DNA of 64,000 bases from Tubulanus polymorphus (Eukaryota; Animalia; Nemertea). A model generated the notes under the pieces. The model was not told where the DNA came from. It made no database searches and worked only from the letters and a program-made list of their open reading frames with translations. The stretch is from contig NC_134034.1 in the NCBI RefSeq assembly GCF_964204645.1, positions 6,794,914 through 6,858,913 of the forward strand, written 5' to 3'. The translations under genes and the position numbers were made by a program. The stretch's first letter is position 1. Each line of letters begins with the position of its first letter. This document shows, one piece after another, positions 1-64,000 of this stretch.

Positions 1-86
1 GGGTGCACCCAATTCTTCGTTCTTGCCACCACAGGAGTTAAATATTGAATATTAAATCAAAACCTGACTACAACACTCATACTCAC

Positions 87-232
87 TTGTGTAATTTGTA
101 TAAATCAGTTTCTTTTTGAATCCCATAGATGCTCACAGGAATAAGACTATGAGGCAGGTCTAAAACATTAAGTTGCTGTAAGGCATCCAGTTGACTATGA
201 TTATCTAATGTTGTGGTTACATACTCCATATA
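87..232 (-). CDS. CHPF: CHPF-like exon 3 (YMEYV...ETDLYKLHK); gene continues left of window
   Basis: ttttag acceptor, gtgagt donor, open frame ending LYKLHK like CHPF MYxLHK. Confidence 0.75.
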
Positions 233-393
233 CTAAAATTCAAAACACAACATGAAATTCATCAGCCAAGATTGAGCAGTACCTTATCCAATGTACTGAA
301 TGATCGAAATATTCAAAGGCCAGGTGGCATTGAATACAAAAGGACAACAATCTACCAGAGGAGGGGAAATCTTTGATGAAATAGCTATATTAC

Positions 394-537
394 CTGTGAG
401 GTTGATTTACATGTGAGTTGTGTAGTCTGATATATACAGTTTGCTAGTATATCACCAATTCTTCCACCAACAAATCCACTAGCAGTAGCTTGCCTCTCAC
501 AAACTGAGAACCGAGAAATAACTTGTTCAAAGACGTT
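394..537 (-). CDS. CHPF: CHPF-like exon 2 (NVFEQVISRFSVC...DILANCIYQTTQLTCKSTSQ)
   Basis: Hand translation; tttcag acceptor and gtaata donor, 144 nt phase 0-0; Cys spacing resembles CHPF C..DEWLGRC..GVGC segment; missed by ORF track. Confidence 0.75.
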
Positions 538-1130
538 CTGAAACCACACAGCAAACATCTACATGGAGCAAGCTCAAAAAATGAAAACAGCATATTGAAA
601 GTGATAATAGGCAATAATAGAAGCACAACAACTAAACTAATAACCATTGGTGAAACACTATTCCCTGTTTTTATGTTATATAGAGAATCCCACACTAATA
701 TAGTGAGAAAGATGAAGTCCAATAAGTTTCTTTCAAACTATTAATATATTGATTCAATGTTTCCCCGATAACCTAAAAGTCGTCTTCATCTTCATTCCTA
801 GTGCTTCTAGCAATCTTTTGCTATAGACATCAGACAGCAGATGAGATAGCAAATACTCATTAGAGAGGTTGACAAAAGATAGTAGAATAACTTTTTAAAT
901 CTTTGTCGATAACATAGATAAACAAGACTTTTAACAGGATTCGAAAACTAAGGATGTTATAGGCCTATCTGAAAATTCATTAGAAAAAGGATCACTGATT
1001 TTGATGAATTCTAACTGTCAATAAGACGGATTTGGTCGGGGAATTCTATTTTGAACGTATCACCTGATAGGATGCAATAACTGTAGCACAAGAACTCATT
1101 TACCAATTCAATTCAATTAAACTTACATCT

Positions 1131-1973
1131 AAACTAGGGGTCCAGGGACACCATGCCCACTTGGGAAGTGGTTCCAAATGCTCAACAATCTAACAATTTC
1201 AATAGTCAACGCCCCCTGGTGACAATATACAAAAACCAATGACCTTGAAACTCACCACAATCATAGAACATGTCAGCAGCTACGATTTTGTAATTGATCG
1301 TGATAACAAAATAAGCCTCGTAACCAATTTAATATGGAAATACTAAGTTATTCTACTATTCAACGCCCCCTGGTGACCATATAGAATAACTAATGGCCTT
1401 AAAACTTGCCACAATCATAGATGATGTCATGAGCTACAACTTTGCAATTGATTGTGGTTACAAAATATGCATTGATACGAATATAATATAGAAATACTAA
1501 GATATTGTATTATTTAACGCTCCCTGGTGGCCATATACAAAAACCAATGACCTTGAAACTCACCACAATCATAGAACACGTTATGAGGTACAAGTTTCTA
1601 ATTGATTGTGGTAACAAGATACGCTTAGGTATCAATATAATGTGGAAAAGCTTTTTCCCACCTACGAATGAGTACTGATGACACCAAGATGGCCGCCAAT
1701 TGCGTCATAATTGGCTGATCAAAAATACATGATAAAATACATGGTAAAATTGCAATGAGGAATGGCAAATCAGTAGGGAGCTACAGGACTCAGAATTCGG
1801 CCCAAAATTGACATTTTTTGGCACTAAAAAGGTCATAAGACGATCATCTTAAGTCCGATCGACCCTATTTTTGTTATGCTGATGGGCCCTGGGGGGATTC
1901 ACATACATCTGAAAGATCAAGGTAATCGATCAAAGCATCTTCAAAATTTCCTTCAAAAAGTTCAAAAATATGT
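1131..1973 (-). mobile_element. HINE-A (Helentron-associated non-autonomous element), 5'-truncated copy
   Basis: 3' end gtgggc-atggtgtccctggacccctagttt (rc); three ~154-bp internal repeats (aacgccccctggtg-like at 1208, 1362, 1516). Confidence 0.7.
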
Positions 1974-2562
1974 AACTAGGGGTCCACTTTACACCATGCC
2001 CACTTGGGAAGTGGTTTCCAATGCTCAACAATCTAACAATTTCAATATTCAACGCCCCCTGGTGACCATATACAAAAACCAATGACCTTGAACCTCACCA
2101 CAATCATAGAACATGTCAGCAGCTACGATTTTGTAATTGATTGTGATAACAAAATATGTCTCTTTACCAATTTAATATGGAAATACTAAGTATTCTACTA
2201 TTCAACGCCCCCTGGTGACCATATTCAAAACCCAATGACCATAAACTCACCATAATCATAGAACATGTCATAAACTTCAACTTAACAATTGATCATGGTA
2301 ACAAAATATGCCTAGGTACCAATCTAATATGGAAATACTAAGTTATTCTACTATTCAACGCCCCCTGGTGACCATATAGAATAACTAATGTAAAACTCAC
2401 CACAATTGTAGATGACGTCATGAGCTACAACTTTGCAATTAATTGTGGTAACAAAATATGCTTAGGTATCAATATAATGTGGAAAAACTTTTTCCCACCT
2501 ACCAATGAGTACTGATGATACCAAGATGGCCACCAATTGCGTCACAATTGGCCGATCAAAAA

Positions 2563-2724
2563 TTACAATTTTTGGAACTAAAATTTGTATTTCCGAGTAG
2601 TACTTACCCTTTCCTATGGTTTTTGCCAATATTTTCTAAATTTGGATTGATCGCCAATGGTTTTTCTATACGACCCGGCCCTGCGGTATTGCATTTAGCC
2701 ACCGGCGAAATCCGCCATCTTTTT
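2563..2724 (-). repeat. DIRS 3' ITR with ~25-bp terminal extension (2563-2587)
   Basis: 2588-2724 is a near-perfect reverse complement of 9814-9952. Confidence 0.9.
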
Positions 2725-2781
2725 ACGTCATAGCAGACCAAAAAAAAAAACAGCTATGCGGGGCAGGTGGGCGGGATTCCC

Positions 2782-2879
2782 ACCATAGGAGAGGGTAAGT
2801 ACTACTCGGAAATACAAATTTTAGTTCCAAAAATTGTAATATTTCCGTCGAGTACTGTACCCTTTCCTATGGTTTTTGC
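2782..2879. repeat. DIRS internal complementary region (ICR)
   Basis: 2782-2839 = rc of left end; 2840-2879 = rc of right end; reproduces circle junction aaattgtaa|tatttccg. Confidence 0.9.
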
Positions 2880-3139
2880 TAGACTAGCCTAGCACAAGGA
2901 TGGTGGGAAAGGTAGATAGAAAAACCATCGCTCAAACGCAAGGTAAGAGGGAAAAAGAGAGCACTTACCCAAGCACGGAATGGAGCACTGTAGCACAGGG
3001 AAGACCGGTTGGCCAAAGTGAGTCTGTCCAGCTCAAGGCCCCCCCCCCGGAATTTTGCGAAATTAATACTTGCAGATATGAGCCCAAACTATGTACAAGG
3101 ATACACCCCCTGTGATCCTGATAATGCAACATAAATATT

Positions 3140-4620
3140 CTACACTAAAAGGTCCGATCGGAAAGAACGGACACCTTGAGCCATGACAACAGGACCAAGT
3201 GAAGCTAATGAGCCTAACTGGCCTGAAACATCCCGTAAATAAAATGACGTGAATGTCGATGGAGAATTCCAAAAGGTGGCCCGACAGACTTCCTCCAATG
3301 GAGCACCCGAAAAGGCTGCGCAGGAAGTAGCCATAGACCTCACTTGATGAGAAACCAATCCCTCCGAGGAAAGATTTTCCTTCAATAAAATGTCCTTGAT
3401 CAGTGAAGAGACCCATCGGGCCACTGTATCCCGTGAAATATCACCCTTTAGGTGATCCAGCAGCGGAATAAATAACCGCTCCTGTGAACCCCTCCGTGAA
3501 GCAGAGCGATCTAAATAGAAACACAACGCCCACACAGGACATTAAGTCCTGTCCGGGATGCCCGGTTCCACTCGATGTTTTAGGGCTTCAATTCGCCATT
3601 GACGCCCAACCAAGCCTGGTCGTTGGTTCTTTGCCAAAAATTCCAAAGCAGGCCACAGCGAAACAAATTCCTTCGCTGGCCCAAAGACAATATGACCTTG
3701 TCGGACTGAAAGCGCATGAATCTCAGAGCGACGGGCCGAGCAAGCCAAGAACAGCAAAAATACAGTCTTTTTTGACAAATTTGCAAATGACACTGCCGAA
3801 AGAGGTTCAAATGGAGCCTCCATTAACTTCTTCAAAATTACAGACAGATCCCATGGTAGAACTATCCTTGGTACCCGAGGCCGGGAAATAGAAAACCCTG
3901 CAACAAGCTGGGATATTCCGCACTGACTAAAGATTTGTAATAATAATTAATAACATTTTAGAAATGGCCAGAATTTTAACTTAGGTTCTATCTCATTTTT
4001 ATTTCACAATTGCGATTGGTATATTTTTTTTTTAAACGGCCGTTAAGGCTTCATGTTTCGTCTGCAATTCACTGCAAATAGTTACGCAACTACGCACATT
4101 TCAGTGTTTTTGGCAGCTGTACACTCAATCGGAACCGTTCGTGACTAGCTTCACTGCGGAATTATCATTAATTAACATCGCCATATCACATCATCAACTT
4201 ATATTGTGCCTTAAAACCCTAACAGCCGAAATAATTGAAATGCACACACGATTTCTATCATTGAAAATTGAGAGAGTGGCCGTGTTTGTGTTCTGCTGCT
4301 TCGCGTAAATCCTGCGCAGTGCCGCAACCGCGCGGAGTGGGGCCGATACGTCCAGAAGCACGCAATGTATGAGAAATCGCGGAGCGGTAACCTTTAATAG
4401 TTATGACCTGCAAACCTTTTACTACAAATAGGTGCAGTAAAAAATCTGCCAATTGAGCTACAGAGGGTGAGCATGGATCAATTTCCCCTGCAGCACACAA
4501 ATCCGCAAAATGACTCCATTTGGCATCGTAAATGGTACTTGTTGATGGCAGCTTAGATCCTGCGATAAAGGAGGCAGCCTGTTCTGAAAAGCCTGAAGCT
4601 GGCAAGGATCGCTGGACAAT
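3140..4620 (-). pseudogene. DIRS tyrosine recombinase, interrupted by MITE and one in-frame stop (3542-3544)
   Basis: IYDAKW..F, TIKGYRSAI, PWDL, PFEPL, ARRSEIHAL, FLAKNQ, HQVRS, W.S..TF..FY; upstream frame overlaps RH/MT up to 5547. Confidence 0.9.
3921..4321. mobile_element. Non-autonomous DNA transposon with CACTG...CAGTG ends, 3-bp TSD CCG (CMC/Chapaev3-like)
   Basis: CCG at 3918-3920 and 4322-4324; excision restores YR frame (..RGC-GISQLVAGF..); TIR short and imperfect. Confidence 0.65.
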
Positions 4621-6335
4621 GGCCAGGCGAGCAGATTTAACCACTGGCTGTTTGGATGATGAATGTTCCCCTGAGAGAGAAGCGATGGGAAATTCGGAAG
4701 AATCCTGGGGTTGTCGCACAGTAGGTTGAGAAGTGGTAGGAACCATTTCTGGGCCGGCCAACATGGTGCTACCAGAACTATGTTGCAATTGACTGATCTC
4801 TCTATTTGATCCAGTAAGCGCGGCAGGACTGGTGTGGGCGGGAAGGCATACGCATGCATCCCCGACCAGTCCAAAGAGAAGGCATCGACCCCCCACGCTT
4901 CCGCGTCTGGAAACAGGGACACAAACAAAGGACACCTCTGATTGAACCGGGTGGCAAACAGATCCAGCAGCGGATTGCCAAACATGCCCCGAACCCGATC
5001 GGCTACTTCTTGGTGGAGAACCCATTCTGTCGCAATAGCCTGACCTCGACGAGACAGAGCATCGGCCGTCACGTTCCTTTTCCCTGCTAAAAGTGCCACA
5101 GTCAGGGACACACCCTCTGTCTGGCACCAAAGAAGAATTTTGGCCGACAGACCTGTGAGGGTTTCTGAGTGAGTGCCCCCTTGGTTCTGAAGGTAAGCCC
5201 TCACTGTTGAATTGTCTGTGGCTAACCAAACGTGGTGGCCCTCCACTCTCCTGTGAAAGAACTTCAGGGCCTTCCACACAGCCAGCATTTCTAGGAAATT
5301 TATGTGGTTGGTGGCCTCGTAGCGAGACCATCTCCCGGCTTTGACTCGGTTCTCCAGATGTGCCCCCCATCCTTGGTGACTGGCAGCCGTGAATACACGA
5401 ACTGGAGCCTCTAACGGGGCTAGTGACACCCCGCGCCGAAGATTCGTAGTTGCCGCCCACCACTGAAGATCCGGACTTAGATCGGTTGGAGGTACGGGAA
5501 TCAAGGTCTCCCAGTTGCCCTTCGACCGAGACCAGAAGACCTTCCAATACTGTTGCAAGTGCCTGCTTCTGAGGCGGCCTTAGGGCACCACCAGACCCAT
5601 GGAGCTGATGGAGCCTAGAAGCCGTGACCAGTAACGAGCTGTTCTTGGCGTTGTGGAAACTCCCGCTACAGCTCCTTGAAGTTTGGCTACTCGAGCCATA
5701 GACGGAAAGACTTTGCCGATTCGGAGATTAAAGTCCATGCCGAGATAAGTGAACTGTTGAGCCGGCGTCAACTGAGATTTTTCCCTGTTTACGCGGAACC
5801 TTAGCTGATGGACTAAGTCCAAGACTGAGGTCATTGCCTCCCGACATTCCTGAGCCGAATTGGCGACTATTAACCAGTCGTCGAGGTAAACGAACAGTCA
5901 AACACCCCTGGACTGAAGTACCTTCTGAACCGACTTGACCAACTTGGTGAAATGGTACTGAGGCCAAATGAAAGAGACCTGAATTGGAACTGGCAGCCTT
6001 TCCACTTTATCCTGAGAAATCACCGAGATTTTGGGTGAATTGGAACCTGAAAGTAAGCATCCTTCAGGTCCAACGAAGCCGCCCATTGACCCGCACGAGA
6101 GCCCTTGAATCACGTCCTTGGGTTTGGTCATCCGGAACCTTGGAATGTCTAGGTGCTGCTTGAGGGATGACAGATCTATCACCGTCCGTTGACCACCTGT
6201 GGCCTTTGGTACCATGAATATTCGAGAAAACCAGCCGGGAGAAGTTTCGTTGCAAACTGGTTCTATCGCTCCCTTCTCAGCCAATTCCTTGAGAGCCGGA
6301 GAGATTAAGGCCTCCTGACCTGGTTTTGGCCACAT
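4458..6335 (-). pseudogene. DIRS pol: RT (frameshifted), RNase H and DNA adenine methyltransferase-like domain
   Basis: FSRIFMVPKATGGQR.VIDLS; VYLDDWL at ~5870-5890; HINFLEMLAV, TDNSTV, N.TADALSR; DLFAT..N, DAF...W, YAFPP. Confidence 0.9.
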
Positions 6336-7855
6336 GTCGGGAGGTGACCTCGTCAGGCGCGGTCGCCTTAGGAAACGGAGACGGTAGCCACGAGAGACGA
6401 CCCGGGGAGGGTCAACTGTCTCCTAAAAGGTCGGACCAGTGGGTTGCTGCCTGCTGCAGACAACCTCCCACTGGTCTCAAGAATTCATTTCGAGTTTTTC
6501 CGAAAGGAAGAGCCCCTTTATGGAGCCTTCCCCTTGCCTCGATACGAACCGGAACTGTTACGACTGGATGAGGCTTGACACGATTGTTGAAGTTGCGCGC
6601 TAGTTCTCCAACCGGTATCCGAAGCCGCCTGAGAAAGCGCTGAAGTTTGAGATGGTTCTGTTTAAGTCCGTGTCGAACCTTGCGCCGCCGGCGTCGGACC
6701 AGAACACTTTTTCTACGGAGTTCGGGGTTGGACTTGGCCTGGACCTCACGAATCTTCCTCAGCTCTGCGGAAACCGGAGCGCACCAACCGGAGAAGAGAC
6801 GTGAAGACGTCCCCAATGGAGCTCTCAGCAAAGCATTGGACACCATATCCGGTAGACAGGTTTTGGAACTGGAGTCCATCACTGACTGACGGGAGGCTAA
6901 CACAAGATTAGCCTGACCCCGAACCGACAACGGAATTACATGCGAAACAGACCGAGCCAAAGATTGGATAATCCGGTCCATTCCCTCCAGTTTTAGGGCA
7001 ACTAACTCTGGGTCGGAGCCCGCATGAACGGCGGCGTGAGTCACGCGAAGCTCACCCGTCAACACCTTAAGTGCCATATCCTGAAAGGAACCAACCCTGG
7101 TAAGATTGTCCAGGATTGACGTTATGGCCACCAAACCGGACTTAGGCAAACGAATACCCGACTGTGCTGTAACAGTATCCGGGCTGATCAAAGTATAATC
7201 AGCATCCAGGCAGTTATGACTGTGATCCACAGCACCTGGAGTTGCGTAATACGCCAAGCGAAATGCGCCTATAGGTGGATCAGTTGAACTAAAATATTTC
7301 CCAGATTTCATACCCCGTTCTGGAGGGGGAAATGAAAATGTTCCAGGCCGACATTCACCCCATAATTGCGTATCCAATCAAGCCCATTCTCTGGAAACCG
7401 CCGCCGATTCCCGTAAAACGTTAAGATCGGAGTCCGGAGGGCGATAAGCTTCCATTGACTCACCCACCAGAGGAGCTGCTGTGGGCTTAGCGCGAGTTGC
7501 CCCGTGCTTGACAAAGAACTCACTTATCATCGCTCTAAATGGCATGTCCCCCGCTGGTTCGGATAAAACTGAACGGGACGGAGATACATTGCGAGCAAGG
7601 GAAGCCCCCATCGTCTGGGGCAACCCACAATTGCTCGCGACAGGAACGACCCCAGAAGGAATTGCCGCTTCTGGGACCGGATCCTCATTGAAATCAGATC
7701 CTACCGCAGCATCCAGGAATTCAGAGTCAGAATTCCGAAGAACTGAGTGGGCTGGCGAACTTCTAACCGGACAATCAGGAATAGGCTTACCTGTTGTAGA
7801 GGTTGCAGCGACTTGTTGCGACGATGATAACAAGTTTAAAATTTTCTCTTCAAAT

Positions 7856-8809
7856 GAAAGGCTGAATCCAAGAACATGTCTATCACACTTTTGAGCCCAA
7901 ACGTCTACTTTTACTTAGTAGCCACTTGAGAACAATAAGCAATTACCGTATTTTCCGGCCAATAAGCCGAGGGCCGTTTTTTAGCCTAAAATACATGGAT
8001 TTCATAAAGCTTCGCCCAATAAGCCGAGGCCCTTCATCAGAGATTTTAATTCACTGATTTGTCAATTAGTTCGTCTTAATTGACGATTTAAGAGGCTGAC
8101 AGTAGCGCCCGCCGATGTGTGAGAGTGCTGTGTATACTATCATCGCCGAGTGACTGTGCTATATATAGACTCACTCAGCTGATTACTATACACACAGCCA
8201 TACACGCAGTACGCCGCTCACTGCTGATTTGCATATATACTAATGTATGAACTGACACGTGGTAGTACGATGAACTCGCGCGTTATACAAATGTATACCA
8301 TTGCCGCTGTGTGGTGATAGAACAATCAAAGTAAAAATAAAATAGTTCAAAATAGATTATAATTGGTAGTAAATAATGACCTCAAATAAATATCGACCAC
8401 TTTTCTTGATTTTGACGATCATTGAGAGCATTAGAGTGGCATAGATCAGGAAGTGATGTTTTATGTCAGATCGTATCCGCCCAATAAGCCGATCACGATA
8501 TTTTGGGTAAAAATCTGAGGCTAGAAAATCGGCTTATTGGCCGGAAAATACGGTAACGATATCGGCTACTTTTCCAGTAGTATACATTTCAAAACAGTCA
8601 CTCTGAAATAGTATTCCTTTCAATTCGGTTGGTTTTCTTTAGTGGCTGTTTTGAAGAGTCTACTATTGAAAAGTGACCATTTTGAAACATCTGATTTCGA
8701 TAGTGCACACTAGCAGTAGAGGTGACTGTAAAACCACCCGCCTGTTAACAGTGACTTTGTGATAGTAACTCCTACCATAGCAGCTACATGTTCTTGGATT
8801 GAGCCTTTC
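7856..8809. mobile_element. MITE with 24-bp TIR and AAAT TSD (Sola1-like, AWWT target)
   Basis: gaaaggctgaatccaagaacatgt ... acatgttcttggattgagcctttc; AAAT at 7852-7855 and 8810-8813. Confidence 0.8.
7946..8553. mobile_element. Tc1/mariner-pogo-type MITE, TA TSD
   Basis: Perfect 25-bp TIR ccgtattttccggccaataagccga; TA on both sides; internal ccaataagccga repeats. Confidence 0.9.
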
Positions 8810-9813
8810 AAATACATGGAAATCCTTCTGAGTCAGGAATTTTCCGGTATCCCGACGATCATGCCGACTTCGGTGACGGTCCCTCGAACGGGATCGAGAC
8901 CTACTAGAAGAATCGCCTTCATCGCTAACCGACGTCGACGAACGATGAGAAGACCGACGGCGAAACTTCCTACAATAACGATCGTAGTCCCTCTCGAGAT
9001 CAAACCTTGATCTGCGAGAAGGAGATCTTGCTCGTTTATTACGCTCACAGCGTCTAGATCTAGTGGGAGAGCGAGCTCTAACCCCGGAGCGATGATCAGA
9101 ATCAGACGATGAACGAACCGGATGTTTTGAACCGGACGACGTCTGGACCGGACCAGTGCCCGACCCGGACCGGTACCGACCGAACCGGGCCGTTCCCGAC
9201 TACCGCGGCGCGCGCTTGGTTCAGACCATGTAGTCTGAACCGGCCGAACGGGCCAAACCGGTGAACGACCAGAGACCAGTGCCGCTGAATCAGCGTTCCT
9301 CCCCGGTGAACGGAGTTGGGAAGCCGATCGTACCAGAACGACCGGCGACCGCTCCGCTATACGATTAGAAACAGGATTAGAGACGTCAGTTGGCACGTCC
9401 CTGCTATTAACTCGACGACGATCTCTTAGTTAAAGAGCCTTATCGGCCGGAAGCCAAAGGTCCTCGGACCACACCTAGCAAATCTTGCTCCTTGCACATA
9501 TTTGACCGGATTTGCGCCTGCACGACGCACAAGAATCGTGATTGTCCCAGGCGCCAAACAAATGCCCGCATCCCTCCCCGCCACGATGTTGACCCTTAGG
9601 AGGGGGTGGCATAATTATCCTGTCACAATAATAAATTCAATTCAATTCAATCAAATTATATTTGTAAATAAAATTCTTACGGAAAAATAGAAACCAGGGA
9701 TAACCCCCAAACCGAACTGACTCACCGTCATGAGAGTGAAAACTCCCTAATATCCTAATTCCCCGATTTTTACGGCGAAAAAATCCAACGCGTTCTACTG
9801 CTAGAACGCCAAG

Positions 9814-9952
9814 AAAAAAGATGGCGGATTTCGCCAGTGGCTAAATGCAATACCGCAGGGCCGGGTCGTATAGAAAAACCATTGGCGATCAATCCAAATT
9901 GAGAAAATATTGGCAAAAACCATAGGAAAGGGTACAGTACTCGACGGAAATA
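9814..9952 (-). repeat. DIRS 5' ITR
   Basis: Inverted match to 2588-2724. Confidence 0.9.
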
Positions 9953-11079
9953 TACCTGGCTCAGGTATAAAACAACCTTTTCCATAGAATACCCATCACA
10001 AATTGCAATGAGAAATGGCAAACCAGTAGGAAGCTACAGGACTCAGAATCTTTGTCAAAATTGACATTTTGGGCACTAAAAAGGTCATAGGACAGCCATC
10101 TTGAGTCCGATCGACCCAATTATTCTTATGGTGATTGGCCCCTGGGGGATTCAAATATATATGAAAGATCAAGGTAATTGATTCAAGTGTCTTCAAAATT
10201 TCTTTCAAAAAGTGCTGATTTTGACGTACAACAATGGCTGCCAGTCGGCCATCTTAATTCTGACAGGGCCAGTTTTTGGCCTGAAGATGTGTCTAGGGTA
10301 TATACATGTATAAACCAAATATCACGACATTACCTTGAAGCGTCTTCAAAACTTCCCACAATAACTGGATTCCGTGTACGGACAATGGACGAAAAGTGAA
10401 CACAATAGCCCGCTGGGACTAAAGTCCCAAGTGGGCTAAAAAGTGTTGATTTTGGCGAACAACATGCTGATTTTGACGTACAACAATGGCTGCCAGTCGG
10501 CCATCTCGATTCTGACTAGGCCAGTTTTTGGACTGAAGATGTGTCTAGGGTAGATACATGTGTAACCCATATATCAAGACATTACATTGATGCGTCTTCA
10601 AAACTTCCTAAAATAACTGGATTCCGTCTACGGACGGACGCTATGACGGATGACAGATGAAAAGTGAACGCAATAGCCCGCTGGAACTAAAGTCCCAAGT
10701 GGGCTAAAAAGACGTAGCAAAATGACTAATTGCGAAAAAATATGAACAATACAGGTGAATGAACATTAATAAATTGACATCAGTAGAATGTAGTGTTTGA
10801 TTTAAGCGAGGCCAGTTTCATATCAAATCAACTCAACTGGTCATCAGGGCCAGTGGAATTCTTTCCTTAAATCTAACCCTGGAATGGCAGTTTTGCACAA
10901 TGATGGTAGGAGGAAATTACTTATTCAACAGATTTATCAAAATTAGTCACATTTTGATCCACTTCTTAATTCACTCATCCCGGATCAATGGATCATGAAT
11001 CATTTTCATTCATTATACCCGTATTCATCTAACATACTTGATTATGTCTGAATGTAGATGCTCCAAAATCTTGGCTTAC

Positions 11080-11799
11080 CCGAGAAATGATTAATCCTGC
11101 CTTGATATCACACAAATTCCTGTCATCACTCTTTGGGACTCCAATGAATGCTGTTTTGCCATCACTGATACTCAAAGAATGTACGAACTGCTTCAAGGCT
11201 TGACCATTTAAATACGTGTTATCCGACACAAACATATACCAGTCGTAAAGGAGCGCAGTGTTTTGATTATTGATGTACTGCAGGGCGAATAATGGAATGA
11301 GGTGATGACGATTAGTATTGAAACTCACAATGGACATTTCTTTTGGTATGACAGTATTCTTAGCACGTGGCCCCATAAAAAAGATCAGTTTCGAAACTGT
11401 ATGCCTTAATGTACGGTTCATGGCAACAGCTAATGAATTAATATCATTGGCTGATGAATAGACACCAACAAATAATTTAGGATGTATATTCAGCTCTTGA
11501 GAAACAAATAATGGACGCTTAAATGCCCTTTTTTCGTTGTATTCTAATACTGTGTTTTCAATCCATTTAGGCTCAAAATCACCATCAGTCTCATCAATCG
11601 ATTTAGTGTCTCTTAATTTTGCAAGTCGGTCATCGGAGCTGCTATCAGATGCTATTGCTTGGTCAAATTCCTGGCAGAATGAAGCTTCATTGGAAAATGT
11701 TGATGTAATTAAACTCAAACAAACACCAACAATTAATCCAAACAGCAATGGGCACATGTTTGACATGAAAGTGATAACCCGACGAGGCAACATAATCAT
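11080..11799 (-). CDS. CHPF: CHPF-like (chondroitin polymerizing factor / chondroitin sulfate synthase family) first coding exon
   Basis: N-terminal TM segment (PLLFGLIVGVCLSL), RPLFVSQEL..KLFVGV, AVAMNRTL, YDWYMFVSDNTY motifs; phase-0 GT donor after ..IISR (gtaagc at 11079); polypyrimidine/AG acceptor at ~11858 makes ATG 11799 more likely than ORF start 11937. Confidence 0.8.
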
Positions 11800-12627
11800 G
11801 TTCCTCAGGTGCTCTTCAAATTTGATGGTTCTGTAATTGGTGAAGAAAACTGCGCCACTGAAAATGAAAGAGAAATTTTTAGTCATAAGTTTTTCAATGG
11901 ATTTGACACCTGAGGAAATGCCAGTAGCCTGTCTCATTCCAATAAAGGTAAAAGCTTAGAGAAAAGTTTCTAAAAAAAATTGCACATCATTTGAAATATG
12001 AAGGGCACTAAGCGTAAGAATTCCACATTGTGAGAGCCATTATGAGAGCTAGAAACTTTATTAGTGGATCTTCCCCTTAATGAAGTTTCAAGAAAATTGA
12101 ATTTGCACATGGCAGTTGACCTTGCTTTATTTGTCACATAGGAACCGGCAAAAAATAACGATCTATCCGATTGACAAATTAAGTACATATCACACGTCTT
12201 TGTCTTTTTATGGAACCCGTATAATCATGGGCTGAATCTGATGAGCTAGGTAATTTCAATGCGTTACTCATAGTGGGGTGAAAACGATTGGCACATACGT
12301 ATGTAATAATAACTGTTTTAATTTGTGACAAAGGCTTTTCTGTAGGACTAGTACCGATTTGAAGAAATAGAAACTCCACCCCCAGGGGCACTCCCTGGGG
12401 GACGAATTCAAACAAGAGGCCCACGGGCCTTATACCTTCATGACGCAGTAGAAGAAGAATGATTCAGTATTCAAAGTTTACAGAAAGATTGACATTGTAA
12501 TGATGTAACAAGTTTTAAAACAGTTAAGATAGTATAAGCTATGTGGCGATATTGTTCATTTTCTGTTAATAAATCCTTACATGAAAAGACAAGCCCATTT
12601 TAGCTGGCCCAAAGATCACACTACATG

Positions 12628-14031
12628 AAACTAGGGGTCCAGGGACACCATGCCCATTTGGGAAGTGGTTCCAAATGCTCAACAACTACAATTTCGATAT
12701 TCAATGCCCCCTGGTGACCATATACAAAAACCAATGACCTTGAAACTCACCACAATCATAGAACATGTCAGCAGCTACGATTTTGTAATGGATTGTGATA
12801 ACGAAATAGGCCTATGCCTCGTTACCAATTCAATATGGAAATACTAAGTTATTCTACTATTCAACGCCCCCTGGAGACCAAATTCAAAACCGAATGACCT
12901 TGAAACTCACCACAATCATAGAACATGTCACGAACTATAACTTTGTAATTGATCATGGTAACAAAATATGCCTAGGTACCAATATAATAAGGAAATACGC
13001 CCCCTGGTGACAATATACAAAAACCAATGACCTTGAAACTCACCACAATCATAGAACATGTCAGCAGCTACGATTTTGTAATTGATCGCGATAACAAAAT
13101 AAGCCTCATAACCAATTTAATATGGAAATACTAAGTTATTCTACTATTCAACGCCCCCTGGTGACCATATAGAATAACTAATGGCCTTAAAATTTGCCAC
13201 AATCATAGATGATGTCATGAGCTACAACTTTGCAATTGATTGTGGTTACAAAATATGCATTGATACGAATATAATATAGAAATACTAAGATATTGTATTA
13301 TTTAACGCTCCCTGGTGGCCATATACAAAAACCAATGACCTTGAAACTCACCACAATCATAGAACATGTTATGAGCCACAAGTTTCTAATTGATTGTGGT
13401 AACAAAATACGCTTAGGTATCAATATAATGTGGAAAAACTTTTTCCCACCTACGAATGAGTACTGATGACACCAAGATGGCCGCCAATTGCGTCATAATT
13501 GGCTGATCAAAAATACCTGTCTTAGGTATAAAACATCCCTTTTCAAAGAATACCCATCACAAATTGCAATGAGAAATGGCACACCAGTAGGGAGCTACAG
13601 GACTCAGAATTCGGGCCAAAATTGACATTTTTGGGCACTAAAAAAGGTCATAGGACGGCCATCTTGAGTCCGATCGACCCAATTTTTGTTATGCTGATGG
13701 GCCCTGGGAGGATTCACATAGGCCTATATCCGAAAGATCAAGGTAATTATCAAAGCATCTTCAAAATTTCCCTCAAAAAGCTCAAAAATGTGTAAAAAGT
13801 GTTGATTTTGGCAAAACAATGGCTGCCAGTCGGCCATCTTGATTCTGACAGGGCCAGTTTTTGGGCTGAAGATGTGTCTAGGGTAGATACATGTGTAAGC
13901 CAAATATCAAGACCTTACATTAAAGCGTCTTCAAAACTTCCCAAAATAACTGGATTCCGTCTACGGACGGACGACGGACGAAAAGTGAACGTAATTGCCT
14001 GCTGGGACTTAAGTCCCAAGTAGGCTAAAAA
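12628..14031 (-). mobile_element. HINE-A, complete copy with ~5 internal ~154-bp repeats
   Basis: Both termini present, A-runs on both flanks, no TSD. Confidence 0.8.
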
Positions 14032-14600
14032 CTGTTCACTCGGACTGTCCGTGCAACTTCAAGCACTGCCAGAACACTAGAACGCACATCATTCAGTTTA
14101 CTCAGTCAACTACCACTTTTCACAATGTAAGAACCATCCCGTCCGCGTGTCCCCCTGTGGACGCCCGGACCGCGTATACTTGCATTGCGTTAGATCATGT
14201 AAATAAGTTAATTGGACGTTAATGCGAGGCTTAAATGCATCAGATTGTAGCTGCAAAGTAAATAGGCCTGCAAAACTGTTACTATTTTCAAATTAAGAAT
14301 GCCGTTTGAGTTATCGTGGACGCGTTTGGAGTGAGGAAGAGAGTCAGAGTCATAACTTTTTAGGACACACGGAATCCAGTCAGCTGAGGAGAGGCCAGAG
14401 TCACGGTACCGGCATTTTATCCAGCAGAGGGTTCCAGCTGAATTACTCGCCTCCAAGAGGAAGACGAGCGGACCCGGACATACCCATCAACGGTGAAGAG
14501 GCACGAGGAGATAGGGGACGCCCCGAGAGGATCCGGGCCATATGGAGGCCCAAGTTGGGTGGTGGCGGGACAAGCACAGCTGTGCAGGAGTTGCTTGTCC

Positions 14601-15862
14601 CACAGGGGTTTGGCGATGGGCTTGGATTTTATTTCCAGGTTGTTGATAATCTCGCGAGAATGGCGCTAAATATGAACTGCAAGTTAATTCAAAATATCAT
14701 GGAAATACCTTGTGTTTAAATGTTTATTTATCTGCTATAAAGTTCCGGTAAACAATTGGTCATTAAGGATCATTATCAGATGGTCGTGACGCTATCCTAT
14801 ATAAAACTACAAGGGACGAAACGCCTTCAAGTTGTGCCAGCCAGAAAGTTGGGACAGTCATGTGACTTAACGCTTCATATTGGACTGAACATGAACCTGA
14901 AGCATCTAAGATGAAAACTATACTAAGAAGAATATTTGAGAATAACTTACATTCAAATGCATTTTTTTGTCTATGAATTATGTTTGATAATAATCTATCC
15001 TTTATAAGTTATAAATTTCATATGAATTATAATCTGACAATGAATATCGGTCTGTGAATGTGTTAACTTTTCATGTTGAAGTTTAAACATGATGATGTCA
15101 TCACAGGGTTCATAGCCTGAAGACCAACCAAAATTCAAGGCCGTTTGAGAAGCACATTCAAGGCTTTTACCCCAATGAAAAACATTTTTACGGTAATAAA
15201 ATGCCTCATCCATTCACAAACAATCAAAACAGCTATAACAGGGTTCATTGTGCCACTGCTGGCCGAATTCACTATTATTCACTGACACAGCCAACTACGG
15301 CAACTTTAAGAAATTTGATGATTTTGAGCCAGTGACCTAGTGCCTACACTAATGACTTTTTAATTAGTTGAAGTACAGATTTTCTGCGTTAAATCTTGAA
15401 AATAAAATGGAAAAAAAGTGTGAAAACTGTAATTGGGCTGAACTAAAATGATGGGAGAAAACTTACTTTTTGCAAATAAGATGGAAATATCAAGAAAAAA
15501 AATCTTTTTTTCAAGGCTTTTCAAGGCCTTGAATTTCCTTTTGACAATTCAAGGATTTTAAGGCCCGCTACGAACCCTGGATGTCATGTGACTGTCCCAA
15601 CTTTCTGGCTGAAAATTTAAGTACAACGGAGGGCTGGCATTTCATCCCTCGTAGTTCTTATATAGTAAAGCGTCACAACTGTCTGATAATGATCCTTAAC
15701 GGCCAATTGTTTATCGGAACTTTATAGCGGATAAATAAGCAATATAAACACAAGGTATTTCCATGATATTTTGAATTTATTTGCAGTTCATATTTAGCGC
15801 CATTCTCGCAAGATTATCAACAACCCGGAAATACAATCCAAGCCCATCAACGAACCCCTGTG
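14601..15862. mobile_element. Long-TIR MITE, 8-bp TSD GCTTGTCC (P- or hAT-like)
   Basis: ~265-bp imperfect TIRs starting cacagggg; TSD at 14593-14600 and 15863-15870. Confidence 0.85.
15104..15579. mobile_element. hAT-like MITE nested in previous element
   Basis: cagggttcata...tacgaaccctg termini, repeated ttcaaggc motifs; gatgtcat on both flanks but offset by 2 nt on the left. Confidence 0.6.
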
Positions 15863-16649
15863 GCTTGTCCCCCGTGAAATCCAAATATAACGGAGAAGCT
15901 ATTTTGGTTAACCAATAGTCTGAATACCAGTCGTTGTTACGCTTCCCGACAACGTCTGACGCTAAAGTATCATATAGAGGTTAACTCCTGTTAATTGCAA
16001 TGCAACAACTGATTTTAGTGTCAAATCAAACCTTTGTACTAAAATAAATTAATTAGTTACCTTGTTGACTTTTAAAACGTGTTTTATAACAAAATTTTTG
16101 ATATCGCGAACTGGAGAATTTATTGATTTGATTTGAATTGATTGCCACAATCGGGATTTCCAATACGGACTAGATTAATAAAATGTGAAAATTCAATAGG
16201 CCTACGTCTCTCTAAAATTACTCAAAATGTTATTTTTTGTTGATAAAACGCATAAATTTTGGTCAATTTTAACCTTAAGAATTTGAAACAAGATTAGAAT
16301 AGGCCTAATATCTGCATTGGCATCAATGTCAGTCCACGTTGAAGTCTGAATCCGTAATTTACACTGCACCATGCACCAAGAAAAGCCGCCATATTTGTTA
16401 TGGTGCTTCACTTCAACTATTTTTTGAGGCGACTAGTCAAAAGTTTTGAGCTACTACGATCGTCAAAAGCTACTTAGGATAACAAATTTAGGCCTATGCA
16501 CAAACAATAGTTAACCTCCATCTGATTACAGAACAGACATAAGGGGTGAAATAGACGCTCAAAGCCTCGTCCCTCAAAATGAGGGACGAAAATTAACCTT
16601 ATATGAGCACTTTCGCCCTACACGTTGTTTGTAGAACGACGGCTAGGTA

Positions 16650-17150
16650 CTAATGTCTATTTCAACCTGACTTGAGAGCATTCTGGGTGGCCTAGCTCGC
16701 TCATTTTTGGTAGTACATACCTGATAAAGGTCTTAGTAGGACCAGAAAGGACTGGCAGTTGACCTAAATCATCATTTTTTAATCCATTTGAAACTGTATT
16801 GAAAGTTATCCAAAGAGTCTTCACTGAAAGGGGTTAATTGAAGAGAAGTGACTCCATGATTTGAAAATTTAACAATGTGTTTCCATGCCTACATACCAAA
16901 CTTCAGTTGGTAGGCATGGGGACATATTGTTAAACTTTCAAATCATGGAGGCTCTTTTCTCTCATGAACCCCTTTCAATGAAGACATATTGGATATCCTT
17001 CAATACAGTTTCAAATGGGTTAAAAACGATGTTTAAGGTCGACTGCCTGTCCTTTCTGGTCCTACTAAGACCTTTATCAGGTATGTACTACTAAAAATGA
17101 GCCAGCTAGGCCACCCGGATGCTCTCAAGTCAGGTTGAAATAGACATTAG
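16650..17150. mobile_element. Foldback/palindromic MITE (~245-bp arms)
   Basis: ctaatgtctatttcaacctgacttgagagc...gctctcaagtcaggttgaaatagacattag; centre ~16900; possible TA TSD. Confidence 0.85.
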
Positions 17151-17345
17151 ACTAGTGAATCCCTAGACAGACCTCCCTGATTGATAATAAATATGCTGAA
17201 ATAAACATTTTTGGGAGGGGGTACGAAAGTGCAATAGCGCCAACTTTATTGAACTGTCAATCAATAATGTATTTGTATTACAATAAGGATCAATAAAGTT
17301 ATTTTGAATTTGAATGTAAAGCCTTCAATAAATGGATCCGTCAAT

Positions 17346-17388
17346 TGATGATGATGATGATGATGATGCAGATGATGATGATTGATGA
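17346..17388 (+). repeat. (GAT)n microsatellite
   Basis: Visible tandem tgatgatga. Confidence 0.9.
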
Positions 17389-20300
17389 CAACTGTAAAAG
17401 AGGCGTCCGTCACTTAGATTTAATCTATTACATACTAATACTAGGAAGTCGAATTACGTCACGCTAAAATCCGGCAGCGAAGTGACTAAAATCCGGCAAC
17501 TTTTGGATCGGGAGATTTCAGAATGTATCTATTTCGTGAAATTTCGACCAAGATTGGGTCGTTGAATAGTTTAACAATGAACCGCGTCGATCGAACGAGT
17601 TCAAAATAGCTGAAATTCCCTTAGCAACGGGAGCGAATTCATGATAAACAAACCACGCGCCGGGGCCCGATTCAGCCATCATCGCAGGCTCGAATCCCGG
17701 AGAATTACGCTCTCGCGCGCGCATGCGACAGTCAACCCCAACTGCAGCGCTGAAATATGTAATCATTTATCAAATTTAATGACCCTAACACTGCGATGAG
17801 TCGCGTTGCCGTACGATTTGTTAAAATCAATTTTTGTACTCGACATTTCAATTTTACTGCTGATAATTTATTCGATTTTTTTTCTGGCAGAAAAAAATTA
17901 TGCGATTGATGCGTTTCAACGTGTCATTCATTTTTTCTCGTCTTCCTTTACTTTTCAAATGGAGCTCATTTCTAAATTAACACCAGGTCAAATTCTTCAA
18001 TATTGCAAACCGTCTCAGTTTCACCATAATGTCGCTTTTTACATTTCGGGTTTTACAAAGTGGTTTAAACCATTAAAAAATTCCAGATACAATCTAAATC
18101 GAAATAGTAATCTTTTTAGCAGTGGTAAACCGACCTGCCCCGGGTAGCCAAAGACCAGTTTATATTTAGTTAAGAAATGGGTCAAGTTTTTTTCATAGAA
18201 AATTGAATTTCATTTGATCTACAGATCAAATGAACAGGTTCGTCATAATTTTCCTAATCAAAATATAAGCCAAAATTTTCAATAACCAGAAATTAATCAA
18301 ACCTTAAAGTTGAAGTTTCATCTTCTTTCTCCCACCACTTATGGTAGGTATGTTCATGTCCGCGCGGGGCGCCACTATCGATTGTGACGACCATTATTGA
18401 TTAGGAAAAGTGTGATGCGCGTTTTTACTACGCGTTTTGACATCGCGTAGTAAAATCATTCATAAAACCTGTCTATCAATGCAAATGAGCTAAAATCTTT
18501 TGGAATCAACCAATAAGATCGATCTTTATCACTTGGGGGTTGGTTTAGTGTATAAATCCGCATTTTAGTCGAAGAAAATAGAAATCGAAAAATACCCTTT
18601 TTCAAGAGCAAAATTCGTCAGCTTAGGACCCGGAATAAGCGATGAATCATCAGGAATCAAAAGGTTTAGGATCTTAAAATTCAAATACTGAAGACCGCAT
18701 GATTTTATTTCGTGTCGGGGCTGAGTGATCGCTGCCGGAAAAGTCGATGTCTAAGTTTTGCGTTGAATCGAGCGATACAAAATGGCGGCCGGCACTTGTT
18801 ATTGAATGACGACGCGCCGCGCTGCTCGTGATGAGATCAATATTCAACAATTATTCATCGGTCTAGCGGTGAATTATTGTATTTATTTTCCTATTCATAA
18901 TTTTTCATCACTATATTTCTGAATATTAGGACAGATTTAGCGAAATGATCGGCAAAAAATTTTTTTTTTTGCGCGCGGATCGCCACTACGCTCCCGTCGG
19001 TAAAGCGGCTGTTGAAAGAGGGAGGCGTCTAATGGGATGAATTGAGGCTTGTGACGGGCAAAAATAGAGGAGCGTAATGGGACAATGAGGCTCCCGAGGG
19101 GATTTTCCAAAAGCAGCAAAATTGAAATATATATAAAATATTGTTGAAATTTAGCTCAAAACAAAACAAATGGATTATTATTTAGTTATTATTAGTAGTA
19201 TTATTACTATTGCTTGGTTTATGTTTCTAAACTGATTGATTTTATTATGATATCATGAATATATTTCAAATTTCAGCGTTTTGAGCTAGGCCAAGCCTAA
19301 TTTTCTGCTTTTCTTAACTAAAATTCATTTAGCAAATAATGTATAAAATTGGTATATTTAAATCAATTTGCAATAGGAGCCTATGGCTATAGACCTAACT
19401 GACAGGCCTTGATAATCATGTTTATTCATTTCAAAAATCATGTAGTGAAAAAAATAATTTCATTTGAAATCATATCAATATTTCACATTTTTTCTTGCTG
19501 TTACCATGGAAACCTAATAATAATAATCTATATAATAATAGATATTCCTAGATAAACTTAGGGCAAACATAAACTATTGATAACTAGTTATTCTATCCCC
19601 TTTCTACATCATAACTTTTGATCTAACATCGATATTTTCATTATTTTACCATTTTTCGGCTGGTTTCCATGGAAACCAAAGGCATTTGGAATCAGATAAA
19701 AATTTTGGGTCTGTCAACTGTCACCTGAAAGTGCTATGAGTGTATTGCTCTTGAAATTTCTAGTCTATCTCTTTTAGTTTAAGAGATATTGAAGTTTGTT
19801 TACAAGAAAAAATTGCCTTCTTAGATCACAGTTTTTGTGTATTGAAACATGAAGACACTTTTCGCTCAAATTTTCAAACTTCAATTTGCGATATCTCGAA
19901 AACTACTGAAGATAATTCAAAAATTTAAAAAGCATATTGTTATTTGAGCCCTCCCCATTCCAACAAGCTTTCTTTCAGTAAGATTGGAGCTATTTGAATT
20001 TTTTATGGATATAGCTACTTATGGCATTAGTTTTCATTTTTCCAAGCTTAACAATAAGAATTGATTTAATTTCTTCAATAATTTAATGCTCGGGCCCAAA
20101 TCTACAGAACAATTTCAATATCGAAATAAAATTGATTATCTTCAAGAGTTTCATTGACAAAAATTAATTATCTCGGTGTTCCTTTAGTCAGTGACACTAT
20201 TTTGAGTGTTTTTGTTACACTCCCCTCCTAGTCAGTAACCTGTCTGTGGTTTAGTTTCACGATCGGATATTTTCACAAACCACAGTCAGGAATGGGAAGG

Positions 20301-21929
20301 TCATTTTTGTATGAAATCTTCGTCAGCCAATTTGACTGACGAGTAATTTGCCTGGCATTTCATTGTCTCTTAAGATATCCGTCTAATTTTTGTTGTAATC
20401 GACGCACAACAGACTCTTAGTTTGTCTGATACCTATAACACCTCACCTGACGATCTAAATCCATGTGCAAATCGGCCGTAAAGTGAGAGTAAATTTCCGT
20501 AGAGTCAACAGCTGCCATTTTGAAAATTACTGGAGGTGCTGGCACCTGTGGAATGAGGCCAGGACAACAGCACAAACTAACGAAGCGAAACGACGAAATT
20601 GAAAAATATTAAGAAATCAACACTTATTCCCATTTTTCTTTTACCAGAATTTATTATTTAAATGTTTATTAAGGAAAACACGAAGATTTGAAATATAGGT
20701 TGGAAAACCATCAAAAATAAAAATTGTCGTTTCGTCTTGGAAGTTTTATATAAATCCTTGTAGGTCCCCATGTCTTATCATGCCACATGTGCAATACAGA
20801 GAAATGGCGGCCAATGGCGAAATTTGTGGAGAAATTAATTAATTTCTCAAAATAATGTTGATTAATCACTCGAAACATGCATAAAATTGGATTATTTCGA
20901 AAGGTACCTGTGTTAGTTTGTGAATTAAGCCATTAATTGTGGACTGAAGTGGATAGAAAGTATATTTTTGAAGTGTTACTTTTTTCAACCTTTTTTTGGC
21001 CCTTGTCATCCCTTACGTTGGTATAAGCCCATCCGATTATAAAAAGCTTACCACCAACGATTAGGTAACTAACTAACTCCACTCCATACGTGAACGAGGT
21101 TGTTTTCGAATCGTTATGATTTCTTATTAATCTTAGTATGAAAAATTAAATCAAGCTGCACTGACGAAGCGTCCGTCACTTAGATTTCATTTATTACATA
21201 TTATCCCTACTTCCATACCAACACTGGCAACAGGAACGGATGTCATGGATCGTCAGCTGTCTACGTAAAAACTGCTGGTTTTTGATGGTGGTGGTACGAG
21301 AAATGGATGGCTCCGAAAATATTCGATCATGGCATCAATATCGGTAGGCTCCACACAATAAGTAGACTGGTCGCCTGTCCAATTCTGCGCCACCTGCATT
21401 CGCAGTCAGAATAGGACAGGTCTAACCAGTCCGCCATCTTCCGCGGAATATACGGATCCAATCAGATTTCAGTATTTCATCACGTGAACAATGTAACATG
21501 GCCGCCTCCAGAGTTTCTCGATTTACGTTCCATGAACCGCTTTAAAGTCGAGTTTTACACCAATGTAGAAAGAAACTCGACCATTATGAGAATGCCGGTT
21601 TGCTAGCGTATCTATTTAACACCCGTATTGCTCGGGTGACTTTTACTACCAACGGGTGGCGCTGTGTGTAAATTTCACATAAATCAACGACTTTCGGCTA
21701 TTAGCGGTACTTAAGACCACTTGAAAACATCATAGTCAATTACGGTAGTAGTGAAAATAAAAAGTTACAGTTCGGTGTACAGCACCATAGCACCCATATA
21801 ATACCACATACATTTTATTCAGACTAAGGACTTAGTTAACACTGATCTTCGTTTCCATTAATTAATGATCTGTTGAATTAATTAGTAATTCAGTCTTTCG
21901 GTGGTTCGAGATAAAATGCCCGCAAAATA

Positions 21930-22600
21930 AGAACTAACGAACCAGGGCTGACCACAAATTGCCCAACAGCTAAATTTTCCGAAACGACACAATAATGTTT
22001 AGTATCAAATAACTCGTGGCGTGGACCTTGGTCTATCAACTGACCAATGCATGACCAGTACTGGCTATATAGTAAATTATCTGTTTTGCAAACAATTAAG
22101 TTATTTGGTGTCAAATAACTAGATATAATGTGGACATTAAACTAAAAATTGTTTAACTGACCAATGCTTGACCAGTACTGACCAGTTACCACTAACTAGA
22201 ACCCACCATATGTAATTTATATGTTTAGTAAAGCAATAAAATCGTGTTTGGGCGTCGAGCTACTAGATACGGTGCGGGCTATGATCTAACAACTATTTAA
22301 CTGACCAATATTTTACCAATACTGACCTTAAAGTAATTTGTTTATTCTAGAAGCAACACAGTCGTGTTTGGTGTCAAATAATTAGAAATGGTGTGGGTTT
22401 TCATCTAACAACTATTCAAGTGACCAAATCTTGACCAATACTGACCACATAGCTATATTTATCTGTTTCGGACACAACTTAGTCGTGTCTCGTATCAAAT
22501 AATTTCATTCGGTCTGAACGTAAATATAACAACTCTTTTACCTGTACAAGCTACACCAGTACTGTCTAATTACCGGTTAAATGTTTTTAGAAATAACACG
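21930..22600 (+). repeat. Degenerate ~120-bp tandem repeat, ~5 copies
   Basis: ctgaccaatgc(a/t)tgaccagtactg-like motif at ~22040, 22157, 22301, 22421, 22541. Confidence 0.65.
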
Positions 22601-22896
22601 GGGTATTGCCTGAATCCTTCGTCAGTACTACTCTTATTAAATGTGTCGTTTTAAAAGTCTTGTCCAATTTTTATCGTAGGAAGCGAGCTAACTTTGAAAT
22701 TTCCCACTAAATGCAAAAGATTTTCACATCGGGTTTTGAACGAACAACGTTTCGATTTGTAATTGTAACGTGCGCATTTTAGCCTGTAACGTGCACATTT
22801 CACTAGTGTGAACGTGCGTATCGGTACCATTATGCGAACCTTGTCAAACTTTTGCGTTCAAGACGTTTAAACTGAACACTAAAGGAGATATTATAG

Positions 22897-22931
22897 CATA
22901 TCATATCATATATCATATCATATCATATATA
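22897..22931 (+). repeat. (CATAT)n microsatellite
   Basis: Visible tandem. Confidence 0.85.
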
Positions 22932-25682
22932 TTGATCCGCAGCAAGATTCCGTAGTAACTAAAAAATGTTTGTAATGATGGTTTTTGTTTACGTTGGTGG
23001 TTTCTTTATGGGTATCAGACAGCAAACGATGTGTGCAAGTTGTTGTTTGATGCTTTGATCTACCAGCGCTGACAATAAATCAGCCAGGGGTAAAAATAAT
23101 TCTTCCTCGGTTCTTGTGCTGCGATATCTGGCAAACATTCAGAATTATTTTTAAAACTTAAGGATAGACGGAACTGTAATTGGTTGGGTCGGAACGATGA
23201 GGTGCTTTGATAGTGTGGTTTGTGCAGGGATCTCGCTGTTACTTCTTGATACTCCCGACTACTTTCTATAAAAGGAAGAACCGGAAGTATAGGAAGACAT
23301 GGTTGTTTTGCTTTATCCTGTATTATTATAGAGTTAGTTAAATTATAAATGAAAATTGGTATAATAAGTATAGAATGATTTTAGATTTGATAATCAATTA
23401 CATTGTATTTCTGAATCAAAAGTTTACTATTGTTAATTGGAAAAAGAAACGATGAGTTTGTTCCATAATCTGGGTGAAAACTAAGTTTTGAAAATATATC
23501 TAAATTAAGTATCCTGGATGTTAATTAAGGACAAGACCTTTATAATCGCTTAAGTTTTATGGAAGTTTAATTGTGGCAAATATCAATACTAGCTCTCTAA
23601 GGTTTCTGTTGGTGTACATGTCTGTTGGTAACTCGTAGAGAATAGCTGCTCTCTCAACGATGATGAGTAGGGAGTGAGTAAATCAAAGCGCGTTATGACA
23701 GGAGGGTTGGAAAGAAAAGTTACTTTGGCAAATCAGTTTCTCAAATAATTTTAGATTAGCAAATCATTAAGGCTAATTCTACATGTCCAAAACCGTCATG
23801 ACAGCTAGGTTGCTGCTCCTTGCCAAAAGTCGAACGGGAGAGTCGGCATTCTAGGAATGTCGATCTTTTCTATAAAAAGAGGCCCGCAGTCTTGAGAAAG
23901 CAGACTTACCAGGGACGCTCGTATAGATACTTGAGGTTTGGGTGGAAATACCAGAATTAAGACGGGTTACCAACAGTAGTGTACAATAGGAATTTGGAGT
24001 TAGGAATTGGACTGTGTACTATCTGGAGTTATTACTATCATCAAGGTAAATAAAATCTATATTATTATTATTATATTCAATCAGAATTTCGGCATTTTAG
24101 TTTGATTATTTGGGTTTGTGCACGGACACGTTCTCTCGCCAGGGACCGATCTTTACGTTTTTATATTCAACGATTAAGGAGAGGATTGTGACCGGTGTAT
24201 CAATATGAATAATGAATAGATGGAAGATAATGTAGTAGTTTTGAATGTTTCGTAACTGCTGTCCACTGACTGCAGATCATCAAAGTTAATCGCCTCATAT
24301 GAAATATATATTCGTTATAAGGGATGTAGTAGTTCAGTGAGAATTCAAACTTATGGGTAATTTTAAGTGATCACAACGCTGACCAATAGAGAAAGCTGTA
24401 TCACAACAAAAGTGCGACTTACGTATCTTATTGAAACATAGTAAAATACCGGAGAGTAAATGGGAGAACCCTGAATTCGAAACAATTCCACACTCAGATC
24501 GTTTACTTTGAAAACACAATTTGCAATTTGTGGACATCCATTATTTCTGCACCAAAAGCATGAAGTATATTATCTTTGCTCGTAAAAATTTGAAATTTTG
24601 AGGAAGATTTTTGGCCTCGTTAACCTGTGAACACGTCCTTCATATATTTTCTAAGACCGATCTTGATATAATGCTGAGAGTTTAGAGAAAATTATGGTAG
24701 GATGTAAACTTAGGCCGCTTCGTATCCGTGGAAGGTTGCTAATTATTGATCTTATACACAATAATCATAAGTACGTAACACGAGACTCCATAGAATATCG
24801 TTTTTCAATCATACGTACACAAATTATTGCGATATAAAGATAAATAGTACTTTAATATACTTTTTACTTCTTATACTGAATATTTCTTTAGTAGTATTAA
24901 TAAAGAGTGGATCAGCAGGCTACCTGAGCCCATTCCACGATTTGAGGTCAGTTGCCAAAAGTTAGTAAGTTTACATACCAGTGGATAGTTAACATTTAAA
25001 ATGACAATTAAAACTTCATTGCTAAAAATAACTTTGTATTCGTAGAATAGTCACACTCAAATGCGGAGAATTGATAATACCATAATACGATACGAAAATT
25101 CATGGTGTACAAATTCAAAAAGATGATCTCTAGTGAACGATCGAACGTTGTGTCGTTATTTTCTAATGATAAAACTTGGTTTGAGATTTGAAATGTGTAC
25201 ATATTGGATCTTTTTCATATTAACAGTGTATTTGGTCATGTATGATATTGTATAATGGTTAATTTAAACTAACTGGTTTTAGAGTTGTATCCCTAAATCC
25301 TGTAATAGAGGATGCAATCTTTTTGCGGCAAACAGTACAAATAGCTAGAAAAAGCAACGATAGTGCATTGGTAAACTTAACGCAAGCGTACATTCGTTGT
25401 TTAGGTTTTTCGTTGGGAAAATTAATGTTTAATCATTATTGAAATATCCGAGGCGAGCTTTTCCAGGAATTTACAAAGTTGAGCTTTACACAAGGAATTT
25501 TTTTGTAGTCCGATATCCGTGATTACCTCTGGCTTGGAGAGATACAATCTAAAACCAACCGTCGAGTCAAATATTTTACCACAATTTTCTATGATTAGTA
25601 AAAAGATTAAGTAATAGACATAGGCATGCAAACAGCAATATCTGAAGTCCACTCCATTTCAAACTCATTCATCTTTACACAA

Positions 25683-25815
25683 ACTCCAACTTGTTGAACA
25701 GTTCAAAATCGCGTGGCTTGAATTATTACGATAACTAAAATCAGGGACCACGATACTTGCTCATCTACACTGGCTTCCAATTTAACAAAGGATTGAATTT
25801 GAGTGTTTGATGTTG
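25683..25815 (+). mobile_element. Degenerate L2/CR1-group LINE ORF2 C-terminal fragment
   Basis: VQNRVA*II ... LAHLHWLPI*QRIEF matches the LHWLP..RI.F motif. Confidence 0.7.
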
Positions 25816-26102
25816 TAACAATAGGCCTACCATACTGAATTACGGATTCACTTTCTACTTTTTGATTGAACATTTATATCACATATTGGGTCATTTCATT
25901 TTTACCGGTATAGGCCTAATTGGAAGAACCTATCCGTATATCATGTTTAATTTTATATAATCTGACTTTTGAGATGTCATTCAATCAATGCATTCATATG
26001 CGGTCGTCGCTTTCAAAAGCCACCACGGACTGACTACTTAGCGATACCTTGGCGGACGATCCCACACGTTTCTTGCTCCAGCCCTAGAATGCTCAATTAT
26101 AA

Positions 26103-27270
26103 GGCGCTTTTACGAAATTGAATCTGATTCGGTTTAGCTAAATCCGATTCGATGTTGGAAAACGTAAGGATTAGTAAATCGAATCGTTTTTCGTAAATGA
26201 GTCGAATCAATTTATCAATCTAAAGGTCGCGATTCGAAAGAAAATGGGCGTCAATGGTGACCGAATTATTGATAGATGATGGTCTGCAATAGATGTCTTT
26301 AGCCCACGGTCGAAGACAGGGGCGGATCCAGACCGTATTAGCCGTATTGCCCAATACGGTCTAGAATTTTTAAGTGCCCTTCGAAATTTCACCGGCAATA
26401 TTTTTGACGGCATTATTTCAGCAACCGCTAATTCCGTGTCCGTAATCCGGGCATAATTATAAAATTAATCGGTATATACTGCTGCCGAGAAAGTGAGGAG
26501 AGATAATCATATTTGTAAAGCCTTTAATCATGATAAATTAAAAAGGGCACTTTCCTTTTGCAAGGGGCACTCATGCTTTAGATGAGGGCACCTTGTCCTT
26601 GCCTTTTCAGGGAGGGCTAAAGGGGCACTCGTACTTTAGAAGAGGGCACTATACGCGGAAAATGTTGAAGAAAAGGGCACTTTTTGGCCTAATTTTTAAA
26701 ATTTTAGGGGCACTTTTGGTTTGGAAGATGGCACACGACATAAGGATAAATGTGAAGACGAGGCAATTTTTGCCGATTGTTAACAATGAAGGGGCACTTA
26801 GCCGTATTCTGTATAAATTGTTAAGGGGCACTTTTAAAGATTATAGGGGCACTAGGCGAAGTTGGCGACAACCATTCTTTCATGGGTTCGCCAGCTTCAT
26901 TTTTTATCCGCATCCGTTGAAATATTGTCTCGAATTCGTTTCCCAGACCCCCTCTGAGGACTTCGCGCCTTCGGCGATCGCATTGACCTGGATACTGGGT
27001 GTGCCCTAAGATCAGAAAGGTGCCCTTAAATTTCCTTCCAATACTGTCTACCCATCCCCCTGGATCCGCCCCTGGAAGAGGACGCCATGTTGGATTTCAC
27101 TGACTAAATCGCCACTAACTTGCTCGCCGAGCAAGTAAGTCGATTTAATAAATCAATTTACTAAACCGCATCCATAAACGAGTTGATTTACCAAATCGGA
27201 TTCACTAAACCGCGTGCCGTAAACGTGAAACTTAAATCGATTTACAAAGATTCAGTTTCGTAAAAGCGCC
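26103..27270. mobile_element. MITE with ggcgcttttacgaaa TIR (PIF/Harbinger-like)
   Basis: ~22-bp TIR, many taaatcga-type subterminal motifs; TSD imperfect (taa/tat). Confidence 0.65.
26317..27074. mobile_element. hAT-type MITE with 5-bp TSD GAAGA, nested
   Basis: Perfect 15-bp TIR caggggcggatccag; GAAGA at 26312-26316 and 27075-27079; many gggcac motifs. Confidence 0.85.
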
Positions 27271-27556
27271 TATAGTCGTCATGAACACCCGATTTGAATT
27301 CAAATTCAAAAGACTCCTAAAAACGCACCTGTTTACTCGATTACTGTAAAGATTACTTTGAGCATTTATATGCAAGAATCAGTGAAATTGGCGCTTTATC
27401 AGTTGTATTCATCATTCAAACCATTATTCTCCTTATCCTATGAATTTGGAGACCCATCCTTGCATGAGAATGAATATAATGTTATTTCAATTAAAGATGA
27501 CACATGGCCTCATATCATTACGTTATGTTTTTTAACGAGTGGGCGAGATTATATTT

Positions 27557-27863
27557 AGGGTTTTCTGTTGCTTCACAGAAAACCCTATTGAAATTCGCGT
27601 GATTATTATTAGGGTTTTCTGTTATTTCACAGAAAACCCTATTGATATCCGCGTGATTATTATTAGGGTTTTCTGTTATTTCACAGAAAACCCTATTGAT
27701 ATCCGCGTGATTATTAGGGTTTTTCTGTTATTTCACAGAAAACCCTATTGATATCCGCGTGATTATTAGGGTTTTCTGTTATTTCACAGAAAACCCTATT
27801 GATATCCGCGTGATTATTAGGGTTTTCTGTTATTTCACAGAAAACCCTATTGATATCCGCGTG
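27557..27863 (+). repeat. Six tandem 51-54-bp copies of the HINE-B 5' hairpin (two more at 42869-42965)
   Basis: agggttttctgttatttcacagaaaaccctattgatatccgcgtgattatt. Confidence 0.9.
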
Positions 27864-28046
27864 ATACTTATTATTATTATTTTCTTCCACACTATTTTTA
27901 CCAAAAGAACATAGGCTTTGTTACCTTACCGCTGTTTCATATACAATCCATATAATATCGTTCAGCTCACTGAGATCTACAAATAGCCCGCGTGTTTTTT
28001 CACGAATCATCGTTACAAAAGCGCTGTCGGGCCGTAAACATCGAAA

Positions 28047-28296
28047 GGACCAAGTACATTGAGAGAAAATTTTCAATTTATCCAAACCAGTATAAATTCT
28101 CCTCCCTTATGCAGACAAAAAACATCAGAACACTTTATAATTTATGTATCTTTATAAGTAAAATTGCTAAAATATTTGTGTAAACACGGCATTCGCTGCT
28201 ATGTTATTTTGTATAATGTTCTATTTTTCACTCATATTGTCTAATTTGTAGACCTTGAGTTTGTCAAATAAACTGTAAACTGTAAACTGTAAACTG
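28047..28296 (+). mobile_element. 5'-truncated non-LTR retroelement 3' end inserted in unit 1 only
   Basis: Absent from other units (catcgaaa|atttagcc); ends aataaa + (TAAACTG)n tail; possible gaaa TSD. Confidence 0.6.
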
Positions 28297-28920
28297 AAAA
28301 TTTAGCCCCATTCAATGGGGCGACATGTTTTTCGAGTCGTCATCCCGAAATCAACCCGCAGGCCGACTGTCACTTCGATTATCAATTCAAGTATAAATGA
28401 ACTAATTTATTGCCGCAGACTTCACATTCAGTCGCGGTCTTCAAACAGTGATTTTAACAATAGCCCATTTTCCTCATCAAATCATATTACCGATACACTG
28501 GAAATTTACTACTTTAGATTTTAAAAGCACTGTCGAGCCGTAAACATCGACGAATCGCGGTGTGTTACTACATCGTCGTTCCGGGGATCAGCTGCGAGTT
28601 TCTCGTCATCATGAACCTACGTGAAGTGAGCCTGTTACTCCAGCCTCGTATTTAGATATAGTGTGTATACACTGTACAGCTGCCTGTAGATACTGGTTGA
28701 CATGAAATGTATAACTTAGCATGACGGAGCGATGATAACTAACGTTAACGTTAGTATATAGCATCGGATACTGATACTCAAATTTCTCTGAAACAAAAAC
28801 TCCAGGTTTCGTAAAAACTGAGTATATTACTGAGTAGGCTCGATTGTTCAAGTAGATATATAAAGTAAATGTCTGTGCATCGATTTGTTCAGGTATTATT
28901 TCAACTCACGATTGCATCAT

Positions 28921-31419
28921 TCCGCGACAATTCAATATTTTGGTTTTGTCACTCGCGACAATTCATTATTTTGGTTTTATCGCCCGCGACAATTCAATAT
29001 TTTGGTTTTATCGCCCGCGATAATTCATTATTTTGGTTTTATCGCCCGCGACAATTCAATATTTCGTTTTTATCGCCCGCGACAATTCATTATTTTGGTT
29101 TTGTCGCCCCAGACCATTCATTATTTTGGTTTTATCGCCCGCGTCAATCCATTATTTTGGTTTTGTCGCCCGCGACAATTCATTATTTTGATTTTGTCGC
29201 CCGCGACGATTCAATATCTTGTTTTTGTCGCCCGAGACAATTCATTAGTTTGGTTTTATCGCCCGCGACAATTCATTAGTTTGGTTTTGTCGCCCGCGAC
29301 AATTCATTAGTTTGGTTTTGTCGCCCGCGACAATTCATTATTTTGGTTTTATCGCCCGCGACAATTCAATATTTTGGTTTTATCGCCCGCGATAATTCAT
29401 TATTTTGGTTTTATCGCCCGCGACAATTCAATATTTCGTTTTTATCGCCCGCGACAATTCATTATTTTGGTTTTGTCGCCCCAGACCATTCATTATTTTG
29501 GTTTTATCGCCCGCGTCAATCCATTATTTTGGTTTTGTCGCCCGCGACAATTCATTATTTTGATTTTGTCGCCCGCGACGATTCAATATCTTGTTTTTGT
29601 CGCCCGAGACAATTCATTAGTTTGGTTTTATCGCCCGCGACAATTCATTAGTTTGGTTTTGTCGCCCGCGACAATTCATTAGTTTGGTTTTGTCGCCCGC
29701 GACAATTCAATATTTTGGTTTTGTCGCCCGCGAAAATTCAATATTTTGGTTTTATCGCCCGCGACAATTCATTACTTAGGTTTTATCGCCACCGACAATT
29801 CATTATTTTGGTTTTGTCGCCCGCGACAATTCATTATTTTGGTTTTATATTTTGTTTTTGTCGCCCGCGACAATTTTCTTTTTTGGTTTTATCGCCTGCG
29901 ACAATTCAATATTTTTGTTTTATCGCCCGCGATTATTCATTAATTTGATTTTGTCGCCTGAGACAATTCATTATTTTGGTTTTATCGCCCGCGACAATTC
30001 ATTATTACGGTTTTATCGCCCGCGACAATTCATTATTTTGGTTTTGTCGCCCGCGACAATTAACCATTTTGGTTTTGTCGCCCGCGATAATTCACCATTT
30101 TGGTTTTGTCGCCCGCGAAAATTCAATATTTTGGTTTTATCGCCCGCGACAATTCATTACTTAGGTTTTATCGCCACCGACAATTCATTATTTTGGTTTT
30201 GTCGCCCGCGACAATTCATTATTTTGGTTTTATATTTTGTTTTTGTCGCCCGCGACAATTTTCTTTTTTGGTTTTATCGCCTGCGACAATTCAATATTTT
30301 TGTTTTATCGCCCGCGATTATTCATTAATTTGATTTTGTCGCCTGAGACAATTCATTATTTTGGTTTTATCGCCCGCGACAATTCATTATTACGGTTTTA
30401 TCGCCCGCGACAATTCATTATTTTGGTTTTGTCGCCCGCGACAATTAACCATTTTGGTTTTGTCGCCCGCGATAATTCACCATTTTGGTTTTGTCGCCAG
30501 CGACAATTCATTATTTTGGTTTTATCGCCTGCGACTATTCAATATTTTGTTTTTATCGCCCGCGACAATTCATTATTTTGGTTTTGTCGCCCGAGAACAT
30601 TCATTATTTTGGTTTTATCGCCTGCGTCAATTCATTATTTTGGTTTTGTCGCCCACGACAACTCATTATTTTGATTTTGTCGCCCGCGACGATTCAATAT
30701 CTTGTTTTTGTCGCCCGAGACAATTCATTATTTTGGTTTTATCGCCCGCGACAATTCATTATTTTGGTTTTATCGCCCGCGTCAATTCATTATTTTGGTT
30801 TTGTCGCCCGCGACAATTCATTATTTTGATTTTGTCGCCCGCGACGATTCAATATCTTGTTTTTGTCGCCCGAGACAATTCATTATTTTGGTTTTATCGC
30901 CCGCGACAATTCATTAGTTTGGTTTTATCGCCCGCGACAATTCATTATTTTGGTTTTGTCGCCCGAGACAATTCATAATTTTGGTTTAATCGCCCGCGAC
31001 AATTCAATATTTTGGTTTTATCGCCTGCGACAATTCATTATTTTGGTTTTATTGCCCGCGACAATTCAATATTTTGGTTTTATCGCCCGCGACAATTCAT
31101 TATTTTGGTTTTATATTTTGTTTTTATCGCCCGCGCCAATTTTTTTTTGGTTTTGTCGCCCGCGACAATTCAATATTTTGGTTTTGTCGCCCGCGACAAT
31201 TCATTATTTTGGTTTTATCGCCCGCAACAATTCAATATTTTGTTTTTATCGCCTGCGACGATTCAATATTTTGTTTTTGTCGCCCGAGACAATTCATGAT
31301 TTTGGTTTTATTGCCCGCGACAATTCAATATTTTTGTTTTATCGCCCGCGACAATTCATTAGTTTGGTTTTGTCGCCCGCGACAATTCAATATTTTGGTT
31401 TTGTCGCCCGCGACAATTA
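28921..31419 (+). repeat. 31-bp satellite block (ttttggtttt[g/a]tcgcccgcgacaattcatta)
   Basis: ~80 monomers; 372- and 385-bp higher-order duplications. Confidence 0.95.
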
Positions 31420-32838
31420 TTTTTCAGTCCACTTGGGACTTAAGTTCCAGCGGGCTATTGCGTTCACTTTTCTTCCGTCCGTCCGTCCATAGACGGAATC
31501 CAGTTATTTTGGGAAGTTTTGAAGACGCTTCAAGGTAATGTCTTGATATTTGGTTTATACATGTATCTACCCTAGACACATCGTCAGCCCAAAAACTAGC
31601 CCTGTCAGATTCAAGATGGCCGACTGGCAGCCATTGTTGTTTGCCAAAATCAGCACTTTTTAAACATTTTCGAAGTTTTCGTGGAAAATTTTGAAGACGC
31701 TTTGATCAATTACCTTGATGTTTCGTTTATATTTGAATCTACCAAAGGCCCATCAGCATAAGAAAATTGGGTCGATCTGACTCAAGATGGCCGTCCTATG
31801 ACCTTTTTAGTGCCCAAAAATGTCAATTTTGGCCAGAATTCTAGGTCACGTAGCTTCCTACTGGTTTGCCATTTCTCATTGCAATTGCTGATGGGCATTC
31901 TTTAGAGAGGGATGTTTTATTCCTGGGAAAGGTATCTTTGATCAGCCAATTATGACGCAATTGGCGGCCATCTTGGTGTCATCAGTACTCATTCGTAGGT
32001 GGGAAAAAGTTTTTCCACATTAAATTGATACCTTAGCATATTGTGTTACTATATTCAATTGGAAAGTTGTAGCCCATAACGTGTTCTATGATTTTGGTGA
32101 GTTTCAAGGTCATTGGTTTTAGTATGTGGCCATCAGGGGGCGTTGAATAATACAATAACTTAGTATTGCTATATTATATTTGTACCAAGGCATATTTTGT
32201 TACCATGATCAATTGCGAAGTTGTAGTTCATGACATCGTCTATGATTGTGGTGAGTTTTTAAGGACAATAAATATTCCATATAGTCACCAGGGGGCGTTG
32301 AATAGTAGAAAAGCTGAGTTTTTCCTTATTAGATTGGTACCTAGGCATAGTTTGTTACCATGATCCATTGCAAAGTTGTAGATCATGACATCGTCTATGA
32401 TTGTGGTGAGTTTTTAAGGACATTAGTTATTCCATATAGCCACCAGGGGGCGTTGAATAGTAGAATGGCTTAGTATTTCCTTATTAGATTGGTACCTAGG
32501 CATATTTTGGTACTATGATCAATTGCAAAGTTGTATTTCATGACAATTACTACAATTGTGGTGAGTTTTAAGGTCATTGGGTTTTGCATATGGTCACCAG
32601 GGGCGTTGAATAGTAGAATAACTTAGTATTTCCTTATTAAATTGGTAACGAGGCATATTTTGTTATCACAATCAATCACAAAATCATAGCTGCTCACATG
32701 TTCTATGATTGTGGTGGGTTTCAAGGTCATTGGTTTTTGTGTATGGTCACTAGAGGGCGTTGCGTATTGAAATTGTTAGATTGTTGAGCATTTGAAACCA
32801 CTTCCCAAGTGAGCATGGTGTCCCTGGACCCTTAGTTT
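31420..32838 (+). mobile_element. HINE-A complete copy inserted in a T-run of the satellite
   Basis: Reverse complement of 12628-14031 family; five ~154-bp repeats; satellite resumes 32839-33080. Confidence 0.85.
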
Positions 32839-33114
32839 GGTTTTGTCGCCCGCGACAATTCAATATTTTGTTTTTGTCGTCCGCGACAATTCAATATTTT
32901 GGTTTTAACGCCCGCGACAATTCATTATTGTGGTTTTATCGCCCGCGACAATTCATTATTTTGGTTTTATCGCCCTCGACAATTCATTATTTTTGTTTTG
33001 TCGCCCGTGACAATTCAATATTTTGGTTTTGTCACCCGCGACAATTCATAATTTTGGTTTTGTCCCCGTGGTTTTGTCGGAACATTAAGTTTTTTGGTCG
33101 AACAGTGTGGTAAG

Positions 33115-33400
33115 GTCGTTTTGGAAATTTACTCGGTCTGGTATCTTTTGGATTACTGTGTATGTCATTTGTCAGGACATTAAACAGAAGACGACTTAGG
33201 ATACTACCTTGCGTGACCCCACTAGTTAGACCGTCTCATTCCAAGATGAGGCGTTCCGTTGATTTCGGTTACAAGTTTCCGTTCAGAGATAACTGCTGAG
33301 CCATTTGGGCGACCTATCATTGATACTGTTTCCTAATAGCCTCTTTAGTAATGGCTGATGTTGAGCCTTATCAAATGCTTTGTTGAAATCCACCGTTGAA
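33115..33400 (-). pseudogene. Decayed CR1/L2-like reverse transcriptase fragment in HINE-B tail (also ~38025, 42530, 53290, 55548, 63408; partial 52655, 54915)
   Basis: Hand translation: VDFNKAFDKAQHQPLLKRL...KWLSSYL / ERK..EING / TSGVTQGSILSRLLFNVLTND. Confidence 0.8.
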
Positions 33401-34794
33401 CAGGATTCTAAGACTGTGCAGAAAACCCGTTATCGCTGCTTTGCAGCTATATTTATTATTATTATTTTCTTCCACACTATTTTTACCAAAAGAACATAGG
33501 CTTTGTTACCTTACCGCTGTTTCATATACAATCCATATAATATCGTTCAGCTCACTGAGATCTACAAATAGCCCCGCGTGTTTTTGCACAGAATCATCCT
33601 TACAAAAGCCTGTCGGGCCGTAAACATCGAAAATTAAGCCCCATTCAATGGATGTTTTTCAGAAGTCGTCTTTCCGAAATCTACCGCACGTTTCTTATCA
33701 CGTCGATCATCAATTCAAGCATAAATTAACAAATTTATTACCCAAAGATTGCACATTCAGTCGCAGTTTAAAAAAACTAATTTTTTTAATAGCCCATTTT
33801 CCTCATCAAATCATATTACCGATACACTGGAAATTTACTACTTTAGATTTTAAAAGCACTGTCGAGCCGTAAACATCGACGAATCGACGTGTGTTACTAC
33901 ATCGTCGTTCCGGGGATCAACTGCAAGTTTCTCCTCATCATGAGAATCAAATCGAGTACAAATTAATTTATTACTACCAGTGATTTGGCTGCGGGTTTCA
34001 AGGAGTTAGTATAACAATTCCTATTTTTCTTTACCGAATTAACCGTGTATTTACTAAGATAAATCTTTAGTGTACCGGGGAATCGTAGGCCTAAACTAAA
34101 CACGCCGAAGAAATATAGCGGAGAAAAGCTGTTATGTCGACGAGGTATCAAAATAAAAGAATATATTACTTTATTCGGCCGCGGGCTTCAACCTCTATAT
34201 CAATACCATCAATACTCTATATTTCCTACAGTACACACCGATCATTGTCAAATGCACAAGGTATTTACTAAATACAAGTATATAACACATAATCCTTTCC
34301 GTATGCTGGACTCACACTTGACATTCGGAGTAAGCGTTCGCTGTGGGGGAAAGGGATCGTTCGATGTGTCGCTTGAAGTGTTTATCGAGTTTGACGCGGC
34401 TTTAGGCCTACCGGTACTGAGCTTTACTGACTCAAACAAACACAGTACAATTGTTGCGTTTATTAACGGACTCATTGGATTGAACTTCAAAACAAAATTT
34501 ACCATATTTAGGTGGGTTGTTAAATTCAATAGGCCTACGACCAATCTGTCCGGATGTTAGGCCTACGCATATACAAAGGCCTACATAGGCTAGTAGCCTC
34601 TACTAGGTTAAGCGTTCGCTGTGGGGGAAAGGAGATCGTTCGCTGTGTCGCTTGAAGTGTTTATCGAGTTTTACGCGACCTTAAGGCTTTAGTGTGGTGG
34701 CTGATAAGGGCCATGCGTAAGAAAAACACGTATATGCAAATGAGGGCGACATTATGACAAAACGACAAAACTAAAATAACGCGACAAAACAATA

Positions 34795-36515
34795 ATTTTG
34801 GTTTTGTCGCCGGCGACAATTCCTTATTTTTGTTTTATCGCCCGCGACAATTCATTATTTTGGTTTTATCGCCCCCAACAATTCATTAGTTTGGTTTTGT
34901 CGCCCGCGACCATTCAAGATTTTGGTTTTTCTGCCGCGACAATTCATTTTTTGGATTTGTCGCCCGCGACAATTCAATATTTTGGTTTTGTCGCCCGCGC
35001 CAATTCATTATTTTGGTTTTATCGCCCGCGACAATTCATTAATTTGGTTTTATCGCCCGCGACAATTCATTATTTTGGTTTTATCGCCCGCGACAATTCA
35101 AGATTTTGGTTTTTCTGCCGCGACAATTCATTTTTTGGATTTGTCGCCCACGACAATTCAATATTTTGGTTTTATCGCCCGCGACAATTCATTATTTTGG
35201 TTTTATCGCCCGCGACAATTCATTAATTTGGTTTTGTCACCCGCGACGAAACAATATTTTGGTTTTGTCGCCCACGACAATTCAATAATTTGGTTTTATC
35301 GCCCACGACAATTCGTTATTTTGGTTTTATCACCCGCGACAATTCATTATTTTGGTTTTGTCGCACGCGACAATGGCGACAATTCAAGATTTTGGTTTTA
35401 TCGCCCGCGACAATTCATTTTTTGGTTTTATCGCCCACGACAATTCGTTATTTTGGTTTTATCACCCGCGACAATTCATTATTTTGGTTTTATCGCCCGC
35501 AACAATTTATTATTTTGGTTTTATCGCCCGCGACAATTCATTTTTTGGATTTGTCGCCCACGACAATTCAATATTTTGGTTTTATCGCCCGCGACAATTC
35601 ATTATTTTGGTTTTATCGCCCGCGACAATTTTTTTTTCTTTTTGTCGCGGTTTTATCGCCTGCGACACCTCAATATTTTGGTTTTATCGCCTGCGACAAT
35701 TCATTTTTTTGGTTTTATCGCCCGTGACAATTCATAAGTTTGGTTTAGTCGCCCGCGACAATTGAATATTTTGGTTTTGTCGCCCGCGACAATTCAATAT
35801 TTTGGTTTTATCGCCCGCGACAATTCATTTTTTTGGTTTTATCGCCTGCGACAATTTATTATTTTGGTTTTATCGCCCGCGACAATTCATTAGTTTGGTT
35901 TTGTCGCCAGCGACAATTGAATATTTTGTTTTTGTCGCCCGCGACAATTCATTATTTTGGTTTTATCACCCGCGACAATTCATTCTTTTGGTTTTGGCGC
36001 CCGCGACAATTCAATATTGTGGTTTTATCGCCAGCGACAACACATTATTTTGGTTTTATCGCCCACGACAATTGATTATTTTGGTTTTATCGCCCGCGAC
36101 AATTCATTATTTTGGTTTTGTCGCCCGCGACAATTCATTATTTTGGTTTTATATTTTGTTTTTGTCGCCCGCGACAATTCAATATTGTGGTTTTATCGCC
36201 AGCGACAATTCATTATTTTGGTTTTATCGCCCACGACAATTGATTATTTTGGTTTTATCGCCCGCGACAATTCATTATTTTGGTTTTGTCGCCCGCGACA
36301 ATTCAATATTTTGGTTTTATCGCCCGCGATAATTCATTATTTTGGTTTTGTCGCCCGAGACAATTCATTATTTTGGTTTTATCGCCCACGACAATTCATT
36401 TTTTTGGTTTTGTCGCCCGCGACAATTCAATATTTTGGTTTCATCGCCAGCGACAATTGATTATTTTGGTTTTATCGCCCGCGACAATTAATTTTTTGGT
36501 TTTGTCGCCCACATT
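34795..36515 (+). repeat. 31-bp satellite block
   Basis: Same monomer. Confidence 0.95.
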
Positions 36516-36602
36516 ATTAGCTTTTGAATAATTAGGCCAATTAATAATGTAATAAAGACTTATGCTTTCGCCCATTTTGAAGTCGATTAATGTGATATAG
36601 TA

Positions 36603-37014
36603 CGGAAGCGATAAAGGGCCTCGAGTTGTCGCGTTCAAACTCAACAAGTCGCCATATTTATGTCGATATATCGCGATATATCGTGTCAAGTCCACATGAA
36701 TATGTCTACATATCGTGACGTTTTCACGACAAATTTCGCTTATTTGCTCATTTTCCACGGGACAAGCCGTCATTTGAAGACATGTCTAAATGTAAGATGA
36801 GGACGCCAGTAATATGACGACTGAGTTTCAAGTCGTCATGAATATGTCGACTTGTCGCGAGGAAAGTGGTCGTGAAAACGAAATATGTCGTCAAAACGTC
36901 ACGATATATCGACATATTCATGTCGACTTGACGCGATATTTCGCGGTATGTCGACAATAATATGGCGACTTGTCGAGTTGGAACGCGTCATCTCGAGGCC
37001 CCTTATCGCTTCCG
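36603..37014. mobile_element. TA-flanked MITE with ~135-bp TIRs (second partial copy from ~37113)
   Basis: ta-cggaagcgataaagggcctcgag ... ctcgaggccccttatcgcttccg-ta. Confidence 0.8.
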
Positions 37015-37489
37015 TAGATATAGTGTCGAATATTAAGGTCATTTTGGCAGATTCTTTTTTTTAAAAGTGATATTAAAGCGATCATTCAAGTGATCCTACT
37101 TAATGAAAGATCTACGGAAGCGATAAAGGGCCTCGAGTTGTTGCGTTCCAACTCGACAAGTCGCCATATTTATGTCGATATATCGCATCAATTCGACATG
37201 AATATGTCGACATATCGTGACGTTTTGACGACTTGAAACTCAGTCGTCATATCACTGGCGTCCTCATCTTTCAGCAACGCCAGTCACATGGAGTCGTACG
37301 TGTTCTACTTTCTGCGACGCGACACGACTGTCACAACCAGCCGACGCGCTCTTGCGACTGGCAGAAACTAGTCGCACACAATCGTATTGCAAGCGACTTG
37401 CATCGAAACTTGCGATGCAACGCGAGGATCGCATCGTGTCACAAGAACAACCTACGTCTGGCTTTAAGTTACTGCGGTGCACCAGAAAT

Positions 37490-38015
37490 ATCTTTTTTTT
37501 CGTTCAAAAGACCTTTCGCTTGAAAATTCTTTCGTCGGAACAAACTTTATTTCGTTCGAACCAATAATATTCTATACAATTGAACCAATTTGAAAAAATC
37601 GTTAGAACAAAGTTGAACAAACTTTTTTTTGTCCAAACGAAAGGTTTTTCGTTCGAACAATCATTCAATTGAACAGAATCGTTTTAATTTGAACAGAATT
37701 TTCTTGTCAGAACATTAAGTTTTTCGTTCTAACAAGTATATTGAAAAAAGATTTTCTCCGAACCGAAAGTATTAAGTATTTCGTTCAATCGAACAGAATT
37801 GTTTTCATTCAAACATTCGTTCGAAAAAAATTGTTTTCGCTCAACCAATTTTTCTTTTCATCATTTCAACAATAACATAGCTTTTTATTCGAACACATTT
37901 TTTGTCAGAATGAAGAAAATTTTTGGTTCAAGCAAAAAGCGTATTGTTCGATTAAACAGAATTATTTTCATTCGAACAAGATTTTCTTGTTGGAACAAGG
38001 TTTTTGGTCGAACAG
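37490..38015 (+). repeat. Degenerate short repeat rich in ttcgttcgaac motifs
   Basis: Recurrent gttcgaac/tcgaaca motifs at ~20-30-bp spacing. Confidence 0.6.
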
Positions 38016-39409
38016 CGTATTAAGGTCGATTTGGAAATTTACTCGGTCTGGTATATTTTGGATTACTGTGTATGCCATTTGTCAGGACATTAGACAGAAG
38101 ACGACTTAGGATACTACCTTGCGTGACTCCACTAGTTTGACCGACTTATTCCAAGATGAGGCGTTCCGTTGATTTCAGCTACAAGTTTTCGTTCAGAGAT
38201 AACTGCTGAGCCATTTAGGGGACCTATCATTGATACTGTTTCCTAATAGCCTGTTTAGTAATGGCTGATGTTGTGCCTTATCAAACGCTTCGTCAAAATC
38301 CACCGTTGAACAGGATTCTAAGACTGTGCAGAAAACACGTTATCGCTGCTTTGCAGCTATATTTATTATTATTATTTTCTTCCACACTATTTTTACCAAA
38401 AGAACATAGGCTTTGTTACCTTACCGCTGTTTCATATACAATCCATATAATATCGTTCAGCTCACTGAGATCTACAAATAGCCCGCGTGTTTTTTCACGA
38501 ATCATCGTTACAAAAGCGCTGTCGGGCCGTAAACATCGAAAATTTAGCCCCATTCAATGGGGCGACATGTTTTTCGAGTCGTCATCCCGAAATCAACCCG
38601 CAGGCCGACTGTCACTTCGATTATCAATTCAAGTATAAATGAACTAATTTATTGCCGCAGACTTCAAATTCAGTCGCGGTCTTCAAACAGTGATTTTAAC
38701 AATAGCCCATTTTCCTCATCAAATCATATTACCGATACACTGGAAATTTACTACTTTAGATTTTAAAAGCACTGTCGAGCCGTAAACATCGACGAATCGA
38801 CGTGTGTTACTACATCGTCGTTCCGGGGATCAGCTGCGAGTTTCTCCTCATCATGAGAATCAAATCGAGTACAAATTAATTTATTACTACCAGTGATTTG
38901 GCTGCGGGTTTCAAGGAGTTAGTTTAACAATACCTATTTTTCTTTACCGAATTAACCGTGTATTTACTAAGATAAATGTTTAGTGTACTGGGGAATCGTA
39001 GGCCTAAACTAAACAGGCCGAAGAGATATGGCGGAGAAAAGCTGTTATGTCGACGAGGTATCAAAATAAAAGAATATATTACTTTATTCGGCCGCGGGCT
39101 TCAACCATTTATCAATACTCTATATTTCCTACAGTACATACCGATCATTGTCAAATGCACTAGGTATTTACTAAATACAATTATATAACACACTCCTATC
39201 CGTATGTTGGACTCACACTTGACATTCGGAGTAAGCGTTCGCTTTGGGGGAAAGGAGATTGTTCGCTGTGTCGCTTGAAGTGTTTATCGAGTTTTACGCG
39301 ACCTTAAGGCTTTAGTATGGTGGCTGATAAGATAAAAAAACACGAATATGCAAATGAGGGCGACATTACGACAAAACGACAAAACTAAAATAACGCGAGA
39401 AAACAATGA

Positions 39410-41033
39410 CTTTGATTTTGTCGCCCGCGACAATTCATTATTTTGGTTTTTTCACACGTGACAATTCAATATTTTGGTTTTATCGCCAGCGACAATTCAT
39501 TATTTTGGTTTTATCGCTTGCGACAATTCATTATTTTGGTTTTGTCGCCCGCGAAAATTCAATATTTTGGTTTTATCGCCCACGACAATTCACTACTTTG
39601 GTTTTATCGCCAGCGACAATTCATTATTTTGGTTTTGTCGCCCGCGACAATTCTTCTTTTTGGTTTTATCGCCCGCGACAATTCATTATTTTGGTATTAT
39701 ATTTTGTTTTTGTCGCCCGCGACAATTTTTTGTTTTGTTTTTGTCGCCCGCGAAAATTCAATATTTTGGTTTTATCGCCCGCGATAATTCATTATTTTGG
39801 TTTTGTCGCCCGAGACAATTCATTATTTTGGTTTTATCGCCGGCGACAATTCATTATTACGGTTTTATCGCCCGCGACAACTCATTATTTTGGTTTTGTC
39901 GCCCGCGACAATTCACCATTTTGGTTTTGTCGCCCGCGACAATTCACCATTTTGGTTTTGTCACCCGCGACAATTCATTATTTTGGTTTTATCGCCCGCG
40001 ACAATTCATTATTTTGGTTTTGTCGCCCCGACAATTCATTAGTTTGGTTTTGTCGCCCGCGACAATTCAATATTTTGGTTTTGTCGCCCGCGACAATTCA
40101 GTATTTTGGTTTTATCGCCCGCGACAATTCATTACTTTAGTTTTATCTCCAGCGACAATTCATTATTTTGGTTTTGTCGCCCGGGACAATTCTTCTTTTT
40201 GGTTTTGTCGCCCGCGACAATTCATTATTTTGGTTTTATATTTTGTTTTAGTTGCCCGCGACAATTCAATATTTTGGTTTTGTTGCCCGCGACAATTCAT
40301 TATTTTGGTTTAGTGGCCCGCGACAATTCAATATTTTGGTTTTATCGCCCGCGATAATTCATTATTTTGGTTTTATCGCCCGCGACAATTCATTATTTTG
40401 GTTTTGTCGCCCGCGAAAATTCAATATTTTGGTTTTATCGCCCACGACAATTCACTACTTTGGTTTTATCGCCAGCGACAATTCATTATTTTGGTTTTGT
40501 CGACCGCGACAATTCAATATTTTGGTTTTGTCGCCTGCGACAATTCATTACTTTGGTTTTATCTCCAGCGACAATTCAATATTTTGGTTTTATCGCCCGT
40601 GATAATTCATTATTTTGGTTTTATCGCCCGCGACAATTCATTATTTTGGTTTTGTCGCCCGAGACAATTCATCATTTTGGTTTTATCGCCCGTGACAATT
40701 CATTATTTTTGTTTTGTCGCCCCCACAATTCTTTTTTTGGTTTTGTCGCTTGCGACAATTCATTAGTTTGGTTTTGTCGCCCGCGACAATTCAATATTTT
40801 GGTTTTATCGCCCACGACAATTCATTACTTTGGTTTTATCTCCAGCGACAATTCATTATTTTGGTTTTATCGCCCGCGACAATTCAATATTTTGGTTTTA
40901 TCGCCCGCGATAATTCATTATTTTGGTTTTATTGCCCGCGACAATTCATCATTTTGGTTTTGTCGCACGAGACAATTCATTATTTTGGTTTTATCGCCCG
41001 CGACAATTCATTATTTTGGTTTTGTCGCCCGAA
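39410..41033 (+). repeat. 31-bp satellite block
   Basis: Same monomer. Confidence 0.95.
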
Positions 41034-42191
41034 GAAAATTTTGAAGACGCTATGATCAATTACCTTGATCTTTCGTTTTATATTTGAATCTACCAAAGGC
41101 CCATCAGCATAAGAAAATTGGGTCGATCTGACTCAAGATGGCCGTCCTATGACCTTTTTAGTGCCCAAAAATGTCAATTTTGGCCAGAATTCTAGGTCTT
41201 GTAGCTTCCTACTGGTTTGCCATTTCTCATTGCAATTGCTGATGGATATTCTTTAGAGAGGGATGTTTTATACCTGGGACAGGTATTTTTGATCAGCCAA
41301 TTATGACGCAATTGGCGGCCATCTTGGTGTCATCAGTACTCATTCGTAGGTGGGAAAAAGTTTTTTCCACAATTAATTGATACCTAAGCATATTGTGTTA
41401 CTATATTCAATTGGAAAGTTGTAGCCCATAACGTGTTCTATGATTTTGGTGAGTTTCAAGGTCATTGGTTTTTGTATGTGGCCATCAGGGGGCGTTGAAT
41501 AATACAATAACTTAGTATCGCTATATTATATTTGTACCAAGGCATATTTTGTTACCATGGTCAATGGCAAAGTTGTAGTTCATGACATCGTCTATGATTG
41601 TGGTGAGTGTTTAAGGACATTAGTTATTCCATATAGTCACCAGGGGGCGTTGAATAGTAGAAAAGCTTAGTTTTTCCTTATTAGATTGGTACCTAGGCAT
41701 AGTTTGTTACCATGATCCATTGCAAAGTTGTAGTTCATGACATCGTCTATGATTGTGGTGAGTTTTTAAGGACATTAGTTATTCCATATAGTCACCAGGG
41801 GGCGCTGAATAGTAGAATGGCTTAGTATTTCCTTATTAGATTGGTACCTAGGCATATTTTGTTACTATGATCAATTGCAAAGTTGTATTTCATGACATGT
41901 ACTACGATTGTGGTGAGTTTTAAGGTCATTGGGTTTTGCATATGGTCACCAGGGGTCATTGAATAGTAGAATAACTTAGTATTTCCATATTAAATTGGTA
42001 ATGAGGCATATTTTGTTATCACAATCAATTACAAAATCATAGCTGCTCACATGCTCTATGATTGTGGTGGGTTTCAAGGTCATTGGTTTTTGTATAATGT
42101 CACTAGAGGGCGTTATGTATTGAAATTGTTAGATTGTTGAGCATTTGAAACCACTGCCCAAGTGAGCATGGTGTCCCTGGACCCCTAGTTT
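41034..42191 (+). mobile_element. HINE-A, 5'-truncated
   Basis: Starts at gaaaattttgaagacgc; intact 3' end; short satellite follows to ~42495. Confidence 0.85.
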
Positions 42192-44015
42192 GGTTTTGTC
42201 GCCCGCGACAATTCATTATTTTGGTTTTGTCGCACGCAACAATTCAATAGTTAGTTTTTGTCGTCCGCGACAATTCATTATTTTGGTTTTATCGCCCGCA
42301 ACAATTCAATATTTTGGTTTTAACGCCCACGACAATTCATTATTGTGGTTTTATCGCCCGCGACAATTCATTATTGTGGTTTTATCGCCCGCGACAATTC
42401 ATTATTTTTGTTTTGTCGCCCGTGACAATTCAATATTTTGGTTTTGTCACCCGCGACAATTCATAATTTTGGTTTTGTCGTCCGTGGTTTTGTCGGAACA
42501 TTAAGTTTTTGGTCGAACAGTGTGTTAAGGTTGTTTTGGAAATTTACTCGGTCTGGTATATTTTGGATTACTGTGTATGTCATTTGTCGGACATTAAACA
42601 GAAGACGACTTAGGATACTACCTTGCGTGACTCCACTAGTTAGACCGTCTCATTCCAAGATGAGGCGTTCCGTTGATTTCGGTTATAAGTTTCCGTTCAG
42701 AGATAACTGCTGTGCCATTTGGGCGACCTATCATTGATACTGTTTCCTAATAGCCTGTTCAGTAATGGCTGATGACGAGCCTTATCAAATGCTTTGTTGA
42801 AATCCACCGTTGAACAGGATTCTAAGACTGTGCAGAAAACCCGTTATCGCTGCTTTGCAGCTATATTTAGGGTTTTCTGTTATTTCACAGAAAACCCTAT
42901 TGATATCCGCGTGATTATTAGGGTTTTCTGTTATTTCACAGAAAACCCTATTGATATCCGCGTGATTATTATTATTATTATTTTCTTCCACACTATTTTT
43001 ACCAAAAGAACATAGGCTTTGTTACCTTACCGCTGTTTCATATACAATCCATATAATATCGTTCAGCTCACTGAGATCTACAAATAGCCCGCGTGTTTTT
43101 TCACGAATCATCGTTACAAAAGCGCTGTCGGGCTGTAAACATCGAAAATTTAGCCCCATTCAATGGGGCGACATGTTTTTCGAGTCGTCATCCCGAAATC
43201 AACCCGCAGGCCGACTGTCACTTCGATAATCAATTCAAGTATAAATGAACTAATTTATTGCCGCAGACTTCACATTCAGTCGCGGTCTTCAAACAGTGAT
43301 TTTAACAATAGCCCATTTTCCTCATCAAATCATATTACCGATACACTGGAAATTTACTACTTTAGATTTTAAAAGCACTGTCGAGCCGTAAACATCGACG
43401 AATCGACGTGTGTTACTACATCGACGTTCCGGGGATGAGCTGCGAGTTTCTCCTCATCATGAGAATCAAATCGAGTACAAATTAATTTATTACTACCAGT
43501 GATTTGGCTGCGGGTTTCAAGGAGTTAGTTTAACAATACCTATTTTTCTTTACCGAATTAACCGTGTATTTACAAAGATAAATCTTTAGTGTACCGGGGA
43601 GTCGTAGGCCTAAACTAAACAGGCCGAAGAGATATGGCGGAGAAAAGCTGTTATGTCGACGAGGTATCAAAATAAAAGAATATATTACTTTATTCGGCCG
43701 CGGGCTTCAACCATTTATCAATACTCTATATTTCCTACAGTACATACCGATCATTGTCAAATGCACAAGGTATTTACTAAATACAAGTATATAACACACT
43801 CCTATCCGTATGCTGGACTCACACTTGACATTCGGAGTAAGCGTTCGCTGTGGGGGAAAGGAGATCGTTCGCTGTGTCGCTTGAAGTGTTTATCGAGTTT
43901 TACGCGACCTTAAGGCTTTAGTATGGTGGCTGATAAGATAAAAAAACACGAATATGCAAATGAGCGCGACATGACGACAAAACGACAAAACTAAAATAAC
44001 GCGAGAAAACAATGA

Positions 44016-47000
44016 TTTTGGTTTTGTCGCCCGCGAAAATTCAATATTTTGGTTTTATCGCCCACGACAATTCACTACTTTGGTTTTATCGCCAGCGACA
44101 ATTCATTATTTTGGTTTTGTCGCCCGCGACAATTCTTCTTTTTGGTTTTGTCGCCCGCGACAATTCATTATTTTAGTTTTATATTTTGTTTTTGTCGCCC
44201 GCAACAATTTTTTTTGGTTTTGTCACCCGCGACAATTCAATATTTTGGTTTTATCGCCTGCGACAATTCAATATTTTGGTTTTATCGCCCGCAACAATTC
44301 ATTATTTTGGTTTTGTCGCCCCGACAATTCTTTTTTTCGCTTTTGTGGCCCGCCACAATTCATTAGTTTGATTTTGTCGCCCGCGACAATTCAATATTTT
44401 GGTTTTGTCGCCCGCGACAATTCAATATTTTGGTTTTATCGCCCACGACAATTCATTACTTTGGTTTTGTCTCCAGCGGCAATTCAATATTTTGGTTTTG
44501 TCGCCCGCGACAATTCATTATTTTGGTTTAATCGCCCGCGACAATTCAATATTTTGGTTTTATCGCCCGCGATAATTCATTATTTTGGTTTTATCGCCCG
44601 CGACAATTCATTATTTTAGTTTTGTCGCCCGAGACAATTCATCATTTTGGTATTATATTTTGTTTTTGTCGCCCGCGACAATTTTTTTTTTGTTTTTGTC
44701 GCCCGCGACAATTCAATATTTTGGTTTTATCGCCCGCGATAATTCATTATTTTGGTTTTGTCGCCCGAGACAATTCATTATTTTGGTTTTATCGCTGGCG
44801 ACAATTCATTATTACGGTTTTATCGCCCGCAACAACTCATTATTTTGGTTTTGTCGCCCACGACAATTCACCATTTTGGTTTTGTCGCCCGCGACAATTC
44901 ACCATTTTGGTTTGTCACCCGCGACAATTCATTATTTTGGTTTTATCGCCCGCGACAATTCATTATTTTGGTTTTGTCGCCCCGACAATTCTTTTTTTGG
45001 TTTTGTCGCCCGCGACAATTCATTAGTTTGGTTTTGTCGCCCGCGACAATTCAATATTTTGGTTTTATCGCCCGCGACAATTCATTACTTTAGTTTTATC
45101 TCCAGCGACAATTCATTATTTTGGTTTTGTCGCCCGGGACAATTCTTCTTTTTGGTTTTGTCGCCCGCGACAATTCATTATTTTGGTTTTATATTTTGTT
45201 TTAGTTGCCCGCGACAATTCAATATTTTGGTTTTGTTGCCCGCGACAATTCATTATTTTGGTTTAGTGGCCCGCGACAATTCAATATTTTGGTTTTATCG
45301 CCCCGACAATTCTTTTTTTGGTTTTGTCGCCCGCGACAATTTATTAGTTTGGTTTTGTCGCTTGCGACAATTCATTATTTTGGTTTTGTCGCCCGCGAAA
45401 ATTCAATATTTTGGTTTTATCGCCCACGACAAATCACCATTTTGGTTTTGTCGCCCGCGACAATTCACCATTTTGGTTTGTCACCCGCGACAATTCATTA
45501 TTTTGGTTTTATCGCCCGCGACAATTCATTATTTTGGTTTTGTCGCCCCGACAATTCTTTTTTTGGTTTTGTCGCCCGCGACAATTCATTAGTTTGGTTT
45601 TGTCGCCCGCGACAATTCAATATTTTGGTTTTATCGCCCGCGATAATTCATTATTTTGGTTTTGTCGCGTGAGAAAATTCATTATTTTGGTTTTATCGCC
45701 CGCGACAATTCATTACTTTAGTTTTATCTCCAGCGACAATTCATTATTTTGGTTTTGTCGCACGGGACAATTCTTCTTTTTGGTTTTGTCGCCCGCGACA
45801 ATTCATTATTTTGGTTTTATATTTTGTTTTAGTTGCCCGCGACAATTCAATATTTTGGTTTTGTTGCCCGCGACAATTCATTATTTTGGTTTAGTGGCCC
45901 GCGACAATTCAATATTTTGGTTTTATCGCCCGCGATAATTCATTATTTTGGTTTTATCGCCCGCGACAATTCATTATTTTGGTTTTGTCACCCGAGACAA
46001 TTCATCATTTTGGTTTTATCGCCCGCGACAATTCATTATTTTGGTTTTGTCCCCCGCGACAATTCACCATTTTGGTTTTGTCGCCTGGACAATTCACCAT
46101 TTTGGTTTTGTCGCCCGCGACGATTCATTATTTTGGTTTTTTCGCCCCCACAATTCTTTTTTTGGTATTGTCGCCCGCGACAATTCATTAGTTTGGTTTT
46201 GTCGCTTGCGACAATTCATTATTTTGGTTTTGTCGCCCGCGAAAATTCAATATTTTGGTTTTATCGCCCACGACAATTCACTACTTTGGTTTTATCGCCA
46301 GCGACAATTCATTATTTTGGTTTTGTCGACCGCGACAATTCTTCTTTTTGGTTTTGTCGCCTGTGACAATTCATTATTTTGGTTTTGTCGCCCGCGACAA
46401 TTCACCATTTTGGTTTTGTCGCCCGCGACAATTCACCATTTTGGTTTTGTCACCCGCGACAATTCATTATTTTGGTTTCATCGCCCGGGACAATTCATTA
46501 TTTTGTTTTATCGCCCGCGACAATTCATTATTTTGGTTTTGTGGCTCCAACAATTCTTTTTTTGGTTTTGTCGCCGGCGACAATTCATTAGTCTGGTTTT
46601 GTCGCCGGCGACAATTCAATATTTTGGTTTTTTCGCCCGCGACAATTCAATATTTTGGTTTTGTCGCCTGCGACAATTCATTACTTTGGTTTTATCTCCA
46701 GCGACAATTCAATATTTTGGTTTTATCGCCCGCGATAATTCATTATTTTGGTTTTATCGCCCGCGACAATTCATTATTTTGGTTTTGTCGCCCGAGACAA
46801 TTCATCATTTTGGTTTTATCGCCCGTGACAATTCATTATTTTTGTTTTGTCGCCCCCACAATTCTTTTCTTGGTTTTGTCGCCTGCGACAATTCATTAGT
46901 TTGGTTTTGTCGCCCGCGACAATTCAATATTTTGGTTTTATCGCCCACGACAATTCATTACTTTGGTTTTATCTCCAGCGACAATTCATTATTTTGGTTT

Positions 47001-47166
47001 TATCGCCCGCGACAGTTCAATATTTTGGTTTTATCGCCCGCGATAATTCATTATTTTGATTTTATTGCCCGCGACAATTCATCATTTTGGTTTTGTCGCA
47101 CGAGACAATTCATTATTTTGGTTTTATCGCCCGCGACAATTCATTATTTTGGTTTTGTCGCCCGAA
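44016..47166 (+). repeat. 31-bp satellite block
   Basis: Same monomer. Confidence 0.95.
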
Positions 47167-48001
47167 GAAAATTTTGAAGACGCTTTGATCAATTACCTTG
47201 ATCTTTCGTTTATATTTGAATCTACCAAAGGCCCATCAGCATAAGAAAATTGGGTCGATCTGACTCAAGATGGCCGTCCTATGACCTTTTTAGTGCCCAA
47301 AAATGTCAATTTTGGCCATAATTCTAGGTCCTGTAGCTTCCTACTGGTTTGCCATTTCTCATTGCAATTGCTGATGGGTATTCCTTAGAGAGGGATGTTT
47401 TATACCTGGGATAGGTATTTTTGATCAGCCAATTATGACGCAATTGGCGGCCATGTTGGTGTCATCAGTACTCATTCGTAGGTGGGAAAAAGTTTTTCCA
47501 CATTAAATCGATACCTAAGCATATTGTGTTACTATATTCAATTGGAAAGTTGTAGCCCATAACGTGTTCTATGATTTTGGTGAGTTTCAAGGTCATTGGT
47601 TTTAGTATGTGGCCATCAGGGGGCGTTGAATAATACAATAACTTAGTATTGCTATATTATATTTGTACCAAGGCATATTTTGTTACCATGATCAATTGCG
47701 AAGTTGTAGTTCATGACATCGTCTATGATTGTGGTGAGTTTTTAAGGACATTAGTTATTCCATATAGTCACCAGGGGGCGTTGAATAGTAGAAAAGCTGA
47801 GTTTTTCCTTATTAGATTGGTACCTAGGCATAGTTTGTTACCATGATCCATTGCAAAGTTGTAGTTCATGACATCGTCTATGATTGTGGTGAGTTTTTAA
47901 GGACATTAGTTATTCCATATAGTCACCAGGGGGCGTTGAATAGTAGAAAAGCTGAGTTTTTCCTTATTAGATTGGTACCTAGGCATAGTTTGTTACCATG
48001 A
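47167..48001 (+). mobile_element. HINE-A fragment truncated at both ends
   Basis: Same 5' breakpoint as 41034 copy. Confidence 0.85.
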
Positions 48002-51000
48002 TATTTTGGTTTTATCGCCCATGACAATTCATTACTTTGGTTTTATCTCCAGCGACAATTCATTATTTTGGTTTTGTTGCCCGCGACAATTCTTGTTTTT
48101 GGTTTTGACGCCCGCGACAATTCATTAATTTCGTTTTATACTTTGTTTTAGTCGCCCGCGACAATTTTTTTTTTTGGTTTTGTCGCCCGCGACAATTCAA
48201 TATTTTGGTTTTGTCGCCTGCGACAATTCATTATTTTAATTTAATCGTCCGGGACAATTCACCATTTTTGTTTTGTCACCCGCGACAATTCTTTTTTTTG
48301 GTTTTGTCGCCCCCACAATTCTTTTTTTGGTTTTGTCGCCCGCGACAATTCATTAGTTTGGTTTTGTCGCCCGCAACAATTCAATATTTTGGTTTTGTCG
48401 CCCGCGAAAATTCAATATTTTGGTTTTATCGCCCACGACAATTCACTACTTTGGTTTTATCGCCAGCGACAATTCATTATTTTGGATTCGTCGACCGCGA
48501 AAATTCTTCTTTTTGGTTTTGTCGCCCGCGACAATTGATTATTTTGGTTTTGTCGCCCGCGACAATTCACCATTTTGGTTTTGTCGCCCGCGACAATTCA
48601 CCATTTTGGTTTTGTCACCCGCGACAATTCATTATTTTGGTTTTATCGCCCGCGACAATTCTTCTTTTTGGTTTTGTCGCCCGGGACAATTCATTATTTT
48701 GGTTTTATACATTGTTTTAGTCGCCCGCGACAATTTTTTTTTTTGGTTTTGTCGCCCGCGACAATTCAATATTTTGGTTTTGTCGTCCGCGACAATTCAA
48801 TATTTTGGTTTTGTCCCTGCGACAATTCATTATTTTAATTTAATCGCCCGCGACAATTCAATATTTTGGTTTTATCGCCCGCGATAATTCATTATTTTGG
48901 TTTTGTCGCGTGAGAAAATTCATTATTTTGGTTTTATCGCCCGCGACAATTCATTATTACTGTTTTATCGCCCGCGACAATTCATTATTTTGGTTTTGTC
49001 GCCCGCGACAATTCATTAATTTGGTTTTATCGCCCGCGACAATTCATTATTTTGGTTTTATCGCCCGCGACAATTCATTATTTTGGTTTTGTCGCCCCGA
49101 CAATTCTTTTTTTGGTTTTGTCGCCCGCGACAATTCAATATTTTGGTTTTGTCACCCGCGACAATTCAATATTTTGGTTTTATCGCCCATGACAATTCAT
49201 TACTTTGGTTTAATCTCCAGCGACAATTCATTATTTTGGTTTCGTTGCCCGCGACAATTCTTGTTTTTGGTTTTGACGCCCGCGACAATTCATTATTTTC
49301 GTTTTATACTTTGTTTTTGTCGCCCGCGACAATTTTTTTTGGTTTTGTCGCCCGCAACAATTCATTATTTTGGATTCATCGCCCGCGACAATTCAATATT
49401 TTGGTTTTATCGCCCGCGATAATTCATTATTTTGGTTTTATCGCCCGCGACAATTCATTATTTTGGTTTTGTCGCCCCGACAATTCTTTTTTGTTGCCCG
49501 CGACAATTCAATATTTCGGTTTTGTTGCCCGTGACAATTCATTATTTTGGTTTTATCGCCCGCGACAATTCAATATTTTGGTTTTATCGCCCGCGATAAT
49601 TCATTATTTTGATTTTGTCGCCCGAGACAATTCATTATTTTCGTTTTATCGCGCGCGACAATTCAATATTTTGTTTTTATCGTCCGCGACAATTCATTAT
49701 TTTGGTTTTGTCGCCCGGGACAATTCATTTTTTTTTGGTTTTATCACTCGCGACAATTAATTATTTTGGTTTTGTCGCCCGCGACAATTCACCATTTTGG
49801 TTTTGTCGCCCGCGACAATTCACCATTTTGGTTTTGTCACCCGCGACAATTCATTATTTTGGTTTTATCGCCCGCGACAATTCTTCTTTTTGGTTTTGTC
49901 GCCCGGGACAATTCATTATTTTGGTTTTATACATTGTTTTAGTCGCCCGCGACAATTTTTTTTTTTGGTTTTGTCGCCCGCGACAATTCAATATTTTGGT
50001 TTTGTCGTCCGCGACAATTCAATATTTTGGTTTTGTCCCTGCGACAATTCATTATTTTAATTTAATCGCCCGCGACAATTCAATATTTTGGTTTTATCGC
50101 CCGCGATAATTCATTATTTTGGTTTTGTCGCGTGAGAAAATTCATTATTTTGGTTTTATCGCCCGCGACAATTCATTATTACTGTTTTATCGCCCGCGAC
50201 AATTCATTATTTTGGTTTTGTCGCCCGCGACAATTCATTAATTTGGTTTTATCGCCCGCGACAATTCATTATTTTGGTTTTAGTGCCCGCGACAATTCAT
50301 TATTTTGGTTTTGTCGCCCCGACAATTCTTTTTTTGGTTTTGTCGCCCGCGACAATTCAATATTTTGGTTTTGTCGCCCGCGACAATTCAATATTTTGGT
50401 TTTATCGCCCATGACAATTCATTACTTTGGTTTAATCTCCAGCGACAATTCATTATTTTGGTTTCGTTGCCCGCGACAATTCTTGTTTTTGGTTTTGACG
50501 CCCGCGACAATTCATTATTTTCGTTTTATACTTTGTTTTTGTCGCCCGCGACAATTTTTTTTGGTTTTGTCGCCCGCAACAATTCATTATTTTGGATTCA
50601 TCGCCCGCGACAATTCAATATTTTGGTTTTATCGCCCGCGATAATTCATTATTTTGGTTTTATCGCCCGCGACAATTCATTATTTTGGTTTTGTCGCCCC
50701 GACAATTCTTTTTTGTTGCCCGCGACAATTCAATATTTCGGTTTTGTTGCCCGTGACAATTCATTATTTTGGTTTTATCGCCCGCGACAATTCAATATTT
50801 TGGTTTTATCGCCCGCGATAATTCATTATTTTGATTTTGTCGCCCGAGACAATTCATTATTTTCGTTTTATCGCGCGCGACAATTCAATATTTTGTTTTT
50901 ATCGTCCGCGACAATTCATTATTTTGGTTTTGTCGCCCGGGACAATTCATTTTTTTTTGGTTTTATCACTCGCGACAATTAATTATTTTGGTTTTGTCGC

Positions 51001-51167
51001 CCGCGACAATTCATTATTTTGGTTTTATCGCCCGCGACAATTCATTAGTTTGGTTTTATCGCCCGCGACAATTCATTAGTTTGGTTTTGTCGCCCGCGAC
51101 AATTCATTATTTTGGTTTTATCACCCGCGACAATTCATTAGTTTGGTTTTGTCGCCCGCGACAATTC
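48002..51167 (+). repeat. 31-bp satellite block with 1222-bp internal duplication
   Basis: Identical or near-identical ORF translations offset by 1222 (48575/49797, 48910/50132, 49083/50305). Confidence 0.95.
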
Positions 51168-52318
51168 TTTTTCAGTCCACTTGGGACTTTAGTCCCAGCG
51201 GGCTATTGTGTTCACTTTTCGTCCGTCCGTCCCTCCATAGACGGAATCCAGTTATTTTGGGAAGTTTTGAAGACGCTTCAAGGTAATGTCTTGATATTTG
51301 GTTTATACATGTATCTACCCTAGACACATCGTCAGCCCAAAAACAGGCCCTGTCAGATTCAAGATGGCCGACTGGCAGCCATTGTTGTTTGCCAAAATCA
51401 GCACTTTTTGAACATTTTCGAAGTTTTCGTGGGAAATTTTGAAGACGCTTCGATCAATTACCTTGATCTTTCGTTTATATTTGAATCTACCAAAGGCCCA
51501 TCAGCATAAGAAAATTGGGTCGATCTGACTCAAGATGGCCGTCCTATGACCTTTTTAGTGCCCAAAAATGTCAATTTTGGCCAGAATTCTAGGTCACGTA
51601 GCTTCCTACTGGTTTGCCATTTCTCATTGCAATTGCTGATGGGTATTCTTTAGAGAGGGATGTTTTATACCTGGGACAGGTATCTTTGATCGGCCAATTA
51701 TGACGCAATTGGCGGCCATCTTGGTGACATCAGTACTCATTCGTAGGTGGGAAAAAGTTTTTCCACATTAAATTGATACCTAAGCATATTGTGTTACTAT
51801 ATTCAATTGGAGAGTTGTAGCCCATAACGTGTTCTATGATTTTGGTGAGTTTCAAGGTCATTGGTTTTTGTATGTGGCCATCAGGGGGCGTTGAATAATA
51901 CAATAACTTAGTATTGCTATATTTGTACCAAGGCATATTTTGTTACCATGATCAATTGCAAAGTTGTAGTTCATGACATCGTCTATGATTGTGGTGAGTT
52001 TTTAAGGACATTAGTTATTCCATATAGTCACCAGGGGGCGTTGAATAGTAGAATGGCTTAGCATTTCCTTATTAGATTGGTACCTAGGCATATTTTGTTA
52101 CTATGATTTTTTAGTATTTCCATATTAAATTGGTAACGAGGCATATTTTGTTATCACAATCAATTACAAAATCATAGCTGCTCACATGTTCTATGATTGT
52201 GGTGGGTTTCAAGGTCATTGGTTTTTGTATATGGTCACTAGAGGGCGTTATGTAATGAAATTGTTGAGCATTTTTAACCACTGCCCAAGTGAGCATGGTG
52301 TCCCTGGACCCCTAGTTT
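51168..52318 (+). mobile_element. HINE-A with internal deletion; 3'-end fragments repeated at 52823-52950 and 55081-55208
   Basis: Both termini present, three repeat cores. Confidence 0.85.
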
Positions 52319-55300
52319 GGCTTTGTCGCCCGCGACAATTCATTATTTTGGTTTTGTCGCACGCAACGATTCAATAGTTTGTTTTTGTCGTCCGCGACAA
52401 TTCATTATTTTGGTTTTATCGCCCGCAACAATTCAATATTTTGGTTTTAACGCCCGCGACAATTCATTATTGTGGTTTTATCGCCCGCGACAATTCATTA
52501 TTTTGGTTTTATCGCCCGCGACAATTCATTATTTTTGTTTTGTCGCCCGTGACAATTCAATATTTTGGTTTTGTCACCCGCGACAATTCATAATTTTGGT
52601 TTTGTCACCCGTGGTTTTGTCGGAACATTAAGTTTTTGGTCGAACAGTGTGTTAAGGTTGTTTTGGAAATTTACTCGGTCTGGTATATTTTGGATTACTG
52701 TGTATGTCATTTGTCAGGACATTAAACAGAAGACGACTTAGGATACTACCTTGCGTGACTCCACTAGTTAGACCGTCTCATTCCAAGATGAGGCGTTCCG
52801 TTGATTTCGGTTACAAGTTTCCGTGGTGGGTTTCAAGGTCATTGGTTTTTGTATATGGTCACTAGAGGGCGTTATGTAATGAAATTGTTAGATTGTTGAG
52901 CATTTTTAACCACTGCCCAAGTGAGCATGGTGTCCCTGGACCCCTAGTTTGGCTTTGTCGCCCGCGACAATTCATTATTTTGGTTTTGTCGCACGCAACG
53001 ATTCAATAGTTTGTTTTTGTCGTCCGCGACAATTCATTATTTTGGTTTTATCGCCCGCAACAATTCAATATTTTGGTTTTAACGCCCGCGACAATTCATT
53101 ATTGTGGTTTTATCGCCCGCGACAATTCATTATTTTGGTTTTATCGCCCGCGACAATTCATTATTTTTGTTTTGTCGCCCGTGACAATTCAATATTTTGG
53201 TTTTGTCACCCGCGACAATTCATAATTTTGGTTTTGTCACCCGTGGTTTTGTCGGAACATTAAGTTTTTGGTCGAACAGTGTGTTAAGGTTGTTTTGGAA
53301 ATTTACTCGGTCTGGTATATTTTGGATTACTGTGTATGTCATTTGTCAGGACATTAAACAGAAGACGACTTAGGATACTACCTTGCGTGACTCCACTAGT
53401 TAGACCGTCTCATTCCAAGATGAGGCGTTCCGTTGATTTCGGTTACAAGTTTCCGTTCAGAGATAACTGCTGTGCCATTTGGGCGACCTATCATTGATAC
53501 TGTTTCCTAATAGCCTGTTCAGTAATGGCTGATGTTGAGTCTTATCAAATGCTTTGTTGAAATCCACCGTTGAACAGGATTCTAAGACTGTGCAGAAAAC
53601 CCGTTATCGTTGCTTTGCAGCTATATTTATTATTATTTTCTTCCACACTATTTTTACCAAAAGAACATAGGCTTTGTTACCTTAACGCTGTTTCATATAC
53701 AATCCATATAATATCGTTCAGCTCACTGAGATCTACAAATAGCCCGCGTGTTTTTTCACGAATCATCGTTACAAAAGCGCTGTCGTGCCGTAAACATCGA
53801 AAATTTAGCCCCATTCAATGGGGCGACATGTTTTTCGAGTCGTCATCCCGAAATCAACCCGCAGGCCGACTGTCACTTCGATTATCAATTCAAGTATAAA
53901 TGTACTAATTTATTGCCGCAGACTTCAAATTCAGTCGCGGTCTTCAAACAGTGATTTTAACAATAGCCCATTTTCCTCATCAAATCATATTACCGATTCA
54001 CTGGAAATTTACTACTTTAGATTTTAAAAGCACTTTCGAGCCGTAAACATCGACGAATCGACGTGTGTTACTACATCGTCGTTCCGGGTATCAGCTGCGA
54101 GTTTCTCCTCATCATGAGAATCAAATCGAGTACAAATTAATTTATTACTACCAGTGATTTGGCTGCGGGTTTCAAGGAGTTAGTTTAACAATACCTATTT
54201 TTCTTTACCGAATTAACCGTGTATTTACTAAGATAAATCATAAGTGTACCGGGGAGTCGTAGGCCTAAACTAAACACGCCGAAGAGATATAGCGGAGAAA
54301 AGCTGTTATGTCGACGAGGTATCAAAATAAAGAAATATATTACTTTATTCGGCCGCGGCCCTCTATATCAATACCATCAATACTCTATATTTCCTACAGT
54401 ACATACCGATCATTGTCGAATCCACAAGGTATTTACTAAATACAAGTATATAACACACTCCTATCCGTATGCTGGACTCACACTTGACATTCGGAGTAAG
54501 CGTTCGCTGTGGGGGAAAGGAGATCGTTCGCTGTGTCGCTTGAAGTGTTTATCGAGTTTTACGCGACATTAAGGCTTTAGTATGGTGGCTGATAAGATAA
54601 AAAAAACACGAATATGCAAATGAGGGCGACATTACGACAAAACTAAAATAACGCGAGAAAACAATGATTTTGGTTTTGTCACACGTGACAATTCAATATT
54701 TTGGTTTATCGCCCGCGACAATTCATTATTTTGGTTTTGTCGCCCCGACAATTCATTATTTTGGTTTTATCGCCCGCGACAATTCATTATTTTTGTTTTG
54801 TCGCCCGTGACAATTCAATATTTTGGTTTTGTCACCCGCGACAATTCATAATTTTGGTTTTGTCACCCGTGGTTTTGTCGGAACATTAAGTTTTTGGTCG
54901 AACAGTGTGTTAAGGTTGTTTTGGAAATTTACTCGGTCTGGTATATTTTGGATTACTGTGTATGTCATTTGTCAGGACATTAAACAGAAGACGACTTAGG
55001 ATACTACCTTGCGTGACTCCACTAGTTAGACCGTCTCATTCCAAGATGAGGCGTTCCGTTGATTTCGGTTACAAGTTTCCGTGGTGGGTTTCAAGGTCAT
55101 TGGTTTTTGTATATGGTCACTAGAGGGCGTTATGTAATGAAATTGTTAGATTGTTGAGCATTTTTAACCACTGCCCAAGTGAGCATGGTGTCCCTGGACC
55201 CCTAGTTTGGCTTTGTCGCCCGCGACAATTCATTATTTTGGTTTTGTCGCACGCAACGATTCAATAGTTTGTTTTTGTCGTCCGCGACAATTCATTATTT

Positions 55301-56924
55301 TGGTTTTATCGCCCGCAACAATTCAATATTTTGGTTTTAACGCCCGCGACAATTCATTATTGTGGTTTTATCGCCCGCGACAATTCATTATTTTGGTTTT
55401 ATCGCCCGCGACAATTCATTATTTTTGTTTTGTCGCCCGTGACAATTCAATATTTTGGTTTTGTCACCCGCGACAATTCATAATTTTGGTTTTGTCACCC
55501 GTGGTTTTGTCGGAACATTAAGTTTTTGGTCGAACAGTGTGTTAAGGTTGTTTTGGAAATTTACTCGGTCTGGTATATTTTGGATTACTGTGTATGTCAT
55601 TTGTCAAGACATTAAACAGAAGACGACTTAGGATACTACCTTGCGTGACTCCACTAGTTAGACCGTCTCATTCCAAGATGAGGCGTTCCGTTGATTTCGG
55701 TTACAAGTTTCCGTTCAGAGATAACTGCTGTGCCATTTGGGCGACCTATCATTGATACTGTTTCCTAATAGCCTGTTCAGTAATGGCTGATGTTGAGTCT
55801 TATCAAATGCTTTGTTGAAATCCACCGTTGAACAGGATTCTAAGACTGTGCAGAAAACCCGTTATCGTTGCTTTGCAGCTATATTTATTATTATTTTCTT
55901 CCACACTATTTTTACCAAAAGAACATAGGCTTTGTTACCTTAACGCTGTTTCATATACAATCCATATAATATCGTTCAGCTCACTGAGATCTACAAATAG
56001 CCCGCGTGTTTTTTCACGAATCATCGTTACAAAAGCGCTGTCGTGCCGTAAACATCGAAAATTTAGCCCCATTCAATGGGGCGACATGTTTTTCGAGTCG
56101 TCATCCCGAAATCAACCCGCAGGCCGACTGTCACTTCGATTATCAATTCAAGTATAAATGTACTAATTTATTGCCGCAGACTTCAAATTCAGTCGCGGTC
56201 TTCAAACAGTGATTTTAACAATAGCCCATTTTCCTCATCAAATCATATTACCGATTCACTGGAAATTTACTACTTTAGATTTTAAAAGCACTTTCGAGCC
56301 GTAAACATCGACGAATCGACGTGTGTTACTACATCGTCGTTCCGGGTATCAGCTGCGAGTTTCTCCTCATCATGAGAATCAAATCGAGTACAAATTAATT
56401 TATTACTACCAGTGATTTGGCTGCGGGTTTCAAGGAGTTAGTTTAACAATACCTATTTTTCTTTACCGAATTAACCGTGTATTTACTAAGATAAATCATA
56501 AGTGTACCGGGGAGTCGTAGGCCTAAACTAAACACGCCGAAGAGATATAGCGGAGAAAAGCTGTTATGTCGACGAGGTATCAAAATAAAGAAATATATTA
56601 CTTTATTCGGCCGCGGCCCTCTATATCAATACCATCAATACTCTATATTTCCTACAGTACATACCGATCATTGTCGAATCCACAAGGTATTTACTAAATA
56701 CAAGTATATAACACACTCCTATCCGTATGCTGGACTCACACTTGACATTCGGAGTAAGCGTTCGCTGTGGGGGAAAGGAGATCGTTCGCTGTGTCGCTTG
56801 AAGTGTTTATCGAGTTTTACGCGACATTAAGGCTTTAGTATGGTGGCTGATAAGATAAAAAAAACACGAATATGCAAATGAGGGCGACATTACGACAAAA
56901 CTAAAATAACGCGAGAAAACAATG

Positions 56925-59900
56925 ATTTTGGTTTTGTCACACGTGACAATTCAATATTTTGGTTTATCGCCCGCGACAATTCATTATTTTGGTTTTGTCG
57001 CCCCGACAATCCTTTTTTTGCTTTTGTCGCCCGCGACAATTCATAAGTTTGGTTTTGTCGCCCGCGACAATTCAATATTTTGGTTTTGTCGCCCGCGACA
57101 ATTCAATATTTTGGTTTTATCGCCCGCGACAATTCATTGTTTTGGTTTTATCGCCCGCGACAATTCACCATTTTGGTTTTGTCGCCTGGACAATTCACCA
57201 TTTTGGTTTTGTCGCCCGCGACAATTCATTATTTTGGTTTTGTCGCCCCGACAATTCTTTTTTGGTTTTGTCGCCCGCGACAATTCATTAGTTATGTTTT
57301 GTCATCCGCGACAATTCAATATTTTGGTTTTATCGCCCACGACAATTCATTACTTTGGTTTTATCTCCAGCGACAATTCATTATTGTAGCTTTATATTTT
57401 GTTTTTGTCGCCCGCGACAATTTTTTTGTTTGTATTTTCGCCCGCGACAATTCAATATTTTGGTTTTATCGCCCGCGACAATTCAATATTTTGGTTTTAT
57501 CGCCTGCCATAATTCATTATTTTGGTTTTATCGCCTGCGACAATTCAATATTTTGTTTTAATCGCCCGTCACAATTCATTATTTTGTGGTTTTGTCGCCC
57601 GAGACCATTCATTATTTTGGTTTTATCGCCCGCGACAATTCATTATTTTGGTTTTGTCGCCTGAGACCATTCATTATTTTGGTTTTATCGCCCGAGACAA
57701 TTCAATATTTTGGTTTTATCACCCGCGACGATTCATTACTTTGGTTTTATCTCCAGCGACAATTCATTTTTTTGGTTTTGTCGCCCGTGACAATTCATTA
57801 TTTTGGTTTTGTCGCACGTGACAATTCAATATTTTGTTTTTGTCGCCCGAGACAATTCATTAGTTTGGTTTTATTGCCCGCGACAATTCATTATTTTGGT
57901 TTTGTCGCCCGCGACAATTCTTCTTTTTGGTTTTGTCGCCCACGACAATTCATTAGTTTGGTCTTTTCACCCGCGACAATTCAATATTTTGGTTTTGTCG
58001 CCCGTGAAAATTCAATATTTTGGTTTTATCGCCCACGACAATTCATTACTTTTTATCTCCAGCGACAATTCATTATTTTGGTTTTGTCGCCCGCGACAAT
58101 TCTTCTTTTTTGGTTTTGTCGCCTGCGACAATTCATTATTTTGGTTTTATATTTTGTTTTTGTCGCGCGCAACATTTTTTTTTGGTTTTGTTGCCCGCGA
58201 CAATTCATTATTTTGGTTTTATCGCCCGCGACAATTCAATATTTTGGTTTTATGGCCTGCGATAATTCATTATTTTGGTTTTATCGCCCGCGACAATTCA
58301 TTATTTTGGTTTTATCGCCCGCGACAATTCACCATTTTGGTTTTGTCGCCTGGACAATTCACCATTTTGGTTTTGTCGCCCGCGACAATTCATTATTTTG
58401 GTTTTGTCGCCCCGACAATTCATTAGTTTGGTCTTTTCACCCGCGACAATTCAATATTTTGGTTTTGTCGCCCGTGAAAATTCAATATTTTGGTTTTATC
58501 GCCCACGACAATTCATTACTTTTTATCTCCAGCGACAATTCATTATTTTGGTTTTGTCGCCCGCGACAATTCTTCTTTTTTGGTTTTGTCGCCTGCGACA
58601 ATTCATTATTTTGGTTTTGTCGCCCGCGACAATTCATTATTTTGGTTTTGTCGCCCCGACAATTCTTTTTTGGTTTTGTCGCCCGCGACAATTCATTAGT
58701 TATGTTTTGTCATCCGCGACAATTCAATATTTTGGTTTTATCGCCCACGACAATTCATTACTTTGGTTTTATCTCCAGCGACAATTCATTATTGTAGCTT
58801 TATATTTTGTTTTTGTCGCCCGCGACAATTTTTTTGTTTGTATTTTCGCCCGCGACAATTCAATATTTTGGTTTTATCGCCTGGACAATTCAATATTTTG
58901 GTTTTATCGCCTGCCATAATTCATTATTTTGGTTTTATCGCCTGCGACAATTCAATATTTTGTTTTAATCGCCCGTCACAATTCATTATTTTGTGGTTTT
59001 GTCGCCCGAGACCATTCATTATTTTGGTTTTATCGCCCGCGACAATTCATTATTTTGGTTTTGTCGCCTGAGACCATTCATTATTTTGGTTTTATCGCCC
59101 GAGACAATTCAATATTTTGGTTTTATCACCCGCGACAATTCATTACTTTGGTTTTATCTCCAGCGACAATTCATTTTTTTGGTTTTGTCGCCCGTGACAA
59201 TTCATTATTTTGGTTTTGTCGCACGTGACAATTCAATATTTTGTTTTTGTCGCCCGAGACAATTCATTAGTTTGGTTTTATTGCCCGCGACAATTCATTA
59301 TTTTGGTTTTGTCGCCCGCGACAATTCTTCTTTTTGGTTTTGTCGCCCACGACAATTCATTAGTTTGGTCTTTTCACCCGCGACAATTCAATATTTTGGT
59401 TTTGTCGCCCGTGAAAATTCAATATTTTGGTTTTATCGCCCACGACAATTCATTACTTTTTATCTCCAGCGACAATTCATTATTTTGGTTTTGTCGCCCG
59501 CGACAATTCTTCTTTTTTGGTTTTGTGGCCTGCGACAATTCATTATTTTGGTTTTATATTTTGTTTTTGTCGCGCGCAACATTTTTTTTTGGTTTTGTTG
59601 CCCGCGACAATTCATTATTTTGGTTTTATCGCCCGCGACAATTCAATATTTTGGTTTTATGGCCTGCGATAATTCATTATTTTGGTTTTATCGCCCGCGA
59701 CAATTCATTATTTTGGTTTTGCCGCCTGAGAAAATTCATTATTTTGGTTTTATCGCCCACGACAATTCATTATTTTTGTTTTATCGCCCGCGACAATTCA
59801 TTATTTTGGTTTTGTCGCCCGCGACAATTCACCATTTTGGTTTTGTCGCCCGCGACAATTCATTAGTTATGTTTTGTCATCCGCGACAATTCAATATTTT

Positions 59901-61697
59901 GGTTTTATCGCCCACGACAATTCATTACTTTGGTTTTATCTCCAGCGACAATTCATTATTGTAGCTTTATATTTTGTTTTTGTCGCCCGCGACAATTTTT
60001 TTGTTTGTATTTTCGCCCGCGACAATTCAATATTTTGGTTTTATCGCCTGGACAATTCAATATTTTGGTTTTATCGCCTGCCATAATTCATTATTTTGGT
60101 TTTATCGCCTGCGACAATTCAATATTTTGTTTTAATCGCCCGTCACAATTCATTATTTTGTGGTTTTGTCGCCCGAGACCATTCATTATTTTGGTTTTAT
60201 CGCCCGCGACAATTCATTATTTTGGTTTTGTCGCCTGAGACCATTCATTATTTTGGTTTTATCGCCCGAGACAATTCAATATTTTGGTTTTATCACCCGC
60301 GACAATTCATTACTTTGGTTTTATCTCCAGCGACAATTCATTTTTTTGGTTTTGTCGCCCGTGACAATTCATTATTTTGGTTTTGTCGCACGTGACAATT
60401 CAATATTTTGTTTTTGTCGCCCGAGACAATTCATTAGTTTGGTTTTATTGCCCGCGACAATTCATTATTTTGGTTTTGTCGCCCGCGACAATTCTTCTTT
60501 TTGGTTTTGTCGCCCACGACAATTCATTAGTTTGGTCTTTTCACCCGCGACAATTCAATATTTTGGTTTTGTCGCCCGTGAAAATTCAATATTTTGGTTT
60601 TATCGCCCACGACAATTCATTACTTTTTATCTCCAGCGACAATTCATTATTTTGGTTTTGTCGCCCGCGACAATTCTTCTTTTTTGGTTTTGTGGCCTGC
60701 GACAATTCATTATTTTGGTTTTATATTTTGTTTTTGTCGCGCGCAACATTTTTTTTTGGTTTTGTTGCCCGCGACAATTCATTATTTTGGTTTTATCGCC
60801 CGCGACAATTCAATATTTTGGTTTTATGGCCTGCGATAATTCATTATTTTGGTTTTATCGCCCGCGACAATTCATTATTTTGGTTTTGCCGCCTGAGAAA
60901 ATTCATTATTTTGGTTTTATCGCCCACGACAATTCATTATTTTTGTTTTATCGCCCGCGACAATTCATTATTTTGGTTTTGTCGCCCGCGACAATTCACC
61001 ATTTTGGTTTTGTCGCCCGCGACAATTCATTTTTTTTGATTTTGTCGCCCCGACAATTCTTTTTCTGGTTTTATCACCCGCGACAATTCATTACTTTGGT
61101 TTTATCTCCAGCGACAATTCATTATTTTGGTTTTGTCTCCCGCGACAATTCATTATTTTGGTTTTATATTTTGTTTTTGTCGCCCGCGACAATTCACTAT
61201 TTTGATTTTATATTTTGTTTTTGTCGCCCGCGACAATTCATTATTTTGGTTTTGTCGCACGAGACAATTCATTATTTTGGTTTTATCGCCCGCAACAATT
61301 CATTATTTTGGTTTTATCGCCCTCGACAATTCATTATTTTGGTTTTGTCGCACGAGACAATTCATTATTTTGGTTTTGTCGCACCTGACAATTCAATATT
61401 TTGTTTTTGTCGCCCGAGACAATTTATTATTTCGGTTTTATCGCCCGCGACAATTCAATATTTTTGTTTGATCGCCCGCGACAATTCATAGTTTGGTTTT
61501 ATCGCCCGCGACAATTCATTAGTCTGGTTTTGTCGCCCGCGACAATTCAATATTTTTGTTTTATCGCCCGCGACAATTCATATTTTTATCGCCCCCGACA
61601 ATTCATTAGTTTGGTTTTGTCGCCCGTGACAATTCAATATTTTGGTTTTATCACCCGCGACAATTCATTAGTTTGGTTTTGTCGCCCGCGACAATTC
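56925..61697 (+). repeat. 31-bp satellite block with ~1.17-1.41-kb higher-order repeats
   Basis: ORF offsets 1407 (57522/58929) and 1167 (58929/60096, 59427/60594). Confidence 0.95.
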
Positions 61698-63096
61698 TTT
61701 TTCAGTCCACTTGGGACTTTAGTCCCAGCGGGCTATTGCGTTCACTTTTCGTCCGTCCATCCATCCATAGACGGAATCCAGTTATTTCGGGAAGTTTTGA
61801 AGACGCTTCAAGGTAATGTCTTGATATTTGGTTTATACATGTATCTACCCTAGACACATCGTCAGCCCAAAAACTGGCCCTGTCAGATTCAAGATGGTCG
61901 ACTGGCAACCATTGTTGTTTGCCAAAATCAGCACTTTTTAAACATTTTCGAAGTTTTCGTGGGAAATTTTGAAGACGCTTTGATCAATTACCTTGATCTT
62001 TCGTTTATATTTGAATCTACCAAAGGCCCATCAGCATAAGAAAATTGGGTCGATCTGACTCAAGATGGCCGTCCTATGACCTTTTTAGTGCCCAAAAATG
62101 TCAATTTTGGCCAGAATTCTAGGTCCTGTAGCGTCCTACTGGTTTGCCAATTCTCATTGCAATTGCTGATGGGTATTCTTTAGAGAGGGATGTTTTATAC
62201 CTGGGACAGGTTTTTTGATCAGCCAATTATGACGCAATTGGCGGCCATCTTGGTGTCATCATTACACATTCGTAGGTGGGAAAAAGTTTTTCCACATTAA
62301 ATTGATACCTAAGCATATTGTGTTACTATATTCAATTGGAAAGTTGTAGCCCATAACGTGCTCTATGATTTTGGTGAGTTTCAAGGTCATTGGTTTTTGT
62401 ATGTGGCCATCAGGGGGCGTTGAATAATACAATAACTTAGTATCGCTATATTATATTTGTACCAAGGCATATTTTGTTACCATGATCAATTGCAAAGTTG
62501 TAGTTCATGACATCTTCTATGATTGTGGTGAGTTTTTAAGGACATTAGTTATTCCATATAGATACCAGGGGGCGTTGAATAGTAGAAAAGCTTAGTTTTT
62601 CCTTATTAGATTGGTACCTAGGCATAGTTTGTTACCATTATCCATTGCAAAGTTGTAGTTCATGACATCGTCTATGATTGTGGTGAGCTTTTAAGGACAT
62701 TAGTTATTCCATATAGTCACAAGGGGGGGCTGAATAGTAGAATGGCTTAGTATTTCCTTATTAGATTGGTACCTAGGCATATTTTGTTACTATGATCAAT
62801 TGCAAAGTTGTATTTCATTACATGTACTACGATTGTGGTGAGTTTTAAGGTCATTGGGTTTTGCATATGGTCACCAGGGGGCGTTGAATAGTAGAATAAC
62901 TTAGTATTTCCATATTAAATTGGTAACGAGGCATATTTTGTTATCACAATCAATTACAAAATCAAAGCTGCTCACATGTTCTATGATTGTGGTGGTTTTC
63001 AAGGTCATTGGTTTTTGTATATGGTCACTAGAGGGCGTTATGTATTGAAATCGTTAGATTGTTGGATGGAGCATGGTGTCCCTGGACCCCTAGTTT
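61698..63096 (+). mobile_element. HINE-A complete copy
   Basis: Both termini, five repeats; short satellite to ~63370. Confidence 0.85.
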
Positions 63097-64000
63097 GGTT
63101 TTGTCGCCCTCGACAATTCATTATTTTGGTTTTGTCGCACGCAACAATTCAATATATTGTTTTTGCCGTCCGCGACAATTCATTACTTTGGTTTTATCGC
63201 CCGCGACAATTCATTATTGTGGTTTTATCTCCCGCGAAAATTCATTATTTTGGTTTTATCGCCCGCGACAATTCATTATTTTTGTTTTGTCGCTCGTGAC
63301 AATTCAATATTTTGGTTTTGTCACCCGCGACAATTCATAATTTTGGTTTTGTCGCCCGTGGTTTTGTCGGAACATTAAGTTTTTTGGTCGAACAGTGTGT
63401 TAAGGTCGTTTTGGAAATTTACTCGGTCTGGTATATTTTGGATTACTGTGTATGTCATTTGTCAGGACATTAAACAGAACACGACTTAGGATACTACCTT
63501 GCGTTACTCCACTAGTTAGACCGTCTCATTCCAAGATGAGGCGTTCCGTTGATTTCGGTTACAAGTTTCCGTTCAGAGATAACTGCTGAGCCATTTGGGC
63601 GACCTATCATTGATACTGTTTCCTAATAGCCTGTTTAGAATGGCTGATGTTGAGCCTTATCAAATGCTTTGTTGAAATCCACCGTTGAACAGGATTCTAA
63701 GACTGTGCAGAAAACCCGTTATCGCTGCTTTGCAGCTATATTTATTTATTTTTTTTCCCTTTTCCACATAGTTTTTGTTAAAAGTGTAAAGGCTTCCTTA
63801 CCTTACCGCTGTCGCCGATACAATCCGTATGATATCCTTCAGCTCACTTCAATCTCCAGATACTGCATGGGAATTTTGATAAATCCACGTTATTGTAACC
63901 GGGTGAACTTGTAGGGGAAACCGTTCTCCAGAACCCCGAAATCGATCGGTTGCTGTCATTCGATAGAGGAAAAAAGGCCGGTCACATTATAAAGGCACTG

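Follow-up and report, generated by a model that had tools for sequence, protein, structure and literature searches.

DINE-TR1 of Drosophila is a HINE-type element whose central tandem repeats have expanded to satellite-like arrays in heterochromatin. HINE or DINE-1 elements are non-autonomous Helentrons (Thomas, Vadnagara and Pritham 2014, PMC4067079), and passages of the same paper cite tandem arrays of Helitrons in bat and silkworm. Maize has Helitrons with multiple termini, which are ascribed to the nesting of one Helitron in another (Dong et al. 2011, PMC3288121).

How transposon-borne tandem repeats turn into long satellite arrays is an open question, for which the locus described here offers a testable route. 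It lies in a window (the whole stretch of 64,000 nucleotides that was analysed) of the ribbon worm Tubulanus polymorphus, a species for which a literature search returned no paper on its transposons, and the family concerned would be the first Helentron-type non-autonomous family described in ribbon worms. All results refer to a single genome assembly.

Structure and dispersal of the repeating unit

The repeating unit of the array is a recently active, non-coding and non-autonomous transposon of the Helentron type that resembles HINE/DINE-1. Its 5′ side consists of at least one 51-bp hairpin unit (a 5′ subterminal repeat and its inverted partner), an (ATT)n tract and a head of 0.8-1.3 kb. The middle is a 31-bp central satellite that is split by a nested element with 155-bp repeats, termed B, and continues for ~300 bp behind it, and the 3′ side comprises a tail with an antisense fragment of a LINE reverse transcriptase (RT), a 3′ subterminal repeat, a 5-bp stem-loop and CTATAT. 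In the copies that were read the 5′ subterminal repeat AGGGTTTTCTG begins two bases after the flank, within the 2-4 nt that characterise HINEs, and its partner CAGAAAACCCT lies 8 nt beyond it, giving a 13-bp stem of -11.9 kcal/mol (z -6.4, DNA fold). The microsatellite behind the hairpin is (ATT)3-5, and the central repeats between head and tail are satellite blocks of 0.7-4.8 kb. The 3′ repeat CAGAAAACCC is an inverted copy of the 5′ GGGTTTTCTG, complementary at 10 of 11 positions, and is followed at 6-8 nt from the end by a GCTGC-TTT-GCAGC stem-loop, which was judged to agree with the palindrome of 5-10 bp that HINEs have 8-35 bp from their 3′ end. By folding alone this stem is not significant (z -1.0), yet it is identical in three families with unrelated upstream sequence.

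The unit has no coding capacity, as the only open frames of at least 150 aa in the array traverse satellite and all that the tail contains is a broken, RT-like antisense fragment (Pfam RVT_1, E 0.063), which is 42% identical (E 2e-6) to a bona fide RVT_1 ORF of the same genome. Element B, with its 5′ hairpin and T-rich ends, may itself be a nested HINE.

AGGG has TT ahead of it at almost every 5′ flank that was read, and CTATAT is followed by TT in five of six dispersed copies, in agreement with the HINE pattern of insertion at TT in T-rich DNA with two or more Ts at either boundary. A paralogous empty site is found in the 5′ region of a third family, which is uninterrupted in loci L022 and L033 (..GTAATTCTG.., with a single TT) and elsewhere harbours a 5.46-kb copy of a second HINE family, A2 (..GTAATT-element-TTCTG..), with TT on both sides and otherwise unchanged. 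TT on both flanks fits a 2-bp duplication equally well as an insertion between two Ts, and such a duplication is indistinguishable from Ts that are part of the element, as is likewise the case in the literature.

The family transposes as a whole unit to TT sites and consequently transports practically all of the 31-bp satellite in the genome; the total is ~1.2 Mb, nearly all of it cargo of this HINE-type family. Solitary copies of 3.7-5.9 kb with the same part order and ~98-99% identity are present on many chromosomes; five of them (L001-L004 and L006) are 98-99% identical with unrelated flanks on either side, and L008 has the same part order with its 3′ end abutting an A2 body. The shared 3′ terminus, taken as a 34-mer, occurs 1,560 times genome-wide (reversed control, 0) and closes families whose upstream sequence is unrelated. 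An initial annotation of the window had proposed a large, cargo-loaded unit of the HINE type that acts as a satellite amplifier. Termini and part order indeed match the HINE/DINE-1 layout, both termini are found together on dispersed copies, which sit at TT sites that are otherwise unaltered, and the element spreads the satellite; the cargo-bearing form is found genome-wide, which runs counter to the possibility, raised at the time, that it exists only here.

Layout of the array

The array occupies 27554-63743 and consists of six head-to-tail modules, all closed by one common 3′ terminus. By motif scan the copies of this terminus end at 33452, 38362, 42866, 53626, 55884 and 63741, which sets the lengths of modules 1-6 at 5.9, 4.9, 4.5, 10.8, 2.3 and 7.9 kb. 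The 31-bp satellite forms 13 blocks in the window, 18.9 kb altogether, and Rfam gave no match in the window. The features are listed below in window coordinates.

27554..27610, + strand: 5′ end of the host element, a T run and an A2 hairpin unit (A2 body resumes at 63742)
27611..27873, + strand: five stacked standard hairpin units of 51-54 bp, 13-bp stem, ATT units after each (TRF, motif scan, DNA fold)
27874..33452, + strand: module 1, A-short subfamily, head like dispersed copies
27874-28921, + strand: module 1 head, with a private 249-bp insert at 28047-28295
28922-31424, + strand: module 1 satellite
31425-32831, + strand: module 1 full 155-bp-repeat element B
32832-33068, + strand: module 1 short satellite
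33069-33452, + strand: module 1 tail C
33453..38362, + strand: module 2, A-long subfamily, closest relatives on C5 and C3
33453-34779, + strand: module 2 head
34780-36510, + strand: module 2 satellite
36511-37986, + strand: module 2 foldback-like foreign segment in place of B, with internal inverted repeats
37987-38362, + strand: module 2 tail
38363..42866, + strand: module 3, standard, by head identity to copies on other chromosomes
38363-39410, + strand: module 3 head
39411-41031, + strand: module 3 satellite
41032-42185, + strand: module 3 B, 5′-truncated
42186-42484, + strand: module 3 short satellite
42485-42866, + strand: module 3 tail
42867..42971, + strand: two standard hairpin units right behind the sole precise 3′-to-5′ junction
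42972..53626, + strand: module 4, two bodies fused, with truncated-B and full-B junction types both present
42972-44011, + strand: module 4 head
44012-47164, + strand: module 4 satellite, first block
47165-48001, + strand: module 4 truncated-B fragment
48002-51167, + strand: module 4 satellite, second block
51168-52312, + strand: module 4 full B
52199-53456, + strand: module 4 short satellite, partial tail and B end, duplicated with a 632-bp period (98.7% identity)
End at 53626, + strand: module 4 tail
53627..55884, + strand: module 5, product of a local 2.26-kb tandem duplication, short satellite recombined with long satellite (self-comparison)
55885..63741, + strand: module 6, a 96-97% lineage of the standard head
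55885-56921, + strand: module 6 head
56922-61697, + strand: module 6 satellite
61698-63090, + strand: module 6 full B
63091-63358, + strand: module 6 short satellite
63359-63741, + strand: module 6 tail
63742..64000, + strand: interrupted A2-family HINE body, by identity to A2 heads, running beyond the window

With the A2 unit included, the hairpin stack at the left edge measures 6.0-6.3 copies (TRF). The window holds seven standard hairpins, five stacked at the left edge and two in mid-array, for six inferred bodies. The leftmost variant (loop GTTGCTTCAC, spacer ATTGAAATTCGCGTG) is the one that stands directly 5′ of A2 bodies in solitary copies (L026, L027, L029 and L030). At the opposite edge the sixth tail, ending at 63741, joins an A2 body and not flanking DNA, so that the structure extends past 63743 and off the window. 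The ~149 bases at 63746-63893 match numerous A2 heads (836 candidates) at 99% identity, and in uninterrupted A2 copies such sequence directly follows the A2 hairpin. The array splits its A2 host, leaving the A2-type hairpin at its left and the A2 body behind its last tail, parts that are contiguous in solitary A2 copies. L008 is a second case of an A2-nested arrangement.

Junctions and relationships among the modules

At 42866/42867 a tail (..GCAGCTATAT) is followed by TT and then by the hairpin (AGGGTTTTCTG..), a precise join that the initial annotation had correctly placed within 42836-42900. It had also described all other junctions as passing from the tail straight to (ATT)n, which is true of four of them and not of the sixth tail, with its A2 neighbour. 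The precise 3′-to-5′ join is thus present at one of six junctions and the hairpin is absent from the remaining five. The precise 31-nt tail-to-hairpin junction occurs 69 times genome-wide and the tail-to-(ATT)n junction 299 times. In a genome-wide pattern count the tail led directly to an (ATT)n-head in 108 cases and to the inverted equivalent in 0; exact hairpin-to-hairpin joins number 197 and joins of a hairpin to an inverted tail 0.

The heads fall into three subfamilies and are not one common head, and those of neighbouring modules are 73-99% identical to each other. More than 35 dispersed copies, none with the 249-bp insert, match the head of module 1 at 98-99% identity, and module 2, which lacks the 155-bp-repeat element, shares 95-96% identity with its C5 and C3 relatives as against 89-93% with its neighbours; modules 1 and 2 are of different subfamilies with their nearest relatives elsewhere. 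The head of module 3 shares 98.0-98.7% identity with copies located on other chromosomes and 98.5% with the head of module 4, so these two modules are as close to one another as to such copies. Between modules 5 and 6 head identity reaches 99.93-100% and, this pair excepted, neighbouring modules are no closer mutually than to copies on other chromosomes. Module 4 contains truncated-B and full-B junction types, which are markers of different subfamilies. Judged from their sequences, the modules of the array represent at least four sublineages. Of the first description, six head-to-tail modules with a common 3′ terminus remain, as do the satellite block, the RT-fragment tail and the 3′ subterminal repeat with its stem-loop; the single shared head has to be given up, module 2 is without B, module 4 is fused and module 5 is a local duplicate.

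A circular intermediate or bypassed 3′ termination could yield a rolling-circle concatemer that is integrated or amplified as one unit, and the 42866/42867 junction is exactly the 3′-to-5′ join expected of a circle or tandem copy. Its 69 recurrences and the constant-period arrays of 5.85 and 7.45 kb on C2 and C7, which look like segmental or rolling-circle amplification, point the same way, and published work has put tandem arrays of Helitrons down to bypassed termination (PMC4067079). For the present array, however, such a concatemer is largely refuted and very unlikely, as its units are not near-identical and not every junction is the precise join. Modules are of different subfamilies, modules 1 and 2 are nearest to copies on other chromosomes, the hairpin is missing from five of the six junctions, and neither copying nor bypass predicts that hairpins are stacked on the left or that the A2 host is split. 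It may be inferred with good support that the 36-kb locus was not copied from one unit.

Local unequal exchange

A constant period and mutual closest relatives, as expected of unequal exchange, are seen for sub-parts of the array only and not for the whole. These sub-parts are the 2.26-kb duplication, for which self-comparison of 52404-54869 with 54664-57126 gives 98.9% identity over 2466 bp, the 632-bp duplication (98.7%) and multi-monomer duplications in the satellite blocks. Local unequal exchange between satellite blocks duplicated the 2.26-kb and 632-bp segments and fused two bodies, and it also lengthened satellite blocks to 3-4.8 kb. The original proposal that one unit was amplified by rolling-circle replication or unequal exchange therefore survives in part: it fails for the array as a whole, given the mix of subfamilies, the single precise junction, the A2 nesting and the left-edge hairpin stack, and unequal exchange stands for module 5, the 632-bp duplication and the growth of the satellite.

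The entire locus could also be purely recombinational in origin: dispersed copies and their microsatellites would have undergone unequal crossing-over, ectopic recombination or gene conversion, and the junctions without hairpins would stem from deletion between flanking ATT repeats. The demonstrable local exchange (duplications of 2.26 kb and 632 bp, the fusion in module 4 and the multi-monomer satellite duplications) speaks for this, as do the excess of body-body over hairpin-hairpin joins and the fact that hairpin units are themselves tandem repeats prone to slippage. Such an origin is nevertheless unlikely, since the precise paralogous empty site marks a true insertion at such a position and the A2 host is split at a single point, its halves otherwise intact and in register with the ATT units. 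Slippage cannot yield stacks that mix hairpins from different families, and for recombination alone to bring four lineages to one relative site in a common orientation, many double events would have had to coincide.

Proposed origin by nested insertion

It is probable that the array arose by serial nested insertion, in one orientation, into hairpin-adjacent (ATT)n, and that local unequal exchange then modified it. Six or more separate insertions, drawn from four or more sublineages, would have built it; the first would have gone into an older HINE of the second family, A2, and most of the insertions into the (ATT)n tract just 3′ of the hairpin of a resident element. With each insertion, the hairpin would join the stack on the left and the body the head-to-tail row on the right, and because just one of the two strands of (ATT)n offers TT, a newcomer can insert in one orientation only. 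The sole precise tail-to-hairpin junction would fit an insertion at the TT bordering a resident copy, and unequal exchange between satellite blocks would have reshaped the array afterwards. The hairpin-adjacent tract is perhaps favoured as a built-in cluster of preferred A-TT sites, which may be exposed or bound at the hairpin.

A similar order is found at L033, which has three hairpins (one degenerate) and then three bodies. The predicted equality of hairpin-hairpin and body-body joins is not clean: genome-wide, exact joins of the former kind number 197 and those of the latter at least 299, and an array on C3 has three hairpins ahead of four bodies, a body count suggested by coordinates, so hairpin slippage or loss, or body duplication, must act too. 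Three loci (L005-L007) are solitary copies with 2-3 hairpins, and stacks can therefore also arise or travel without nested bodies.

With more than 1,000 near-identical copies in the family and satellite blocks that are hard to assemble, reads from many dispersed copies might have been mis-joined or mis-expanded. An assembly artefact of this sort is very unlikely, as subfamily-specific structures and private insertions set the modules apart, the same architecture is found at independent loci (L008, L023+L031 and L033) and the two flanks are the two halves of one A2 element.

If nested insertion is taken further, the family may home to itself, its own hairpin-adjacent (ATT)n serving as a preferred landing pad for one orientation that gives ordered, last-in, first-out arrays without rolling-circle concatemerisation and then seeds complex satellites in pericentromere-like domains; this extension is plausible and put forward tentatively.

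Search for an autonomous partner

Autonomous Helentrons encode Rep, a helicase and usually an APE endonuclease. An ORF of 1830 aa on C8 that combines Rep, PIF1 and Exo_endo_phos is a true Rep-helicase-APE Helentron gene; the 4.5 kb upstream of it is a different high-copy repeat and its sole close copy is a segmental duplicate. The HINE hairpin and termini were not found in the flanks of four Rep/Hel genes on C4, C3, C1 and C8 (3-4.5 kb for two and 5-10 kb for two). A further 53 canonical 3′ termini have no tail sequence ahead of them, and not one of the 58 Rep or 75 PIF1 matches is situated less than 15 kb away from any of these. Neither the flank readings nor this proximity scan thus yielded an autonomous partner that shares the termini. 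Long ORFs spanning 11.8 kb behind the 5′ end of the third family (L031 and L032) were considered as a partner and rejected, since they show neither a Rep nor a helicase motif and gave nothing useful in Pfam or PDB; ARAGORN detected tRNA in neither L031 nor L033.

Comparison with known systems

In DINE-TR1 the expansion is of the internal repeat itself, whereas the present array is mainly a row of whole elements in which growth of the internal satellite is secondary. With HINE/DINE-1 (PMC4067079) the element shares its general layout: on the 5′ side a subterminal repeat that starts two bases in and has an inverted partner nearby, then a microsatellite and central tandem repeats, and on the 3′ side another subterminal repeat and, behind it and close to the terminus, a short palindrome. 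The two also have in common Ts at both boundaries, a TT target that is otherwise unchanged, high copy number and clustering in heterochromatin-like domains. Unlike HINE/DINE-1 the present element is much larger, at 3.7-5.9 kb for a single copy with a fixed cargo of satellite, nested repeat-bearing element and LINE fragment, its hairpin units are stacked and about a quarter of its 3′ ends abut another copy. Partners at 95-98% identity were found in that study (PMC4067079), whereas no terminus-sharing partner was identified for the present family.

Cg_HINE of the Pacific oyster (Vojvoda Zeljko et al. 2020, PMC7492417) likewise has HINE substructures and central repeats that are satellite DNAs dispersed by the element, and as with Cg_HINE the present satellite is essentially only HINE cargo. 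The microsatellites of Cg_HINE are mostly of a 4-nt GTCY type, in contrast to the TT-bearing ATT tract here, and its host belongs to a different phylum; the words "nested" and "inserted into" are absent from that paper, and "head-to-tail" is used only in a general definition of satellite DNA.

The Helitrons of maize, bat and silkworm resemble the present locus, according to excerpts of the respective accounts (PMC3288121, PMC4067079), in having several 5′ or 3′ ends per locus, owing to element-into-element insertion and later mobilisation from an outer end, and in placing distantly related elements side by side. They are canonical Helitrons with an AT target, 5′ TC and 3′ CTAG, and neither a microsatellite landing site that fixes position and orientation nor hairpins stacked in order next to bodies in a head-to-tail row are mentioned in those passages.

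The route suggested here is that a HINE takes the 31-bp satellite to more than 1,000 sites and appears to pile onto itself at one spot and in one orientation, the satellite growing by unequal exchange. As the array appears to have been built by one-orientation self-insertion, head-to-tail arrays of rolling-circle elements need not be products of rolling-circle replication, and stacked 5′ hairpins together with a mix of subfamilies distinguish nested insertion from a rolling-circle origin. If self-homing were general, head-to-tail arrays of Helitrons and Helentrons that have been ascribed to termination bypass may share this origin, with a stack of 5′ ends as the diagnostic feature.

Organisation of the array

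The array occupies 27554-63743 of the window (contig C10, 6794914-6858913) and is composed of six head-to-tail modules, numbered here 1 to 6 from left to right. Tandem Repeats Finder and a consensus mask place 13 blocks of the 31-bp satellite (18.9 kb in total) and five blocks of a 155-bp repeat in the window, and self-comparison with the satellite masked recovers a recurring order of parts: one or more hairpin units, an (ATT)n tract, a head (A), a long satellite, an element that bears the 155-bp repeats (B), about 300 bp of satellite and a 382-bp tail (C). The landmarks are as follows.

27543-27873, 51/54-bp hairpin repeat (Tandem Repeats Finder and consensus mask)
42867-42971, 51/54-bp hairpin repeat (Tandem Repeats Finder and consensus mask)
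3' terminus, six copies ending at 33452, 38362, 42866, 53626, 55884 and 63741 (motif scan)

The six modules with common parts described in the initial annotation are thus borne out, with corrections, by the six 3' termini and the order of parts. The precise tail-to-head join that it placed near 42836-42900 is present at 42866/42867, the one junction of six where tail, TT and hairpin meet exactly. It had all the other tails running straight into (ATT)n, which holds for four of the six junctions but not for the last, where the tail leads into a head that is related to, yet distinct from, those of the array.

The repeating unit is a dispersed transposon

The unit that repeats in the array is a transposon. 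Searches of the 268-Mb assembly (77 contigs) gave 2,441 first-look candidates for a head-plus-tail query and 1,106 for the tail only, in both cases on many chromosomes and at 95-100% identity. Six copies among eight fetched loci could be read from the hairpin to the 3' terminus, and these share an identical order of parts over 3.7-5.9 kb, with heads that are 98-99% identical and flanks that are unrelated except in L008, one of the six, whose 3' end adjoins the body of a second HINE family, A2. The nested B and the split satellite are common to all copies, and the composite therefore has a single origin and was dispersed whole. In the genome, 1,560 sites match the 34-base 3' terminus at up to 3 mismatches, against 0 for a reversed control. 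On the 32-Mb contig C1, 54 of the 59 exact copies fall within 11.3-20.2 Mb, a central domain of pericentromere-like character.

Ends and target site

The 5' end consists of TT, AGGGTTTTCTG, an 8-nt spacer and CAGAAAACCCT, and folds into a 13-bp hairpin (-11.9 kcal/mol, z -6.4). The 3' end carries CAGAAAACCC, an inverted copy of the 5' repeat, followed after seven bases by a GCTGC-TTT-GCAGC stem-loop, then TATAT and then TT. The short 3' stem is not significant on folding alone (z -1.0); the entire 3' terminus is identical across three families with unrelated upstream sequence. A paralogous empty site is provided by the 5' region of the third HINE family, which reads ..GTAATTCTG.. without interruption in L022 and L033, and its filled counterpart (L023 and L031) reads ..GTAATT, a 5.46-kb element, TTCTG... 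A single TT at the empty site corresponds to a TT on either side of the element at the filled one, and nothing else differs.

Modules of different descent

The proposal that the array is a concatemer of one unit does not hold, as the modules stem from different lineages.

Module 1: short-head subfamily with a private 249-bp insert; 98-99% identical to more than 35 dispersed copies
Module 2: long-head subfamily; 95-96% identical to copies on C5 and C3, against 89-93% to its neighbours
Modules 3 and 4: standard; 98.0-99.1% identical to copies on other chromosomes and 98.5% to each other
Modules 5 and 6: a 96-97% lineage of the standard head; mutually identical

Truncated and full B junctions mark different subfamilies and are both present in module 4, which is therefore a fusion of two bodies. 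In module 2, B and the short satellite are replaced by a 1.5-kb foldback-like segment with long internal inverted repeats (36511-37986), which was seen in none of the other copies read.

Probable assembly by nested insertion

The leftmost hairpin (27557) is of the A2 type and not the standard one, and an A2 body resumes at 63742 behind the last tail. Since A2 hairpin and A2 body are contiguous in the solitary copies L026, L027, L029 and L030, the whole array has an A2 element around it and occupies the ATT tract of that element; the same layout is seen at L008. Module 1 is separated from the A2 hairpin by five standard hairpins, and two more stand before module 4, giving seven against six inferred bodies. 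Elements inserting one after another immediately 3' to a resident hairpin would pile hairpins at the left and queue bodies at the right, and it is most likely that the array was built in this manner. At locus L033, three bodies follow three hairpins, of which one is degenerate. Slippage cannot account for the hairpin stacks of L022-L024 and L033, because they mix hairpins of different families. Of the 100 hairpin-to-hairpin spacers listed, about 96 consist of complete ATT units.

Orientation is absolute in the joins counted across the genome, with 108 direct joins of tail to (ATT)n and head against 0 inverted, and 197 hairpin-to-hairpin joins against 0 of hairpin to inverted tail. TT is confined to one strand of (ATT)n, and a single orientation would therefore follow if integration needs TT on the strand of the element. 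Genome-wide, 299 of the 1,560 3' ends adjoin an (ATT)n head and 69 a hairpin; these frequencies suggest a preference for the hairpin-adjacent tract.

Secondary changes

The array, whose structure is taken from a single assembly, has also been altered by later events. Segment 52404-54869 is repeated at 54664-57126 (98.9%), a duplication that produced module 5 through exchange between short and long satellite. A shorter segment, 52199-52824, is repeated at 52823-53456 (98.7%), and multi-monomer duplications occur inside satellite blocks (e.g. 48064-49928 and 49307-51150, 94%). The blocks reach 3.2-4.8 kb in the array, compared with 0.7-2.7 kb for complete blocks in the other copies read.

The balance of hairpins and bodies is imperfect: exact hairpin-hairpin joins number 197 and body-body joins at least 299. 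One array on C3 has three hairpins ahead of what are, judging from coordinates, four bodies, and some solitary copies carry two or three hairpins. Two further arrays of the same HINE (G000:C2:10635414-10664705 and G000:C7:11230000-11263493) have, judging from coordinates, strictly constant periods of about 5.85 kb and of 7.45 kb, the latter with two 3' ends per period, and have the look of segmental or rolling-circle amplification, not of serial insertion. Taken together, the imperfect balance, the multi-hairpin solitary copies and the constant periods indicate that gain or loss of hairpins and duplication of bodies also act, and perhaps genuine tandem amplification is at work as well.

The cargo

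The 31-bp satellite is essentially HINE-borne. The genome contains 12,948 occurrences of a satellite 16-mer and the 18.9 kb of the window contains 197, which scales to about 1.2 Mb of satellite (0.46% of the genome), roughly the load of 1,000-1,500 HINE copies, and the first 100 satellite sites listed all lie, by eye, a few kb from listed 3' termini; the conclusion follows from this amount and this proximity. The label of "satellite amplifier" given to the element is fair in the sense of dispersal.

The tail carries on its minus strand a broken reverse transcriptase (RT) fragment that reaches only E 0.063 against Pfam, and is 42% identical (E 2e-6) to the corresponding motif in an authentic RVT_1 ORF of the same genome.

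Independent copies of B, 84-88% identical to the nested B and with shared boundaries, are present in the window.

1124-2567, minus strand, independent B copy
9948-10447, minus strand, independent B copy
12622-14036, minus strand, independent B copy

The B element has a 5' hairpin and T-rich ends, and may itself be another HINE-like or Helitron-like non-autonomous family. The independent copies have a T run and 14-bp palindrome at the start and ..CTAG/TTAG, then TTT, at the end; their repeats are of 154/155 bp, and B is the element nested in every HINE copy.

Rolling-circle genes and other coding elements

The genome contains 58 Rep and 75 PIF1 matches. No HINE termini were found near Rep/Hel genes among those whose flanks were read, and no Rep/Hel genes within 15 kb of 53 3' termini outside the tail context. 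Contig C8 encodes a bona fide Rep-helicase-APE ORF of 1830 aa, an open Helentron-type gene (G000:C8:2675042-2680532, its 3' part being L037) that reads through Rep, PIF1 helicase and an APE-type endonuclease without a change of frame. The one close copy of this gene (100%) lies within a segmental duplication at C8:4.22-4.24 Mb, and its other relatives are 70-83% identical. The 4.5 kb just upstream (L036, G000:C8:2669500-2673999) is a young, high-copy repeat, found full-length at 99% on at least 10 other contigs, at none of which it lies beside a Rep match.

A second type of rolling-circle transposase gene is an open 2009-aa ORF at G000:C3:12179780-12185806 (L019:4781-10000 into L020:1-807) that joins an N-terminal OTU-like protease, DUF6570, Helitron Rep and PIF1 helicase, without an endonuclease. 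Downstream of the 5' end of the third HINE family, G000:C9:7449191-7460975 (L031:6812-10000, L032:1-8596) holds 11.8 kb of long same-strand ORFs (814, 541, 252, 435, 453, 415 and 329 aa) rich in K, I and N. This large element or gene cluster matches only a weak Endonuclease_7 (E 3e-6) and a zinc-finger-like stretch, and contains no Rep, helicase or Walker A motif. Within the window, the minus strand of 4258-9396 is GC-rich (about 50% GC against 38% around it) and has several long ORFs, one with an RNase H domain of the RT-associated kind (E 1.4e-6); the stretch is probably what is left of an LTR-retrotransposon pol gene.

Comparison with known elements

The ends and target features of the family agree point by point with the published definition of HINE/DINE-1 elements (PMC4067079), and likewise with the Cg_HINEs of the oyster and their satellite-like repeats (PMC7492417). 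As no partner with HINE termini was found among the Rep/Hel genes covered, it is on structure that the family is placed, as a putative member, in the Helentron group. HINEs with satellites (PMC7492417), nested Helitrons that give rise to multiple termini (PMC3288121) and clusters and tandem arrays of Helitrons (PMC4067079) are all known already. What is new here is the size of the element and its fixed composite cargo, the near-total capture of a satellite by a HINE, and the probable building of arrays at the microsatellite beside the element's own hairpin, in one orientation only.
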